A DNA stretch of 51,144 nucleotides from positions 1 through 51,144 of the forward strand of contig JBBRSO010000005.1 of assembly GCA_038245405.1 (NCBI GenBank), in the 5' to 3' direction. How positions within the stretch are numbered: the stretch's first letter is position 1; the number at the start of each line of letters is the position of its first letter. Position numbers and translations under genes: made by a program. The notes under the pieces were generated by a model. The model searched no databases, was not told where the DNA came from, and worked only from the letters and a program-made list of their open reading frames with translations. Of this stretch, positions 1 through 51,144 are shown piece after piece. Origin of the DNA: Bacteroidales bacterium (GTDB taxonomy: Bacteria > Bacteroidota > Bacteroidia > Bacteroidales > VadinHA17).

Positions 1-444
1 AGTCAAAATAACTCTCGTTGTTTTTATTTGTTCGAAATTGAAAGATACATCTTGTGATACCGTTGGCCTTCCTTTCGTTTTCATTTCAGTTTCAAGCTCA
101 AAACCTCCCGGTGTGACATTCTTTAACTTTCCGTTGTATTTTACTCCTTCATTGTCTGTCACTTCAACTTTCCTTCCTTCATTCTTGTAATACTGTTCTA
201 TTACTCCAAAGGGTAAGTCCAGCCCTGGCGATGATACCTGTAAATCGAAATCCTCAATGTCGCGATCAAGAGAGTTTTCAAGATGCCTGTGTATTACTGC
301 ACATTCATCAATTGTTATTCCTTCATTTTTATCGGCAAGCACTACAATTCTGTTTGCACTGCTTACTTTTACAGAAACAAGGAAGAACCCTGTGCCCTTT
401 ATAAACTCTTCAATCAACCCTTTTATTTTCTGTTTTTCAATCAT
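1..444 (-). CDS. rimP: Ribosome maturation factor RimP (first ~148 codons; 3' end lies beyond the window start)
   Basis: Absent from the ORF track because it is open at the window edge. My reverse-complement translation from ATG (444-442) reads MIEKQKIKGLIEEFIKGTGFFLVSVKVSSANRIVVLADKNEGITIDECAVIHRHLENSLDRDIEDFDLQVSSPGLDLPF... This is the typical RimP N-domain pattern, including the VSSPGLD motif. The frame stays open to position 1. Confidence 0.8.
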   Translation of the reverse strand, partial: MIEKQKIKGLIEEFIKGTGFFLVSVKVSSANRIVVLADKNEGITIDECAVIHRHLENSLDRDIEDFDLQVSSPGLDLPFGVIEQYYKNEGRKVEVTDNEGVKYNGKLKNVTPGGFELETEMKTKGRPTVSQDVSFNFEQIKTTRVILT

Positions 445-659
445 TTTCTAAAAACCGATAACAAAATAGGGGACTCTGGTCCCCTAGGTCAAATACCCCT
501 CAATTCGCATGCAAAGGTACATATTTATATTAAATCACCAAAAATTTACTTTTAATATTGAAGTATTAAGCTTGTGGTTCAAATATGTAGCTTTGAAAAT
601 CAACAAACATTACGATATTTGCTGACACGCTGATTAATTGAGTTATCAGCTATTTTTAC

Positions 660-1616
660 ATGGCAAAAATTGTGATACAGACTGCTATATATATTGAGGA
701 AGAAACATTAAGCTTATGTAATTGCACCTTGTGTCCCAGACATTGTAAAGTTAACCGTTTTGACGGGCCCGGGGGATATTGCAAAACGGATGCAGGTATG
801 AATATTGCTTCAATCTGCATCCACAGAGGGGAAGAGCCTGTTATAAGTGGCAAAGAAGGAATCTGCAATATTTTTTTCACCGGATGTAATCTGCGTTGTG
901 TTTTTTGTCAGAATCATGAGATAAGTCAATGCAAATCAGGATCAGTAAAAGTGAATAATGATTTTTATCTGTTACTCGATCAGATTATGGAGATACTGGG
1001 AAGCGGTATCACTATGCTTGGCTTTGTTTCTCCCTCTCATGTTATTCCCCAGGTGAAAGCGATACTACGAGGCCTTCATGAACAGGGATTGAAGCCAATA
1101 ACAGTCTATAATACAAATGGATACGATACTTTTGAAACAATCAGGAGCCTCGACGGCCTGATTGATGTTTTTCTTCCCGATTATAAATATGTTACCCCCG
1201 AATTGGCAAAAGCATATTCCGATGCTTCAGATTATCCGGCTGTAGCTTTTAAAGCAATTAAAGAGATGCATTACCAGAAAGGATCGACTCTTTCACTCGA
1301 TGAAAACGGAAAGGCAGAGAACGGTTTGCTGATACGTCACCTTGTTTTGCCGGGGCATGCTGAAGAGAGTAAAAAAGTGCTGAAAACAATTGCTGAGGAG
1401 TTGTCTCCGGGAATTCATCTGTCACTCATGTCGCAGTACCATCCCACCACTGCAGTTTCTGATCATCCGATACTGAACCGTTCATTATATAAGTCTGAAT
1501 ATGAGGATGTTGTGTCAGAGATGGAGAGGCTAGGATTCAGGAACGGCTGGATTCAGGATCTGGATTCAAATGTTAATTACAGACCGGATTTTGGGAAGGA
1601 TCATCCATTTGAATGA
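660..1616 (+). CDS. Radical SAM protein, PflX-like (pyruvate formate-lyase activase-related family)
   Basis: 318-aa ORF. CNLRCVFCQN is the CxxxCxxC radical-SAM cluster motif. It is preceded by a Cys-rich N-terminus (CNCTLCPRHCKVNR), as in COG1313-type proteins. Confidence 0.75.
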   Translation: MAKIVIQTAIYIEEETLSLCNCTLCPRHCKVNRFDGPGGYCKTDAGMNIASICIHRGEEPVISGKEGICNIFFTGCNLRCVFCQNHEISQCKSGSVKVNNDFYLLLDQIMEILGSGITMLGFVSPSHVIPQVKAILRGLHEQGLKPITVYNTNGYDTFETIRSLDGLIDVFLPDYKYVTPELAKAYSDASDYPAVAFKAIKEMHYQKGSTLSLDENGKAENGLLIRHLVLPGHAEESKKVLKTIAEELSPGIHLSLMSQYHPTTAVSDHPILNRSLYKSEYEDVVSEMERLGFRNGWIQDLDSNVNYRPDFGKDHPFE

Positions 1617-1622
1617 GAAGAA

Positions 1623-1790
1623 TTACATGAACTTCTCCCGTTTCTGCAGATTAAACAACGCTACCAGCAGAAAAACCAGTGATCCGGCAACAAGGATAAT
1701 CCTGTTTTTAAATGTGATGATAGCCCAGGTTGTTTCATTTACGTCGCGCGGCAATTCGTAGGGATTAAGAAAGACATTCCACTGACTTTT
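1623..1790 (-). pseudogene. Displaced 3' end (last 55 codons plus stop) of the ABC-2 permease gene; left copy of a 168-bp direct repeat (attL-like)
   Basis: 1623-1790 matches 13398-13565 at 165 of 168 nt. The translation ...GKSQWNVFLNPYELPRDVNETTWAIITFKNRIILVAGSLVFLLVALFNLQKREKFM is identical to the C-terminus of the 238-aa permease. The body of the gene is missing here. The fragment ends 6 nt from the stop of the convergent radical SAM gene. Confidence 0.85.
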
Positions 1791-2009
1791 CCCTTTCAAC
1801 TTCAATTCTTTGTATGATTCTAGAAGCCGCCCGTGACTCTGGTATATATATCACATTCCCCTTTATAATTCTTTAGGATTTAACCTGTTTCAATCATTTG
1901 AAATATACATTTCTTTTACTTCCAATTTTCTATATTCTCATTTTGGATATATACAATACCTCACCAAATATTCATTATTTCATATGTCAACAAATCAAAT
2001 TCAGTCTTC

Positions 2010-2262
2010 GGATTCGAGTTGCAGTCAATTTTCGGCAAATTACGTGCGGTTATTTAATGACTAAAGCAAGACTTTTGCAGTAACCCGGAGCGCTTGGTCT
2101 TGCTGTTTTATGAAATATTGCTTTCTGCAAAGCCACGATTGCCGATTAAAATTTGGATGCCGCAGGATAGCATTAATCCATAGTGAGCGGTTGCGATTTA
2201 TGTTGCATACCTTATACCCATGCATTCTGCAATACAAACATAAAAAGAGCAACAATGCACAA
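2010..2262. repeat. Copy A of a ~240-bp noncoding element found immediately 3' of each (candidate) immunity gene
   Basis: The core 2078-2216 aligns to 3448-3586 with about 9 differences and one 1-nt indel. A 27-bp block at 2016-2042 matches 3419-3444. Copy A has a 35-bp insertion (2043-2077) relative to B. Similarity is weaker out to ~2262, against ~3625 in B. Confidence 0.7.
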
Positions 2263-2280
2263 AGAGAGTACCAAAGAATA

Positions 2281-3084
2281 TTACCACCATTTTTTTTGCT
2301 CTTCTTTTTTGGCACCTAGATTGTTTTGAATTATTCCTTTATAATAAATTTCCCAGCCCTTATTAAAGTATTTTGGATTCGGTGAAAACAGACCGGCTCC
2401 AATATCTAAATCTCCTGAATTTGGAATTCTCTTTTCACCCCAATTACACTTTTTCGGAATAGAGTCCTTATAGCTTGTCCAAGTTCCAACACAGAGATTA
2501 TTCGAAAAAGTATCACTTTCAATATCTGAACCATCATAGTAAATTTTATTATTATCAAATGAAAATTTAGTTTTCCAAATTCCTTGGAATATTCCTGAGC
2601 TATTCTGACTAGGATCTTGACAGAAATGAAATTTAGCTAACAAAATGTATTCTTGAGTAGAAAATCTTTTGATTGCTTCATCATCGTTTTGTTTCAAAGC
2701 TTCTTTATATAGATCTTCTCTTTCCTGATCCTTTATTTTCCTAATATGAATTATTTCAACTTCACCTAGAAATTGAAGGACATTTTCCATAAGTTTGGTT
2801 TTACCATATAAAAAGTATTTGTCTGGTTTATTCTTATCTTTAATTATTGTTAGATATCTAATTTTTAATCTTTGATAGTCATTGCCAACAAATCCTAAAA
2901 TTGCATTAGAATCAACAAGCATTGAACTGAAATCATAGGGGATGAATTTAACAAGAAGTTCTTGTTTTTCTAAATTTAACTGATTAATGGATTCAGATAA
3001 AAATCTATCGCTTTCCATCGAATTCTGAGAAAGACATGGTGTTATTCTCATAATTATTATAAAAAGAAGAATAAAACGTATCAT
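2281..3084 (-). CDS. Hypothetical exported protein (N-terminal signal-like MIRFILLFIIIMRITPCLSQ); candidate orphan immunity protein
   Basis: 267-aa ORF with a hydrophobic N-terminus. It sits directly downstream (12-nt gap) of a truncated toxin-like fragment inside the RHS island. I recognise no catalytic motif. Confidence 0.55.
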   Translation of the reverse strand: MIRFILLFIIIMRITPCLSQNSMESDRFLSESINQLNLEKQELLVKFIPYDFSSMLVDSNAILGFVGNDYQRLKIRYLTIIKDKNKPDKYFLYGKTKLMENVLQFLGEVEIIHIRKIKDQEREDLYKEALKQNDDEAIKRFSTQEYILLAKFHFCQDPSQNSSGIFQGIWKTKFSFDNNKIYYDGSDIESDTFSNNLCVGTWTSYKDSIPKKCNWGEKRIPNSGDLDIGAGLFSPNPKYFNKGWEIYYKGIIQNNLGAKKEEQKKWW

Positions 3085-3096
3085 AATTCTATTTTT

Positions 3097-3354
3097 TTAA
3101 AATCCAAAAATGATGTTTAAAGGATTAATGTCTCTTATTGTTAAAGTTCCTAAATTTTTTCCAAATAATGTTCTAAGCTTTCCAAAAATAGTTGAGCTTG
3201 ACCATACGGCATAATTTCCATCAACCATTGAATACGATTTACCGGGTAAAAAACATCCTAATGTATCAAAATGATAATTTCCAGTATGTATTAATATGCC
3301 TCTGCTTAATTGCACTTCGGCTTTTGAAATTATGTAACAATTAAGATGACCCAA
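3097..3354 (-). pseudogene. 5'-truncated DUF5675-like fragment (orphan module remnant)
   Basis: The 85-aa frame contains GILIHTGNYHFDTLGCFLPGKS, which I recall as the IHxGNxxxDTxGC signature of DUF5675-type proteins (full length ~130-140 aa). The track start is a TTG directly after an in-frame TGA, so the N-terminal third is missing. Repeat copy B abuts it upstream. Confidence 0.45.
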
Positions 3355-3411
3355 TGCTCAGTCTCTAAGTGCTCCCGGATACTCTTGTGCCTGACATGTT
3401 TAAGGCTTCTC

Positions 3412-3625
3412 GCCGCTGGAGTTGCAGACAATTTTGGCAAATTAAAACAGTAACTCCGGAGTGCTTGGTCTTGCTGTGTCATGAAATATTGCTTTCTGCA
3501 AAGCCACGATTGACGATTAAAATTTGGATGCCGCAGGCGAGCATTAATCCATAGTGAACGGTTGCGATTTATGTTGCATACCTTATGCCTAATGTATTGT
3601 GCAACGCAACAAACATATTGCAACC
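3412..3625. repeat. Copy B of the ~240-bp noncoding element
   Basis: See copy A. Copy B starts ~8 nt after the stop (3633-3635) of the 237-aa gene, just as copy A starts ~19 nt after the stop (2281-2283) of the 267-aa gene. Confidence 0.7.
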
Positions 3626-3632
3626 CGAACCC

Positions 3633-4346
3633 CTATTTACTCGTAAAATTTATTGTTTTGCAGTGTATTAATTCATTATAACGTGTAAAGCCCATAAACT
3701 TTAAAGGAGGTTTAAATGGAAGTTTAATAATGGTATTTTTAGTGAAACCCTCGGTTTCATAATATTCATTCTTATTAATTTTAGATCCGTGACATTCTAC
3801 TTTGTATTTACCATGATACTTTTTAAAACATGTATATTCATATTTAAATGTATATGACTCATTAGGTCGAAGGAAAATAAGACCACCTGTTGAAAACATT
3901 GCTACCTCCAACTTGGAAAGTAGAATAGGATATTCAATAGGGCTAATATTATCCCTCTTATTCAATCTCAAATATTCGCTAATTAAAAAATCCAATAAAG
4001 TTGAATCGACTTTTTCAGGTCTTGGATAATTAAGAATAGCGGCGATTCTATGATTTGTTTGATCCAAGGAATCGAATTTAGGGGGGTCCGGGATTGTTAA
4101 ATCATTAAAATTGTATAAGAATTCAGCATCAACTCGTTTTCCATTGTAGGTAACATCTATTCTATTACTTACATCAGTATATAAATACACCGAATCATCC
4201 GAAAGATTACTTAGTTTTAAGAACAAAGTATAATCTGAATATTTTAATTCTGCAACAATTGGATTATGATTTGCAACAATATCATTAGTAGGGGATATCA
4301 TGCAATCAATTAAATAGGTCATAATAATTAAAAAAAGGTAAGCCAT
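3633..4346 (-). CDS. Hypothetical protein, candidate cognate immunity protein of the RHS C-terminal toxin
   Basis: 237-aa ORF. Its ATG (4346-4344) overlaps the last 41 nt of the RHS gene. The hydrophobic N-terminus MAYLFLIIMTYLIDC is lipobox-like. The position immediately 3' of a polymorphic-toxin gene is the classical immunity slot. Confidence 0.55.
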   Translation of the reverse strand: MAYLFLIIMTYLIDCMISPTNDIVANHNPIVAELKYSDYTLFLKLSNLSDDSVYLYTDVSNRIDVTYNGKRVDAEFLYNFNDLTIPDPPKFDSLDQTNHRIAAILNYPRPEKVDSTLLDFLISEYLRLNKRDNISPIEYPILLSKLEVAMFSTGGLIFLRPNESYTFKYEYTCFKKYHGKYKVECHGSKINKNEYYETEGFTKNTIIKLPFKPPLKFMGFTRYNELIHCKTINFTSK

Positions 4347-7300
4347 AATTATTTTGTTTAGTTATTAAATAAGGTTCAATTTTTAGAAAAGATCGATTTT
4401 TTGATAGATCATAATTACTCCATTTTAAGGCTGCGGTTTTGAAAGGTTTCCAATCTGAATTTTGACTGTGTTGGTAGCCGGCTTGCCACATATATGCAGC
4501 GTATTCAGACATATTCTTGTTAAAATCTAATCCAAATTTCTCGAAATGGGCAACATGAATGAATTCGTGTCCCATAGTTAAATATAGATGTCCTAAACTT
4601 TTATGAGAACCTTCCCCAAAGTAAATTTGATACTTTCCATCTATCAACTGGTTTGAAGTGAAGCCCCATGCAGTTACACTCCCTGTGGAGTTCGCTTCTA
4701 CTATTTCGTTATTATAAAACATATCTAGCTTATCTTTATAAGTATAATTTGGAAAATAGGTTTTCTGAAACCCATATAAATCATAATCTGCAGATAGTTG
4801 CGTTGAGCCTGTCTGTTCAAACTCTACTTCATCCATCCTTAAGGCATGATTATAGCTCCTTCTGTATTTATTAAACTTTATTTTGTTTTCTAACTGTTGG
4901 CCCATGTGCCAACCAGAAATCCCACTTTGCACCAATGTCACGTATGTATTAGCATTTTTCCAGTCCCATTTGAGGGGATTAAACTCAAAATTATTAACCA
5001 TTGATGTATTTATATACATATTTGCTAACATCACAATTGCGGTAATAATAAACTCACCATCTGGATCAGCATACTTTAATGGATTATTGAGGCAGTAAGA
5101 ATATCTGTTGAAATTCTTTGTTATGTCGGGTGACTGAACATAATTATCGGGGCTGAGAAACATTGCTATTAGTGGATCATAAACTCTTCCGTTCATGTTT
5201 ATGAGGTCAAACTGATTTAAGTGTTCATGACCGGTAAAACCTCTATCGAACAAGTGTGTAGTAGATACATTTGTAAAGGTCCAGTCATCAGGATTCCGCC
5301 TCCTACCCCAGGGATCGAAGCTTAGTCTTTCCAAAACTGCTCCCGATGGGTCTGTTATTACATCAAAAGAACCAAGAAAATCTGAATGTATGTAATATTT
5401 ATTCCATTGATCATTCTTTTGTTCAAGAATTGCAGTAAGACCTGTCGGAGTTGAAATATAATAAAGCTCTCTTATACTATTATCCGCACCGATCTCTTTT
5501 TCATAATTTCCTAAAGCAAAAAACTTTGTTTTAACAATATTGCCATTCAAACTATATTCTGTCTTTACTCTCTGCTCATCGGGGCCATAAGTAAAGGTCA
5601 ATAGCTTAGTATCTAATGACGTAGAATTAGTCAACGAAGAAATTTTATTAAATTTTGTATACTCAATACTCTGATCAGTTAAACCTGATTCGTAACCGGA
5701 CAGACTATTTATGCTATCAAGACGGTGAACTAATGAACTTTGATGGTATTGATATGATCCGATCCCCGACTTTGACAAAATATTTCCTTTGCCAGACTCA
5801 TCATATGTATTTGCAAGAGGATATCCGCTTACGCCATAAGTTAAGAGTCTATTCAAGTGATCATATGTAAAATTTTCCTCAAGAAAGTTAATAGAAGAAT
5901 TGATTCCTTTCCGCTTCATAATATTTCCATAAATAGGATCAAAGTCATAATCCCAGTTTTGAATCCAGGTAGAACCAAGCTTAGATGCCTTTTTATCGAT
6001 AAAGCCATTTACATCATTTAAAATTACTGTGTTTATTCCATTTCCATATGTGTAATTATCTATCTGTCCGTACTTATTCATGCTAGTTGCATCCCAGACT
6101 GCCTGATTATTAGCTTTTACCTGGTAGGGATAGCCATAGTTATTAAAACCAGTTTCAACTGTGACTTCATTATTTATTACCTCTTTATTTATATTTCCAT
6201 AGTCATCGTAAAAATAATTTGAAGTAAATGAATTGTTATCTATTGTTTCTGTTTTTGTAGAAATGCGATTAAAAGCATCAAATGTAAATGATTGAGTTTT
6301 ATTTGACACTGAAATTGATGTCAATAATTCACTTACCGGATCATAAATATTTGTTGTAGTTTCACCTCCAAGCCATGTCTTGTGATCAATTCTTCCCAAA
6401 GCATCATAAACGATTGTTGACTTGTTCAACATTGCATCGGTCTGATTAACAAGTTCTCCTAATCCATTATAGTCATACTGAATGGTCTTAGCGTCAATAT
6501 CATGCAACTCTTTCTGAAAACCATAATCGTCATAATCTATTGTAGTTGCGCCTGAGGGTGATAAAATTGTTTTTGCTTTTCCCTCAGCGTTGTAATGGTA
6601 AGAAATTTCTCCACCTGGGTCTGTGGATTTGCATAATAATCCTGAAGCATCATTTTCTTTCTTATAGATTTGTTCATTTTTTGTTATCGTAGTTTCTAGG
6701 CCATTATAAGTATAGCTTGTTGCTGTTCCAGATGGATAAACTGTCTCTGTGGTTAATTGTCCGATATGATCATCATCGTAAGAAAATTTAATATATTGAT
6801 CTCTTGAATTCCCTTCAAAATACGGCATGTATGATTTATCAACACGGCTTTTGGAGTCATATACCTTATCGTTGACAAGATAAGTTCCATCAAATGATAG
6901 AATCTTAGATCTTACCTCTTTGCCAAGAAAATCAAAGTATGAAATTTTTGTTGGTTTATGCGGGGATTCTGATTTAGTAAAATAAAGTTCACCTATTCCA
7001 AGTGCATTATACGACCATCCCTTGGAATTAATTATTGTTTGTCCATCTGGATATTGAACTCCGGTATTTACACCAAAAGCATCATATTGGTATGAAGTTC
7101 TAAGATTTGAATAGTCAAATTCTTCAAGAAGATTTCCAGTTATTGGATCATAACCATATTTAAGAAAATGATTGATTGAGTTGTACTTCTTATAAATAAA
7201 CCGATTTAATACTGGTTCGTATTCAAATGTGTTTGATCTGGTTATAGATCCGCATGTTACACTGGAGGTTAAAATATTGCCAAATTCGTCATAAGTGAGT

Positions 7301-10300
7301 GAAGTTTCAACTGAAGGGGATGCCCCGAAAAGTTTAATTTCCTTTTTCAACAAACCATTTTCAAAGTATTCATAAGATTTTGAACGAGTGATTGATTCTG
7401 CACCTCTTGTATATGCAATCGAAGAGGAAAGGGGCTCTCCGAGGGAATTATACTCAGGATATGATTCATAAATCTGAGAAACAACGGTTCCTGAAGAGGT
7501 TTTTGCTTTTGAAGTTTTCGAAGTCAGGTTACCATCGTTTGCGATTATAGTAGCAACCTCAGTTATTGTATTATTTATTTTATTTTCAGCAGTTGATAAA
7601 GGAATATATGAAAAATGCCTCTTACTATTATCAAGAGAAATATCAACCGGGGCCAGGGAAGTTGTTTCAGATACTAGTATATTGTTGATATATTGTTTTG
7701 AATCAAATTGATACATATTATAGTATGTCGTACCAAAACGGAATAAATCTTCCGATTTTGTCAAATTAATAAGATCTTCTTCTTTTAATTTTAAGAATCC
7801 GAGAATACCTCTTCCCTGTAGGTGAATCATGAGATCTTCGTAATAATAATTTGTATTTGTAAAAGGTATTGTATTCCCAGGACCAAAAGACTGAATATTT
7901 TCAACCAAGTAAATAGGTAATTTAAATTTTGGTGTTGGAAATCCGAAATTGCTTGTTGAATTACTAAATGAAATGCTTTTAGGTAGAACTCCATATGTAA
8001 TGGTCGATCGTATATTAAGGCCATTTGAAATTTCAGTTAATAACCTTGATTTATCATCTGGCATATAGCGGATAATTTTAGAAACAGTAATTTCACCCGC
8101 TGATTTTTCTCTTAAATAGAGATCGATTTGACCATCTCCATCCAAATCGGTTACAGATAAGTCGTTCCCGCCAGCACCATCTGAGCTCCATCCAATTTCT
8201 CTTTCTGTGAAGCTATTACCATAATAGTAATACGCGTAAATGGTTGTATTTGTCCCAAGCATAAAAGGCCATGTAGATTCATGTATGATATCGCCTTTAC
8301 CATCACCGTTTAGGTCAGCAATATAAAATTTTGTCAATTGACCACTATTAGGCGAAAAAGATACATCTATGAAGTTTTTTCCTGTTGAAAATAATAATTT
8401 GGTCCCTCCTGTATTGTACCCCAAAATATCCGTTTTACCATCCCCATTTACATCACCGAAGCAGTATTTATCATAATCAAAGAAAATTGGAGTAATCAAT
8501 TCCGTTAACTGATTAGCAATAAAGTCATATCCATAAATGTGAATATGGCTATTACTATCTAAGAAATAAATATCAGTTTTTCCATCACCATTAAAATCAA
8601 TTGGTCCCATTTTATTTGAAAAATTTGTAGAGCCAAAAGAGCTTGGTAAACCTATGCCATTCCAAATCTGATTTTTATCCGGTGTATAGAAAAAGCATTC
8701 GCTTTTTCCATTACCATCATAATCCCCTGGAATCATAGCCCATATAGCCGAAACAGCTATTGGAGGGTCCGAAACCAAGTCAATCCCATTAAAATGGTAA
8801 AAGCTGAATATATTTTGAAATTGATCCGTAATATCCCCATTCTGGTAATTTGGATTGTTTGTATTATCCACCGATTCAACTGTATATAAATCAGATTTAC
8901 CATCACCATCAAAGTCAATAATACTACCACCATCGAATTTTCCCCAACTATAAGTTTTACCGTGCCCAAGGTTTATTGAATATGGATTTATAGGAATTTC
9001 TTTAAAAGGTTCGAAATTTGTACCATCCTGGTTTAAATATACTTTAATTTTGTCTGAAGACGAATATGTTGTTTTTACCGGAATTACTACAAGATCACTT
9101 TTCCCATCTCCATTAATGTCGGCAAAATTAAAATCATTGTCCCCAATTGTAGTTAAATAGGAATCAGGGTAACTTGAAGGAGAAAAAAAACCATATCCAA
9201 ATATTGTCTTATTAAACTTTAAACCTGTTGACGCGCTTTCTTCAATTTCGAAAAGATAAGAATATGGATCAAAAAAACCGTGGCCATAATTAAATGCATA
9301 TGTTCTTACTGTAGACATCTGACATTTAACCATTATTTTAGCTATCAGTATGTCATTGTTTATTTCAACTCCTGCACTAAAATATTTATATGGATCGGAT
9401 CGTTTCTTATATTCGATAACTATTTGATTATAAGGATTAAGATTAGCATTATCATTCCCAGTATATTCAATAGTATTTAATAATGGCATTCCTGATGACG
9501 GGTCTCGCAAATAGGTATACTTAATGTAATTACCATTTGTATCCATCTGTTTAGTTAACAGCCATGTAAGCTTTGTTGTGCTGTTGATTTCACTTACGTA
9601 ACTATTATCGGCATTTCCATACTCGAGTGTAGAATTGTCTTTTAAATTTTTTACTTCAAACCAGCTTGGACCATTTCCACTTGTGCCATGCATAATCGAC
9701 TCGGTAAAAGTCTCCTGTTCTGTTTTATATTTAGATCCATCGGCACCCTGACTTCCTCCATTTGTTTCTAGAATAAGTAGATTACCATCTATTGCATATT
9801 GATCTGCGGAAACCATTTCAATGGCTTTCACTACCTGATTGTTATAGTAAGGATTAGCAACTCTCGATATTGAAGATAACCCTGCCAAATTCCATCCTAG
9901 TCCTAAAAGACCATTCCCTGACTGACTATTATATTGCAAACTTAGATTCGGTTTTACCCCGTTTGTTCCCGGGGAACAAAAAAGTGGAATTGAATAGGAC
10001 AGGCCTCCAAGCTGGGTTGTAGTAACACTCCCAGCTGTTGTTCCAACTTCCAATTCTGTATTGATAGATCTGTATACGGAAGGATCGGGAATTTGTTCCA
10101 AATAACCAACCTCTGGGAAATCTGTTGTCAGCTTGACAACATCTGAATACGTCATATCACAATCTGAATTGATTTGACACCTGTAGTAATCATTCTGGAA
10201 AGCTTCTGATCCCTTGATTATCAGAGTTGGTGTTTGAAAATTTTCAGCTGGTAATCCCGAGAGATCTGTCCATGAGTTAACTCCATCCGCTGATACCTGC

Positions 10301-12267
10301 CATTGATATTGAAGATTGGGACCTGTGGCAATGACTGTGAATGAGGCATCTTCATTTAATGTAACACTTGAGTTGACAGGTTGAGTAACAATAGAAGGCT
10401 GTGCTTTAATAAATACATCCTTTAGTGTAGGATAAGCTGACGGGCATGAAAATCCGTTTGTATAGGAAACTGAAACTGATTGATTACCGGTTGCATTCCA
10501 TGTAACGCTTATTGTTTTTGATGTTGAACCCGAATTAATGGTGCCACCTGAAGATATTGTCCAAGTGTAACCGGTCATTCCGCTTTCTGTGGTATACGTA
10601 ACGCCTGATGTTCCGACACATACAGATGCACCGCCTGTGATTGTTGGAGATGGTCTTTGATTAACTGTTACAGAATAATTAAGAGGAGATACAGCAGTAC
10701 ACCCATAGGAATTTGTATAATTTAATAAGATTGATTGAGAACCAGCAGCAGTCCAGTTTACATTTACAGAACTTGTTCCTCCTCCTATTGTAACATACCC
10801 ACCTGTTGGAATTGACCACGTATAGCCTGTCATTTCTGTTTGAGTTGTATAAATTACTCCAGATGTCGCTTCACAAACAGTTTGTAAACCAGTATTAATT
10901 TGTGGGCTAGGTCTGGGATTTACTGTAACATTTTTAACATAAGAAGAAGTAGCTGTACACCCATTTGGGTTTGTATAGTTAACGGTAACTGTCCGAGCGC
11001 CGGCAGTATTCCATCTAACAGTAACTGTATTATTTGTTGAGCCGCCACCTGATGTTAAAGTACCACCACTTGAAACTGACCATGTATAACCTGTCATGCC
11101 TGTCTGTGTTGTATAGGTTACCCCTGATGTCGCTTCACAAACAGTTGATAACCCATCAATTGTTGGTGTAGGAAGTGAGTTAACAGTTACATTCTTGCCA
11201 GTAGGATTTGCAGCCGGACAGGAATACCCATTTGTATAGCTTACGTTGACTGTTTGAGCTCCTGCATTATTCCAGGTAACACTGATGGTATTTGAAGTTG
11301 AACCTGAATTAATGGTCCCCCCGGCAGAAATCGTCCAAGTGTAACCTGTCATTCCACCCTCAGTGGTATATGTGACGCCAGAGGTACCTTCACAAATTGA
11401 AGCAAATCCAGTAATTGAGGGAGAAGGTCGTGGATTGACCGTTACAGGATATACTGTGGTATTCGGACATGAATAACTATTGGTATAGGTAACGTTTACA
11501 CTCCTAGAACCCGCGGCTGTCCAGTTTACATTTATGGTATTTGTATTGGAAGGACCATGGATATATCCCCCTGAAGGAATTGTCCATGAGTAACCCGACA
11601 TACCTGTGGGTACAGAGTAAGTTACACCTGTTGTCCCTTCACATACAGTTGAAGAACCGGAAACTCCAAGGGAAGGAACAGGATAGACTGTCACTTCCAC
11701 ATTTGCACACGAGGAAGAGGTACAGCCATTCACCCACCTTGCATAATATTTTGTTGTAGAGGTTGGCGCAGTGATTGTAAGCGGTGAACCTGTTCCAACC
11801 TCACCCGACCCGCAGCTGGAAGAATACCATCTGAGGATATCCCCCGATCCTCCGCTGGCGGTTAGCGTAATCGTGGAATAAGCGCCAGGACAGTAACCAC
11901 TATGGTTTGACGATGCAGATGAAGGCGCTGTGGGAGAGCCACATGCCTGGTTGACCGTTAGCGGCCTGTTGCCAATCAACATGTTACCGCTTCGGGCGGA
12001 ACCCGAATTTGAGGGAACAGTAACTGTAACCATGTACCCGTTTTTAGTGTAAGTTGCAAACCCGGTATAGTTCGATACATTATAATTCGTGCACCCTCCC
12101 TGTGTGGTTACCGCTACGGTGTATTGTCCCCCGGACCCTGATGCATTGATCGTGGAGGGACTTATCACTGTTACGGTACATTGTCCAAAAATATTACTGT
12201 TAAGCCCAGACAGAATTAGTAAAGATATTATTATCACAAGGATCTTTTTCACCGGGATTGTTTTCAT
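4306..12267 (-). CDS. Secreted RHS/YD-repeat polymorphic toxin, TcB/TcC (BC)-like. Order: signal peptide, Ig/PKD-like repeats, SpvB-like domain, 7 FG-GAP/VCBS repeats, RHS shell, HExxH C-terminal toxin
   Basis: 2653-aa ORF. Signal peptide: MKTIPVKKILVIIISLLILSGLNSNIFGQ. Five ~85-aa tandem repeats (GVTYTT..GMTGYTW.I..GG....G.....I.V.W...G...V.V.YTN). SpvB-type motif: GGLSYSIPLFCSPGTNGVKPNLSLQYNSQSGNGLLGLGWNL. Seven DxNGDGKxD repeats. Many YD repeats (YDxxGN, YxYD). RHS core end: NRYSYCLNNPLKYADPDGE (DPDGE at 5053-5067). A 248-aa tail follows, containing HEFIH (4555-4569). Confidence 0.9.
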   Translation of the reverse strand: MKTIPVKKILVIIISLLILSGLNSNIFGQCTVTVISPSTINASGSGGQYTVAVTTQGGCTNYNVSNYTGFATYTKNGYMVTVTVPSNSGSARSGNMLIGNRPLTVNQACGSPTAPSSASSNHSGYCPGAYSTITLTASGGSGDILRWYSSSCGSGEVGTGSPLTITAPTSTTKYYARWVNGCTSSSCANVEVTVYPVPSLGVSGSSTVCEGTTGVTYSVPTGMSGYSWTIPSGGYIHGPSNTNTINVNWTAAGSRSVNVTYTNSYSCPNTTVYPVTVNPRPSPSITGFASICEGTSGVTYTTEGGMTGYTWTISAGGTINSGSTSNTISVTWNNAGAQTVNVSYTNGYSCPAANPTGKNVTVNSLPTPTIDGLSTVCEATSGVTYTTQTGMTGYTWSVSSGGTLTSGGGSTNNTVTVRWNTAGARTVTVNYTNPNGCTATSSYVKNVTVNPRPSPQINTGLQTVCEATSGVIYTTQTEMTGYTWSIPTGGYVTIGGGTSSVNVNWTAAGSQSILLNYTNSYGCTAVSPLNYSVTVNQRPSPTITGGASVCVGTSGVTYTTESGMTGYTWTISSGGTINSGSTSKTISVTWNATGNQSVSVSYTNGFSCPSAYPTLKDVFIKAQPSIVTQPVNSSVTLNEDASFTVIATGPNLQYQWQVSADGVNSWTDLSGLPAENFQTPTLIIKGSEAFQNDYYRCQINSDCDMTYSDVVKLTTDFPEVGYLEQIPDPSVYRSINTELEVGTTAGSVTTTQLGGLSYSIPLFCSPGTNGVKPNLSLQYNSQSGNGLLGLGWNLAGLSSISRVANPYYNNQVVKAIEMVSADQYAIDGNLLILETNGGSQGADGSKYKTEQETFTESIMHGTSGNGPSWFEVKNLKDNSTLEYGNADNSYVSEINSTTKLTWLLTKQMDTNGNYIKYTYLRDPSSGMPLLNTIEYTGNDNANLNPYNQIVIEYKKRSDPYKYFSAGVEINNDILIAKIMVKCQMSTVRTYAFNYGHGFFDPYSYLFEIEESASTGLKFNKTIFGYGFFSPSSYPDSYLTTIGDNDFNFADINGDGKSDLVVIPVKTTYSSSDKIKVYLNQDGTNFEPFKEIPINPYSINLGHGKTYSWGKFDGGSIIDFDGDGKSDLYTVESVDNTNNPNYQNGDITDQFQNIFSFYHFNGIDLVSDPPIAVSAIWAMIPGDYDGNGKSECFFYTPDKNQIWNGIGLPSSFGSTNFSNKMGPIDFNGDGKTDIYFLDSNSHIHIYGYDFIANQLTELITPIFFDYDKYCFGDVNGDGKTDILGYNTGGTKLLFSTGKNFIDVSFSPNSGQLTKFYIADLNGDGKGDIIHESTWPFMLGTNTTIYAYYYYGNSFTEREIGWSSDGAGGNDLSVTDLDGDGQIDLYLREKSAGEITVSKIIRYMPDDKSRLLTEISNGLNIRSTITYGVLPKSISFSNSTSNFGFPTPKFKLPIYLVENIQSFGPGNTIPFTNTNYYYEDLMIHLQGRGILGFLKLKEEDLINLTKSEDLFRFGTTYYNMYQFDSKQYINNILVSETTSLAPVDISLDNSKRHFSYIPLSTAENKINNTITEVATIIANDGNLTSKTSKAKTSSGTVVSQIYESYPEYNSLGEPLSSSIAYTRGAESITRSKSYEYFENGLLKKEIKLFGASPSVETSLTYDEFGNILTSSVTCGSITRSNTFEYEPVLNRFIYKKYNSINHFLKYGYDPITGNLLEEFDYSNLRTSYQYDAFGVNTGVQYPDGQTIINSKGWSYNALGIGELYFTKSESPHKPTKISYFDFLGKEVRSKILSFDGTYLVNDKVYDSKSRVDKSYMPYFEGNSRDQYIKFSYDDDHIGQLTTETVYPSGTATSYTYNGLETTITKNEQIYKKENDASGLLCKSTDPGGEISYHYNAEGKAKTILSPSGATTIDYDDYGFQKELHDIDAKTIQYDYNGLGELVNQTDAMLNKSTIVYDALGRIDHKTWLGGETTTNIYDPVSELLTSISVSNKTQSFTFDAFNRISTKTETIDNNSFTSNYFYDDYGNINKEVINNEVTVETGFNNYGYPYQVKANNQAVWDATSMNKYGQIDNYTYGNGINTVILNDVNGFIDKKASKLGSTWIQNWDYDFDPIYGNIMKRKGINSSINFLEENFTYDHLNRLLTYGVSGYPLANTYDESGKGNILSKSGIGSYQYHQSSLVHRLDSINSLSGYESGLTDQSIEYTKFNKISSLTNSTSLDTKLLTFTYGPDEQRVKTEYSLNGNIVKTKFFALGNYEKEIGADNSIRELYYISTPTGLTAILEQKNDQWNKYYIHSDFLGSFDVITDPSGAVLERLSFDPWGRRRNPDDWTFTNVSTTHLFDRGFTGHEHLNQFDLINMNGRVYDPLIAMFLSPDNYVQSPDITKNFNRYSYCLNNPLKYADPDGEFIITAIVMLANMYINTSMVNNFEFNPLKWDWKNANTYVTLVQSGISGWHMGQQLENKIKFNKYRRSYNHALRMDEVEFEQTGSTQLSADYDLYGFQKTYFPNYTYKDKLDMFYNNEIVEANSTGSVTAWGFTSNQLIDGKYQIYFGEGSHKSLGHLYLTMGHEFIHVAHFEKFGLDFNKNMSEYAAYMWQAGYQHSQNSDWKPFKTAALKWSNYDLSKNRSFLKIEPYLITKQNNYGLPFFNYYDLFN
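4309..5052 (-). other. C-terminal variable toxin domain of the RHS protein (putative zinc metallopeptidase, HExxH)
   Basis: This is the sequence after the conserved PxxxxDPxGE core boundary. It contains LTMGHEFIHVAHFEKFG, an HExxH motif. Confidence 0.5.
10401..11679 (-). repeat. Five tandem ~255-bp coding repeats (PKD/Ig-like domains) inside the RHS gene
   Basis: Protein repeats lie at about aa 197-622. Units 2 and 5 are the most similar (TISAGGTINSGSTSNTISVTWNNAGAQTVNVSYTNGYSCP vs TISSGGTINSGSTSKTISVTWNATGNQSVSVSYTNGFSCP). The similarity is also visible at DNA level. Confidence 0.8.
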
Positions 12268-12364
12268 AAATGGGTATCAGGTTAATCATGTATTAATGTC
12301 TTGTAATCTCTATTTGAAGAAATTTTAACTTTATATACTGAGATGAAATATTAATCAGACCTTT

Positions 12365-12484
12365 CTAAATTTTTGAGTGTCCCTTTATATCATATTTCTT
12401 AACTTCCTCTTTGAAGAGCGATCCGTCCTCATTAATAAACTTCCATGTTCCCACGGGGTTACCCATATCATAGGTTCCTTCAAA
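12365..12484 (-). pseudogene. Fragment of a YwqK/MORN-repeat antitoxin-like (immunity-type) gene
   Basis: Minus-strand frame LFEGTYDMGNPVGTWKFINEDGSLFKEEVKKYDIKGHSKI*, bounded upstream by a stop. The G.W..Y.E.G.L..E..Y..G pattern is the YwqK-family/MORN-variant repeat. Only ~1.5 repeats remain. Confidence 0.45.
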
Positions 12485-12991
12485 GAGTCATATATTTTAT
12501 TGTCGATCATGACACGGAGTATATAGATTCCATCTTTATACCTGTTTTATGTCTATCTCAGTATGATTCCCAATATTTTTTTTGACCATAATTTCGAAGC
12601 CGGATAAATCATATACTCTCAGTTCATTTAGAGAGTTTAACGGAATATTTGATATGTCAATTTTTATCAGCCCTTTATTGGGGTTTGGATAAACAACAAT
12701 GGTTGTTTTATCCTCTTCCGACACCAATTTTTCTTCCTTTGCCTTATCTGAATCCAAGACTTTGTCGGTTATTACTTGATCTGATACCAGGGCTTTATCA
12801 GTTTTTGATGAGCCCATAGAATATTCAAATGATCTTGGGTTAGGATTGCCTGGAGGGCTTATAATCTCAACTACCAATATTCTGCTTTTCCTGTTTCCAT
12901 TATCATCGTAGGTAAAAGCTACAGTTTGACCAGAAAGTCTCATTATAAATAATAATAAAAGATTTACGATGATGATTCGTTTATGATTCAT
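12478..12991 (-). pseudogene. Small exported YD-repeat protein with a T9SS C-terminal sorting domain, frameshifted inside the CTD
   Basis: The ORF 12536-12991 carries a signal (MNHKRIIIVNLLLLFIMRLSGQ), one YD repeat (FTYDDNGNRKSR) and the start of a Por_Secre_tail-type CTD (VVYPNPNKGLIKIDISN...LRVYDLSGFEIM...EIDIKQV*). The expected CTD ending, KDGIYILRVMIDNKIY, is encoded in another frame at 12537-12478. Confidence 0.55.
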
Positions 12992-13360
12992 TGCGTTAAA
13001 ATTTATAGAAAAAGTAGATTGAAAAATTCAAATTCAATTTACCAAACCCGGGGTGTACCCAGGTTGGGTTTGTTTAATATCAAACACATGTGTTTCAACG
13101 ATCCTTTTTTAAATCAGACAATCGTTTAATCGGGATAGGGTAGTTTTTGTTACCTTAATAATTACCAAAAAGGCAATAGAACCTGATTTTATTCTATAGT
13201 AACACATTCATTTTCATATAATTAAAACCATATTATAATTTTTAAAAATTTTTGCTCAGACAAAAAATATATTTGAAAATGAACACATTTGAACAATTTT
13301 CCATGGCACGGATTGCAAATCCGCGCCATCTATGGGTTCCCAGGGGAAGGAGAAGCCCAC

Positions 13361-13379
13361 TTTTCCCCCTTGGGGGAAA
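13361..13379 (-). terminator. Hairpin (TTTCCCCC-nn-GGGGGAAA) 19 nt downstream of the permease stop codon, on island-side DNA
   Basis: Palindrome ttttcccccttgggggaaa. No clear U-tract follows on the minus strand, so terminator function is tentative. Confidence 0.3.
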
Positions 13380-13397
13380 TAAGAAAGGGGGTTCTTT

Positions 13398-13565
13398 TTA
13401 CATGAACTTCTCCCGTTTCTGTAGATTAAACAACGCTACCAGCAGAAAAACCAGCGATCCGGCAACAAGGATAATCCTGTTTTTAAATGTGATGATAGCC
13501 CAGGTTGTTTCATTTACATCGCGCGGCAATTCGTAGGGATTAAGAAAGACATTCCACTGACTTTT
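13398..13565 (-). repeat. Right copy of the 168-bp direct repeat (attR-like); forms the functional 3' end of the ABC-2 permease gene
   Basis: 165 of 168 nt identical to 1623-1790. Homology starts exactly at the stop codon and ends at codon ~183 of the permease. Confidence 0.85.
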
Positions 13566-14114
13566 ACCAAGAGCATCGCTGAGTGTCAGGAAAAAGAGAC
13601 CGAAGATGATCATTAATACTGCTGTTCCATTTCCATTTCTGACAACTGTAGAAAGCATGAATGCCATAATACCAAGAAAAATTACAGGAAACATTACCTG
13701 CATTGTCACATTCACAAACCGGAACTTTACGATGAGCACTGAAGAAAGAAATGTAAATACGAGCATTATCAGGAAAGCCACGATAAAGATCAGTAATACT
13801 CTCACAAGCCATACTTTATACCTGTAATTCGGAATACCGAACAGGATCTCAATTGTTCGGGCATCCTGGTCATTCTGTATACCAAAAACGGTGGGATAAA
13901 AAATCAGCAGGACTCCTGAAAACAGGAAAACGCCATACAGATCACGCATATTTGAAACATCCTGGTCGAACACATAGATAACCGATAAGCCGAGATAAAA
14001 CACTACTGAGCCAGCCAGGAACCAGATAAATCTGTTTGCAAAAATTATCCTCAGGTTATATACAACCATTTTTTGTACCAGATTAAGAAAATTGTATAAG
14101 TTTCGCGATCTCAT
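13398..14114 (-). CDS. ABC-2 type transporter permease
   Basis: 238 aa with ~6 hydrophobic helices. It has an ABC-2-like conserved acidic loop (QDARTIEILFGIP). Its ATG overlaps the stop of the upstream RND::ABC gene (ATGA at 14111-14114). Confidence 0.7.
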   Translation of the reverse strand: MRSRNLYNFLNLVQKMVVYNLRIIFANRFIWFLAGSVVFYLGLSVIYVFDQDVSNMRDLYGVFLFSGVLLIFYPTVFGIQNDQDARTIEILFGIPNYRYKVWLVRVLLIFIVAFLIMLVFTFLSSVLIVKFRFVNVTMQVMFPVIFLGIMAFMLSTVVRNGNGTAVLMIIFGLFFLTLSDALGKSQWNVFLNPYELPRDVNETTWAIITFKNRIILVAGSLVFLLVALFNLQKREKFM

Positions 14115-17100
14115 ATGCTTGCGTTTACATTGTTTTGTGGACTAAGGATCTCTTTTCTTCTTAGCAGCCAGAGATAAGCATCTTCAAGGTTTGGTGTTGC
14201 ATTAATAGCTCCTTCCCATGGTGATATTTCAGAAATAACCCTCACTCTGATATTTTCACCTTCCGACATGTGATGCACTACAAGATGGCTCTCCACAAAT
14301 GTTCCAAAATCTTTTGCAGGAATGTTGAATTGCCATACATGGCCTTCTGCTTCCTTTGTCATAGCAATTGGTTCCCCGAAATACCTTAGCTTGCCTTTAT
14401 TCAGTACTGCAACTTTTTTACAGGAGCTCGAGATATCCTCAATAATATGGGTTGAAAATATTACTATCCTGTCGCGGCCGAGCTCAACAAGCAGATTCCT
14501 GAATCTGATGCGTTCCCGTGGATCGAGACCAGCGGTGGGTTCATCAACAACAAGAATACGTGGCAGATGAAGAAGAATCTGTGCAATTCCCATTCTTTGC
14601 TTCATACCACCGGAATAGGATCCGATTTTTTCATGACGCCGCTCTTCCATATGAACAGATTTGAGAACATATGTCACGCGTTCTTCCCTGGTTTTGACAT
14701 CGGTTATATTTTTGAGCATAGCCTGGTAATGAAGGTAATCATGAGCAGTCATGTTCTCATAACTTCCAAATTCCTGCGGTAGATATCCAATCAACCCCTG
14801 CAGCTCTTCCCGCATCTTCTGTGTATCGAGACCATTTATCCACACCTTTCCATAGCTCTGTTCAAGAATACCGCAGATAATTCTCATAAGTGTAGTTTTT
14901 CCCGCGCCATTCGGGCCCAGCAGACCGAACATACCGTTTCCGATATTCAGTGAAACGCAACTCAATGCCTTGAATGGCTTCTTCTTCTTACCAATAAGTG
15001 GAACAACTGCTACCACCTTATAGATATTCTTCCTCAAACCTTTGAATCTTCCTTCAAGCCTGTAAATGTCGATGTTTTCTTTTGTAAGCTTCTGTCCGGT
15101 TTTAAAGATAAACAACCCGGTGAACCATAGAAAACCAAGTATTATAACAATAACGATATTGTCCCATTTGTGATAAAACCATAATAGATTCAGAAACGGG
15201 ATTATCCAGAAGATGACTGAATCAAAGATTTTTGAGAATCTGGCCAGCCACCTCTTTTTACCACCGGAAGTAAGATTGTCTATCAGCTCACTGAATGAAG
15301 TCCAGATAGATGACAGAAAAAACCATGTTACAATTGCGAAAACAAAAATCCAGAATCCTTTCTGCAAATAAAAATATGTGAAGTAGAAAATATATCCAGC
15401 CAATGGAATCTGCCAGCCTATCTGAGTCATATCCTTTAAAGACCTGAATTGTTTTTGCAATCCCAGTCTTTTCCTTATACGTGCTCCTGCCTTCCATTCG
15501 CGTGACCATCTGTTTTCCCGTTCATAGATCTTCACCAGACTTTGTATCCTGATGTTGATACTTTCGTCAGGGGAGATTACGGTTTCCCTCGCTTTTTTCA
15601 GGCTGTTCATCACAAACCATGTTCCCGCGGGGACTAATATTATTGAGATGATGGAGGTAATAAGCTTCCAGAGGAACTTATCGACATTCAGGTAGATTAG
15701 CGCTATAAGGAAAGTAAATAGGATAATCTGGATTGTTTTGTTTTTCCAGGGAAGCGAATTGAACCATTTAAGTGCATTTTCGAGACCCGTATAGAATGTG
15801 GGAATAAAAACCAGTGTAAGAAGGGTACTCAGAGTAAGTCCGCCAATCACGGTAATGGCAAATGAAGCACCGATAACTGAAACAAATTCAGCCTTGCCCA
15901 TCGCCAGCGGGATCATAGCAATCACAGTTGTAGCTGCCGTAATCAGGATAGGACGCAATCTGGAAACACCGGCTGTCATGAGAGCTCTTTGTACCCTGTA
16001 GCCACGCTTTCTTAAAATATTTGTATAGTCTATGAGAATAATTCCATTATTCACAACCACTCCCAGCAAGATTAAAAAGCCTGTGAGTGTATTGAGGTTT
16101 AAGAGTGAGTTCCCGGTCAGTATAAGAGCAACGAGTGAGCCAAGAGCTGCAAGAGGGATGCTGAACATAAGAACCACAGGGGTTGCAAGCGATTCAAACA
16201 CTGAAGCAAGGATCATGTAGATCAATAGGAATGCGACACCGATTATGAAATACAGATCTTTCCACTTATCTTCTTCATGAACAACTTCGACGGCAATACC
16301 GGCAGGTATATTCAACCCTGATACAATTGATTCAATATCGGCCCTTGCACCTGCCAGCAAGTCTTTTGAGTTTTTTATCTCCTCATTAAAATCGTATGTA
16401 ACGGTAATTCGTTTTTCCTGGTTTTCCCTGTGAATGCTGCCCATTCCTGAAGCAAATACAATTTTTGATAATTCATCCATTTCGATTACTGCACCATTGC
16501 TCCCATTAACCAGCAGGTGTTTCAGGTCGTCTATTGTTTTGTCTTTTTTCTCTTTCGATTCGCCAGGCTCATCAGCATACTTAATCATAATATCATAATT
16601 ATCTGTGCCCTGTCTGAACTGTATTCCTGAAGAATACTCGCGACCGAATGTTGAAAGTGCCGAGGAAAGATTTAATAATGTAAAATTGTTTCTTCCCAGG
16701 TAATCCATGTCAAAGAGGAGATGAACCTCAGGTTTATTTTCCTGGATATTTATTCTGGAAGTGTTCATTGAAGAAAGACTTCCTACTGAAGCTTTAATAT
16801 CATTAGCCAGATTTTTCATCTGTACAAAATTCTGGCCTTTTATGATTACACTTTCTTTGGTGGAACCTAACCCGAGCAAATTCATAAATTCATCTCCCTC
16901 GCCATCTCCGCCTCCCATGTTATCACCGCCTGAAAATCCACCGCTGGAAGATTGCTCGTCCATGCTTATTTCAGCCGATGTGATATTCTTTACCTTCTTA
17001 AGGATATCACTCTTAATTTCAGGAAGTGTCCTTTTGCTATTCTTATCCCATTCTTTCTTAAGATTAATTGTGATAGTGGCTTTTTCCTCTTCAATACGAC

Positions 17101-18880
17101 TCACTACGTCTTCCTTCTCAGGCAGAGAAACAAGTCGTGATTCAACTTCTGCAACAACAGCATCAGTTTTTTGCAAGGGTGATCCTCCGGGCATTGTTAC
17201 TGTGAGTCTGAAAACAGGTGTCTGAACCTCCTGGGATGTGCTGATGCTCAGGGCCAGACTTATAAGAAGAGTGGCAAAGAAAACTATGAGAGTGCCAATG
17301 ATTGTTGAGGCAGGCTTTCTCATGCTTGCTTTTAAAATGAGGTGGTAGCCCTGGATCACCCTGTTATGGATAGAGAGTTTTTTGAAGATTTCAGAATTTG
17401 TTCCTGAGCTCCGGGTGAGCAGGAAATAGGTTGCCATTGGGATGAAAAGCAGCGATACAGAGAGTGATACAGCGAGAGTCGAGATGATAGAAATACCAAT
17501 ATTTTTGCCAATTATTTTTATCATATAATTATTGGCAAAGATAAATGGCATGAAAACGATCAGAGTAGTGAGCGTTGAGGCGAAGACCGACCGCCAGACT
17601 TCAATTGTACCTTGCTTTACAGCTGTTTCGGGATCTTTGCCCTGACCGGCGAGGCGATATATATTTTCCAGAACAACAACAGAATTATCTACCAGCATAC
17701 CTATAGCCAGGGCCATTCCGACCAGTGTAAGACTGTTTATTGAAATATCGTAAGCGTAGAAAAAGTTGAAAGCAGCATAAACCGACACTGGAATAGAGAC
17801 TGCGATAATGGCTACCAGGCGAATATTCCTCAGGAAAAACCACAAAATCAGAATAGCCAGAACACCGCCTGTGATGGCAAGATCGATTATCTGATTTATA
17901 TTTTTTTCCATTATCTCAGAGTTATTGTTCTGGACAACAATCTCAACTCCTGATGGCGCGAGTGTTTTATTCAATTCAGCTATCTCTTTTATAGTAGTGT
18001 GTGAGAGATTTATAAGATTTGCCTGGTTATCATTGGCAAGGGAGATTGTGACAGCATCGAGCCCGTTTACCCTGCTATAAGAGCTCTGTTCCTTTACTCC
18101 GAATACGATCTCAGCAACATCCTTAAGTAAAACCGGACCAGTGGTTTTAACAATCAGATTACCAATTTCTTTTACATCGGTATATTCTGACGAGACGTTT
18201 ACAAAGAGCTGATTGCTTCCATCATAAACCTTGCCGGCAAAAGCCCGCTTTGCTCCATTATTATTAAGAAGATTCCGAACTTCACCAATAGAAATACCGT
18301 TAGCTTTGCATGCTCTCTCATTCAATCGGATCTCGATTGAGTTTTCCATTCCTCCATAAACCTGTAATCCGGCAATACCGTCAATATTTTCAAGATGAGG
18401 CTTTATCTCACGGTCTGCAATGTTTCTTATCCTGTCTATCCCGCCTTCACCGCGAACCTGGAGTGTCATAAACTGATTTGTCAGTTCCTTCAGATCTATT
18501 TTTATCACATTGATAAAGAATTCAGAAGGAATCGAGTTCTTAACGATATCAATTTTCTCCTGAAGTTTCAGATTTGCATATTTCAGGTTAGCATTCTGAT
18601 TATAGTATATGAATATATTACCGCTATTTGAATTGATATTCGTCTCGATTTTTTCAACTCCCTCGAGTGTGCCTATTGCGCCTTCAATAGGTACAATAGC
18701 CTGTGTCTCAATATACGATGGATCTTTCTCAATAGGTGTTGCCACCTGTATAATTAAAAATGGAAGCTGCGCATTCGGAAGGAGTTCAACAGGAAGCTTT
18801 TTATAGGATACATAGCCGAGCAAGGTGAGCCCGAGGAAGAGCATACTTATAAAAATTCTTCGTTTTAAAATAAAATTCAT
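14111..18880 (-). CDS. RND (AcrB/HAE-type) efflux permease fused to six extra TM helices and a C-terminal ABC transporter ATP-binding domain
   Basis: Uninterrupted 1589-aa ORF. The RND body runs from aa 1 to ~1032 (...LVFIPTFYTGLE at 15782-15814). Walker A GLLGPNGAGKTT lies at 14894-14932, the signature SGGMKQRMGIAQ at 14579-14620 and Walker B ILVVDEPTAGLD at 14522-14560. The C-terminal domain is paralogous to that of the 297-aa ATPase. Confidence 0.85.
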   Translation of the reverse strand: MNFILKRRIFISMLFLGLTLLGYVSYKKLPVELLPNAQLPFLIIQVATPIEKDPSYIETQAIVPIEGAIGTLEGVEKIETNINSNSGNIFIYYNQNANLKYANLKLQEKIDIVKNSIPSEFFINVIKIDLKELTNQFMTLQVRGEGGIDRIRNIADREIKPHLENIDGIAGLQVYGGMENSIEIRLNERACKANGISIGEVRNLLNNNGAKRAFAGKVYDGSNQLFVNVSSEYTDVKEIGNLIVKTTGPVLLKDVAEIVFGVKEQSSYSRVNGLDAVTISLANDNQANLINLSHTTIKEIAELNKTLAPSGVEIVVQNNNSEIMEKNINQIIDLAITGGVLAILILWFFLRNIRLVAIIAVSIPVSVYAAFNFFYAYDISINSLTLVGMALAIGMLVDNSVVVLENIYRLAGQGKDPETAVKQGTIEVWRSVFASTLTTLIVFMPFIFANNYMIKIIGKNIGISIISTLAVSLSVSLLFIPMATYFLLTRSSGTNSEIFKKLSIHNRVIQGYHLILKASMRKPASTIIGTLIVFFATLLISLALSISTSQEVQTPVFRLTVTMPGGSPLQKTDAVVAEVESRLVSLPEKEDVVSRIEEEKATITINLKKEWDKNSKRTLPEIKSDILKKVKNITSAEISMDEQSSSGGFSGGDNMGGGDGEGDEFMNLLGLGSTKESVIIKGQNFVQMKNLANDIKASVGSLSSMNTSRINIQENKPEVHLLFDMDYLGRNNFTLLNLSSALSTFGREYSSGIQFRQGTDNYDIMIKYADEPGESKEKKDKTIDDLKHLLVNGSNGAVIEMDELSKIVFASGMGSIHRENQEKRITVTYDFNEEIKNSKDLLAGARADIESIVSGLNIPAGIAVEVVHEEDKWKDLYFIIGVAFLLIYMILASVFESLATPVVLMFSIPLAALGSLVALILTGNSLLNLNTLTGFLILLGVVVNNGIILIDYTNILRKRGYRVQRALMTAGVSRLRPILITAATTVIAMIPLAMGKAEFVSVIGASFAITVIGGLTLSTLLTLVFIPTFYTGLENALKWFNSLPWKNKTIQIILFTFLIALIYLNVDKFLWKLITSIISIILVPAGTWFVMNSLKKARETVISPDESINIRIQSLVKIYERENRWSREWKAGARIRKRLGLQKQFRSLKDMTQIGWQIPLAGYIFYFTYFYLQKGFWIFVFAIVTWFFLSSIWTSFSELIDNLTSGGKKRWLARFSKIFDSVIFWIIPFLNLLWFYHKWDNIVIVIILGFLWFTGLFIFKTGQKLTKENIDIYRLEGRFKGLRKNIYKVVAVVPLIGKKKKPFKALSCVSLNIGNGMFGLLGPNGAGKTTLMRIICGILEQSYGKVWINGLDTQKMREELQGLIGYLPQEFGSYENMTAHDYLHYQAMLKNITDVKTREERVTYVLKSVHMEERRHEKIGSYSGGMKQRMGIAQILLHLPRILVVDEPTAGLDPRERIRFRNLLVELGRDRIVIFSTHIIEDISSSCKKVAVLNKGKLRYFGEPIAMTKEAEGHVWQFNIPAKDFGTFVESHLVVHHMSEGENIRVRVISEISPWEGAINATPNLEDAYLWLLRRKEILSPQNNVNASI

Positions 18881-18900
18881 TCCCTGTATTATAAAGAAAT

Positions 18901-21900
18901 TTATGAACTCTTCACAGACTCATTATTTACACCTCTTACCCAACTGCTGAAGGTATCGAACACCCAATATACACATGGAATAACAATAAGTGTAAGCAGG
19001 GTAGATGAGACTAGTCCTCCGATAACTGCAAGGGCCATAGGGGCTCTTAGCGATGCACTGTCACCAATTCCGATGGTAAGCGGCAAAAGTGCGAGTATGG
19101 TAGTCAGGCTGGTCATGAGTATCGGTCTTATCCTTTGTGTTCCGGCAGTTACTATTGCCTCTTTTTTCGAAATACCCTTTTCCCTGAGCTGGTTTATCCT
19201 GTCAATAAGCAGAATTGCATTATTTACAGCAATACCTCCAAGCATAATTATACCAATGTAAGCCATCATATTCAGGGATTTTCCAAATATGAAAAAAGTA
19301 ATCACAGTACCTACACCGGCGAGCGGAATAGTAAGCATTATTACAAATGGTTGAATAATTGATTCAAATTCGGCAGCTAAAACCATAAAAACGAGCACTA
19401 GTGATAAAATTAGTGCGAAAGTCAGATTCTTGTTTGACTCCTTACGTTTCCGTTCTTCTCCGCTTATAACCATTTTATAATCAATTGGCAGTATAACCTC
19501 TTTGAGTGACGCTTCTGCGCTTTTTACAACGTGATCGAATGCTGTATTCGCACTTACCATTGCATTTATATAGCAGATCCTGTCCTGGTTTTTCCTTGTG
19601 ATTTCCCGCGGACTTACTATTGTTTTAATTTTGGCAAGCTCACTTAGAGGTACTTTTATACTGCCTGCAGTAATCAGGAGATCGCGAAGCTGATTAAGAG
19701 AGATCTTGCCAAGCTTTATGGTAATATCTTTCATCTCACCATCCTTTTCAAAACTGCCTGCAGAAGATCCGTCAAGAAAACTTTTCACCTGGTTTATAAC
19801 AGTTTCAGCCGTGACATTATAGTAGCTGGTCTTAAACTTATCGATAGCTACTTCTACCTCCGGTGTACCCTGATCGATCGACGTCGTGATATTATATAAC
19901 CCGGGATTCTTCATCAGTATAACTTTGGCTTCGTTCACAATTCTCTCAAGCTCGTCATAATCTTCTCCCGATACTTCGAGTGTGAATGGGGCTTCAGATG
20001 TCCCGAGCGAAGTCTGCAGTGCAGTTTCTTCCCTCGTAAAACTTGTTTCCAGATCGGGGATAGTTTTCAGATAATTGCCTATGAGAGTAATTGCATCTTC
20101 CGTTTTTTTCGCAAACCCCTTAGCGAGGATGATCTTTAATGATCCTGTATTATCGCCTTTGGTTACCCCGGTATTCAATAATGATGTATTGTCGGCTCCT
20201 GCCTGGGAGTATATCATTTCAATTTTTTCGCCGAGAATTTCTCTTACAATCCCCTCCGTTTTCGTAATAGTGCTTGAGGTTCTTTCCAGACTTGTACCTT
20301 CCGGTAATCTGATATTCAGTGTAAACTCTGCAGATTCTGATTTAGGCATGAATTCGCTTCCCAGCCTGGGTATTAACATCACAGTCAAACCGAGTAGTAA
20401 AACTGAAACAAGAATGACAAGTTTCCGCTTTTCAACTATTTTCTCTAGGAGTCTTTTATACCAGCTAAAATCCACAGGGATGGTGGTATCAACATTTTTC
20501 TTTTTGTCGGAGAAAAACGTTGAAACCAGCATAGGAATCACAAGCATTGCTATTACTAGAGATGAGAGCAGCGAAAAAGCAACTGTCCAGGCCTGATCCT
20601 TAAACATTTCTCCTGATGCTCCGTGAAGGTAAACAATAGGCAGAAAAACCACTATCGTAGTAAGAGTAGATGAAGTTATTGCAGATCCAACTTCCCCGGT
20701 TCCACGTATTACTGCTTCGCGCAAACCAACTCCTTCTTCACGCAAACGGGTAATATTTTCGAGAACAACAATTGCATTATCCACAAGCATTCCTGCACCG
20801 AGAGCCAGACCACCAAGTGTCATGATGTTCAATGTAAGATGATTGAAGTACATAAGGTTGAAGGTGGCAATGATTGAAATTGGTATCGCAACGCTGATAA
20901 CCAGAGTGGTGCCAATTCTCCTGAGGAAAACATATAGTACAAGCACTGCCAGAAGAATTCCTATTATGAGTGTGTTTTTTACTTCTCCTATTGCATTATG
21001 GATATATGCTCCCTGGTCCTGGACTCTTATAAACTCATAACCGGGTAAGGCTTTCCCGAGGGTGGTGATCTCTTTTGAAAGACTCTTTACTACATCAACA
21101 GTATTAAATTTTGGTTCTTTGTAAATTGATAAGCCAACACACCTCTCACCATTAATCCTGACAATGTTTTCCGGCTCTTTATTTGCAAATTTCACTGTAG
21201 CTACATCTCTAAGATAAACAGGCACTTTATCAGATGGTGCTTGTGTTGTTAAAGCTGAACTTCCGGAAGAAGATAACGTCGATGCTGCAGAAGACTGTTT
21301 AAAACCTACAACGATGTTTTCAAGATCATTAAGGTCCTTAAGAACACTAACCCCTTTTACCACATATTTAAGCCCCATATCAACTATGGTGCCGCCTGAT
21401 ACGTTTCTGTTGTAATTAGCAATCTGTAAAGCTATGGCATCGACATTGAGACCGAAAGATTCGAGTATGTACTTATTGGTTTCTATAACAACTTCACTCT
21501 CTTCTATTCCGGTAAGCCTTACATCGGCAACACCCTCAATACGGACCAGCTCATTTCTGATATAATTCTCAGCTATTTTTCTGAGTTCTTCCATATTTGA
21601 TATGCTGGAATTTTTCAGTCCTACAATCATAACAGGGGTAGCGTTCGGATCATATTGTGATATCGTGAAGCTCTCGAGATCGGAATTCTGACGAAATGTA
21701 TTCAGCTCTTTCTGAAGATCAAGGAATGCCTCATCCATATCCTTGTTCCAGTCATATTCTACCGTTATGGTGGCTGTTCCAACCTGCGACACAGATGATA
21801 CCTGAAGGACATCGCTTTGACGGGTAGCCAGAGACTCAATCTGTTCAACGTAATTTTTTTCTATCTCCTCCGGCGGTTTTTGTCCGGCTTTCAGTTCTAT

Positions 21901-22041
21901 ATATATCTTTGGGTTATTGAGGTCGGGAAATAAGTCAGTCCCGAGCTTACCGAAAGATATAAACCCCAGCAGAACAATCCCGAGAACAAGCATTAATACT
22001 GTGACCGGGTATTTTACAGCAAATTGAGCAATCCTGTTCAT
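18901..22041 (-). CDS. Efflux RND transporter permease subunit (AcrB/CzcA superfamily)
   Basis: 1046 aa with the typical ACR_tran N-terminus MNRIAQFAVKYPVTVLMLVLGIVLLGFISFGKLGTDLFPD and 12-TM organisation. Its start overlaps the adaptor stop (TAATG at 22039-22043). Confidence 0.9.
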   Translation of the reverse strand: MNRIAQFAVKYPVTVLMLVLGIVLLGFISFGKLGTDLFPDLNNPKIYIELKAGQKPPEEIEKNYVEQIESLATRQSDVLQVSSVSQVGTATITVEYDWNKDMDEAFLDLQKELNTFRQNSDLESFTISQYDPNATPVMIVGLKNSSISNMEELRKIAENYIRNELVRIEGVADVRLTGIEESEVVIETNKYILESFGLNVDAIALQIANYNRNVSGGTIVDMGLKYVVKGVSVLKDLNDLENIVVGFKQSSAASTLSSSGSSALTTQAPSDKVPVYLRDVATVKFANKEPENIVRINGERCVGLSIYKEPKFNTVDVVKSLSKEITTLGKALPGYEFIRVQDQGAYIHNAIGEVKNTLIIGILLAVLVLYVFLRRIGTTLVISVAIPISIIATFNLMYFNHLTLNIMTLGGLALGAGMLVDNAIVVLENITRLREEGVGLREAVIRGTGEVGSAITSSTLTTIVVFLPIVYLHGASGEMFKDQAWTVAFSLLSSLVIAMLVIPMLVSTFFSDKKKNVDTTIPVDFSWYKRLLEKIVEKRKLVILVSVLLLGLTVMLIPRLGSEFMPKSESAEFTLNIRLPEGTSLERTSSTITKTEGIVREILGEKIEMIYSQAGADNTSLLNTGVTKGDNTGSLKIILAKGFAKKTEDAITLIGNYLKTIPDLETSFTREETALQTSLGTSEAPFTLEVSGEDYDELERIVNEAKVILMKNPGLYNITTSIDQGTPEVEVAIDKFKTSYYNVTAETVINQVKSFLDGSSAGSFEKDGEMKDITIKLGKISLNQLRDLLITAGSIKVPLSELAKIKTIVSPREITRKNQDRICYINAMVSANTAFDHVVKSAEASLKEVILPIDYKMVISGEERKRKESNKNLTFALILSLVLVFMVLAAEFESIIQPFVIMLTIPLAGVGTVITFFIFGKSLNMMAYIGIIMLGGIAVNNAILLIDRINQLREKGISKKEAIVTAGTQRIRPILMTSLTTILALLPLTIGIGDSASLRAPMALAVIGGLVSSTLLTLIVIPCVYWVFDTFSSWVRGVNNESVKSS

Positions 22042-23093
22042 TACTTAATAATTTTAACCTTCGACTTATTGCTGAGAGTCTCAAAGCCGGTTGTAACAAT
22101 CCGCTCATTTTTAGTCAACCCTTTTGTAACCTCAACATCTGACAGATTTTCAAGTCCTGTTTCAATAATTCGTTCAACGGCCACACCCCTGTCAACAACA
22201 AAGACGGTCTTCCCCCGCTGGCGTGATAAGATTATATTCTTAGGGATTACAATAACCGAATCCTTGTGATTTATGACGATATCGGCTTTTACAAACATCC
22301 CGGGACGCATTCGGTAATCCGGATTATTTATTGAGATATTTCCTTTGAATGTTCTTGTCTCAGCATTTATTGCAGGCGATAACTGGGTAATGTTTCCGAT
22401 GATAGTATCCTCGGGAATGGTATAGTTTGTCAGCTTTACAATTTGTCCCGGCTTTATTTCAGAAATATATTTTTCAGGAAGCTGGACTTCCATATACATT
22501 GTCAGGTAGTTCATGATCTTAGCTATTGAAGAACCGGTCTCAACCTGGGTGCTCTGTGTATAGTAAGGCAGATCAACTATTACCCCGTCAATTGGAGCAA
22601 CAATTTTTGTTTTGTCAAGCTGAAGCTTTGAATTCTCAACAGTGGTTTTTGCATTTTCATAATTTATACCGGCTGTCTTGAGCTCTTTCAATGTTACCCC
22701 GCCTTTTTCATAGAGAGATTCTTCTTTTTTGAGTTCACTCTCTGTAAGCTCAAGATTCAGCTGATTGGTCTCCATCTTTATGGAGTTAACATATTCCCTG
22801 TCTTCAAGACGTGCGATAAGAGCTCCTGCTTTAATTTTATTACCCAGTTGCCATAACCTACCTGTTTCCGGATTTTTTTCAAGAAAATATGAAGCAGAGA
22901 TCCTTGATTTTAACGTAACCTCCCCTGCAGGGAAAGCAGTCCCGGTGGTGTTTATAAATTCTTCAATCGACTTCAACTTTATCGTTTCAACCGAAACCGG
23001 AATTTCAACATCAGCAGCTAGATTCTGTTCCTTGTTCCTGCAGCCTGTAATTGCAAAAAATGCAAATGCAATAATGAAAATACTTTTTCTCAT
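22041..23093 (-). CDS. Efflux RND transporter periplasmic adaptor (membrane fusion protein, HlyD/AcrA family) lipoprotein
   Basis: 350 aa with the lipoprotein signal MRKSIFIIAFAFFAITGC. It has a coiled-coil segment and a beta-barrel C-terminus (IVPKNIILSRQRGKTVFVV). It lies between the TolC and RND genes. Confidence 0.85.
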   Translation of the reverse strand: MRKSIFIIAFAFFAITGCRNKEQNLAADVEIPVSVETIKLKSIEEFINTTGTAFPAGEVTLKSRISASYFLEKNPETGRLWQLGNKIKAGALIARLEDREYVNSIKMETNQLNLELTESELKKEESLYEKGGVTLKELKTAGINYENAKTTVENSKLQLDKTKIVAPIDGVIVDLPYYTQSTQVETGSSIAKIMNYLTMYMEVQLPEKYISEIKPGQIVKLTNYTIPEDTIIGNITQLSPAINAETRTFKGNISINNPDYRMRPGMFVKADIVINHKDSVIVIPKNIILSRQRGKTVFVVDRGVAVERIIETGLENLSDVEVTKGLTKNERIVTTGFETLSNKSKVKIIK

Positions 23094-23103
23094 TTTATTA
23101 TAA

Positions 23104-24594
23104 TTATTGTTTGTCTAGGGTCAATACTGGTGTAACCATTTCTTTTTTCTCAAAATCATAAAGCGTCTGGATTTTGAGATTCAGAAGTTCAAGTTTATAT
23201 GATATCAATGAATTTGTATATGTTAACTGCTTCTCAGAAAGCTGATTCTGGAATAAGTTGAGATCCATGCCTGTCAGATCGCCATTTTTATATCTCTCGA
23301 GATTGAGATCATATGTGAGCTGTGCATTTACAACGTTCTGACGCGCAATCTCTATCTGGTTGCTTAGATTGAGAAGATTCCTGTAAACCTTTCGGATGTC
23401 GATAATTATATTGTTCTTCTCTTCATCAAGTGATATCTGTGATGTGGCTATTGTGGCTTCCGAAGCCTTTATCATCGACTTTCTTCTTCCCCAGTCCCAC
23501 AAGGGAATTTCGAGCGACAGACTAACTACTTCATTATCTGTCCGGCTTTCTTTGTCATAAACATTCTGGAATTTTTCATTGTCTCCGAATAGACCCAGGG
23601 ATAAACTAAGATTCCCTTTAAATTCATTCATTGCTTTGGTGCGAACGAGATCGAATTGTGAAGTCTCAATATCGATCTTTCTCTGACGCAGCTCCATTCT
23701 GTTTTTCAAACCCTGATCAATAGCAAATGAAATATTCACTGAAACAGTATCTACGGCTATATTGGGGATTACAACGAGATCCTCATAAAGGCTCATGCCT
23801 ATTAATAATTTAAAATCATCTTTGGCATTCTCAAATGAAACCTGTCTGTTCTCAAAATCTGATTTTGCCGTGGCAAGGTTTAGTTCAGCCTGAAACATCT
23901 CTTCTTTTGGCGAAATGCCTGCATCTACCTTGTTCTTGGATACCTCGTAGGATTTAAGCATATTCTGATATGCCTGGTTTGCTATTTCCATACTTTTTTG
24001 CTGCTGATAGACATAATAAAATGCCTGTGTGACTCCCTTTTCCAGGGACAGAAGCTGTATGGCATAATTTAACTGGGTGTTCTCAAGAGCCAGCTGAAGT
24101 TCCTTAAGATTAAGCTTTGTTTTGTTGTAGGTGAATAAAGGCTGATCGAGATTGATAGCAAGATTATTGCTGAATCCTTTTTGCTGCTGTGTAGCGAACT
24201 GGCTGTAGCTATCGAGATAACCAAAGGTATTGGTAAGTGAAAGGGTTGCATCGGTAACCAATATAGGCTGTCGCACCGAAAAAGTTCCATATGTCTGAGT
24301 TTTCCGCTGGCTGTTATAGTCGGAGATAAGGTCGTTGAATACTCTGTCGCGGCTATAACTGAAAGGAGTGAGCAAAAGGGCGAACTGCGATTTGAGAGAT
24401 GCATTCTGTGCATTAAGGTTTTCCTGGCTCCTGATCAGACTAAGTCTGGTCTTCTTCATTGAAGGGCTATTGAGCTCAGCAACACTCAGACTTTGCTCAA
24501 GTGTTAAACCCTGTTGCGAAAATGCTGTCACGCAAGTCAATAGCATAAAAATAATTGACAAATTTATTTTCATTATCGTACTGGTGTTTTTCAT
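23104..24594 (-). CDS. TolC-family outer membrane efflux protein
   Basis: Signal peptide MKNTSTIMKINLSIIFMLLTCVTAFSQQ, then LTLEQSLSVAELNSPSMKK and an internally duplicated OEP-type sequence. The track start at 24657 (MGGLPRRRKNL...) looks like an overcall. ATG at 24594, or alternatively 24573, is more plausible. Confidence 0.8.
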   Translation of the reverse strand: MKNTSTIMKINLSIIFMLLTCVTAFSQQGLTLEQSLSVAELNSPSMKKTRLSLIRSQENLNAQNASLKSQFALLLTPFSYSRDRVFNDLISDYNSQRKTQTYGTFSVRQPILVTDATLSLTNTFGYLDSYSQFATQQQKGFSNNLAINLDQPLFTYNKTKLNLKELQLALENTQLNYAIQLLSLEKGVTQAFYYVYQQQKSMEIANQAYQNMLKSYEVSKNKVDAGISPKEEMFQAELNLATAKSDFENRQVSFENAKDDFKLLIGMSLYEDLVVIPNIAVDTVSVNISFAIDQGLKNRMELRQRKIDIETSQFDLVRTKAMNEFKGNLSLSLGLFGDNEKFQNVYDKESRTDNEVVSLSLEIPLWDWGRRKSMIKASEATIATSQISLDEEKNNIIIDIRKVYRNLLNLSNQIEIARQNVVNAQLTYDLNLERYKNGDLTGMDLNLFQNQLSEKQLTYTNSLISYKLELLNLKIQTLYDFEKKEMVTPVLTLDKQ

Positions 24595-24775
24595 ATTTAT
24601 AGTGATAAAGATTTTTGTTTTCTTTAAGTTCTTTCTCCTCCTCGGCAACCCCCCCAACCTCCATTTGGGGAGCTTTCAGCCTTTGAATTTCTCTGTGTAA
24701 CTCTGCGTCTCAATAGCTATCGGGGCTCAGTGTAAGTTCTTTTTTCTTATCAACCTCAGCCTCAGTTTCAGCCTC

Positions 24776-27700
24776 CTAGTTCTGCTTCACCCATTTGATT
24801 GCATCTCCAATCACAATCCTTCCCGACGATTTATTTGTAAGTACCACCCTTGCCGAATCTTTCGACAGATAATATCTGCCCAGATTATTCCATCCGCCAT
24901 CGGCTTGCATATAATCAATTGAAATATCGTCAACTCCTTCATCGTGGTAAACTTTAAAATGAAGATCCTTTATCTGATTGTCTCTATCTGAGTTATCTTC
25001 ACCGTCATCCTGATCTCCTCCTTTGACCTGCATCCTGTCAATTGTTTTGCCTATGTAGCAGTAAATATCATAATATCCTTTTCCGGTGATGGGAGTCATC
25101 CATGTAACAGATTTATCGCCTGATCCTGATCTTGTGTATATTGCCGACCTGATGTATTTACCATAATATGATGTAAGCACAACAGGTTGCCAGTACTCAG
25201 GAGTATTCCAATTGCTTATTTTCATATACGTGTTCCCATTCCTGTTCTTTACCCTAAGGAATTTTTTAAGTGGGCTTGTGGTATTTTGTTTGCTTGAAAT
25301 AAATCCCGGATCCTCGTTATCTACAATTATTTCAGATGGATCCGAAAACAGGGGCATTGAAAGAAGCGTTTCCTCTCCTGAGAACTCTTTGCTCTCACCC
25401 TTTGATTTTAATATTTCGGTGAAAGGAAACTCGATATCACCGGGAATATTTTTTGCCACGAGAGTATTTATCATCATTGTCCGTGGTTCCGCATCTAGTA
25501 CAATACCGATCCTTTTTGCTTCACGGGGGGCGAGGAATATAATCCTGGAGATATCTTCCGCATCCATGCCACGGCCTTTTTGAGAAAGACTGATTTTTTC
25601 ATCTGAAACTTTCTGACCACCCGTTTTGAACGATACATTGAACAAGCCTGCAACGGCTTCAGGGTTAGAAGCAATAAATGTGACCTGGTAGCGTGAACGA
25701 TCATCAACAACAATTTCAGTTGCTCTCAGACTAGTAAATAAGAACCCGGGTTGATCCTTGCTGTTATACCATGAATCGAGTGATGAAATGAAGTCAAATC
25801 CAAACTTTGCTTTTACATCAGAATAGAATTTTTGAATATTGATATTTTTAAACTGGTTATTATCAATGTATTCAGAAAACCACGGTTTGAATTCATTTAA
25901 TCCGGCTTTTGACCTTAAGAGGTTAAATAACCAGTCACCTTTTACAGTCAATACGTTTCGTAAAGTATCTTCTGATGGATTTTTTGATAAAAGTTCTTTG
26001 AAGCTAATATTCCTGAGTATGAGGTTCGCCTTATCGTTGTCTGATAGAACTCCCATCCCTGTCCTGAAATCATTGTTTTCATCGCCAGTTGTAAGGTGCT
26101 GAAGATGGGATTCAAACACTGCATTTATAACAGGGTATTCGGAAGAATAGAAGTTATTTTTAAAGAAATAGAAACTCGGACCAAGTCGGTATCTTGTAGG
26201 CTCGTTCAACATAATACCATTTTGCCATCTGAAATTTTCGCCACTTATAAATGCATTCCTGATACACCCATTGAATATCCTTACTTCCAGCTCTTTGTCG
26301 GTGATCACTTCATTGTTACGCGCCATCCGTCGCTTCTGATTTTTGAATCTCTTATGAAAGCCTGCATTATCAATTGTAGATAACTTCTCAGGAAGAAGTA
26401 CCATTGATGGTTGCACTTCTGCCCGTGTCTGTGTGTTTTTTTTAGGATAGGAATAGAATTGAACCGGAACCTCAACAAGACTAAGGGTTTTATATGGATA
26501 CTTTGTAGAAAAATTGGTTTCAAGTTCGCGCATTAAACCGGAAACCAGTGTCGGAAGAGTGTCTTTTAACTCACTCAGATCTTTTTTATAATAATCATTC
26601 CCCGGAAAATGGTAACTAATATAATCGATGGAGTCAACTGTGAGAGTATCTGACATATAGTTCCCCATCACAAGGGTTAATCCGGAAAGCGGGTTCTCAG
26701 ACCTGAAAAGATTGTAGCCGTTTTCAGTTGTCATTCTTCCCTGCGATATTGGCGAAAGACCTGGCTCGGTTTTGACATGCAATGTATACCTGGTAAAATC
26801 GAGTTTTATCTTTGCAGGGTTGGCAGGATAATAGTTGAGACTTGTTACAGGGTACCAGTGGGTCTCTGGCGTTAATAAGACATAATTTTTCTCAAGGAAT
26901 GACTGTCTTTTATTGACGTTCATCATAATAATCCTGTAGGGAGCAAGTCGCACATTGTCACTGTAGTATGGATAACAGAATGATTCGTTAATTGTACCGG
27001 AGTAGGAAATCACTACACTGTCAGAGGAGCCCGGATTGAGTAACTTGCCACTCTCAATTTCAATGATCTGATTTGTCCTGGTATATTTCAGATCAACTCC
27101 ACCTGAAGAGACCTTTTGAACTGCGAGTGATGGGTTTAACGAGAATAGGTACCGATCGAGGGCCGAGCGGTTTTCATTTATTATTTTTAGATTGGCGGTA
27201 GCTTCCATGGTTTCACCCTTATGGATAAATGTTATGTCAGCATCTGTTATTGTAGCGAAATTCTGATTTTCAAATTTCCTGTTTGTTTCAATAACTTCCT
27301 TCTTGAAATCTCTGGAAATACTGTATTCATAATATGTACGAAAACCAAAGATCGCTGTCCCTGCTGCAAATGCAACCATAAAAATTACTGTAAATACTCT
27401 CTGTATGCGTGATTGGGGCAATCGTTTGAATAACAAGACTGTTGCAAGTACCAGCGCCATGCCAGCGAAGAAATACATGAGTCTTTGACTAACAATAGCG
27501 CTTAGATTATCAAAACCAATTATGCCTGATTTGAATATGGGCATGCCGAAGGCCATGTAATCAAAAATATTCCCCATTCTGAACCACAGATAGAATATGT
27601 TGAGTGCAGCATAACCAAGAAGTACAAGAAATGTGATTGCCTGATTCCTGATAACCGACATTAAAAAGAATGCTAGGCCGAGGCTGTATATTATAGTAGG

Positions 27701-28165
27701 GACTGATAGAATGAGAAGATACCAGAGGTACGACATATAGTCAATTGTCATAGTCGTAGAGATAATGTTAACGATCATACCCATTGCAAGAACGACTATA
27801 TTAAGCCCCAGGAATAAACGCAGTATGCCCCAGGTCTTACCGATGATATACTCCAGATTCGACATCGACCTGGTGTATAATACTTCGTTGGTATCTAGTT
27901 TTTTATCTCTTTTAAGAAAGTCAGCCGCAAGGAAAATCACCACAAATGCCTGACCAATATTCAGAAGATAAAGATTCATCAGTGGTACTGAGGAAGGAAA
28001 TGAAACCAACTCCCAGGGCTCATCTCCTATGGGTGAGAAAAAACCTATGTTTATTATAGTAAAGATAAACAGCGCTCCCAGTGCGAAGAGCCTGAAGAAC
28101 CAGCTTCTTCTAAGTGTCTTCGCCTCATACCTGGCAACAGTTTTTATATTATTAAGAAATGCCAT
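24776..28165 (-). CDS. ABC-2 type permease (N-terminal ~280 aa, multi-TM) fused to a ~850-aa extracytoplasmic domain
   Basis: 1129 aa. The N-terminus MAFLNNIKTVARYEAKTLRRSWFFRLF... has 6-7 hydrophobic helices and an ABC-2-like loop (KLDTNEVLYTRSMSN). The rest is hydrophilic. The gene sits 13 nt downstream of the ABC ATPase gene. Confidence 0.7.
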   Translation of the reverse strand: MAFLNNIKTVARYEAKTLRRSWFFRLFALGALFIFTIINIGFFSPIGDEPWELVSFPSSVPLMNLYLLNIGQAFVVIFLAADFLKRDKKLDTNEVLYTRSMSNLEYIIGKTWGILRLFLGLNIVVLAMGMIVNIISTTMTIDYMSYLWYLLILSVPTIIYSLGLAFFLMSVIRNQAITFLVLLGYAALNIFYLWFRMGNIFDYMAFGMPIFKSGIIGFDNLSAIVSQRLMYFFAGMALVLATVLLFKRLPQSRIQRVFTVIFMVAFAAGTAIFGFRTYYEYSISRDFKKEVIETNRKFENQNFATITDADITFIHKGETMEATANLKIINENRSALDRYLFSLNPSLAVQKVSSGGVDLKYTRTNQIIEIESGKLLNPGSSDSVVISYSGTINESFCYPYYSDNVRLAPYRIIMMNVNKRQSFLEKNYVLLTPETHWYPVTSLNYYPANPAKIKLDFTRYTLHVKTEPGLSPISQGRMTTENGYNLFRSENPLSGLTLVMGNYMSDTLTVDSIDYISYHFPGNDYYKKDLSELKDTLPTLVSGLMRELETNFSTKYPYKTLSLVEVPVQFYSYPKKNTQTRAEVQPSMVLLPEKLSTIDNAGFHKRFKNQKRRMARNNEVITDKELEVRIFNGCIRNAFISGENFRWQNGIMLNEPTRYRLGPSFYFFKNNFYSSEYPVINAVFESHLQHLTTGDENNDFRTGMGVLSDNDKANLILRNISFKELLSKNPSEDTLRNVLTVKGDWLFNLLRSKAGLNEFKPWFSEYIDNNQFKNINIQKFYSDVKAKFGFDFISSLDSWYNSKDQPGFLFTSLRATEIVVDDRSRYQVTFIASNPEAVAGLFNVSFKTGGQKVSDEKISLSQKGRGMDAEDISRIIFLAPREAKRIGIVLDAEPRTMMINTLVAKNIPGDIEFPFTEILKSKGESKEFSGEETLLSMPLFSDPSEIIVDNEDPGFISSKQNTTSPLKKFLRVKNRNGNTYMKISNWNTPEYWQPVVLTSYYGKYIRSAIYTRSGSGDKSVTWMTPITGKGYYDIYCYIGKTIDRMQVKGGDQDDGEDNSDRDNQIKDLHFKVYHDEGVDDISIDYMQADGGWNNLGRYYLSKDSARVVLTNKSSGRIVIGDAIKWVKQN

Positions 28166-28178
28166 AGGTTAGTGCTTA

Positions 28179-29072
28179 TTAGTCAGAGATTTCGGTATGT
28201 AATTTATGCTCCATGAAATATACATACGCATGCTCAATATTCGGGATAATGTTTGTATAGGGGAATTCAGGAGCATTATCTGATACTATCTGAACTTCCC
28301 AGCCGGATTCTACAGGTATGGTGGAGATTACATTATAGTTCTCTTTTACCTTCTCATAATCAGTAGGGTTTAGAGTGAGTTTAAACACGTGACCCACAGC
28401 ATGTTTTACCAGTGTTTCAGGTGAGCCGGTAAATACAAGCTCGCCTTTGTTAAGTAGCGCCATTCCCTGACATGTAGAGGAGATATCTCCGACGATGTGT
28501 GTCGACAGGATTATAGTTACATCGTGCTGGCTTAATTGTGAAAGGATATTTCTGAATCTGATACGTTCATCGGGGTCGAGGCCTGTAGTAGGTTCATCAA
28601 CGACGATTAATCTTGGATTCCCGATAAGTGCCTGAGCTATGCCGAGACGTCTTTTCATTCCTCCTGATAATCTGTTTGCCTGCCGGTCGCGAACTTCCAG
28701 CAGCCCTACCTGATCCAGTAAGCGATCTACCTCCGTTATTCTTTCTTTTTTATTTTTCAAACCGGCCAGAGACCCTGAATAATCGAGGAACTCCCAGGTC
28801 TTCAGTGAAGTAAAAAACCTGAAATCCTGTGGAAGATAGCCAAGCATGGCTCTGAGCTCTTTCCTGTTTTTCTGAATATCTTTTCCATCAACAAGTACCA
28901 TTCCTGAGGAAGGTTTCATTAGAGTTACAAGAATCCTCATCAGACTCGATTTCCCTGCTCCGTTAGGACCAAGTAAACCGAACATGCCATTTCCGAACTC
29001 AAGATTAATATTCTTTAGCGCATGGTTGCCGTTAGGATATATCTGGTTTAGGTCGTGAATCTCAATTTTCAT
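28179..29072 (-). CDS. ABC transporter ATP-binding protein
   Basis: 297 aa. Walker A GLLGPNGAGKSS, signature LSGGMKRRLGIAQ and Walker B LIVVDEPTTGLDP are present. Confidence 0.9.
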   Translation of the reverse strand: MKIEIHDLNQIYPNGNHALKNINLEFGNGMFGLLGPNGAGKSSLMRILVTLMKPSSGMVLVDGKDIQKNRKELRAMLGYLPQDFRFFTSLKTWEFLDYSGSLAGLKNKKERITEVDRLLDQVGLLEVRDRQANRLSGGMKRRLGIAQALIGNPRLIVVDEPTTGLDPDERIRFRNILSQLSQHDVTIILSTHIVGDISSTCQGMALLNKGELVFTGSPETLVKHAVGHVFKLTLNPTDYEKVKENYNVISTIPVESGWEVQIVSDNAPEFPYTNIIPNIEHAYVYFMEHKLHTEISD

Positions 29073-29378
29073 AAAGTAAGGTTAACATCCGGAATTTCCC
29101 TGGAGATTTAGTTTAGACGATATAAAGACGTTCAAAATTTCAAATGTGACAAAAAATTAAGATGATTAATCAATTTTTTTTTGAATGATGCAAATTTTTT
29201 CGAAAGAATTCTTATAAGTTAACCAGAAATTTCTCTTGAAGATCCCTCGTTCATCCACCTTTACCATTCAGTGAATTTAAATATCAATTGAATCGCGGCT
29301 GCTTCCTTCCCCCCCACTCTCAAAAAGTCGAAAAAGACATTTTATCCTTCAGCATTGCGGATAAATGGGGTTAATTCC

Positions 29379-29386
29379 TAATTTTG
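29379..29386 (+). promoter_or_regulatory. Candidate Bacteroidota -7 promoter box (TAATTTTG matches TAnnTTTG)
   Basis: Exact match to the TAnnTTTG consensus, 16 nt upstream of the HD-gene start. No experimental support. Confidence 0.3.
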
Positions 29387-29401
29387 TAAAAAACAATCAA
29401 G

Positions 29402-30655
29402 GTGGTCTATCTGACAAACAAGCGAAAAATTATCAACGATCCTGTTTATGGATTTATAAGCATTCCGGGAGATTTCGTTTTCGACCTTATAGAACACCCA
29501 TGGTTTCAGAGACTTAGAAATATCAAGCAACTCGGGCTCACAAGTTTTGTGTATCCGGGGGCAACACACAGCAGGTTTCAGCACGGACTTGGCGCGCTAC
29601 ACCTGATGAACATGGCGATCGCCACCTTGCGCGACAAGGGTGTAAAGATTTCTGCTGAAGAAGAAGAAGCTACTCTGATAGCAATACTTCTTCATGATGC
29701 CGGACATGGACCATTTTCTCATGCACTCGAGAATTCAATAATAAGCGGAATAACACATGAAGACATTTCGCTTCTGCTTATGAAAAAGCTTGATGAAGAG
29801 TTTTTTGGAAGGCTCACGCTTGCAATTGACATATTCACAGGAACCTATCCAAGAAAATTTTTGCATGATTTGATCTCAGGTCAGGTGGATATGGACAGAC
29901 TTGATTACCTGAGGAGGGACAGTTTTTTTACCGGAGTGATCGAGGGCACAGTAGGTTCAGACAGGATAATAAGAATGCTAAATGTTATTGATGACAGTTT
30001 GGTTGTTGATGAGAAAGGGATCTACTCAATCGAAAAATTTCTTATTGCCCGAAGACTCATGTACTGGCAGGTTTATATGCATAAGACGGTTATTTCTTCA
30101 GAGAGTCTGCTTGTTAACATACTCAAACGGGCGAAAGAATTAGCAGATAGCGGATTTGAGCTTTATGCAACTCCGGCGTTGAGATTTTTTCTTTTTAATA
30201 ATGTTGGTCCTGAAGATCTGCTATCTGATGGAAAGTTTACTCCTGGTCTGATCGCCACAAACTTTACCAGGTTAGATGATTCTGATATAATGGTAGCGGC
30301 AAAATACTGGGCAGACCATTCCGATAAAGTTCTTTCTGATCTCTCGGGCAGACTACTGAGGCGAGATCTTTTCGCAATAGAATTGCAGAATGAACCGTTT
30401 TCTGATAAAAGAGTGAATGATTTGCGGAACCTTGTGAGGGATCAACTGGATGCAAAAGCAGGACTTGAGGGATATTATGTTTATACGAACAGCATCTCAA
30501 ATCTGGCATATACGCCTGATGCACCCATCGTTAATATACTTCTGAAAACTGGAAAAACTGCCGATATTTCAACTGTTTCGGATATGTTTGACCACAGATT
30601 TCTCTCTGAAAGAATTACAAAATACTTTCTATGTTATCCAAAAGAATGTCGATAA
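29402..30655 (+). CDS. HD domain-containing phosphohydrolase (dNTP triphosphohydrolase-like, COG1078 type)
   Basis: 417 aa. It has THSRFQHGLGALHL, LLHDAGHGPFSH and DMDRLDYLRRD motifs. The start is GTG and remains uncertain. The gene lies upstream of lpxD. Confidence 0.8.
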   Translation: MVYLTNKRKIINDPVYGFISIPGDFVFDLIEHPWFQRLRNIKQLGLTSFVYPGATHSRFQHGLGALHLMNMAIATLRDKGVKISAEEEEATLIAILLHDAGHGPFSHALENSIISGITHEDISLLLMKKLDEEFFGRLTLAIDIFTGTYPRKFLHDLISGQVDMDRLDYLRRDSFFTGVIEGTVGSDRIIRMLNVIDDSLVVDEKGIYSIEKFLIARRLMYWQVYMHKTVISSESLLVNILKRAKELADSGFELYATPALRFFLFNNVGPEDLLSDGKFTPGLIATNFTRLDDSDIMVAAKYWADHSDKVLSDLSGRLLRRDLFAIELQNEPFSDKRVNDLRNLVRDQLDAKAGLEGYYVYTNSISNLAYTPDAPIVNILLKTGKTADISTVSDMFDHRFLSERITKYFLCYPKECR

Positions 30656-30670
30656 TAAAAATTTAATCAT

Positions 30671-31708
30671 ATGGAATTTACTGCTTTAACAATCGCCGGA
30701 TTTTTGAATGGTGATATAGTGGGCGACCCCAATATTAAGGTAAACACTCTTGCCAAAATAGAAGAGGGGCAAACAGGAGCCTTATCATTTCTTTCCAACC
30801 CTAAATATGAACACTACATTTACGATACAAAATCATCAATAGTACTTGTTAATAAGAGCTTTGTGCCGACTACTAAAATAAGTGCCACTCTTATTAAGGT
30901 TGATAATGCTTACGATGCCTTTGCTTCTCTGCTCCGGCTTGTAGATCAATCGAGGCCACGCAAAACAGGAATCCACCCCGGTGCAATAATTGAACCTTCT
31001 GCTAAGATAGGAACTGATGTTTATATCGGACCTTTTTCCTATATAGGTGAAAATTGTATAGTCGGCGACGGTTGCTCTGTATATCCTCAGGTTTATATCG
31101 GCGACAACACAAAACTTGGGAATAAATGTGTCATCAATCCGGGAGTGAAGATTTATCACGATTGTATTATTGGTGAAGGCTGTATTATACATGCAGGATC
31201 TGTGATCGGCAGCGACGGATTCGGATTTGCACCACAGAATGATAATGAGTTTATTAAGATACCACAGCTTGGCAATGTAGTCCTTGAAGATCATGTCGAG
31301 ATCGGCTCTAATGTTACAATTGACAGAGCTACAATGGGTTCAACATATATTCGCAAAGGAGTCAAGCTCGATAATCTAATCCAGATAGGCCATAATGTTG
31401 AAATTGGTGAAAATACTGTTATGGCTGCCCAGACTGGTATTTCAGGTTCTACCAAAGTCGGGAAAAACTGCATGTTCGGAGGACAGGTTGGGTTGGCCGG
31501 ACATTTAAAGATTGCTAATGGAACAAAAATAGGAGCTCAGGCTGGGCTTCTCGGGGATGTTAAAGAAGAAAACACTATAATCATCGGTTCTCCGGCTATC
31601 GAAGTAAGAAATTTCATGAAGTCATCAATCATCTTCAGGAAATTACCTGAGATGAAGGTGAAGATTGATTCCCTGGAAAAAGAGTTGGAGTCTCTGAAAA
31701 AGAAGTAG
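30671..31708 (+). CDS. lpxD: UDP-3-O-(3-hydroxyacyl)glucosamine N-acyltransferase
   Basis: 345 aa. Hexapeptide-repeat left-handed beta-helix sequence with an LpxD-type N-terminal domain ([14 protein letters not shown]). It is in the context of lpxC/fabZ and lpxA. Confidence 0.9.
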
Positions 31709-31826
31709 ATTTGCCACATTTAGGAATGAATTGTCTGTGATAAATCCAGTTAAGGGATAATTTTCTGGATTGTTCGAATTTTTTTATTTTTTTTGTACCC
31801 GAAATTTAATTTAATAATTCTATTTG

Positions 31827-33221
31827 ATGAGTGAAAAACAAAGGACTCTTGCAAAAGAAATAAGCCTTACCGGAAAAGGTCTTCATACAGGTAACAACGT
31901 AACCATAACCTTTAAACCGGCACCAGCAAATCACGGTTATAAATTTTGCAGGATAGATCTCCCGGGGAAGCCTTTAATTGATGCACTTGCAGAACATGTT
32001 ACCGATACTTCAAGAGGAACCACTTTAGTGCAAAATAATGCTTCAGTTTCTACAATAGAGCATGTTATGGCTGCTTTCCATGGTCTCAGAGTCGATAATG
32101 CGCTCATAGAACTGAATGGTCCCGAAGCTCCTATAATGGGAGGCTCTGCCTGGAAGTTTGTTGAGGCGATCAAGGAAGCCGGAATTGTTGATCAGAGAGA
32201 AGACCGGAATTATTTTGTGGTAAAACAGAAGATCACCTATTCCGATGAAGAGCATGGGGTCGATCTTATTGTGTATCCTGATGATCATTTCAGTGTTAAT
32301 GTACTCATTGACTATAACTCCAAAATACTTGGAAACCAGTATTCAATTCTTGATTCAATCGACGACTTTGAGAAAGAAATAAGCAAGAGCCGGACATTCG
32401 TATTCTTTCATGAACTTGAGCCTCTTTTTAACCGCGGACTCATAAAAGGCGGTGATCTTGACAATGCAATTGTAATTCTTGAGAAAGAAGTTGAACAGAC
32501 TGAGATTGACCGTATAGCACATCTCTTTAACCGCCCCGGAATAAGTACACATACTGCAGGCATACTGAATAATACTGAACTAAGATATCCTAACGAACCT
32601 GCCCGTCATAAATTACTCGACATAATGGGCGATTTAGCTTTGGTAGGGCATCCTATTAAAGGGAAAATTGTTGCCACCCGTCCTGGCCACTATGCCAATA
32701 CGCGTTTAGCAAAAATTATACGTCAGGAAATGAAAAAGGCGTTATCAAAGCACGACATTCCACAATATGATGCTTCTAAACCGCCGATATTTACAGTTGA
32801 GGATATAAAGAAAAAACTGCCCCACAGATTTCCGTTTTTAATGGTCGATAAAATTATTGCACTCGATGAATCATCAATTGTAGGTATCAAGAATGTAACC
32901 TTCAATGAATCTTTCTTTCAGGGTCATTTTCCTGATGAGCCTGTTATGCCTGGCGTCCTTCTGATTGAAGCGCTGGCTCAGACAGGTGGTATCCTTGTAT
33001 TAAGCGCTGTAGAGGAACCTGAGAAATATTCAACATACTTTCTGAAAATCGATAAGCTTAAATTTAAACAAAAGGTAGTCCCCGGTGATACTGTGATTCT
33101 TAAAATGGAACTTTCCGACGTTATACGAAGAGGGATAGCCACTATGTTCGGACAAGCGTTTGTGGGGAACAAACTCGTACTCGAGGGAGAAATGACGGCA
33201 CAGGTAGTAAAAAACAAATAA
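31827..33221 (+). CDS. lpxC/fabZ: Bifunctional UDP-3-O-acyl-GlcNAc deacetylase / (3R)-hydroxyacyl-ACP dehydratase
   Basis: The LpxC part has GKGLHTGN, STIEHVMAA and HKLLD motifs. The FabZ hot-dog part has LPHRFPFLMVDKI and FFQGHFPDEPVMPGVL. The track start at 31824 is TTG; the ATG at 31827 is preferred. This fusion is typical of Bacteroidota. Confidence 0.9.
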   Translation: MSEKQRTLAKEISLTGKGLHTGNNVTITFKPAPANHGYKFCRIDLPGKPLIDALAEHVTDTSRGTTLVQNNASVSTIEHVMAAFHGLRVDNALIELNGPEAPIMGGSAWKFVEAIKEAGIVDQREDRNYFVVKQKITYSDEEHGVDLIVYPDDHFSVNVLIDYNSKILGNQYSILDSIDDFEKEISKSRTFVFFHELEPLFNRGLIKGGDLDNAIVILEKEVEQTEIDRIAHLFNRPGISTHTAGILNNTELRYPNEPARHKLLDIMGDLALVGHPIKGKIVATRPGHYANTRLAKIIRQEMKKALSKHDIPQYDASKPPIFTVEDIKKKLPHRFPFLMVDKIIALDESSIVGIKNVTFNESFFQGHFPDEPVMPGVLLIEALAQTGGILVLSAVEEPEKYSTYFLKIDKLKFKQKVVPGDTVILKMELSDVIRRGIATMFGQAFVGNKLVLEGEMTAQVVKNK

Positions 33222-33229
33222 TAAATTTA

Positions 33230-34003
33230 ATGATCTCTAATTTAGCATTTGTACATCCAAAAGCCCAATTGGGGAATGGTGTAATTGTTGAACCGTTTGC
33301 ATACATCTCCGGTAATGTAATTATTGATGATGAAACATGGGTAGGTCCAAATGCCACAATAATGGATGGAGCCAGGATCGGGAAAAACTGCAGGATATTT
33401 CCTTCCGCTGTTGTTTCAGGCATACCACAGGATCTTAAATTCAAGGGTGAAGATACAACTACTGAAATAGGCGACAACACTACTATAAGGGAGTGCGTTA
33501 CAGTAAACCGTGGTACCGTTGCGGTTGGTAAAACCATCATCGGAAACCACTGTCTTCTTATGGCATATTCTCATGTAGGTCACGATTGCCTGATAGGTAA
33601 TAATGTGATCATAGGTAATTTAACCGCACTTGCCGGAGAAGTCGATGTTGACGATTGGGCTATCCTCAGCGCCGGTACAATGGCTCACCAGTTTACACAC
33701 ATCGGAGCTCATGTTATATGCGGTGGTGGTGCAAAAATCAGAATAGACGTTCCTCCCTTTATTAAAGCTGATCGTGATCCTCTCTCATTCCTGGGCTTAA
33801 ATTCGGTGGGTCTTGCAAGAAGAGGGTTCGAAAAAGCCCGAATCGACGAAATTCATGAAATTTACAGGACAATTTATCAAAAAGGGATGAATATCTCACA
33901 GGCACTCGATTGTGTTGAACAAGAATTCAAATCATCTGCAGACAGAGATTATATTATTGAATTCATAAGGAAATCGGAGAGAGGGATCATCAGGGCAAGA
34001 TAA
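33230..34003 (+). CDS. lpxA: Acyl-ACP--UDP-N-acetylglucosamine O-acyltransferase
   Basis: 257 aa. Hexapeptide repeats plus an LpxA C-terminal helical domain (GLNSVGLARRGF). It follows lpxC/fabZ. Confidence 0.9.
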   Translation: MISNLAFVHPKAQLGNGVIVEPFAYISGNVIIDDETWVGPNATIMDGARIGKNCRIFPSAVVSGIPQDLKFKGEDTTTEIGDNTTIRECVTVNRGTVAVGKTIIGNHCLLMAYSHVGHDCLIGNNVIIGNLTALAGEVDVDDWAILSAGTMAHQFTHIGAHVICGGGAKIRIDVPPFIKADRDPLSFLGLNSVGLARRGFEKARIDEIHEIYRTIYQKGMNISQALDCVEQEFKSSADRDYIIEFIRKSERGIIRAR

Positions 34004-34009
34004 AAGATG

Positions 34010-35041
34010 TTACTCCTTCCAGCCCTGAGCTGAGATCTCAACTTCTGATCCGTCGTCGCCCCCAATATAATAACCTGATCCTTCGGATGTCATGTGCCCT
34101 ATGATTTTTACAGACTCCATCTGTCTTACTTTATCTACATCCTCAAGCGGCACGGTAAATAGAAATTCGTAATCTTCACCTCCGTTCAATGCAGGAACCA
34201 TTGGATCAATATTGAATTCTTCAGCCAGCCGCGTGGTTTCATAATCAATTGGTACCTTGCTATAGAAGATTTTGCATCCTGTACCGGATAATCTGCATAT
34301 ATGAATCAGATCAGATGCCAATCCGTCAGTTACATCTATCAAGGCTGAGGGAAATATTCCATTCTTACTGAGTTCGGTAAGAACTGAAATAGGTATCTCA
34401 GGTTTAAGTTGTCTGCCGATAACATATTCGAAACCAGTAAGGTCAGGCTGCGCAACTTTTTCCTTTACAAACAACTTTCTTTCCCTTTCGAGTAACTGAA
34501 GTCCTAAAAAAGCCGCGCCGAAATCACCCGTTACACAAATCAGATCATTAGCCTTAGCCCCATTTCTTTTTACAATCTTATCCTTATCTACAGTTCCGAT
34601 GGCAGTAACTCCGATTGTCATGCCTGTGATTGAGCTTGTCATATCTCCGCCAACCAGATCGACATTATATTTTTCGCACGCCAGTGAAATTCCTTCGTAA
34701 AGTTCCTCCACATTTTCAAGTTTGAATTTAGAACTTATGCCAAGTGCTATCATAAGCTGACCGGGCGTTCCATTCATAGCATAGATATCCGATATTGCCC
34801 TGATAACAGCCTTGTAGCCAAGGTGCCTGAAAGGAGTATAGATCAGATTGAAATGAATTCCTTCGAGAAGCAGATCAGTTGTCACAAGAGTCAGTTTTTT
34901 ACCTGAGTCTATAACAGCCGAATCATCCCCAATGCCAAGAATACTTGTCTTGGTGGAGTTTTTTATATTTTGAGTAAGGTGATTAATAAGCCCGAATTTC
35001 CCAAAATCGTTTATCGATTTTTTATTTTCAGTTTTGTCCAT
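34010..35041 (-). CDS. thiL: Thiamine-monophosphate kinase
   Basis: 343 aa with an AIR-synthase-like fold signature (GIGDDSAVI, TTDLLLEGIHF, GGDMTSS). Confidence 0.85.
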   Translation of the reverse strand: MDKTENKKSINDFGKFGLINHLTQNIKNSTKTSILGIGDDSAVIDSGKKLTLVTTDLLLEGIHFNLIYTPFRHLGYKAVIRAISDIYAMNGTPGQLMIALGISSKFKLENVEELYEGISLACEKYNVDLVGGDMTSSITGMTIGVTAIGTVDKDKIVKRNGAKANDLICVTGDFGAAFLGLQLLERERKLFVKEKVAQPDLTGFEYVIGRQLKPEIPISVLTELSKNGIFPSALIDVTDGLASDLIHICRLSGTGCKIFYSKVPIDYETTRLAEEFNIDPMVPALNGGEDYEFLFTVPLEDVDKVRQMESVKIIGHMTSEGSGYYIGGDDGSEVEISAQGWKE

Positions 35042-35098
35042 TCTTTTTTTTTTAAAACCTTTGTGCCTTTCAATTTAACTTACTTTCCCAAAGGTCGC

Positions 35099-35152
35099 AA
35101 ATTGATTTTCTTCGTTTACCCCGTCTTCAAGGGGAGCGACGAAAATCAATTT
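35099..35152 (-). terminator. Long hairpin between the yccF-like gene and thiL
   Basis: Arms 35099-35114 (aaattgattttcttcg) and 35137-35152 (cgacgaaaatcaattt) pair at 15 of 16 positions. There is an inner cccc/gggg stem. The hairpin lies 43 nt downstream of the yccF-like stop. A T-run follows only on the plus strand (actcttttt). Confidence 0.35.
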
Positions 35153-35194
35153 ACTCTTTTTCGGGCGGCATATTAAGCTTCAAAGGTAAATAGA

Positions 35195-35569
35195 TTATTT
35201 ACTAATGATATCTCTTCCAAAAGGTGACAATGCAATAGCTGTGAGTTTAAAATGTTGTAACCCAAATGGAATTCCGATAATCGTTATACAAAGGATTAGT
35301 CCGAAAATGGCATGAGTAATTGCAATCCAAATTCCACCTGTTAGCAGCCAGATAATATTCATAATGATATATAAACATCCTGAAGCTCTAGAATGGACAA
35401 CAGTATCGCGTCCAAAAGGCCATAATGAAAGCGATGCCATCTTCAATGTCTGCAGACCGAATGGGATTCCTACTATTGTGATCATAAGAATCAGGCTTCC
35501 GATAAAATATTCGACGGCAATGATTATTCCTCCGAATATTAGCCAGATGAGATTTCCAAGAAAATTCAT
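35195..35569 (-). CDS. YccF domain-containing inner membrane protein
   Basis: 124 aa. There is an internal duplication of the motif GNLIWLIFGG...VGIPFGLQ...PFGR, as in YccF-family proteins. Confidence 0.7.
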   Translation of the reverse strand: MNFLGNLIWLIFGGIIIAVEYFIGSLILMITIVGIPFGLQTLKMASLSLWPFGRDTVVHSRASGCLYIIMNIIWLLTGGIWIAITHAIFGLILCITIIGIPFGLQHFKLTAIALSPFGRDIISK

Positions 35570-35586
35570 ATAATCAGGTTGTTGAC

Positions 35587-37203
35587 TTATTCAAGAATAA
35601 TGTTTTTATCCTTTGGATACTTAACGGAATAAGTCAGAATTATCTGTCTCGATTCCTGTGGCTTAAGCTCAAGATCCCACTTTACCTCACCAGTCTGCTC
35701 ATTTAACCTGCCTCCCGATAATTCACTCGGATCCACAGTGATACTGCTGTTCGACGAAACAGGAACCTGATCGTTAAGAGTTATTTTGACGCTTGTTGGC
35801 TTATTGTTTCTTATTGTAAGCAAGAATGAAAAAATATCAGTCCTGTTTCCCCCCAGCACTCTGCGGGTGGTGAAATCCTTTCTTTTTTCTCTTCTGACAA
35901 GTATGCTGTTATCTGTTCCTAGAGAAATAGTCAATGTATCGGTTAACTGTTTAACGTTAAGAGTCGTCTTGCCGACAAAGGAGTTTTCGAAATACAGAGT
36001 TGCTTCACCCGTCTGCAGACTTAGTTTTGCCCAGTCGGTAATATAAGCGGCAAGATAGGCTTTGTCCGATAACTTGGGAGTTGTAACATATTTATATTCC
36101 GCAGGTGAGGTAAGTCTCTGGATCTCCACGGTCTGCAATTTCCCATCCGACGGAATAGTATATGGTACAGCAATGTCGAATGTAATCGTAGTCTCGCCAA
36201 CCTGTTTTTCTACCATTACAGGGGCGGCTTCAATCGCTTTTTCATCCTCGACTTTGCTTTCGCTCATTACTTCCATCATTGCAGGAGCTACTTTGCGTTT
36301 ATCCAAGGCTGCTTTTCCTCTGTACAATATTGGCTGAGGATTATTGAAATCAATAAACCAGGGATAAATGACAGGAATGTCACCCGCAACCCAGGGCGTT
36401 GCATTTGAAAAGCTCAGCTTAACATCGGTCCAGTCAATACCTGAATTCTGAAAAACATTTGCTTTATAGTATATCGCTACCGGATTCTTAATATCATCTA
36501 CACGAATGTCGTAGGATGGATACCAGCCGGCATTTGAGACTACATAGCTATAAGTCATTTTCCCTGATAACTGTTTTTCGGAAGACACAGTAACAAGTAT
36601 TTCGCCTGAAGGAAGCTGTTGTTTTCCAAGCTTATCGGAAATCTGCTTCTGCAGAGCTGTAATCTGTTTGCTATATTCCTTTATGAGCCTTTGCTTTTTT
36701 AATGTAGTTGTATTTATCTGTTCAATGCTGCTGGTATATAGCTCCAATACATTTTTCATCTGCTCAATTGTAAATGTTGTTTCCTTCACAAGAATTGCTC
36801 TGTTGGCAATAAGAAATGCTTCCCTTTCTTTAAGGGTACTCAGAGCGGCATTCTCATCTTCCACTTTTGTTTGCAAAACTTCAATCTGGCTTCTTATACT
36901 TTTGACCTCCGGAGAGTCTTCAAGATTCTCAATATAATTATTCTGATGATTTACCGAGAGAATAGTGAAATCGCCATATCCTTTTACCTGAATGCTCTGA
37001 ACGTCGATGTATGGCGATAATCCTGCCAGCTTGAGAATTGTTTTCCCGGGCATAATATTTACCGTGCCTTCATGGTCAACCTGGGCTCTGTCAGGAAAGA
37101 CTGTAACGTGCTTTATATCAGCCTTTATTGATTTTTCACTCTGAGCTGATATGGTAAGACATCCAGCTAAGATGAATATTGAAATTGCAAATATCTTTTT
37201 CAT
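35587..37203 (-). CDS. Exported DUF4139/DUF4140-type protein (TIGR02231-like, MuiA-family)
   Basis: 538 aa with a signal peptide (MKKIFAISIFILAGCLTISAQ), an N-terminal beta region, a central coiled-coil and a large C-terminal domain. The family assignment is from memory of this architecture only. Confidence 0.5.
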   Translation of the reverse strand: MKKIFAISIFILAGCLTISAQSEKSIKADIKHVTVFPDRAQVDHEGTVNIMPGKTILKLAGLSPYIDVQSIQVKGYGDFTILSVNHQNNYIENLEDSPEVKSIRSQIEVLQTKVEDENAALSTLKEREAFLIANRAILVKETTFTIEQMKNVLELYTSSIEQINTTTLKKQRLIKEYSKQITALQKQISDKLGKQQLPSGEILVTVSSEKQLSGKMTYSYVVSNAGWYPSYDIRVDDIKNPVAIYYKANVFQNSGIDWTDVKLSFSNATPWVAGDIPVIYPWFIDFNNPQPILYRGKAALDKRKVAPAMMEVMSESKVEDEKAIEAAPVMVEKQVGETTITFDIAVPYTIPSDGKLQTVEIQRLTSPAEYKYVTTPKLSDKAYLAAYITDWAKLSLQTGEATLYFENSFVGKTTLNVKQLTDTLTISLGTDNSILVRREKRKDFTTRRVLGGNRTDIFSFLLTIRNNKPTSVKITLNDQVPVSSNSSITVDPSELSGGRLNEQTGEVKWDLELKPQESRQIILTYSVKYPKDKNIILE

Positions 37204-37265
37204 AATATGGTTAAAATTAGCAGTTAAAGGTAAAACTTTTTCTGGAATGTTATGATGAAGTCTGT

Positions 37266-37329
37266 GGCGAAGTCTGAAGACTTCGCCGATCTTTCGTTGT
37301 GGTGCTTGTCGAAGTCTTCAGACTTCGAC
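37266..37329. repeat. Two 22-nt perfect palindromic hairpins that are near reverse-complements of each other
   Basis: ggcgaagtc-tgaa-gacttcgcc (37266-37287) and gtcgaagtc-ttca-gacttcgac (37308-37329). Each has a 9-bp stem and the loops are mutual reverse complements. Confidence 0.8.
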
Positions 37330-37435
37330 AAACTGTTACACCTTTGCGCTTAGCGCCTTTGCACCTTTATGCCGTTGCGCCTTTCTTAATATATGTTAAA
37401 TATTTCTTTTTCTCATAACGGTATCATTATTCTAT

Positions 37436-37443
37436 TACCTTTG
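37436..37443 (+). promoter_or_regulatory. Candidate Bacteroidota -7 promoter box (TACCTTTG)
   Basis: Matches TAnnTTTG, 23 nt upstream of the ATG at 37466. Confidence 0.3.
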
Positions 37444-37465
37444 CCCGGTTACTAATAAAAGTAAA

Positions 37466-38533
37466 ATGAACGGACTAAGAATTGGGAACCTTTCTATAGC
37501 AGTACCAATTATTCAGGGAGGAATGGGAGTTGGGATTTCTCTTTCAGGGCTTGCTTCCGCAGTTGCGAATGAAGGTGGTGTGGGTGTTATCTCAAGCGCA
37601 GGTCTCGGTCTTTTATATAAAGATTTTTCATCTGATTATCTCGAAGCCAGCATTTATGGCTTAAAGGAAGAAATACGTAAAGCGCGTGAAAAGACAATTG
37701 GAATTTTAGGCGTTAACGTAATGGTAGCAATGACCAATTTCACCGACATGATTAAAACAGCCATCGCCGAGAAGGTTGATTTAATTACAGCCGGTGCAGG
37801 TCTACCGCTCGATCTTCCATCTTTTTTAAAGAAAGACAGTATCACAAAACTTATACCTATAGTATCATCGGCCAGGGCTGCAAAAATACTTTGCGAAAAA
37901 TGGAAGGCAAATTATAATTACCTTCCCGATGCAATAATTGTAGAAGGACCAAAAGCCGGAGGGCATCTGGGTTTCAAGGAAGAGCAGATCTTCGACAACG
38001 ATTATAAGCTCGAGAAACTTGTCCCTGAAATTGTGGCTGAATTAAAAATATTTGAAGAAAAATACGATACAAAAATACCATTGATCGCTGCCGGAGGAAT
38101 TTATACCGGTGAAGACATTCATAAAATTCTCGAACTGGGCGCTTCAGGTGTACAGATGGGTACCCGCTTCGTAACTACAGACGAATGTGATGCATCTGCA
38201 GCCTTCAAACAAGCATATATCGATGCTGAAAGCTCTGATATAGAGATCATCAGGAGCCCGGTAGGAATGCCAGGACGAGCGATTCTCAGCAATTTCATCA
38301 CAAAAGTGCGGGAAGGTAAAAAACAACCTCAGAAGTGTCCTTTTAAATGCATCAAGACATGTGATATCTCAAAAAGCCCATATTGCATTATAATTGCATT
38401 AATAAACGCACTTAAAGGCAACTTTGAAAATGGTTACGCCTTTGCCGGTGCAAATGCTTTCAGGGCAACGAAAATTACATCCGTTAAGGAACTATTCCAA
38501 GCATTAAAAACAGAATATACAGCAAGTAAGTAG
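37466..38533 (+). CDS. Nitronate monooxygenase family (NPD/FabK-like) FMN-dependent oxidoreductase
   Basis: 355 aa. It has PIIQGGMGVGIS, GGHLG and GASGVQMGTRF motifs typical of the NMO/enoyl-ACP reductase II family. Confidence 0.7.
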   Translation: MNGLRIGNLSIAVPIIQGGMGVGISLSGLASAVANEGGVGVISSAGLGLLYKDFSSDYLEASIYGLKEEIRKAREKTIGILGVNVMVAMTNFTDMIKTAIAEKVDLITAGAGLPLDLPSFLKKDSITKLIPIVSSARAAKILCEKWKANYNYLPDAIIVEGPKAGGHLGFKEEQIFDNDYKLEKLVPEIVAELKIFEEKYDTKIPLIAAGGIYTGEDIHKILELGASGVQMGTRFVTTDECDASAAFKQAYIDAESSDIEIIRSPVGMPGRAILSNFITKVREGKKQPQKCPFKCIKTCDISKSPYCIIIALINALKGNFENGYAFAGANAFRATKITSVKELFQALKTEYTASK

Positions 38534-38643
38534 GGCAGGGGGCTGGTTGCAGGGTTCAAGGTGCTGGTGCTGGTGCTGGGTGCTTGGTGCAGGGAGCAGT
38601 GTCCCCTAGTCTCTTCGTCCCTAAGTCCCTAATTCCCTAAGTC
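38534..38643. repeat. Low-complexity tract: a G-rich block with (GGTGCT)x3, then four TCCCTAA-like 8-mers
   Basis: gggcagggggctggttgcagggttcaaggtgctggtgctggtgctggg..., then gtcccctag tctcttcg tccctaag tccctaat tccctaag. It starts directly after the stop at 38531-38533. Confidence 0.7.
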
Positions 38644-38771
38644 AATTTTCAATTCTCGTTATCCCTTTCCCCATATTTTCACTCTTATTCATTCCCCCCT
38701 CGCTTTTATTTTGTATTTTTGTGCGCTTATTTAGATTAAATATGTTTAACGGAATGGTTATTGATGAGGTT

Positions 38772-38840
38772 TAGGTTAAGGTTGAGGTTGAGGTTAAAGT
38801 TAAGCTTAAGATACTCAACCTTAGCCTCTACCTTAACCTT
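38772..38840. repeat. Imperfect ~28-bp inverted repeat of GGTTAAGG/GGTTGAGG words, 32 nt upstream of the sufB start
   Basis: The left arm 38772-38799 (taggttaaggttgaggttgaggttaaag) pairs with the right arm 38813-38840 (actcaaccttagcctctaccttaacctt). About 22 of 28 positions are Watson-Crick and two more could be G-U. The loop contains aagcttaag. Confidence 0.6.
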
Positions 38841-38871
38841 ACATATAATTTGATTTCATGACAAAAAGAAA

Positions 38872-40320
38872 ATGGAAAAAGATCAGGATAAAATATTGAA
38901 TGATGTAACTACAGGGGAATATAAATACGGGTTTTACTCCGATATCGAGATGGATAAGATCCCCAAAGGCCTTAGTGAGGAAGTGGTAAGACTAATTTCA
39001 TCTAAAAAGAATGAACCCGAGTGGCTTCTCGAATTCAGATTGAAGTCATATCGTCATTGGCTTACAATGAAGATGCCAACATGGCCGAATCTTAAAATTG
39101 CACCTATTAACTACCAGGATATTATATTTTATGCCGCCCCCAAAGAGCGGAAAAATAATGGTAGTATAGAAGATATTGATCCGGAGCTTAAAAAAACGTT
39201 TGATAAACTGGGTATTCCTCTCTCGGAGCAAAAACATCTGGCAGGCGTCGCCGTTGATGCCGTTATCGACAGTGTATCAATTAAAACAACCTTCAAGGAG
39301 ACACTTGCAGAAATGGGGATCATTTTCTGTTCTTTCAGTGATGCAGTAAAAGAATACCCCGACCTGGTAAAAAGATATATGGGCTCAGTAGTTCCTTATA
39401 CCGATAATTTCTTTGCCACTCTCAACTCAGCTGTATTCAGCGACGGGTCGTTCTGCTATATTCCAAAAGGAGTAAGATGTCCGATGGAGCTTTCTACATA
39501 TTTCAGAATCAATTCGGCAAATACAGGGCAATTTGAGAGAACACTCCTTATTGCCGATGAAGAAAGTTATGTCAGTTATCTTGAAGGGTGTACAGCACCT
39601 TCGCGCGATGAAAACCAGCTCCACGCCGCAATTGTTGAAATAGTGGCGGAGAAAAATGCTGAGGTTAAATATTCTACTGTCCAGAACTGGTACCCTGGTG
39701 ATAAAGATGGTAGAGGAGGTGTTTATAATTTTGTTACTAAACGAGGCATGTGCAAGGGTGAAAGCTCAAAGATCTCATGGACACAGATTGAAACAGGATC
39801 TGCCATCACGTGGAAATATCCTTCATGTATTCTTCGCGGTGACAATTCAACAGGCGAATTTTATTCGGTCGCTGTTACAAACCATCACCAGCAGGCTGAC
39901 ACAGGTACTAAAATGATTCATATCGGAAAAAACACAAAAAGTACAATAGTCTCAAAAGGAATCTCAGCAGGAAGAGGCCAGAACAGCTACCGTGGTCTTG
40001 TTAAAGTTCTGAGAAACGCATCAGGTGCCAGGAATTATTCTCAGTGCGATTCATTGCTTCTCGGTGATAAATGTGGTGCTCACACCTTTCCATACCTCGA
40101 GGTAGATAATTCAACGGCCATAGTGGAACATGAGGCTACCACCTCAAAAATAGGGGAGGATCAGATCTTTTACTGTAATCAGCGCGGAATCTCAACTGAA
40201 GATGCGATAGGTCTGATAGTAAACGGGTATGCTCGAGAGGTAATTAACAAGCTTCCCATGGAATTTGCAGTTGAAGCACAAAAACTTCTTCAGATTAGTC
40301 TGGAAGGTAGTGTAGGATAA
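38872..40320 (+). CDS. sufB: Fe-S cluster assembly scaffold protein SufB
   Basis: 482 aa with typical SufB sequence ([10 protein letters not shown]..., [22 protein letters not shown]) at the head of a sufBCDS operon. Confidence 0.95.
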
Positions 40321-40346
40321 ACAAAACTTTAAAATAATATATTATC

Positions 40347-41108
40347 ATGCTGGTTATTAATAATTTAAAAGCATCAATTGGGGGCAAGGGTATTCTAAAG
40401 GGAATCAGTCTTAATGTTAAACCAGGGGAGATCCATGCAATAATGGGACCGAACGGTTCGGGGAAAAGCACACTGGCAGCAGTTCTTGCAGGACGTGAAT
40501 TTGTGGAAGTTACTGAAGGGACTGTAACATATCTGGGTAAAGATCTTCTTGTGATGTCACCTGAGGACAGGGCAAAAGAGGGAATATTTCTCGGGTTTCA
40601 ATATCCCATTGAAATTCCCGGAGTAAGCATGGTTAACTTCATGAAGACCGCTGTGAATGAACATCGTAAACACAAAGGACTCGGTCCACTCTCCGCATCT
40701 GATTTTCTTAAGATGATGAGAGACAAAAAGGAACTGGTTGAAATTGATTCCAAACTGGCTAACAGATCAGTAAATGAAGGATTTTCAGGTGGTGAAAAAA
40801 AGAAAAATGAAATTTTCCAGATGGCCATGCTCGAACCCTTACTCGCTATTCTTGATGAGACAGACTCTGGTCTCGATATCGATGCTTTGAGAATCGTGGC
40901 CAATGGAGTTAACAAGTTGAAGCGAAATGATAATTCATTTATCGTAATCACTCACTATCAAAGGCTTCTCGACTATATTGTACCTGATGTTGTTCATGTA
41001 CTATATGATGGAAGAATTGTAAAAACTGCCGGAAAGGAACTTGCTTTAGAGCTTGAAGAAAAAGGATATGACTGGATCAAAAAAGAGATTGAAAATACTT
41101 TAGCATGA
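40347..41108 (+). CDS. sufC: Fe-S cluster assembly ATPase SufC
   Basis: 253 aa. It has Walker A GPNGSGKST, FSGGEKKKNEI and ILDETDSGLD. Confidence 0.95.
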   Translation: MLVINNLKASIGGKGILKGISLNVKPGEIHAIMGPNGSGKSTLAAVLAGREFVEVTEGTVTYLGKDLLVMSPEDRAKEGIFLGFQYPIEIPGVSMVNFMKTAVNEHRKHKGLGPLSASDFLKMMRDKKELVEIDSKLANRSVNEGFSGGEKKKNEIFQMAMLEPLLAILDETDSGLDIDALRIVANGVNKLKRNDNSFIVITHYQRLLDYIVPDVVHVLYDGRIVKTAGKELALELEEKGYDWIKKEIENTLA

Positions 41109-42463
41109 TTGAAAAAACTGATATAACAGACAAATACATCGGTCTTTATAGAGATAATATTGATAAGATTTCCGGTATCTCGAGTCCTTTTATTAATACT
41201 TTCAGGGCTGCTGCATTTGATAAATTCAGCAATTTGGGAATTCCTACAAAAAAGAACGAAGCATATAAATACACAAATCTCAATCTCTTCTTTGATCACG
41301 ATTATGAGAACTATTTTATGCCCGTGTCAAAAGACTTTCTCGAGGCTGAGAAATTCCGTTGCGAGGTAACGGATCTCGATGCTCATGGAATAGTTTTGTT
41401 GAACGGATTTTATCCAACATTGAAGGAAAAGCTGGTACAATTGCCAAGTGGTGTTTGGATTGGGAGTCTTAATGAAGCATCAATAAAATTCCCTGAAGTA
41501 TTTCAGAAGCATTTTGGTAAATACGCACATAGCGACACTGATGGCCTGATCCATCTTAATACTGCGATGGCTTCCGATGGAGTTTTTGTTTATGTTCCGG
41601 AAGGTGTTACACTTACCCGGCCCGTTCAGGTCGTAAACCTTGTGCAATCGAACGATGATATGTTTAATCAGCACAGGAACCTTATTGTGGCTGAGAAAAA
41701 TTCAAACTTTTCGATTATAATCTGCGATCATACCCTGTCTCCTAAAAAGTTCCTGACCAATGCAGTTACTGAGGTTTATGTAGGAGAAAATGCTCATTTC
41801 GATATTATAAGGGTGCAGAATGAGCATAATAATGCGTGCAAGATTAACAGCACTTTCATACATCAGGAAAGGAAGAGCGTTACTTCTTCAAACAATATAA
41901 CACTGCACGGTGGACTGATTCGTAACAGCACTTATCATCATCTGGGTGGAGAAGGCGCTGAGAGCCATTCATACGGTTTATTTCTTGCCGATAAATGGCA
42001 GCATATAGATAATTTTGTTAATGTTGATCACGCAGCGCCACATTGTACAAGTAATCAGTTATTTAAAGGTGTGCTTGATGATATGTCTACCGGAGCATTC
42101 AATGGCAGGATACTTGTCCGTCCTGATGCTCAGGGTACCCTGGCTTATCAGAGAAACAACAATATCATCCTTACCGATGATGCAAGAATGGATACTAAGC
42201 CACAGCTGGAGATCTTTGCCGACGATGTGAAATGCAGTCATGGCGCCACAATTGGACAAATAGATGAAGATGCCTTATTCTATCTGCAGTCGCGGGGAAT
42301 TAATAAAAGAGAAGCCCGGCTGATGCTTATGTTTGGCTTCGCACATGAGGTTATTCAGAATATTAGTGTTGAACCCCTGCGTGAGAGGATGGATAATCTG
42401 GTTATGCAGAGGTTGAAAGGTGAACTTTCCAGATGTGCAAGTTGTATGGTAAGATGTGGGTAA
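41105..42463 (+). CDS. sufD: Fe-S cluster assembly protein SufD
   Basis: 452 aa. The start overlaps the sufC stop (ATGA). The C-terminal beta-helix is SufB/D-like (KPQLEIFADDVKCSHGATIGQIDEDALFYLQSRGI). Confidence 0.9.
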   Translation: MIEKTDITDKYIGLYRDNIDKISGISSPFINTFRAAAFDKFSNLGIPTKKNEAYKYTNLNLFFDHDYENYFMPVSKDFLEAEKFRCEVTDLDAHGIVLLNGFYPTLKEKLVQLPSGVWIGSLNEASIKFPEVFQKHFGKYAHSDTDGLIHLNTAMASDGVFVYVPEGVTLTRPVQVVNLVQSNDDMFNQHRNLIVAEKNSNFSIIICDHTLSPKKFLTNAVTEVYVGENAHFDIIRVQNEHNNACKINSTFIHQERKSVTSSNNITLHGGLIRNSTYHHLGGEGAESHSYGLFLADKWQHIDNFVNVDHAAPHCTSNQLFKGVLDDMSTGAFNGRILVRPDAQGTLAYQRNNNIILTDDARMDTKPQLEIFADDVKCSHGATIGQIDEDALFYLQSRGINKREARLMLMFGFAHEVIQNISVEPLRERMDNLVMQRLKGELSRCASCMVRCG

Positions 42464-42474
42464 GCTGAATTGAA

Positions 42475-43692
42475 ATGAAGGACATAGGAGAAATAAGAGC
42501 CGAATTTCCGGTGTTGCAGCGTAAGGTCTATAACAAGCCTCTCGTTTATTTCGACAACGGGGCAACCACGCAGAAACCACAGCGTGTGATAGATGCTATG
42601 GATGAAGTTTATGAATCATATAACGGCAACATACACAGGGGTGTGCATTACCTGAGCGATATGTCGTCTGAAGCGTATGAAAAGTCGCGCGAAACAGTCA
42701 GGTCCTTTATTAATGCCGGAAAACGGGAAGAAGTAATATTTACCTCCGGAACTACAGGATCGATAAACGGAATAGCTTTTTCTTTTGGTGAAAGATATAT
42801 TAAGCCGGGTGATGAACTCATTCTGAGCCAGCTTGAGCATCATGCGAATATTGTTCCCTGGCAGATGATGTGCGAAAGAAAAGGAGCAGTAATACGTGTG
42901 ATTCCAATAAACGACAAAGGGGAAGTGATCCTTGAGGAATATTATAAATTGCTTTCTCAAAAAACGAAACTTGTAGCTGTTACACAGGCTTCAAACGCAC
43001 TTGGCACCGTGCTCCCTTTAGATAAGATAATAGAAGCTGCACATCTTGTAAATGCTGCTGTACTGGTAGATGGAGCACAGGGTATCCAGCATGGGATAGT
43101 TGATGTTGATGCACTTGACGCTGATTTTTATGTCTTTTCGGGACATAAGATCTATGGACCGAATGGAATAGGCATATTATATGGTAAGGAGAAATGGCTG
43201 TCAGAGCTCGATCCTTTTCAGGGCGGAGGTGATATGGTGGATAAGGTAACCTTTGAAAAGACAACATATAACGAGCTTCCGTTTAAATTTGAAGCCGGTA
43301 CAATGAACTATCCGGCTGCTGTTGGACTGGCTGCGGCACTTGATTATGTAACGGTTACCGGAAGGGAAGATATTGCAAAAAGGGAAAAAGAACTCCTTTT
43401 ATACGCTACTTCGAGGATGCTCGGTATAAAAGATGTAAAAATATTCGGAACTTCCGAGAATAAAATTTCTACAATATCATTCCATATTAAAAATATTCAT
43501 CAGTACGACACCGGTATGATTCTTGATAAAATGGGAATTGCTGTCAGGACCGGAACGCATTGTGCCCAACCTGTGATGGACCGATACGGAATAGATGGCA
43601 CCGTTCGTGCCTCCATGTGTTTTTACAATACAAAAGAGGAAATTGACGTTCTTGCTGCTGGGATTGAAAAAGTGAAAACTATGTTTGCCTAA
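42475..43692 (+). CDS. sufS: Cysteine desulfurase SufS (class V aminotransferase, group II)
   Basis: 405 aa. It has FSGHKIYGPNGIG (PLP lysine region) and RTGTHCAQP (active-site Cys loop). Confidence 0.9.
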   Translation: MKDIGEIRAEFPVLQRKVYNKPLVYFDNGATTQKPQRVIDAMDEVYESYNGNIHRGVHYLSDMSSEAYEKSRETVRSFINAGKREEVIFTSGTTGSINGIAFSFGERYIKPGDELILSQLEHHANIVPWQMMCERKGAVIRVIPINDKGEVILEEYYKLLSQKTKLVAVTQASNALGTVLPLDKIIEAAHLVNAAVLVDGAQGIQHGIVDVDALDADFYVFSGHKIYGPNGIGILYGKEKWLSELDPFQGGGDMVDKVTFEKTTYNELPFKFEAGTMNYPAAVGLAAALDYVTVTGREDIAKREKELLLYATSRMLGIKDVKIFGTSENKISTISFHIKNIHQYDTGMILDKMGIAVRTGTHCAQPVMDRYGIDGTVRASMCFYNTKEEIDVLAAGIEKVKTMFA

Positions 43693-43695
43693 TTG

Positions 43696-44121
43696 ATGAT
43701 TATGACAATTAAGGAAGTACAGGATAATATTATTGATGAATTTTCTTTGTTCGACGACTGGATGGATAAATACAATCTTCTGATTGATATTGGAAAGGAA
43801 TTGCCGGCAATCGATCCAAGGTATAAAGTAAAGGATTTTCTTATCGAAGGCTGTCAGAGTAAGGTATGGCTCCATCCCGATTATGATGGCAATCTTATTT
43901 CTTTTACAGCCGACAGCGATGCAATAATTACAAGAGGCATTGTAGCACTTCTGATAAAAGTTTTATCAAAAAGAACACCGGAAGAGATAATATCTTCCGA
44001 TCTTTACTTCATCGATAAAATAGGATTGAGACAAAATCTCTCTCCAACGCGTTCAAATGGATTGCTTTCGATGGTTCGTCAGATGAAGCTTTATGCCATG
44101 GCTTATAGTGTAAAAAAATAA
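43696..44121 (+). CDS. sufE: Sulfur acceptor protein SufE
   Basis: ~141 aa with the SufE/CsdE motif EGCQSKVWL. The track start at 43693 is TTG. The ATG at 43696 or 43702 is more likely. Confidence 0.85.
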   Translation: MIMTIKEVQDNIIDEFSLFDDWMDKYNLLIDIGKELPAIDPRYKVKDFLIEGCQSKVWLHPDYDGNLISFTADSDAIITRGIVALLIKVLSKRTPEEIISSDLYFIDKIGLRQNLSPTRSNGLLSMVRQMKLYAMAYSVKK

Positions 44122-44129
44122 TTAACAAA

Positions 44130-44450
44130 ATGGATTCTGCAGAACAACTGGAAATTGAAACAAGAATAGGAGAAGTCCTCAGAAGTATTTATGACCCGGA
44201 AATACCGGTGAATATCTATGATCTGGGTTTAATATATGATATCAATATTGATGAAGAGCATATAGCCCACATCACAATGACACTTACCGCCCCGAACTGC
44301 CCGATGGCAGACGAGCTATTGGAAGAGGTAAAATATAAAGTAGGGGGTACGCGTGGTGTAAAAGATTGTGATCTGAAACTGACTTTCAGTCCACCATGGG
44401 ATAAAAGCATGCTCAGTGAGGAAGCAAAACTTGAACTGGGATTTCTCTAA
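44130..44450 (+). CDS. DUF59 (MIP18/SufT-like) Fe-S assembly protein
   Basis: 106 aa. It has VLRSIYDPEIPVNIYDLGLIY and TLTAPNCPMA, which are typical of the DUF59 family. Confidence 0.8.
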   Translation: MDSAEQLEIETRIGEVLRSIYDPEIPVNIYDLGLIYDINIDEEHIAHITMTLTAPNCPMADELLEEVKYKVGGTRGVKDCDLKLTFSPPWDKSMLSEEAKLELGFL

Positions 44451-44461
44451 ACTCAAATTAT

Positions 44462-45403
44462 ATGGATACTTCAGTTGCTGACACTACATCCTTCCTGATA
44501 AAAAAATATGCAGAGGAAGTTGGGTTTGACTTGGTTGGCATTGCCCGTGCCAGATCACTTGAAGAACACAAACCTATATTAAAAAACTGGGTTACCATGG
44601 GTATGAATGGCGATATGGAATATCTCGGCAAGCATATTTCCAAGAGAACGGATCCGGGTATTCTCTTTCCAGGTGCAAAATCTCTTATTGTTACGGGGCT
44701 CAATTATTACAGCTATAATAAACAAGGTGGTAACGGGTGTCCGGTAATTTCACGACATGCTTACGGCATTAATTATCATACAGTTATAAAACTGAAACTT
44801 AATAAGATTTTAACTTATATAAAAACTATCCAGCCAGAGGTGAAAGGGAAAGCCTTTGTCGACACCGCTCCTATTTTGGAAAAAGCATGGGGCAGGGAGG
44901 CAGGTCTGGGTTCACCGGGTAAAAACTCAATCTTAATAAACAAGAAGATCGGATCTTTCTTTTTCCTTGGTATATTGATAGTTGATATTGATCTTGAATA
45001 TGATCAGCCTGTAGAAGAAGATTATTGCGGCTCATGCAGGAGTTGCATCGAATTATGTCCGACCGGTGCAATAAATGAAAATAAAACTATCGATGTCACA
45101 AAATGTATAACTTACCAGACACTGGAAGCAAAAAACCAGATTCCTGAAGATATTATTACCAAACTTGAAGGCAGGGCATTTGGATGTGACAGATGTCAGG
45201 AAGTGTGCCCCTGGAATAAAGAACCGGAAGCTCATAAAACTACCGAGTTTGAGTTGCCGGAAGAAGTTCAGAATATGAATGCAGGAGATTGGAAAAACCT
45301 TAGCCGGAAAGATTATAAGCGATTATTTAAAGATTCGGCAATCGGAAGGCGATCATATTGTCGTTTTATGGATAATATCGATGCAGCTCTAACAAAGAAA
45401 TAA
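44462..45403 (+). CDS. queG: tRNA epoxyqueuosine(34) reductase
   Basis: 313 aa. Two ferredoxin-type clusters are present (CGSCRSCIELCPTGAI and CDRCQEVCPWN). The N-terminal B12-binding-like region is typical of QueG. Confidence 0.85.
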   Translation: MDTSVADTTSFLIKKYAEEVGFDLVGIARARSLEEHKPILKNWVTMGMNGDMEYLGKHISKRTDPGILFPGAKSLIVTGLNYYSYNKQGGNGCPVISRHAYGINYHTVIKLKLNKILTYIKTIQPEVKGKAFVDTAPILEKAWGREAGLGSPGKNSILINKKIGSFFFLGILIVDIDLEYDQPVEEDYCGSCRSCIELCPTGAINENKTIDVTKCITYQTLEAKNQIPEDIITKLEGRAFGCDRCQEVCPWNKEPEAHKTTEFELPEEVQNMNAGDWKNLSRKDYKRLFKDSAIGRRSYCRFMDNIDAALTKK

Positions 45404-45481
45404 TCTCATTTATACTACACTTCAGGAGTCAAACCTGCGCCCACTGCTCTGAGCCTAAACCATTAATAAATCTCTGAATCA

Positions 45482-46543
45482 ATGAAAAATAGAGCAATTA
45501 AACTGGTTGTATCACTGGTGGTTATGTTTATTGTATCGTGCAATGATCCTGAAACAGTTGTCACAAACATCGTTCACACTGACGGATCAGTTACCCGTAA
45601 GATTGAAATGAAAAGTACGGAGAAAGATGCAGAGAAAAGATTTAAAAACTCTGAGCTTCAGGTACAGTTCGACAGAACATGGTCTGTAAAAGATTCAGCC
45701 GAAACGCATGATAAAGGTGATACGGTTTGGGTAAGAAGAGCAGAAAAACATTTTAAAAATGCTGACGAAATAAATCTTGCTTATAAATCGGATTCAGGAC
45801 CTGACAATGAAGTACACCGTTATACTGAATTTAAAAAAAGTTTCAGGTGGTTTAATACCGAGTACCGGTTTTCAGAAATTATTGACAAAAAATTATCATA
45901 TGGCTATCCATTAAAAGATTTTCTGAACAACGATGAGAGACTATACTATTATTCTCCTGATGAGATGAAAGAATCAAAAAAGGAGAGCCCCGACAGCCTT
46001 AAATATATAATGCTCAATGATACAATCGGAAAAAAGACAGATCGCTGGCTATCGAAAAATATAGTTTCGGAATGGATCGAGGAGTTTTCGAGACTTACTG
46101 CTGCACGATCAGCTGATATTTCGAAAGATTCGCTAAGATCAAAAGAAGAAGAATTTGTAAAGATCATCAGCGCCAATGGGATAAAATTTGATAGTCTCTG
46201 GGAGAGTGGCGTAATATTAAGAAAGTTCATAGGCTCAGAAAATGCCCTGAAGTATAAAGTTGAAGCTGATACAGCTCTTGTTAAGGTGACCAACAGCTTA
46301 TTGCTTAATTTCAAGGACTATTCAATAAAAACAGTTATGCCTGGGAAGCTGGTAAATACAAATGGCTACATCGATAGCAGTAATAATTTGCTCTGGCCTG
46401 TTAAATCAGAATATTTTCTGGCTGAAAATTATGAGATGTGGGCCGTTTCGAGAATTACAAACCGCTGGGCATGGGTAGTTTCAGCTATCTTCCTGGCTTT
46501 TGTTGCAGCAGGTGTTACACTAAGGATAATAAAAAAGGACTGA
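45482..46543 (+). CDS. Hypothetical lipoprotein with a C-terminal TM anchor
   Basis: 353 aa with a lipobox-like signal (LVVSLVVMFIVSCND) and a C-terminal hydrophobic helix (WAWVVSAIFLAFVAAGVTL). I recognise no family. Confidence 0.5.
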   Translation: MKNRAIKLVVSLVVMFIVSCNDPETVVTNIVHTDGSVTRKIEMKSTEKDAEKRFKNSELQVQFDRTWSVKDSAETHDKGDTVWVRRAEKHFKNADEINLAYKSDSGPDNEVHRYTEFKKSFRWFNTEYRFSEIIDKKLSYGYPLKDFLNNDERLYYYSPDEMKESKKESPDSLKYIMLNDTIGKKTDRWLSKNIVSEWIEEFSRLTAARSADISKDSLRSKEEEFVKIISANGIKFDSLWESGVILRKFIGSENALKYKVEADTALVKVTNSLLLNFKDYSIKTVMPGKLVNTNGYIDSSNNLLWPVKSEYFLAENYEMWAVSRITNRWAWVVSAIFLAFVAAGVTLRIIKKD

Positions 46544-46580
46544 AAAAAATCCAGTCCCTTCTAACCATCAACCTAAATAA

Positions 46581-47087
46581 CTATCGGTTATAATCTTTTA
46601 ACATCAGCATGAGTTTCTGACGTGTGAAGAATATTCTGCTTTTAACTGTGCCAATTTTTAAACCTAGTTCATCGGCAATTTCTTTATATTTGTAACCTTC
46701 TATATGCATCATAAAAGGTATTCTGAATTCATCACTCAAAGATGCTATTGCATGTTCAATTTCCCCTTCAGCGTATTTCGACTCAGGTGAAATAAATCCC
46801 TTATCGTGTGGCTGATTAATATAAAAGAGATCCTGTGTACCATCAATTATAGTATTCTCTTTTACATTTCGCCTGTAATTATTGATAAAGGTGTTTTTCA
46901 TTATCGTAAATACCCATGCTTTAAGGTTGGTGTAATCGACAAATTTATCTTTATATGTTATAGCTTTCAGGTAGGTGTCCTGCACCAGATCCAGAGCACT
47001 GTCACGATCTGACGTAAGGCTCATTGCGAAGCGATGAAGATTTGTCTTCATTTCGATCAGGCTAGTGTTAAATTCATATTGTGTCAT
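46581..47087 (-). CDS. RNA polymerase sigma-70 family (ECF-type) sigma factor
   Basis: 168 aa. Region 2 is DLVQDTYLKA...KAWVFTIMKNTFINNYRR. Region 4 HTH is YKEIADELGLKIGTVKSRIFFTRQKL. Confidence 0.8.
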   Translation of the reverse strand: MTQYEFNTSLIEMKTNLHRFAMSLTSDRDSALDLVQDTYLKAITYKDKFVDYTNLKAWVFTIMKNTFINNYRRNVKENTIIDGTQDLFYINQPHDKGFISPESKYAEGEIEHAIASLSDEFRIPFMMHIEGYKYKEIADELGLKIGTVKSRIFFTRQKLMLMLKDYNR

Positions 47088-47120
47088 AGTTCCTAGTTTT
47101 TATTGTTGAACAAATCTGTA

Positions 47121-47128
47121 CAAATATA
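47121..47128 (-). promoter_or_regulatory. Candidate -7 promoter box (minus-strand TATATTTG) for the sigma-factor gene
   Basis: Matches TAnnTTTG, 34 nt upstream of the ATG at 47087. Confidence 0.25.
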
Positions 47129-47460
47129 CAAACAAAAAAAGATAATAAAATCTTAATATCTTAAATTCTTTGAAATTTCAATATTTTTATAATTAAGCAT
47201 CATATCAATTCTATTAATTTTCAGATAATTAAGTCCGGGCTTTTTAAATTTCTTTTAAATTGCAATTCCCTTCTGGTTCTGATTCATCGATCTTTTGAAA
47301 GATTAGTTTACACTTAAACCAATCATGAAAACAAATTTAAGTCTTATAATTTTCCTCTGGATTAATATTGGGTTAAGGTTTGGTTAAGGATATATTAAGA
47401 TTCTCTTGTCTTTTAATATGATTTATTAATTCTAGTTTTGTAATTTTAAAAGAAAATGAA

Positions 47461-48276
47461 ATGGATTTTCATATAAAACTTAGTAACAATCAGATCCTTA
47501 AGGGTATGATCCTAAGTCCGGGCGAGAATACAAAGGCAGTCTTGATCCTGGTACATGGACTTGGTGAACATGTTCAAAGGTATTTGTACTGGGCCGGATT
47601 ATTCAGAAATGAAGGTATCGGATTTATAGCTGTTGACCTTCCCGGTCATGGACGGTCAGAGGGCAGGAGAGGAAATATAAGCAGTTATGAGCTCCCGGAG
47701 GAAATGCTTGATATTCTTATAAAAACAAGCATCAGGACATTCCCGGGTTGTCCGATTTATATTTATGGCCACAGCCTGGGAGGAGGAATCGTTCTTGATT
47801 ATCTTTTAAGAAAAAATCCACGAATTAAAGGAGCTATAGTTACATCACCGTGGCTCCGGTTGACTTTACAACCTCCAAAGAGCAAGGTAATACTCGCATC
47901 AATAATGAAAAACCTGATTCCAGGTTTAACCCAGCCTTCGGGTCTTAATGTTAATTATATTTCGCACGATAAAGCTGAAGTTGAAAAATATACCAGCGAC
48001 CCGTTAGTTCATGGAAAGATCTCGGTAAGCTTGTTTTCCAGTGCGATGTCGGCAGCGAAGTATTCCCTGGAACATGCTTCAGAATTAAAAATCCCAACTC
48101 TAATTCTGCATGGTAGTGATGATATGTTAACTTCACCTGAAGCCAGCCGCGAATTTGCCGGCAAGACAAAAATGGTTGACCTGAAGATATGGGAGGGCGG
48201 ATATCATGAATTGCACAATGAACCATTCAAAAATGAAGTTTTCAAATACATTATGAACTGGATCGGGAGAAATTGA
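47461..48276 (+). CDS. Alpha/beta hydrolase (lysophospholipase / monoacylglycerol lipase-like)
   Basis: 271 aa. It has the oxyanion region LVHGLGEH, the nucleophile elbow GHSLGG and a C-terminal HE...H region. Confidence 0.8.
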   Translation: MDFHIKLSNNQILKGMILSPGENTKAVLILVHGLGEHVQRYLYWAGLFRNEGIGFIAVDLPGHGRSEGRRGNISSYELPEEMLDILIKTSIRTFPGCPIYIYGHSLGGGIVLDYLLRKNPRIKGAIVTSPWLRLTLQPPKSKVILASIMKNLIPGLTQPSGLNVNYISHDKAEVEKYTSDPLVHGKISVSLFSSAMSAAKYSLEHASELKIPTLILHGSDDMLTSPEASREFAGKTKMVDLKIWEGGYHELHNEPFKNEVFKYIMNWIGRN

Positions 48277-48364
48277 TTGCGTAATGCGGATTGAAGATTG
48301 CGGATTTTAAGTCTGAACTCATAGATCCGAAATAGATATTCCGAAATCAGAAATAAACAAAACT

Positions 48365-49354
48365 ATGGATCTGAGAACTACTTTTTCTATTGAGCCTTCA
48401 AGGGATAAAATCACTTACAATGATAAAGTGATGTTCTTAGGATCGTGTTTCGCATCGAACATGGGTTCACAGATGGAGCTTGGCCATATGCAGGTGATGA
48501 TCAATCCTTCAGGTGCTGTATTTAATCCCGTTTCAGTGTGTAATACATTGGATACAATAACCAGTAATAAGAAATTTTTTTCCAACGATCTTCATTTTTT
48601 TGATGGTAACTGGTTGAGTTTTTTTCATTACACAGATTTTTCTTCTGATGATCAGAAAAAAGTACTTGATAAGATAAATACAAAAACAAAAGAGGCCTCA
48701 CAATTCCTGGCCGGTTCAAAATTTTTGTTTATTACTTTTGGTACGGCCAGGGTCTACCTTTTCAGGGAATCAGGTAAGATTGTTTCCAATTGCCATAAAA
48801 TTCCTTCCCGGCAATTTGACCACAGGTTGCTTACCGTTAATGAAATTGTTGATTTATGGTCCGATCAGCTTGACAAGCTACACTCTCATTATCCCAACCT
48901 TAATGTTTTATTTACAGTCAGTCCGGTGCGGCACTGGAAAGATGGCACCCACGGGAACCAGGTCAGCAAGTCTGTCCTGTTTCTTGCTATTGAAAAATTG
49001 CTTGAGCACAAGACTGCCCCCGGATACTTCCCGGCATATGAGCTTGTGATGGATGATCTGCGCGATTATAGGTTTTATACTGAAGACATGCTTCACCCGT
49101 CACCGCAGGCCATTAATTACATTTGGGATGCATTTGCAGCATGTTATCTCAATTTCAGTACTCTGAATTCATGGAAAGAAGCAGTTAAAATAAGCAGAGC
49201 ATTCAATCACCGGTTAAATACCGAATCTCTGTCTAAACGAACGCAATTTGCCGATAAGATTCTTAAACAGATCTCTGACCTCAGAATAAAGATTCCTACT
49301 ATAGATCTTTCCCGCGAAGAAGAGTATTTTCTCAAAATGAGAATAACTGAATGA
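48365..49354 (+). CDS. GSCFA domain-containing protein
   Basis: 329 aa containing the family-naming motif (FLGSCFASNMG). Confidence 0.8.
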   Translation: MDLRTTFSIEPSRDKITYNDKVMFLGSCFASNMGSQMELGHMQVMINPSGAVFNPVSVCNTLDTITSNKKFFSNDLHFFDGNWLSFFHYTDFSSDDQKKVLDKINTKTKEASQFLAGSKFLFITFGTARVYLFRESGKIVSNCHKIPSRQFDHRLLTVNEIVDLWSDQLDKLHSHYPNLNVLFTVSPVRHWKDGTHGNQVSKSVLFLAIEKLLEHKTAPGYFPAYELVMDDLRDYRFYTEDMLHPSPQAINYIWDAFAACYLNFSTLNSWKEAVKISRAFNHRLNTESLSKRTQFADKILKQISDLRIKIPTIDLSREEEYFLKMRITE

Positions 49355-49464
49355 ATTGAATATTAGATTGCTGAGAAAAAATCCTCAAATTCATTCCCGA
49401 ATTGAACAAGGTCACCTCCTGAACAAATCATCTATTGTGTTGTTTTTACACTTAAAGCCTAAAC

Positions 49465-51144
49465 ATGAAGTATTGCCTGTTATTAGTAACTCTCATATTA
49501 TCAATATTTTCAGCCCTATCAGCACAGCAGAATACAGGAAAAATTAAAGGAAGAGTCTATAATTCAAAGAGCAACGAGGGTGTGCCTTTTGCTACTATTC
49601 AGATTTGGGGTACTACATCAGGTACGTTTACTGACGAAAATGGGAAATTCGAATTGTCTGGTCTTAAGCCTGGATTTTCGGAACTAAGGGTCTCTTCTGT
49701 TGGTTTCAAGCCTTATATTTCAAGCGCAGTAATGGTTACCAATAGCCATGAAGTTAACGTAGATATCCCGCTTGAAGAAGCTGAGGTTACTGTGGGAGAG
49801 GTTGTTATCAGAGCCTCGCCTTTTGCAAAAAAAATAGAAACACCTGTTTCAGTAAGAATTATCGGAATTGATGAAATTGAAAAAAACCCGGGTGGCAACC
49901 GCGACATATCGAAGGTTATTCAGTCATACCCCGGTGTGGCATCAACACCTGCGTTCAGAAATGATGTAATTGTAAGAGGTGGTGGGCCGAATGAGAACAG
50001 GTTCTTTATTTCTTCTCTCTGTGCGCAGATCATACCTGCAATTCCTGTTCAGTGCATTGAAATTACCATTCCTGCCAACATATACCGACTTTCAGCTTAA
50101 ATATAAAATACGTCTCGATCCTAAAAATGAACTTACAGTAATTGGTCTTGGCGCAAAAGATGATTTTAAATTAAACCTGAAAGCGAATGATACAGAATAT
50201 CAGCGCTATATACTCGATTTTCTGCCTGTTCAGGAACAGTATAGCTATGTTTTTGGTCTGGTATTTAAGCATTTCAGGGCAAACGGATATGATACCTGGG
50301 TGGCAAGTCGGAATTATCTTAATAACCTTCAGTATAAGTATCGCGGCAATGTTAATGCAGATACTAATAAACTGCTCGATTATCTTTCGGGTGAAGGAGA
50401 GACAAAAATTCGTTATGATCGTACTATTATTGGAGAAAAAGGTCTGAGATTGACCTATGGAGCCGGTTTTGAATATTCACATTACAGAAATTCCACTTAC
50501 AGAAAGACGCTTTTAGAAGGCATTGAAAATGAAATTAGCTATAACAGTAATCTCAGATTAGGAAAGTACAGTATTTTCGGACAGGCGAGCAGATCATACC
50601 TTCATGAAAAGCTGAGCCTGTCTTTTGGAGTAAGAACTGATATCAATTCATACTCGGCATCGATGTTAAATCCGTTCTCCCAGCTTTCGCCGAGATTTTC
50701 GGCTTCTTATACTATATCAGAAAAACTGAATTTTAATTTAAGCCTTGGCAGATATTTTCAGCTTCCCCCTTATACTTCTATGGGGTATTCGGATCTTAGC
50801 GGAATTATTATTAACAAACAGAACAACCTCAGGTATATTAGAGCAGATCATTTAGTTGCAGGTATTGAGCTGATCCCGTCTGAAACCATGCAATTTAGTA
50901 TTGAGGGATTCTATAAAAAATATTCACATTACCCTTTTTCAGTTAAAGATTCAGTTCCTCAGATGAAGAGCTGGTTTCATCCTCAAGAGGCAGGGCTTAT
51001 GGTTTCGAAATCCTGGGAAGACTCAAAGAATTCAAAAAAATCAATCTTGTATTTTCTTACACTTACGTAAGGAGTGAGTTCCGGGGATTGGATTCACAAT
51101 GGATCCCATCATCATGGGATAACAAGCATCTTTTCAGTCTGTCA
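49465..51144 (+). pseudogene. TonB-dependent receptor-like outer membrane protein (CarboxypepD_reg + plug + barrel), disrupted; continues past the window end
   Basis: The homology runs through three different frames. Frame a covers 49465-~50004 (signal, GKIKGRVYNSKSNEGVPFATIQ..., plug ...NDVIVRGGGPNENRF). Frame b covers ~50005-~50960 (SVRRSYLQFLFSALKLPFLPTYTDFQLKYKI...). Frame c covers ~50962-51144 (DEELVSSSRGRAYGFEILGRLKEFKKINLVFSYTYVRSEF...WIPSSWDNKHLFSLS). Confidence 0.65.

Follow-up and report, generated by a model that had tools for sequence, protein, structure and literature searches.

How does a gene cluster for a large Rhs-type toxin come to lie between two core genes, bracketed by two copies of the end of one of them, when no gene for its movement is visible? 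We addressed this question for a 51,144-nt stretch of DNA from a Bacteroidales bacterium (GCA_038245405.1 JBBRSO010000005.1:1-51144), analysed over its whole length and referred to here as the window. The features of the locus are as follows; labels of the form L082 denote related loci used for comparison.

1 to ~450, minus strand: RimP reading frame, left of the radical-SAM gene, with the same synteny in L082 and L083
660..1616, plus strand: radical-SAM (activase-like) gene, the native left flank, convergent with the permease (Pfam Radical_SAM, Fer4_12)
1617..1622: 6-nt spacer from the radical-SAM stop to the orphan permease stop, a junction of the empty-site type (sequence)
1623..1793, minus strand: left, orphan permease 3' end, 55-56 codons plus stop, the upstream part of the gene being absent (alignment, tblastn)
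1794..2014: AT-rich, non-coding left end of the island (stops in all frames; no match in related loci)
2015..2232: D3a, a non-coding repeat unit with its core at 2085-2218, 3' of orf267 (repeat finder)
2281..3084, minus strand: orf267, a signal-peptide protein of a Bacteroidota-wide family (98 homologues, best 56% identity)
3097..3354, minus strand: 5'-truncated DUF5675 fragment (PF18925 profile positions 60-110 of 114; phrog_1501)
3421..3600: D3b, a non-coding repeat with its core at 3456-3589 (94% identical to D3a)
3633..4346, minus strand: ORF of 237 aa that overlaps the Rhs gene end, candidate immunity protein (position only)
4306..12267, minus strand: Rhs-type polymorphic toxin, 2653 aa (Pfam and NCBIfam domains)
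12536..12991, minus strand: small secreted protein; YDxxGNR motif, C-terminal T9SS sorting domain (Por_Secre_tail)
13302..13397: spacer that looks like the native permease-downstream type, with a palindrome at 13361-13379 and a single REP-like arm at 13305-13327 (relatives' spacers)
13398..13568, minus strand: right repeat copy, the 3' end of the intact permease gene (repeat finder, alignment)
13398..14114, minus strand: intact membrane permease, 238 aa, putatively of ABC-2 type (ORF and orthologues)

The two permease ends form a direct repeat of 171 nt with 98% identity (1623-1793 and 13398-13568), which the repeat finder returned as the sole long-range repeat of the 51-kb window. The original prediction had placed the copies at 1623-1790 and 13398-13565 with 165 of 168 nt identical; our alignment counted exactly three differences in these 168 nt and extended the match to 1793 and 13568. 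The differences, at left 1743 C versus right 13518 T (Asp16, GAC/GAT), left 1680 A versus right 13455 G (Ser37, TCA/TCG) and left 1647 G versus right 13422 A (Leu48, CTG/CTA), are all third-position synonymous transitions. Translation yielded the same 55 C-terminal permease residues and stop from both copies, in line with the predicted coding content, and tblastn carried the identical peptide to 56 residues (1793-1626 in the left copy). The codon past the 168 nt is GGG on the left and GGT on the right, both for glycine, and position 1791 may represent a fourth synonymous difference; past this codon the match amounts to 2 nt, which could be due to chance.

As had been proposed, the left copy is an orphan lying 6 nt from the radical-SAM gene (stop codons at 1614-1616 and 1623-1625), and the right copy completes an intact gene with a 238-aa reading frame. 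The start of this gene overlaps the stop of an upstream RND-ABC ATPase fusion gene, and its product, which had no match of its own in Pfam or NCBIfam, has orthologues at 71-96% amino-acid identity, some of them named ABC-type permease subunit by JGI. At the joint 1793/1794 the break is abrupt: similarity to the permease is lost entirely beyond the boundary of the left repeat, and, as seen from the window alone, the only visible microhomology is GG (2 nt). The right copy runs without a break into the body of the permease gene, placing that junction inside continuous homology to the gene.

The 11.5-kb Rhs cluster between the repeats is an insertion between two normally adjacent core genes, because the permease and radical-SAM genes are directly convergent in relatives. 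Radical-SAM orthologues were convergent to the permease in 60 of 80 related species loci, and in 46 of the 60 loci with both genes the convergent radical-SAM gene lay no more than 500 bp from the permease stop. The empty site was found in the closest relatives (L081-L085, 95-96% amino-acid identity), in which the downstream flank is readable; the contig of L086 stops 60 nt past the permease stop, leaving its flank unreadable. Short spacers of -5 to 16 nt between the two genes also occur in L048, L054, L062, L063, L067 and L073. The prediction of an insertion had hinged on finding such directly convergent pairs in related genomes, and it had also called for a comparison of island and flank composition, which revealed that the DNA between the repeats is atypical in both GC (0.349 versus 0.396) and tetranucleotides (correlation 0.895 versus 0.96-0.98 for control chunks of the same size). 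Over the permease gene the nearest relatives share ~85% DNA identity, with 100-103 of 672 nt differing, and the gene diverges evenly from its counterpart in the sister species (15-16% both in the last 168 nt and overall), with no recombination breakpoint visible in this comparison. The permease gene of a second species (L014) is directly followed by an Rhs operon, whose Rhs is only ~31% identical and lies in an island with no visible far end.

The DNA following the right copy, with its hairpin at 13361-13379, had been taken for part of the island. The palindrome is present (TTTCCCCC-TT-GGGGGAAA), and a terminator and promoter scan returned nothing beyond it; the 96 nt that follow the right-copy stop (13302-13397), however, have the look of a native spacer downstream of the permease, not of island DNA. 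Their REP-like motif has a single occurrence in the window and just five in 1.32 Mb of related loci, four of these five being in the permease/radical-SAM spacers of L081 and L006, and the REP-like element was the only match when the island was compared with related loci by blastn. The spacers behind the two copies differ, with 96 nt and a REP-like palindrome on the right versus 6 nt on the left, and each type is seen in relatives. Judged from their sequences, the two sets of copy plus spacer look like two alleles of one locus.

We searched the main island ORFs down to 61 aa, and ORFs of at least 120 aa in the rest of the window, against Pfam, NCBIfam and PHROG. In agreement with the original prediction, genes for an integrase, transposase or excisionase turned up neither in the island nor among the window's other large reading frames, and no relaxase, phage gene, conjugation gene or recognisable remnant was found between the repeats. 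A tRNA-type attachment site was rejected after negative tRNA and Rfam searches of the region. Transposition was likewise rejected, as a 168-nt target duplication is far too long and no inverted repeats or transposon-like termini were found at the island ends. A second copy of the permease end occurred in none of the 80 related species loci, and no integrase was found among the downstream genes sampled in 21 related loci with inserts or rearrangements, the sampled neighbours being housekeeping genes or IS21/IS4. Together these results give no sign that the gene end serves as an attachment site in this clade. The locus had been read as the footprint of an island targeting tRNAs or gene 3' ends, and while its anatomy is analogous, the missing recombinase and the absence of a second permease end in all 80 loci argue against a recombinase-driven origin.

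An integrative element of the e14 type is possible but doubtful as the source of the island. In this scenario, a recombinase would have inserted a circle carrying a replacement permease 3' end, and the recombinase and excisionase genes would later have been deleted, leaving a CIME-like remnant, or would reside elsewhere in the genome. In anatomy the locus is all but identical to e14 at icd in E. coli K-12, elements that have kept attL and attR while losing their integration genes are a recognised class (PMC5704250), and the composition of the island is foreign; the native-like spacer behind the element-borne copy might be host DNA caught by an earlier imprecise excision, and the Rhs operon of L014 lies at the same gene end. 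Aside from the negative searches above, this scenario has to contend with real attachment sites being reused, and with copies that are 98% identical and so far closer than the 92.7% of e14 and icd.

The reading we favour, to which we assign about an even chance, is a recombinase-independent insertion from a conspecific donor through a homologous exchange in the permease 3' end and an illegitimate joint at 1793/1794. Among the three routes originally offered (an immobilised element, mobilisation in trans, or homologous recombination), gain by homologous recombination is the best supported, and the site-specific ones are retained as alternatives. The donor would have been a strain of the same species with the Rhs island downstream of its own permease gene and spacer, and the recipient would have had the usual empty arrangement of permease, 6 nt and radical-SAM gene. 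One join would have come from homologous exchange inside the final 168-171 nt of the permease gene and the other from illegitimate joining at 1793/1794, with no site-specific recombinase involved in entry. A donor fragment of permease end, spacer and island could have been circularised and integrated by a RecA-dependent, Campbell-type single crossover; alternatively, a broken permease gene could have invaded the donor DNA one-ended and copied it, with the copied strand then joined to the other broken end. Both routes would lead to exactly the observed product, in which the intact gene would now end in the donor-linked copy followed by the donor's spacer, and the displaced 3' end of the recipient would have become the 55-56-codon orphan beside the radical-SAM gene. 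Stretches of 25-62 nt are identical between the repeats, so that the island could also be deleted by homologous recombination and the empty site restored.

There is experimental precedent for such an event. In E. coli conjugation crosses, DNA with one-sided homology was mostly inserted as single crossovers of circularised molecules, with duplications of the homologous locus of 109-950 bp (PMC3240628), and for arrays of Rhs and T6SS effectors a homologous exchange on one side with an illegitimate joint on the other has been put forward (PMC5361080). In the sister species, four independent contigs with an identical permease protein confine almost all their nucleotide variation to three places, namely the final ~135 nt of the permease gene, the spacer and the final ~100-200 nt of the radical-SAM gene, and this clustering indicates that the two gene ends act as recombination arms in natural populations.

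Under recombinase-independent insertion, the three, possibly four, synonymous differences between the copies would be allelic differences between donor and recipient that are older than the insertion. The suggested comparison of the copies with their orthologues revealed 3 differences between the copies versus 25-28 to the nearest orthologues, making the copies mutually closest. A difference of 1.8% that is entirely synonymous, between copies nearest each other, fits better with alleles from conspecific strains than with a local duplication that has long been decaying, and agrees with the original view that the copies diverged as functional, constrained alleles in different lineages. The probability that three of three random substitutions would be synonymous in the permease frame is 0.011 if all changes are equal and 0.043 for transitions only, although with three SNPs these statistics have little power.

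These same figures bear on a duplication in place, in which the permease 3' end would have been copied within one lineage, by local duplication or by template switching during replication, no later than the island arrived, and the copies would then have diverged in situ. This would dispense with a donor allele, and short duplications at illegitimate joints are known; polarisation by outgroups also assigned two of the derived changes to the non-functional left copy and the third to the right. It is nevertheless improbable that an unconstrained orphan would have accumulated synonymous differences only, and a 168-nt, 98% identical repeat 11.6 kb apart should, from known recombination requirements, have recombined away before reaching 1.8% divergence. 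Nor would it account for spacers that differ between the copies and are each seen in relatives, and overall we consider this explanation distinctly unlikely. As a means of telling donor from recipient, the outgroup polarisation was rejected, since its two-to-one split between left and right does not distinguish them.

Least probable, in our estimation, is an assembly artefact that fuses two strains of one population, one with the island and one without, the orphan copy and the island residing on separate molecules. The source is apparently metagenomic, strain mixtures occur at this locus in the sister species, and no second assembly of the junctions was found. A misjoin in the assembly graph requires shared sequence, however, and no more than 2 nt are common to island and permease body at 1793/1794. 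Different reads must have gone into the two copies, given the three SNPs, and the intact long genes of the contig argue for good consensus quality.

Several observations weigh against recombinase-independent insertion. The near-twin structure of e14 and icd demonstrates that an integrase and a replacement 3' end give the same product, and the Rhs operon of L014 at the same gene end, at only ~31% Rhs identity, hints at site-directed insertion rather than chance. In addition, metagenome scans and exact-protein look-ups yielded no donor, conspecific empty site or second assembly of either junction: exact look-ups of the permease, the radical-SAM protein, orf267 and the small T9SS protein matched no record, and neither an exact 28-nt repeat pattern nor a profile of the small T9SS protein found a match in metagenome contigs. 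An extension of the favoured reading, which we regard as speculative and rather unlikely, is that the island is a recombinase-free, homology-armed cassette that carries the end of the neighbouring gene as its integration arm and loops out and re-inserts among strains via host homologous recombination, making the convergent gene ends a population-wide exchange hotspot. This idea draws on the clustering of sister-species diversity at these ends and on the other Rhs operon in another species.

The inserted DNA is, on its domain content, an Rhs polymorphic toxin locus, with RHS/YD repeats and an Rhs-associated core preceding a C-terminal domain. The protein comprises, in order, a signal peptide, Ig_7, five PKD_6, SpvB, FG-GAP and TcdB_mid_N domains, RHS/YD repeats and the core at residues 2318-2404 (PF05593, TIGR01643 and TIGR03696 among the RHS/core matches). 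The ~250-aa domain after the core contains an HEFIH (HExxH) motif and matched no family in Pfam or NCBIfam. No close homologue of the Rhs protein was found among 5.8 billion proteins, in a search dominated by PKD-repeat proteins, and the best match over the full architecture was 36% identical. The contexts of P0173 and P0210 stop at, or do not include, the far side of the islands concerned. The 237-aa ORF overlapping the Rhs end is, by position only, a candidate for the cognate immunity protein, and orf267 is possibly an orphan immunity protein; neither had a match in Pfam, NCBIfam or PHROG. Homologues of orf267 are widespread and, in one long contig examined, not linked to Rhs. The DUF5675 fragment keeps the C-terminal half of the family profile only, and D3b, 3' of the candidate immunity ORF, abuts it. 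The D3 repeat was rejected as an RNA or coding element, with no Rfam match, fold z-scores of -0.6 and -1.4, and stops in every sensible frame. The small T9SS protein is frameshifted at its 3' end, its sorting domain running on in another frame, and has homologues directly upstream of Rhs genes in L014 and L087.

This locus provides a clean natural case of a contact-toxin operon between two core genes with no visible mobility gene, and its scar cannot be told apart from the one left by an integrase-driven prophage such as e14. For tools that predict islands it is a caution that a direct repeat of a gene 3' end is not proof of site-specific integration, and, given reads or conspecific genomes, it offers a testable case for the share of inter-strain toxin-island traffic that passes through ordinary homologous recombination. 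The type of scar is already known and is unusual here only in the absence of a recombinase gene; the locus does not open a new class of system.

The architecture of the toxin resembles the TcB-TcC and SpvB-FG-GAP-Rhs shells of Tc toxins in its SpvB domain, FG-GAP propeller, TcdB middle, RHS repeats, core and variable tip. It departs from them in carrying an N-terminal signal peptide together with an Ig/PKD array, in having no visible TcA partner and in being only distantly similar to solved Rhs cores (E = 1e-13 to 1e-6 over ~150 residues).

The closest structural counterpart in E. coli K-12 is e14 which, like phage 21, occupies icd, with repeats made up of the last ~55 codons of a core gene (PMC13626634). 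By our measurement, the last 165 nt of icd lie inside e14 and the far end carries a pseudogene of 165 nt, icdC; the copies differ at 12 positions, 10 of them synonymous, and homology stops just past the stop codon. In both systems the intact gene ends in the element-proximal copy and an orphan C-terminal piece occupies the opposite end; most differences are synonymous, and homology ends at the stop codon. However, e14 encodes intE, xisE and phage genes and excises after SOS induction, whereas the island in the window holds only the Rhs toxin operon, and its copies are 98% rather than 92.7% identical with no amino-acid change. CIMEs, which are decayed ICEs or IMEs, are likewise repeat-bounded islands at gene 3' ends that lack their own recombinase (PMC5704250). 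The window has such repeats and lacks integration and transfer genes, but nothing marks its repeats as former att sites, and the related ICE or IME at the same site and the gene remnants by which CIMEs are usually recognised were found neither in the window nor in 86 related loci.

Campbell-type integration and homology-facilitated illegitimate recombination share with this locus the combination of one homologous and one illegitimate join, and the 168-171-nt duplication lies inside the range observed in the E. coli crosses (PMC3240628); those cases were laboratory events with engineered substrates, whereas here the process is inferred from a single natural sequence. Finally, the displacement arrays of Rhs and T6SS effectors and their immunity genes also contain a large Rhs, a variable C-terminal domain, a downstream immunity candidate and orphan-like fragments (PMC5361080). 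In the models for these arrays the homology arm is rhs, vgrG or tap-1 and the leftover is an old immunity gene or toxin tip, while in the window the arm that was duplicated comes from the end of a neighbouring, unrelated core gene.

The island that separates the radical SAM gene from the intact permease gene is bracketed by a direct repeat of 171 nt with 98% identity (1623-1793 and 13398-13568), and a repeat search of the 51-kb window recovered no other long-range repeat. Alignment of the two copies reproduced the three differences per 168 nt of the original prediction (C at 1743 versus T at 13518, A at 1680 versus G at 13455, and G at 1647 versus A at 13422), all of which are third-position transitions that keep Asp16, Ser37, and Leu48 and are thus synonymous, as had been claimed. 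Both copies encode the expected 55 identical residues and stop codon, and tblastn extended the shared peptide to 56 residues, the extra codon being GGG in the left copy and GGT in the right, both Gly. Read at 171 nt, the homology may include a fourth synonymous change, with the two added matching bases perhaps due to chance. The left-copy stop codon lies the predicted 6 nt from the radical SAM stop, and the right copy does complete an intact gene, ending a 238-aa ORF that overlaps, at its start, the stop codon of the gene upstream.

Local duplication of the permease end followed by drift is disfavoured as the origin of such a pair, since the orphan copy would be unconstrained and yet its differences are all synonymous. 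The probability that three of three random substitutions are synonymous in the permease frame is 0.011, rising to 0.043 when transitions alone are considered. A 98% repeat would also be expected to be unstable, given unbroken identity stretches of 25, 32, 62, and 46-49 nt within it. The two copies differ at three positions from one another, versus 25-28 of 168 sites from the nearest orthologues.

One genome per species was scanned for permease orthologues, yielding 80 loci, all from uncultured Bacteroidales/Bacteroidota. A radical SAM orthologue was in reach at 60 of these and was convergent with the permease gene in every one, with a stop-to-stop gap of -5 to 481 bp in 46 loci and 1-8 kb in the remaining 14. 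The nearest relatives in a large protein collection (95-96% amino acid identity) were located on their contigs; in L081 and in L082-L085 the site is empty, with rimP-nusA-infB lying beyond the two genes, and RimP is also encoded at the left edge of the window. A further contig, L086, stops 60 nt past the permease stop and gives no reading of the site. Relatives with directly convergent genes, whose absence would have spoken against an insertion, therefore exist, and the comparison indicates that the DNA between the repeats is an insertion. An assembly chimera is unlikely because nothing is shared at the 1793/1794 joint. Longer gaps in other species have their own contents: one permease/radical SAM spacer (L007, 11096-15148) holds an IS21-family pair (IstA-like rve transposase and IstB ATPase) and an IS4-type DDE transposase, and elsewhere the gap is filled by housekeeping genes for an M1 peptidase, dehydrogenases, and a Na+/H+ exchanger.

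At the right-hand boundary, the predicted hairpin is present as a C5/G5 palindrome at 13361-13379. The 96 nt past the right copy's stop also contain, at 13305-13327, a REP-like palindrome, GGCRCGGATTNCAAATCCGYGCC. This is its single occurrence in the window, and 1.32 Mb of related loci contain five more, of which four form inverted pairs in permease/radical SAM spacers (L081, 10755-10821; L006, 3131-3194), at a distance from the permease stop similar to that in the window, and in a blastn search of the island against related loci this element was the sole matching part. From these matches, 13302-13397 appears to be a permease-downstream spacer of native type that came along with the right copy; the original description of the right copy as followed by island DNA would then not hold for this segment. 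The left copy has a different spacer, of 6 nt and of a kind also found in relatives, and because each copy brings its own spacer allele, homology goes no further than the stop codon. The window has one GGCRCGGATTNCAAATCCGYGCC arm rather than a pair, at the edge of island-specific DNA; such a pair may have been the site where the island entered or was cut.

Beyond the permease gene, the right flank is core chromosome, with an RND efflux operon, lpxD-lpxC/fabZ-lpxA, suf, and queG. A single 1589-aa ORF (14111-18880, minus strand), translationally coupled to the 238-aa permease, joins a complete AcrB-type RND permease (residues 2-1031), an extra membrane stretch, and a GldA-like ABC ATPase (approximately residues 1300-1500). 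This fusion is kept at or near full length (70-91% amino acid identity) in dozens of related species loci, and we found no place for the architecture among known transporters.

The island carries the following features, from the right copy to the left.

12536-12991, minus strand: small protein with a signal peptide, a YDxxGNR motif, and a T9SS sorting tail; frameshifted near its end
4306-12267, minus strand: 2653-aa Rhs protein with Ig_7, five PKD_6, SpvB, FG-GAP, TcdB_mid_N, and RHS/YD repeats
3633-4346, minus strand: 237-aa ORF overlapping the Rhs gene; immunity candidate by position
3421-3600: D3b, a non-coding repeat just 3' of the immunity candidate
3097-3354, minus strand: DUF5675 fragment, 5'-truncated
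2281-3084, minus strand: orf267
2015-2232: D3a, the second D3 copy, just 3' of orf267
Between D3a and the 1793/1794 joint: 220 nt of AT-rich non-coding DNA

Apart from its divergence, this cargo is an ordinary Rhs polymorphic-toxin locus. The Rhs-associated core spans residues 2318-2404 and is followed by a tail of ~250 aa (4309-5050, minus strand), past a DPDGEF cleavage-type motif, that has no match in Pfam, NCBIfam, PHROG, or PDB sequences and contains HEFIH, a zinc-metallopeptidase-like signature. The D3 repeat is about 180-215 nt long with a 134-nt core that is 94% identical between the copies; it matches no Rfam family and shows no significant fold. D3b stands in place of the 5' half of the DUF5675 gene, and the D3 copies may mark the ends of cassettes gained in succession.

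In the small T9SS-tailed protein, the stop at 12536 precedes the end of the sorting domain (KDGIYILRVMIDNKIYD), which runs on in a different frame within 12268-12545 on the minus strand, and 268 nt separate the gene from the Rhs start, versus 24-79 nt in homologous loci; the gene is either a pseudogene or affected by a sequencing error. Homologues of ~150-160 aa (L014, 5220-5693; L087, 9439-9921) share its signal peptide, one conserved YDxxGNR motif, and the C-terminal T9SS sorting domain. In three species and two genomic contexts, the small-protein gene directly precedes a giant PKD/SpvB/FG-GAP/Rhs gene, with the pair in L087 sitting behind an unrelated operon. This arrangement may represent a conserved two-gene module that ties Rhs toxins without a sorting tail of their own to the type IX secretion system. 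At L014, where the permease is 80% identical, an Rhs operon (4361-8898) directly follows the permease stop in the order 230-aa ORF, small T9SS-tailed protein, and SpvB/FG-GAP Rhs. Its Rhs protein is ~31% identical to that of the window, and the contig ends within the Rhs gene, leaving the far end and any duplication there out of view. Two unlike Rhs operons at one gene end could reflect coincidence or a preferred entry site.

The composition of the island is atypical, with a GC content of 0.349 in the island versus 0.396 in the rest of the window, and a tetranucleotide correlation with that remainder of 0.895, versus 0.96-0.98 for same-size chunks of it. The island ORFs scanned include no integrase, transposase, or excisionase, as predicted, and no phage/conjugation gene; none of these was found among ORFs of at least 120 aa in the window outside the island, and no tRNA genes or Rfam families were present. 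The duplicated permease end was absent from all 80 species loci tested, and no integrase was seen among the permease-adjacent genes sampled in related loci.

We favour recombinase-independent insertion over both site-specific integration and local duplication, while giving it only about an even chance, because no recombinase or backbone remnant is present, because the duplicated permease end was absent from the 80 species loci tested and an integrase from the adjacent genes sampled, because the two copies bear two native-type spacers, and because their differences resemble alleles of conspecific strains. Such an insertion would combine a single homologous exchange within the permease 3' end with a single illegitimate joint at 1793/1794. 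A circularised donor fragment comprising the permease end, spacer, and island could have entered by a Campbell-type single crossover; alternatively, a broken permease gene could have invaded donor DNA from one end and copied it before end joining. A site-specific route, in which the incoming element brought a replacement permease 3' end and its integrase has since been lost or acts in trans, is possible but distinctly less probable. It keeps its weight because its scar would be identical by construction, such that one sequence cannot tell it from recombinase-independent insertion; two of the features tested, a recombinase and reuse of the site, speak against it. With no recombinase and no site reuse the island should not be filed as an integrase-driven element, although its origin may have been of that kind.

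Exchange at these gene ends is also suggested by L082-L085, four contigs from four samples of one sister species in which the permease protein is identical. Pairwise permease nucleotide differences fall almost entirely inside the last 168 nt (17/17, 13/14, and 8/9) and begin sharply 133 nt ahead of the stop. Across the 1.8 kb compared, almost all differences lie in three places, namely the permease end, a spacer of 20 or 108 nt, and the final 100-200 nt of the radical SAM gene, and they include a 28-nt block differing at nearly every synonymous site. This pattern indicates that the convergent gene ends of this species are a sharp local recombination hotspot and serve as recombination arms around a hypervariable spacer.

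The anatomy of the island is the same as that of the e14/icd scar of E. coli K-12, where by our measurement prophage e14 contains the last 165 nt of icd and has an icdC pseudogene of 165 nt at its far end; the two differ at 12 positions, 10 of which are synonymous, and are homologous up to the stop codon. Prophage e14 carries intE and xisE, whereas the island has no recombinase gene. The likely route here matches laboratory single-crossover or one-ended homologous events: single crossovers accounted for most insertions when one-sided homology was used in E. coli conjugation crosses, and they left duplications of 109-950 bp (PMC3240628), and one-sided homologous recombination has been put forward for Rhs and T6SS effector arrays (PMC5361080). 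The locus is a clean natural example of the known e14/icd-type scar, and a caution that a direct repeat of a gene 3' end does not by itself prove site-specific integration.

Follow-up and report, generated by a model that had tools for sequence, protein, structure and literature searches.

How two RND pumps, two ABC ATPases and one outer-membrane channel come to be encoded side by side, and whether they build one machine or several, is the question raised by a gene cluster in a Bacteroidales bacterium (contig JBBRSO010000005.1; the window, i.e., the whole stretch analysed, comprises 51,144 nt). Seven minus-strand ORFs occupy positions 13398-29072, and an ORF check returned all coordinates given in the earlier note. 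In gene order, they encode the free ABC ATPase A (28179..29072, 297 aa; Pfam ABC_tran), the big membrane protein B (24776..28165, 1129 aa), the TolC-family outer-membrane factor (OMF) C (23104..24594, 496 aa; Pfam OEP), the lipoprotein periplasmic adaptor (MFP) D (22041..23093; RND_mfp and a lipobox), the 12-TM permease RND1, or E (18901..22041, 1046 aa; full-length ACR_tran), the RND2::ABC fusion F (14111..18880, 1589 aa; ACR_tran and ABC_tran), and the small ABC-2-like permease G, with six TM helices by hydropathy (13398..14114, 238 aa). This inventory agreed with the earlier note in its Pfam/TIGR calls as well, the two ABC-2 permease calls being weakly verifiable. The spacing is operon-like, as had been claimed: a TAATG overlap between adaptor and RND1 and an ATGA overlap of the fusion stop with the start of G were read directly in the sequence, and the remaining gaps are 13 (A-B), 181, 10, and 20 nt. 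Of all junctions, the one between F and G varies least, with a median of -4 nt across 31 loci. The only large gap, 181 nt between B and the OMF (24595..24775), contains neither a terminator-like site on the minus strand nor an Rfam family; across 35 loci its median is near 100 nt, and in the distant relatives L024, L026, and L048 it measures 1-5 nt. It is not a conserved boundary.

The most unusual member is the fusion, whose two domains lie in one frame (ACR_tran aa 2-1031, ABC_tran aa 1311-1450). The RND2 portion (aa 1-1035, 15776..18880; ACR_tran E 5e-160) is an intact 12-TM permease whose best solved relative is MdtB (9lyq). It is followed by six extra TM helices, four of which lie inside the nucleotide-binding domain (NBD), between β1 and β2. 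Based on hydropathy and the positive-inside pattern, TM13 and TM14 form a hairpin (aa 1049-1093, 15602..15736) that is kept among long-linker relatives, and the topology leaves the fused NBD cytoplasmic. The displaced β1, INIRIQSLVKIYE (aa 1108-1120, 15521..15559), sits in a basic cytoplasmic stretch; its counterparts in the alignment are MKIEIHDLNQIYP in the free ATPase and β1 in a second group of fusions that have a short linker. When this displaced strand is spliced to β2, the GldA-profile match grows from profile position 16 to 2, with a gain of 5.3 bits. The four-TM insertion (aa 1158-1261, 15098..15409; hydropathy and alignment) consists of two hairpins with very short outer loops, and comparison with ABC-2 membrane domains revealed no similarity to them. 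In the short-linker fusions, the same β1-β2 gap spans 30-55 aa without TM helices in the alignment. The NBD core and C-terminal domain (F3; aa 1296-1589 and stop, 14111..14995; ABC_tran E 4e-27) retain all catalytic motifs, with the Walker A, Q-loop, signature, Walker B, and H-loop residues invariant (in A5). F3 is the most conserved segment of the cluster, at 64-92% identity in orthologues vs 33-76% for the linker, which points to strong purifying selection on the NBD. The domain searches and alignments thus show RND2, as predicted from the gene, covalently joined to a catalytically intact ABC-2-type NBD through six extra TM helices.

That the fusion is real, as the earlier note had held, is borne out by protein clusters with the same domain pair, PF00873 and PF00005: more than 120 of them lie at 77-91% identity, every one 1566-1606 aa long, and at the 50% level about 35 further clusters are full-length fusions. 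An assembly or frameshift artefact was considered and has a practically negligible probability, as the same architecture is found in hundreds of independent assemblies (NCBI, ENA, JGI, Logan), the linker is conserved and topologically coherent, and the frameshifts present among long-read MAGs (L023, L046, L050, L066) break the gene rather than create the fusion. No relative in which RND2 and the ATPase are genuinely separate genes was found; of the candidates, one proved to be truncated at a contig end and the other is probably frameshifted.

The free ATPase A is a DrrA/GldA-like ABC-2-type NBD with a C-terminal domain (ABC_tran E 1e-31; Walker A GPNGAGKS, signature LSGGM, Walker B VVDEPT, H-loop STH; TIGR01188/TIGR03522 scores below cut-offs), and its orthologues share 60-92% identity. 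The proposed paralogy of the two NBDs is well founded: they are 43% identical over 273 aa, the C-terminal domain included, and the motifs quoted for it are present. Both carry complete consensus motifs and are the most conserved parts of the cluster. Their membrane partners are harder to assign. Neither B nor G of the window has a Pfam match to the ABC-2 permease families themselves, while ABC2_membrane_2 matches the membrane domains of B orthologues in 9/14 (best E 3e-6) and ABC2_membrane_3 matches 4 of 14 G orthologues (best E 6e-4). Moreover, G carries QNDxDARTIEILFGIP, which we take to resemble the ExxGTxExL motif of ABC-2 permeases. B and G are therewith weakly identified as putative ABC-2 permeases. 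B had been described as a giant ABC-2 permease, and this applies to its N-terminal domain of about 6-7 TM helices (aa 1-290, 27296-28165; hydropathy), whereas the rest is an M1-metallopeptidase-like ectodomain of approximately 850 aa. The latter matches the M1 aminopeptidase 3cia in a profile search against the PDB (E 4e-6), and a Foldseek search with a low-confidence model (pLDDT of the predictions 44-45) returned M1 peptidases as all of the top 50 matches. HExxH and GxMEN are absent from B in 16 orthologues. At the C-terminal end, a Golvesin_C-like beta domain is found (aa 1062-1126, 24788-24982; E 1e-10). Judged from these matches, B is an ABC-2-like membrane domain with a predicted catalytically dead M1-peptidase-like ectodomain. 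M1 zinc aminopeptidases such as LTA4H, ERAP1, and the two-domain M1 of D. radiodurans resemble it by profile and fold search; they differ in having the HExxH...E zinc site and the GxMEN exopeptidase motif, and in not being fused to an ABC-2-like membrane domain.

The remaining parts are those of a tripartite pump. The OMF matches OEP in two stretches (134.8 bits vs a cut-off of 22); its ORF could be extended to a TTG at 24657, and starting at the ATG at 24594 gives a signal-peptide-like N-terminus. The adaptor scores 185.4 bits against TIGR01730 RND_mfp (cut-off 94.9), also matches HlyD_D23, and has the lipobox ITGC at aa 15-18. RND1 (ACR_tran 4-1028, E 2e-219) keeps the equivalent of AcrB D407 in TM4, has Asn in place of D408 and at the K940 position in TM10, and keeps the TM11 Arg; RND2 has the identical D-N / N / R pattern. 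Motif conservation was scored in 42 orthologues, and neither the TM4 Asp nor the TM11 Arg varies in RND1, in RND2, or in any fusion tested. Since the AcrB D408 and K940 equivalents are missing in both, energy coupling of RND1 and RND2, as read from these residues, is not assured. This relay loss could mean that the fused NBD, dimerised with A, drives or licenses the RND2 cycle via TM13-18, with B and G as accessories and the RNDs not, or not only, ion-driven; the four-TM insertion within the NBD could then transmit motion, and the short-linker fusions, which connect NBD and RND without extra TM helices, include one that stands alone (L069). We consider this quite improbable: the unfused RND1 shows the pattern as well, so that it does not go with the fusion; an unvarying Asp in TM4 and Arg in TM11 is what ion coupling would call for; and ABC-2-like permeases lie beside the fusion in nearly all contexts, which points to conventional pairing of NBD and membrane domain.

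Whether the seven genes belong together can be judged from their distribution. The full order is kept in 36/41 related loci, down to 50% identity (informative loci being those with at least 10 kb upstream), including that of the cultured Splendidivirga corallicola; the two halves on either side of the B-OMF gap, which would have been expected apart if they were unrelated, occur together in these 36. The order without an OMF is found with overlapping genes in Acidobacteriota UBA4820, and also in an OM182-like gammaproteobacterium and L070, while L071 has the OMF; the cluster thus occurs in at least three bacterial phyla. A scan of 185,579 species genomes, with a reach limited to close relatives, matched 53 of them. 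Because flanking genes vary between lineages, the cluster itself is the conserved unit, and its arrangement in dozens of genomes, across phyla, is, on sequence grounds, far beyond chance. In the window, it diverges from an HD-lpxD-lpxC/fabZ-lpxA operon, likewise in 7 close relatives; on the other flank of close relatives lie housekeeping genes that we take, by eye, to be rimP, nusA, and infB. No TetR-type regulator is adjacent to the cluster. The claims of co-occurrence and of one co-inherited unit therefore stand, in that the comparisons show the predicted fusion co-inherited with RND1, a lipoprotein adaptor, usually one TolC-family channel, the free ATPase, and two ABC-2-like membrane proteins.

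The short-linker fusions belong to a second architecture with the same seven parts in the order MFP-A-G-RND1-B-F-OMF. Orthology links A to A, F3 to F3, and RND1 to RND1, and hhalign pairs the membrane domain of B with that of the big protein (92.5%, E 5e-7) and G with the small permease (72%, E 3e-5). Consequently, the adjacency of ATPases and permeases is swapped, A lying next to G and B next to F. This bears on the suggestion of two ABC modules: two NBDs and two permeases are indeed present, but they may form one four-part unit. It also weighs against separate pumps that have only the operon and the outer-membrane exit in common. In that case, an A2B2 ABC-2 exporter and an RND1/RND2-adaptor-OMF pump would stand beside an F3(2)G2 ABC module tethered to RND2 by chance, with no A-F3 heterodimer and no direct substrate hand-over. 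Such homodimers would be equally feasible biochemically as a single heterodimer, both NBD sites being consensus; in the window each ATPase adjoins a permease (A-B across 13 nt, F-G by the constant overlap), and F-G is found without A-E within 10 kb in L027, L042, and L064, as is F alone in L069, so F3 can be encoded away from A and B. Nevertheless, we regard separate pumps as unlikely, given that the seven parts have stayed together across phyla, even where the gene order is completely reshuffled, that co-regulation alone hardly explains a covalent RND-NBD link kept from 33% to 91% identity, and that three NBDs on an RND trimer could presumably not all homodimerise.

The reading that we prefer, with a probability of roughly 0.45, is that the products of all seven genes make up one hybrid trans-envelope exporter, in which a four-part ABC-2 unit is tethered to an RND/adaptor/OMF pump. 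A single heterodimeric type-V ABC transporter would be built from the A and F3 NBDs and the B and G membrane domains and be anchored to an RND2 protomer, and the free partner ATPase would reconcile a dimeric ABC motor with a trimeric RND pump. This ABC unit would use ATP to draw an amphiphilic substrate out of the cytoplasm or inner leaflet, or to flip it, and pass it on where membrane and periplasm meet. There the RND1/RND2 porter, which may be a heterotrimer like MdtB2C, would receive it. Proposed to be ion-driven in view of its invariant TM4 Asp and TM11 Arg, the porter would expel the substrate via adaptor and OMF; the pseudo-peptidase/CBM-like ectodomain of B probably serves to bind substrate or to dock to the periplasmic assembly. 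The same hybrid exporter might have a housekeeping role and export a lipid, glycolipid, lipopeptide, or polymer of the cell's own envelope instead of xenobiotics, in line with the lpx neighbourhood, the core-chromosomal location, the strong selection on the NBD, an ectodomain that resembles a non-catalytic peptide- or carbohydrate-binding scaffold, and the lack of an adjacent TetR-type regulator. This role seems rather doubtful, as the lpx adjacency is not seen in the distant L061, L063, L065, L067, and L070, the system is patchy in the above scan, and the closest profile families are multidrug-type RND permeases.

Several known systems share parts of this design. Like MdtABC-TolC and MuxABC-OpmB, the cluster has one adaptor gene followed by two adjacent RND genes and one OMF, and MdtB is the top solved-structure match of RND2; a passage in PMC7015380, citing Kim 2010, gives MdtBC as a B2C heterotrimer. 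The likeness to MdtBC noted earlier is one of architecture only: RND1 and RND2 are 27% identical, implying a much older duplication, both fall far below the MdtB/MdtC equivalog cut-offs, one paralog bears six extra TM helices and an NBD, and Asn replaces AcrB-type D408 and K940. MacAB-TolC is no more than an analogy, as an ATP-driven tripartite pump with a lipoprotein-type adaptor, TolC, and a large periplasmic domain on the membrane component. MacB belongs to the FtsX-type (type VII) permeases with four TM helices and has its NBD at the N-terminus, whereas the permeases here are 6-TM ABC-2-like, no FtsX domain being found in them by Pfam, and the adaptor is of the RND type (47 bits vs the MacA cut-off of 342). 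E. coli YbhGFSR and RbbA/YhhJ/YhiI likewise combine an ABC-2-type NBD with two different 6-TM ABC-2 permeases and an MFP encoded alongside. YbhFSR is described in PMC7190983. YbhS and YbhR form a heteromer, the arrangement proposed here for B and G. Both systems lack an RND component and a pseudo-peptidase ectodomain, and the NBDs of YbhF are fused to each other and those of RbbA to the permease, not to an RND pump. In Bacteroidota, GldA/GldF/GldG is also an ABC-2-type system with a large extracytoplasmic partner, and the GldA model is the best NCBIfam match of both NBDs; these score 184 and 173 bits vs a cut-off of 402.6, no GldF or GldG homologues were detected for the cluster, and Gld has no RND, adaptor, or OMF parts.

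Inner-membrane transporters are known to potentiate trans-envelope pumps, and the two-stage efflux proposed here has its parallel in AcrAB-TolC-type HAE-1 pumps that cooperate with single-component transporters, which deliver substrate to the periplasm or outer leaflet before the RND pump takes over (PMC4338810). In the cases known, the two transporters are separate, physically unlinked proteins, unlike the single polypeptide here, and no description of a hybrid RND::ABC machine was found in the searchable literature. The cluster would thus represent a case in which a putatively proton-driven RND pump and an ATP-driven ABC motor have become one polypeptide, across at least three phyla.

All seven minus-strand genes described in the earlier note were recovered in an ORF listing. 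They encode a free ABC ATPase (A, 28179-29072), a large putative permease of 1129 aa (B), an outer membrane factor (OMF) of the OEP/TolC family (C, 23104-24594), an RND-type adaptor (D, 22041-23093), a full-length RND permease (E or RND1, 18901-22041), a fusion of a second RND permease, RND2, to an ABC nucleotide-binding domain (NBD) (F, 14111-18880), and a small putative permease of 238 aa (G). All but B and G were assigned with Pfam and NCBIfam models. The fusion is a single unbroken frame of 1589 aa, in which the RND permease occupies aa 2-1031 and the NBD aa 1311-1450. Direct inspection of the sequence revealed the TAATG and ATGA gene overlaps as described earlier, and, as had been proposed, the free ATPase is a paralog of the fused NBD; the two share 43% identity over 273 residues, C-terminal domain included, and both contain the quoted motifs. 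The gap of 181 nt between the genes of B and the OMF does not represent a conserved boundary, since it is only 1-5 nt long at three related loci (L024, L026, and L048). Promoter/terminator and Rfam scans of the window were uninformative on operon structure; the promoter models of the scan are not Bacteroidota ones.

The RND::ABC fusion is real and widespread. In a large protein database, more than 120 clusters share 77-91% identity with it, each 1566-1606 aa long and containing both PF00873 and PF00005, and these derive from NCBI, ENA, JGI, and Logan assemblies. With a query confined to the linker plus NBD (aa 1036-1589), a search of 1.84 billion representatives gave approximately 35 full-length fusions among the top 150 clusters at the 50% level, with identities down to 33%. 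Distant carriers include marine Gammaproteobacteria of the OM182 type and one Acidobacteriota contig. Four other proteins among the best hits of this search, P0141 (2621 aa), P0168 (3794 aa), P0174 (1692 aa), and P0250 (1642 aa), each matched the NBD query at three or four separate sites. In public records, the proteins are labeled 'efflux RND transporter permease', 'ATP-binding cassette domain-containing protein', or 'hypothetical protein'.

No genuine split gene pair was found when an unfused version of RND2 and its ATPase was sought among the relatives. Three candidates were rejected: the gene of P0132 is cut off at a contig end, P0201 lies on a long-read contig, where it overlaps an RND call that is fragmentary, and most likely reflects a frameshift, and P0164 is a fusion truncated at its N-terminus. 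Matches longer than 4.7 kb, which at some loci resembled insertions, are due to cross-matching of the RND1 and RND2 paralogs and to frameshifted long-read assemblies; these loci contain no inserted ORFs. Three fusion loci (L011, L044, and L053) stem from metagenome-assembled genomes (MAGs) labeled Chloroflexota, KSB1, and Glassbacteria. Their proteins are 51-76% identical to the Bacteroidales protein, those of Acidobacteriota and Gammaproteobacteria are far more divergent, and the three labels probably reflect binning contamination and not true hosts.

In a scan that used a single genome for each species, 53 loci encode the fusion, nearly all of them from Bacteroidales/Bacteroidia MAGs and with Splendidivirga corallicola BMA10 as a cultured organism among them. 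Synteny was assessed by tblastn with the window proteins at the 41 loci that extend 10 kb upstream. The order ATPase, big permease, OMF, adaptor, RND1, fusion, small permease is kept, within the extent of the sequence, in 36 of these; three more have the same order in fragmentary form, and in the remaining two (L027 and L042) the fusion occurs without A to E. Shorter contigs are, within their reach, consistent with the seven-gene order. The OMF gene is absent from the distant loci L065 (Acidobacteriota), L067 (an OM182-like gammaproteobacterium), and L070, where the adaptor gene directly follows that of B and, in L065 and L070, overlaps it. Within 10 kb, the small permease is the sole companion of the fusion in L064 (P0194) and in L027, where it follows the fusion; L042 lacks a recognizable G and all other parts, and in L069 (P0216) the fusion stands entirely alone. 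The two halves of the cluster, i.e., ATPase plus big permease and OMF through small permease, were expected from the earlier note to co-occur, and they do so in 36 of the 41 loci and, minus the OMF, in L065, L067, and L070. On synteny evidence, the halves are thus found together, and the genes are not scattered in most of these loci.

The flanking genes are shared by close relatives only. On one side, these relatives carry what we take, by eye, to be a radical-SAM gene, rimP, nusA, and infB, and on the other side an lpx operon. In distant relatives the flanks are entirely different, and it is therefore the cluster, not its surroundings, that is conserved as a unit. In the window, the lipid A operon (29402-34003, plus strand), which encodes an HD-domain protein, LpxD, an LpxC-FabZ fusion, and LpxA, is divergent from the cluster and shares an intergenic region of 330 nt with it. 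A housekeeping role in envelope export, a rival explanation for the cluster, is hinted at by this lpx neighborhood, but the adjacency to HD/LpxD recurs in seven close relatives (L015, L023, L030, L043, L046, L047, and L050) and is absent from distant ones. On the other side of the cluster lies a giant minus-strand ORF of 2653 aa (4306-12267) with PKD/Ig, SpvB, FG-GAP, TcdB_toxin_midN, and RHS repeat matches, which looks like a Tc/RHS-type polymorphic toxin; the two small minus-strand ORFs that follow it (3633-4346 and 2281-3084) have no Pfam match and are possible immunity genes. This block looks like an insertion or rearrangement, because it is missing at that position in relatives, where the radical-SAM gene, rimP, nusA, and infB adjoin the cluster. 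Between it and the cluster, a minus-strand gene (12536-12991) encodes a protein of 151 aa that combines a signal peptide with a C-terminal T9SS sorting domain (Por_Secre_tail). Neither this protein nor the giant RHS-like one is conserved beside the cluster in relatives, and both were rejected as members of the system. The window also encodes, on the minus strand (35587-37203), a protein of 538 aa that contains DUF4140 and DUF4139 domains and is unrelated to the cluster.

Both RND1 and RND2 are full-length 12-TM RND permeases with two large periplasmic loops, spanning positions 1-1020 (E 2e-219) and 3-1018 (E 5e-160), respectively, of the 1021 positions of the ACR_tran profile. Low-complexity insertions are found in the periplasmic domain of each, one of them rich in Ser/Ala/Thr in RND1 (aa 249-270, about nt 21232-21297), and the other, SSSGGFSGGDNMGGGDGEGDEF, in RND2 (aa 643-665, about nt 16886-16954). 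In AcrB-type pumps, the proton relay consists of two Asp residues in TM4 (D407 and D408), a Lys in TM10 (K940), and an Arg in TM11 (R971). The first TM4 Asp and the TM11 Arg are kept in RND1, RND2, all orthologues, and both fusion architectures, whereas Asn occupies the positions of D408 and K940 in both permeases of the window and in almost every orthologue and fusion. Judged from these residues, the AcrB-type relay is altered in both permeases. A rival explanation for the fusion is an RND permease that is gated or driven by ATP; the D-N/N/R pattern is no evidence for ATP replacing ion coupling, because the unfused RND1 has it too.

The resemblance to MdtBC noted earlier holds for the arrangement, i.e., two adjoining RND paralog genes after one adaptor gene, and not for family membership: RND1 scores 363 bits against NCBIfam equivalog cut-offs of 1774 (MdtC) and 1584 (MdtB), and RND2 stays below them with 267 and 244 bits. 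The adaptor exceeds the curated cut-off of TIGR01730 (185.4 vs. 94.9 bits) and carries a lipobox, ITGC, read by eye. The OMF matches Pfam OEP in two stretches (134.8 bits) and misses the cut-off of the TolC subfamily model (92.8 vs. 225 bits). MacB consists of an N-terminal NBD and a four-TM permease of the FtsX type with a periplasmic domain, and has MacA as its partner adaptor. No FtsX or MacB_PCD domain was detected in any of the seven proteins, and the adaptor scores 47 bits against the MacA equivalog cut-off of 342; the 'MacAB-TolC logic' proposed earlier therefore does not extend to family membership.

The free ATPase and the fused NBD (F3) both contain Walker A, the Q-loop, an LSGGQ-type signature, Walker B with the catalytic Glu, and the H-loop, and both exceed the ABC_tran cut-off; in the F3 alignment the ABC motifs are invariant. 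Neither qualifies as GldA (TIGR03522), with 184 bits for the free ATPase and 173-181 bits for F3 against a cut-off of 402.6. By hydropathy, B has six to seven N-terminal TM helices and G has six. The window copies of both have no Pfam match at E <= 0.01, and matches of orthologues to the ABC2_membrane families are weak and below gathering scores, found in 9 of 14 B orthologues with a best E of 3e-6 and in 4 of 14 G orthologues with a best E of 6e-4. TM count and a motif after TM1 are consistent with ABC-2 (type V) permeases. B and G are not close paralogs in the way the two ATPases are, with only marginal similarity to each other (hhalign E 0.17).

Beyond its membrane domain, B has an ectodomain that is probably best described as a pseudo-peptidase scaffold. 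A profile of 14 B orthologues matches the M1 aminopeptidase 3cia in the PDB (E 4e-6) over approximately 150 aa of the region after the zinc site, and it also matches a xanthan lyase C-terminal domain, corresponding to the Golvesin_C-like end of B. Neither the HExxH-(18)-E zinc site nor GxMEN occurs in the window protein or in any of 15 orthologues, short-architecture proteins included. An AlphaFold2 model of B from a 24-sequence alignment (pLDDT 44) is of too low a quality to support conclusions on fold or interfaces; the 50 best Foldseek matches of this model are all M1 enzymes, with TM-scores of at most 0.31.

In the fusion, RND TM12 is followed by two further TM helices (aa 1049-1093) and a basic cytoplasmic stretch, which holds INIRIQSLVKIYE, aligning with the first β-strand of the free ATPase, MKIEIHDLNQIYP. 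Four more TM helices, arranged as two tight hairpins (aa 1158-1261), precede strand β2 and Walker A. A membrane insertion of four helices thus seems to separate β1 from β2 within the NBD. When the putative β1 was spliced to β2, the GldA-profile match started at position 2 instead of 16 and gained 5.3 bits, which lends modest support to a displaced β1. The fusion has 18 predicted TM helices in total, a topology that leaves the NBD cytoplasmic. The six extra helices were rejected as a cryptic ABC-2 membrane domain (hhalign E 0.14-0.96 against the B and G profiles). An AlphaFold2 model of the C-terminal 560 aa (11 sequences) has a pLDDT of 45, which is likewise too low for conclusions on fold or interfaces.

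A second architecture has RND-NBD fusions of 1389-1460 aa with a linker of approximately 100 aa; the extra TM helices are absent and the β1-β2 gap is 30-55 aa. The loci L061/L062 and L063 contain the seven parts of the window cluster in rearranged form, namely, adaptor, ATPase, small ABC-2-like permease, RND1, a protein of approximately 900 aa, fusion, and OMF. BLASTP pairs the free ATPases, the fused NBDs, and the RND1 proteins between architectures. In hhalign comparisons, the membrane domains of B and the ~900-aa protein match each other (92.5%, E 5e-7), as do G and the small permease of the second architecture (72%, E 3e-5), and cross-pairs are weak. From this cross-architecture orthology it follows that the duplications of the NBD and of the RND are both older than the split of the architectures. 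A rival explanation would be that these are independent modules that just share an operon. The main argument for a single unit comes from the neighbors of each ATPase: A lies next to B and the fusion next to G in the window type, whereas A lies next to G and B next to the fusion in the short-linker type. Because adjacency is swapped, we infer that A, B, F3, and G serve as one ABC unit rather than as two fixed pairs.

The best-supported interpretation is that the cluster encodes a single hybrid exporter, with RND1 and RND2 as the porter, one adaptor, one OMF, and a four-part ABC-2 transporter anchored via RND2. Mixed RND trimers have a precedent in MdtB2C1 (PMC7015380), and the free paralogous ATPase would supply a partner to every RND-linked NBD, regardless of how the RND trimer is composed. 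Two-stage efflux, which has been discussed for separate transporters (PMC4338810), would here be made physical, and this is the likely logic of the cluster. Going further, the cluster may represent a new class of dual-energy tripartite pumps with two architectures, in which a heterodimeric ABC-2 transporter is permanently docked to an RND trimer and ATP-driven extraction is mechanically coupled to ion-driven expulsion; this reading is tentative, at a probability of roughly 40%. One NBD would be free, and the second would form part of an RND protomer and be interrupted by the four-helix membrane insertion, with ATP driving extraction from the cytoplasm or the inner leaflet and ions driving expulsion across the outer membrane.

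The cluster does not show the defining features of the MdtBC, MacAB, GldA, or M1-peptidase families. Its parts come from known families, i.e., RND permease, RND adaptor, OMF, and ABC-2-type NBD, and their combination is a variant that could well prove to be a new class of pump, should the coupling be confirmed. Literature searches found no paper on an RND-ABC fusion, and none is mentioned in the consulted portion of a comprehensive review on tripartite pumps from 2021. Fusion clusters in the two architectures are distributed over Bacteroidota, Acidobacteriota, Gammaproteobacteria, and other lineages. RND pumps are ion-driven and trimeric and capture substrates in the periplasm, and ABC exporters are ATP-driven and dimeric and capture substrates in the cytoplasm or the inner leaflet. 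To our knowledge, the two have been regarded as separate solutions to efflux, with cooperation until now inferred only genetically. New sequence elements of the system are the six extra TM helices beyond an RND permease, the NBD with an apparent membrane insertion between β1 and β2, and the ABC-2-like permease bearing a putative pseudo-M1-peptidase ectodomain, and the cultured S. corallicola BMA10 opens the system to experiment. A natural, cross-phylum RND-ABC fusion with fixed partners would offer a direct way to study how an inner-membrane transporter hands its substrate to a trans-envelope pump, and how a trimeric pump accommodates a dimeric motor.

Follow-up and report, generated by a model that had tools for sequence, protein, structure and literature searches.

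A Bacteroidales operon encodes an RND efflux permease joined in one polypeptide to a membrane-anchored ABC-2-class ATPase

RND permeases are proton-driven trimers that take their substrate from the periplasm or the outer leaflet, whereas ABC exporters are ATP-driven dimers that can start from the cytoplasm or the inner leaflet. Can both be parts of one protein, and what kind of exporter would such a protein serve? The question is raised by a Bacteroidales contig (JBBRSO010000005.1, assembly GCA_038245405.1), of which a stretch of 51,144 nucleotides, the window, was analyzed. An earlier note, made from the letters of the window, had claimed that a single uninterrupted frame joins a complete RND pump, six additional membrane helices and an ABC nucleotide-binding domain (NBD).

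The frame and its domain content are as claimed. It opens with ATG, and the hmmscan comparison that the earlier note had proposed matched both families strongly at the expected positions: ACR_tran (PF00873) covers aa 2–1031 of the product at nearly full length (model positions 3–1018 of 1021; 534.8 bits, E-value 5e-160, cut-off 28), in agreement with an RND part placed at aa 1 to about 1032, and ABC_tran (PF00005) covers aa 1311–1450 (95.9 bits, E-value 4e-27, cut-off 25). From N- to C-terminus the protein consists of the RND permease, a two-helix hairpin, the first strand of the NBD, a four-helix insert, the NBD core and a C-terminal domain (Table 1). The gene product is thus a true single polypeptide: a full RND permease and, after it, a membrane-anchored ATPase of the ABC-2 class (DrrA/NosF/ABCA).

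Table 1. Positions of the fusion gene, its parts and the neighboring genes in the window.
Feature	Coordinates	Strand	Protein positions or length	Basis or remarks
Fusion gene	14111..18880	-	1589 aa plus stop	ATG start
RND permease domain	15785..18880	-	aa 1-1032	ACR_tran
TM hairpin TM13-TM14	15587..15748	-	aa 1045-1098	AF2, hydropathy; all distant members
NBD first β-strand, displaced (NIRIQSLVKIYE)	15518..15553	-	aa 1110-1121	AF2 model residues 85-96
Conserved basic amphipathic helix (RWSREWKAGARIRKRL)	15467..15511	-	aa 1124-1138	AF2 model residues 99-113
Four-helix membrane block TM15-TM18	15080..15412	-	aa 1157-1267	AF2, hydropathy, loop charges
NBD core	14381..14989	-	aa 1298-1500	ABC_tran
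C-terminal accessory domain	14114..14380	-	aa 1501-1589	β-rich in AF2
P238, six-TM membrane protein	13398..14114	-	238 aa	Six hydropathy peaks
RND1, stand-alone RND permease	18901..22041	-	1046 aa	ACR_tran, E-value 2e-219
MFP (periplasmic adaptor)	22041..23093	-	350 aa	TIGR01730 RND_mfp; Pfam HlyD_D23
OMF (TolC-like)	23104..24657	-		Pfam OEP, E-value 5e-39; listed ORF starts at TTG

A missed stop, a frameshift or a chimeric assembly might have joined two neighboring genes, and some relatives are indeed shorter, with matches of less than 1000 aa in a word-indexed search (loci L001, L002, L023, L041, L071, L076, and L082). On inspection, these apparently split genes proved to be truncated at contig ends or to come from long-read contigs rich in indels, where RND1, too, is in three pieces. 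Against an artefact stand the same unbroken frame, 1570–1622 aa long, in 67 other species-level genomes, which are independent short-read and long-read assemblies made with different assemblers, as well as its presence in distant lineages and at the locus of the Maribellus comscasis protein, where the same operon encodes a fusion of 1574 aa. The relatives were checked for a stop in the fusion frame and none was found, and purifying selection acts on the junction region itself. The covalent fusion is genuine, as the earlier note had argued; we regard an artefact as extremely improbable and, on these comparative sequence data, as already refuted, and we hold a real and functional fusion to be nearly certain.

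The fusion and its own small ABC permease are kept together in well over a hundred species, mostly Bacteroidota. In distant clusters, all 28 full-length proteins retrieved (1550–1587 aa; 15 cluster representatives), including one from candidate division KSB1, keep the same layout, and each of six such proteins submitted to Pfam has both the RND and the ABC domain. Linker identity in these distant members falls to 27–40%, yet helices and strands follow in the same order with almost no indels. An exhaustive linker search found the linker in complete proteins always preceded by an RND domain, and no unfused ancestor emerged from that search or from cluster look-up. One candidate for an unfused version, P0140 (526 aa), was rejected, as it shares a cluster with a 1567-aa member.

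The fused RND domain has hydropathy peaks where they are expected for 12 transmembrane helices, 11 of the 12 being above threshold, and two large loops (aa 28–330 and 545–875). Its closest solved relative is MdtB (9lyq_B, E-value 7e-62). The best NCBIfam match, RND_permease_2, reaches 458 bits against a cut-off of 1250; the domain is an RND-superfamily protein outside every curated, named NCBIfam subfamily. Five positions of the putative proton relay, D398, N399, N944, R974, and T981, are fixed in 67–68 of 68 sequences. Going by AcrB motifs, we take D398, R974, and T981 to correspond to AcrB D407, R971, and T978, and N399 and N944 to be the equivalents of AcrB D408 and K940. The former three are invariant, while both of the latter are Asn in 67 of the 68 sequences. 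RND1 has the same relay pattern, so that both permeases are without AcrB's D408 and K940, and for this reason proton coupling of the fused RND is not guaranteed. The positions equivalent to D408 and K940 change together, being either N/N or D/S, which suggests that the TM4-TM10 site is still under selection. The flanks of the compared loci contain no unrelated RND genes with which the relay could be compared.

Downstream of the RND domain, the count of six extra helices, in a 2+4 arrangement, is confirmed: five exceed the Kyte-Doolittle threshold, and the sixth, an aromatic-rich segment (aa 1157–1171), is helical in the AF2 model. TM13 and TM14 occupy aa 1045–1065 and 1069–1098 in AF2 (model residues 20–40 and 44–73), with hydropathy peaks at aa 1052–1070 and 1073–1091, and TM15-TM18 occupy aa 1157–1171, 1175–1204, 1210–1239, and 1242–1267. 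The loops obey the positive-inside rule, as had been stated, with 3, 16, 4, and 12 Lys and Arg residues in the cytoplasmic loops against one in each periplasmic loop. The helices are more than a simple spacer: the four-helix block is inserted between strands 1 and 2 of the NBD. Hence the earlier placement of the NBD after all six helices holds for the core, which lies downstream, and fails for the first strand, which precedes the four-helix block. The position of this strand between the hairpin and the block puts the four helices within the NBD; it is parted from strand 2 (from about aa 1301) by five helices, one amphipathic and four membrane-embedded. The predicted split of the NBD by a four-helix insert is supported by both modeling and sequence comparison. 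When strand 1 is prepended to the NBD core, the alignments to GldA, LptB, ECF, and GlcV reach model positions 1–3, with a gain of 5–12 bits in this chimera test, and family-wide no part of the linker is better conserved than the strand 1 motif, IxIxNLxKIY. In the RFxREWK motif of the amphipathic helix, E89 and W90 are conserved in at least 90% of the sequences of alignment A4.

Two other assignments for the linker were tried and rejected. The segment IDIYRLEGRF (aa 1270–1279) had become a candidate for the first strand since the ABCA1 alignment reaches back to about aa 1264; AF2 places no strand there, and the segment does not extend the GldA match. It is still a conserved motif in its own right. 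The six extra helices are also not a cryptic ABC-2 permease, hhalign against P238 giving a probability of 0.25%. The four-helix block is not homologous to P238 and has no convincing solved relative, and a search of the linker profile against PDB sequences gave only weak matches, to NorA helices (E-values 0.0045–0.07) and ribosomal protein S15, which we treat as compositional.

The ATPase motifs of the NBD lie where the earlier note had located them: Walker A, GPNGAGKT, at aa 1322–1329 (nt 14894–14917), the signature, YSGGMKQR, from aa 1422, and Walker B, ILVVDEP, at about aa 1442–1448. The catalytic residues are K1328 (Walker A), Q1369, S1423 (signature), D1446 and E1447 (Walker B), D1453 (D-loop), and H1478; none of the motifs (Walker A, Q-loop, signature, Walker B with the catalytic Glu, D-loop, H-loop) varies among the 68 sequences. 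The NBD is also the most conserved segment of the protein (mean agreement with the residues of this protein 0.92); together, these patterns of conservation argue for real ATP hydrolysis. The best-matching families are GldA, a gliding-motility ABC ATPase, and DrrA. The protein is not GldA itself, since its score against TIGR03522, 173–183 bits, is below the equivalog cut-off of 402.6; the NBD scores 133 bits against the RbbA model NF033858. The best solved relatives are the NBDs of ABCA4, ABCA3, and ABCA1, TM_1403, NosF, and LptB, and the fused NBD belongs to the class that pairs with ABC-2 permeases.

A candidate for this partner is encoded directly after the fusion. P238 follows the fusion gene in all 82 loci and is 238 aa long in nearly all of them. 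Among 36 orthologues, sub-threshold matches to ABC2_membrane_2, ABC2_membrane_3, and ABC2_membrane_4 occur in 13, 7, and 5, respectively (best E-value 0.0012), and a search of the P238 profile against PDB sequences found no solved relative. The AF2 model (pLDDT 69, pTM 0.66) was compared with PDB folds, and its first 37 matches are all type V ABC transmembrane domains (TM-scores 0.47–0.6; Foldseek E-value about 0.02), including those of ABCG2, NosY, PmtCD, ABCG25, and Wzm; with 10–20% identity, this is a likeness at the level of class only. P238 is probably a NosY/ABCG-like ABC-2 (type V) permease and partner of the fused NBD, an assignment to which the predicted fold lends moderate support, and the two, NBD and P238, likely make up an active ABC-2 module.

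The contig's own gene call gives P238 as a 223-aa version beginning at Met16 (P0249). The residues N8 and L12, which come before Met16, show conservation of at least 90% among orthologues, favoring the long form. The choice of start also bears on the translational coupling proposed for the fusion and P238: the ATGA stop/start overlap is present at 14111–14114, provided that the upstream ATG of the 238-aa gene is the true start, but it is a local feature, the spacer in relatives being usually 0–60 nt.

The fusion is the fourth gene in the order OMF, MFP, RND1, fusion, P238, which is conserved in relatives. RND1 is the immediate upstream neighbor of the fusion in 81 of 82 loci, the MFP and OMF genes further upstream are conserved as well, and the OMF gene precedes the MFP gene in 61 loci, wherever the flank extends that far. 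The MFP scores 185 bits against TIGR01730 RND_mfp (cut-off 94.9), and its gene ends in an overlap with the start of RND1 at 22041. With 26.8% identity to the fused RND, RND1 is an old paralogue of it. The true start of the OMF probably lies further downstream than the listed TTG; the orthologue in locus L001 has 448 aa. A scan for sigma-70 promoters and terminators in the operon was uninformative, as it does not cover Bacteroidota promoters. In the flanks of the compared loci, no conserved neighboring gene hints at a substrate.

How does this arrangement compare with known exporters? Like MdtABC-TolC, it has two tandem RND permease genes after a single MFP gene in one operon. The MdtBC heterotrimer has a ratio of 2:1. 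MdtB and MdtC have no orthologues here, with scores of 244 bits against a cut-off of 1584 for MdtB and 267 against 1774 for MdtC; unlike in that system, six extra helices and an ABC ATPase are attached to one of the two RNDs, and genes for an OMF and an ABC-2 permease belong to the operon as well. MdtBC is described as a heterotrimeric RND in PMC8277102. The pairing of an ABC ATPase with a periplasmic adaptor is shared with YbhGFSR, RbbA-YhiI, and MacAB-TolC. There, the inner membrane has the ABC transporter as its sole engine; in the present system, the ABC part is welded to an RND permease and its NBD is broken by a four-helix insert. YbhGFSR is an MFP-dependent ABC exporter with six-TM permeases and its MFP in the operon (PMC7190983). 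MacB, a four-TM permease with a large periplasmic domain fused to the NBD, differs further, as neither the four-helix insert nor P238 has a periplasmic loop beyond a few residues, and in fold the fused NBD matches that of MacB only distantly.

NosF, TM_1403, and, in ABCA proteins, the NBD plus regulatory domain match the fused NBD together with its C-terminal domain; in Foldseek, the aligned region comprises 286 columns for TM_1403 and 293–300 for NosF. Identity of the NBD is 26–29% to NosF, TM_1403, and LptB and 15–19% to ABCA proteins, so that the likeness is one of class only. Among NosDFY, ABCA/ABCG, and Wzm-Wzt, we know of no member whose NBD is fused to an RND or split by membrane helices. 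The one well-known example of an RND-superfamily protein driven by proton-motive force that works with an ATPase in the same export process is SecDF with SecA/SecYEG. In that case, the association is non-covalent, the ATPase is not of the ABC type, the substrate is a translocated protein, and there is no adaptor or outer-membrane channel; SecDF is described in PMC8277102.

On balance, the best reading, and one we consider somewhat probable, is a composite tripartite exporter, a heteromeric RND pump with an ATP-driven ABC-2 module tethered to it. The fusion always shares one operon with the OMF, a single adaptor, RND1, and P238, and the two-helix hairpin returns its chain to the cytoplasm. For this exporter, we infer subunit stoichiometry, physical pairing of the NBD with P238, a two-step relay, and RND-ABC coupling along the following lines. 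RND1 and the fusion would assemble as a heteromeric RND trimer, like MdtB with MdtC, while the fused NBDs would dimerize and join P238 in an ATP-driven ABC-2 module held next to the transmembrane domain of the RND. Any such cooperating machine must solve the mismatch between three-fold RND and two-fold ABC symmetry, which a 2:1 heterotrimer might resolve. The NBD/P238 module would extract or flip substrate out of the cytoplasm or the inner leaflet and pass it on to the RND, at an entry facing the outer leaflet or the periplasm; the RND would then expel it through the adaptor and the outer-membrane channel by proton-motive force. This hand-over from ABC-2 module to RND is the more tentative part of the reading, and we rate it somewhat short of probable.

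The covalent link might instead merely secure stoichiometric co-assembly beside a shared adaptor and outer-membrane channel, with the RND pump and the ABC-2 transporter cycling independently, or the NBD might only gate or assemble the pump. Nothing in the sequence demonstrates substrate hand-over, and since MFP-dependent ABC exporters such as YbhGFSR and RND pumps each function alone elsewhere, a merged operon with one MFP and one OMF is plausible. The length and order of the linker, kept even at 27% identity, and the absence of unfused versions speak for a precisely kept geometry and against a loose tether, and we consider this alternative rather unlikely. More unlikely still is an ATP-powered RND, in which proton coupling is lost or reduced and the NBD dimer drives or obligatorily gates the RND cycle, force passing through the extra helices by MacB-style mechanotransmission and P238 serving as a stator without a separate substrate pathway. 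The Asn residues at the D408 and K940 positions of both permeases would fit such a pump, as would the conservation of the NBD above all other parts and its pinning to the membrane on both sides of strand 1, an unusually rigid tether. The invariance of D398, R974, and T981 and the co-variation of the other two positions, as for a TM4-TM10 site still in use, point the other way, and the constant presence of a dedicated ABC-2 permease suggests a normal ABC transport unit. In a related 2:1 arrangement, two fusions with one RND1 would supply two NBDs that form a single ATPase dimer, driving or obligatorily gating the RND cycle, either by itself or jointly with protons, with a power stroke that would reach the RND transmembrane domain by way of the six extra helices and P238; we give this proposal, too, a small chance. 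If ATP did drive or gate the RND cycle, this would be the first RND pump energized by ATP and a new mode of energy coupling.

The fusion family welds the RND and ABC solutions to efflux together, in a geometry that is precise and conserved and with a permease of its own. Should the parts cooperate, one complex would carry out a two-step export that elsewhere in Gram-negatives is thought to be split between pumps. Questions thereby open to direct test are whether an RND cycle can be coupled to ATP, how substrates pass from the inner leaflet to an RND entry, and why some RND pumps require two different permeases.

The fusion is a new combination built from known parts. The earlier note's view of the architecture as undescribed stands as far as the literature is concerned, full-text searches having found no description of an RND-ABC fusion, and none is mentioned in the part covered of a 2021 Chem Rev review of tripartite pumps. 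In sequence databases, the architecture is already catalogued, the protein being present under automatic names ('efflux RND transporter permease subunit' at NCBI, 'AcrB / ABC-type ... ATPase subunit' at JGI), the former of which conceals both the ATPase and the split NBD. Cultured Prolixibacteraceae, for example the Maribellus comscasis lineage, are among the carriers, which, together with the wide distribution of the fusion in environmental Bacteroidota, makes experiments feasible.

Pfam searches of the 1589-aa fusion protein matched ACR_tran at residues 2–1031 (E = 4.9e-160, model positions 3–1018 of 1021) and ABC_tran at residues 1311–1450 (E = 4.2e-27), and the RND permease models of NCBIfam spanned residues 2–1037. 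The C-terminal part also matched NCBIfam ATPases of the ABC-2 class, GldA with 173.5 bits and DrrA with 156.7 bits, scores that lie under the equivalog and subfamily cut-offs, respectively; the protein fell short of the curated cut-offs of all named subfamilies tried (RND_permease_2, MdtB, MdtC, GldA, and DrrA). An earlier note, made from the sequence alone, had placed the Walker A, signature, and Walker B motifs correctly, and the ATGA stop/start overlap that it described between the fusion and the next gene is present at 14111–14114. On the other side, 20 nt separate the stop of the stand-alone RND permease gene (RND1) from the fusion start.

The same note had argued for a genuine fusion rather than a missed stop, and comparison across genomes bears this out. 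A GTDB scan of one genome per species returned 123 loci with a relative of the linker and NBD, 80 of which were retrieved; in 67 of these, RND, linker, and NBD share one stop-free frame of 1570–1622 aa. Pfam detected both domains in 6/6 distant members scanned, and such members include RKY89563.1 of candidate division KSB1 (named ‘hypothetical protein’) and proteins from Cyclobacteriaceae MAGs. We consider it extremely improbable that the joined frame is an artefact, since the uninterrupted frames come from assemblies of many studies and several assemblers, while the loci without a full frame are truncated at contig ends or sit on indel-rich long-read contigs, where the adjoining RND1 is also broken. 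When the 268-aa linker alone was used in an exhaustive phmmer search against 1.84 billion representative proteins, the matches were confined to 102 clusters, and in 15/15 complete representatives (1550–1587 aa) the linker occupies residues ∼1025–1290, straight after an RND-length segment. The database protein P0140, a candidate stand-alone linker protein free of RND, was rejected as a fragment whose cluster holds a 1567-aa member. A word-indexed homology search showed no protein longer than 1000 aa among the matches listed; this listing omits members of ∼1570 aa known from the same collection, and its length distribution is therefore no evidence for split genes.

The nearest relative of the window's operon belongs to an uncultured Bacteroidales MAG (locus L003; 85–96% amino-acid identity across the operon). 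Two relatives bear labels from outside the Bacteroidota, namely locus L049 (Chloroflexota MAG) and the database protein P0073 (Spirochaetales MAG), which are 77% and 63% identical, respectively, to the corresponding linker and NBD segment of the window; these labels most likely reflect binning contamination rather than transfer. One MAG (CAZGGZ01) has a fusion copy on each of three contigs (L022, L024, and L036), two of which have an identical 760-aa fragment, a pattern that suggests either a mixture of strains or several paralogues within the bin.

The AF2 model of residues 1026–1589 (72-sequence alignment, mean pLDDT 79.6) divides the region after the RND part into the elements tabulated below. 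Hydropathy supports five of the six extra helices, the remaining one being aromatic-rich. The predicted cytoplasmic loops carry 3, 16, 4, and 12 Lys and Arg residues, whereas each of the three short outer loops has 1, so that the positive-inside rule is obeyed, as had been claimed.

Features of the fusion gene and its surroundings (aa, residues of the fusion protein; other positions refer to the window; agreement, mean agreement with window residues)
Feature	Position	Strand	Description
Fusion ORF	14111..18880	-	1589 codons, ATG start
RND part			agreement 0.75
Low-complexity insert SSSGGFSGGDNMGGGDGEGD	∼16865-16954; aa 643-672	-	Gly/Ser/Asp-rich; in all close orthologues, length variable
Helical linker segments			agreement 0.62-0.67
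Two long helices after RND TM12	aa 1045-1065, 1069-1098		AF2
β-strand NIRIQSLVKIYE	aa 1110-1121		AF2
Basic amphipathic helix	aa 1124-1138		AF2
Four helices	aa 1157-1171, 1175-1204, 1210-1239, 1242-1267		AF2
Short helix, then NBD proper, then β-rich C-terminal domain	NBD proper from strand at aa ∼1301		AF2
NBD			agreement 0.92
151-aa protein	12536-12991	-	T9SS C-terminal sorting domain
2653-aa protein	4306-12267	-	Ig/PKD, FG-GAP, SpvB, TcdB mid/N, and RHS-repeat domains
Second ABC system	24776-29072	-	directly upstream of the pump operon
Second ABC ATPase, 297 aa	28179-29072	-	∼42% identical to the fused NBD
1129-aa protein	24776-28165	-	∼seven N-terminal hydrophobic helices, large extracytoplasmic part, Golvesin_C domain

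The β-strand that precedes the amphipathic helix looks like the first strand of the ABC NBD. When a chimera in which it was attached straight to the NBD core was rescored, the GldA alignment start shifted from model position 16 to 2 with an increase from 176.1 to 183.4 bits, and LptB, ECF, GlcV, and other models reached positions 1–3 with gains of 5–12 bits. With this strand read as NBD strand 1, the four-helix block is an insertion within the NBD that separates strand 1 from strand 2, and this would also account for the number of inserted helices being even. The even count of extra helices (2+4) in the earlier note stands, but its placement of all six ahead of the NBD does not, as strand 1 precedes four of them. 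The strand would be expected to pack onto the NBD sheet. Among NBDs known to us, none is interrupted by membrane helices at the strand 1/2 position. Across 15 divergent lineages, conservation within the linker peaks at the motif I-x-I-x-N-L-x-K-I-Y, whose I71, K78, and Tyr80 (Y80) are invariant in the linker alignment A4, and RFxREW is next.

Residues 1268–1282 (window 15035–15079), located after the last of the inserted helices and before the NBD core, form another motif with strong conservation, NI(D/N)I..(L/I).G(R/K)F; by our tests it is not NBD strand 1, and IDIYRLEGRF (residues 1270–1279), tried in that role, was rejected after adding 0.2 bits to the GldA score with no extension. In profile searches, the sole matches of the four-helix insert (A4 positions 111–238, residues ∼1150–1277) above noise were weak ones to helices of the MFS drug pump NorA (E = 0.0045–0.07), which are probably compositional. 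A derivation of the six extra helices from a diverged copy of P238, the 238-aa product of the gene after the fusion, was rejected (hhalign probability 0.25%).

No segment of the fusion is more conserved than the NBD. In 68/68 sequences there is no change at K1328 (Walker A), Q1369, S1423 (signature), D1446 (Walker B), the catalytic E1447, the D-loop D1453, or H1478, and judged from these residues the fused ATPase looks active. The NBD plus tail is similar, in both sequence and fold, to the NBD of ABCA proteins with the attached regulatory domain and to Thermotoga TM_1403, NosF, and LptB; NBDs of this class work with type V (ABC-2) permeases.

P238 comes after the fusion in 82/82 loci, has six hydrophobic helices, and is 238 aa long in almost all of them. 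Orthologues occur in the cultured Maribellus comscasis, M. maritimus, Tangfeifania diversioriginum, and Draconibacterium. P238 itself had no Pfam match at threshold; among 36 orthologues, weak matches were found to ABC2_membrane_2 in 13 (best E 0.0012), ABC2_membrane_3 in 7, and ABC2_membrane_4 in 5. The AF2 model of P238 (pLDDT 69, pTM 0.66) has almost no fold matches other than type V ABC TMDs; its first 37 PDB matches are ABCG2, NosY, PmtCD, ABCG25, ABCG5/G8, and Wzm, at TM-scores of 0.47–0.60 and E ∼0.02. A few orthologues are labeled NosY-type permease by JGI, and that of Tangfeifania carries the UniRef name ‘ABC-2 type transp...’. The assignment of P238 as an ABC-2 permease is thus moderately supported. 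The contig's own gene call (P0249) gives a 223-aa product starting at Met16, which would abolish the ATGA overlap; conservation of residues 1–15 among orthologues favors the 238-aa form.

The fused RND part and RND1, which is present in 81/82 loci, share 26.8% identity and are therefore old paralogues; among solved structures, the fused copy is closest to MdtB. We located the relay by the AcrB motif numbering, which we take to be D407, D408, K940, R971, and T978. The fusion has D398, N399, N944, R974, and T981 at these positions, fixed in 67–68 of 68 sequences, and RND1 shows the same D/N...N pattern. At the D408/K940 equivalents (residues 399 and 944; window 17684–17686 and 16049–16051), Asn is paired with Asn in most orthologues and Asp with Ser in eight proteins, seven RND1 and one fusion (RND1 of loci L017, L050, L072, and L073 and the fusion of L080 being among them). 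This co-variation suggests that a TM4–TM10 contact is still under selection in what may be a non-canonical relay. The low-complexity insert lies in the second periplasmic loop of this RND part of the fusion.

A search of the full-text literature found no paper on an RND–ABC ATPase fusion, and the sequences stand in public databases under automatic names only; InterPro or TCDB may hold a catalogue entry that has no publication. The parts are known superfamilies; the architecture is real, widespread, and undescribed. SecDF works with SecA, which offers an analogy only and involves no RND–ABC ATPase fusion. The two RND genes recall MdtABC, whose MdtB and MdtC, the textbook RND gene pair, form a heterotrimer (PMC8277102), but MdtABC lacks such a fusion. 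YbhGFSR (PMC7190983) and MacAB, both MFP-dependent ABC exporters, and NosDFY and other type V ABC systems are near in concept but likewise have no ABC ATPase joined to an RND permease in one chain.

The operon encodes the full set of parts of two engines. One is an RND permease from two genes, with its adaptor and outer-membrane channel; the other is a probable ABC-2 transporter, made up of the NBD and a six-TM permease, whose ATPase is held covalently on one RND subunit by a conserved membrane scaffold. At a locus carrying the M. comscasis protein, the order is OEP (outer-membrane factor), MFP (periplasmic adaptor), RND1 (1036 aa), fusion (1574 aa, ACR_tran and ABC_tran), and the 238-aa gene. 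We favor a composite tripartite exporter. The ABC-2 module would use ATP to extract or flip a substrate from the cytoplasmic side, and the RND part, probably still proton-driven, would take it from the outer leaflet or periplasm and expel it through the adaptor and channel. We infer that the NBD contacts P238 and that substrate is handed over between the two modules. If two fusion subunits joined one RND1 in a heterotrimer, it would have exactly two NBDs for one dimer, an attractive answer to the RND/ABC symmetry mismatch.

Two other readings share the same parts list. The two systems may simply be co-localized or linked by regulation, with no mechanistic coupling; we give this a minor share of the probability. 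That ATP directly drives or gates the RND cycle seems less probable again, and we regard it as rather unlikely. The composite exporter remains our preferred account of the operon.

Beyond the five operon genes, no conserved neighbor was found in the loci compared. Downstream in the window lie the gene of a giant 2653-aa protein, which is Tc-toxin or RHS-like, and that of the 151-aa protein, neither of which is kept beside the pump in other loci. Upstream, the window has the second ABC system, and an orthologue of its 1129-aa protein is also found upstream of the pump in the relative locus L001.
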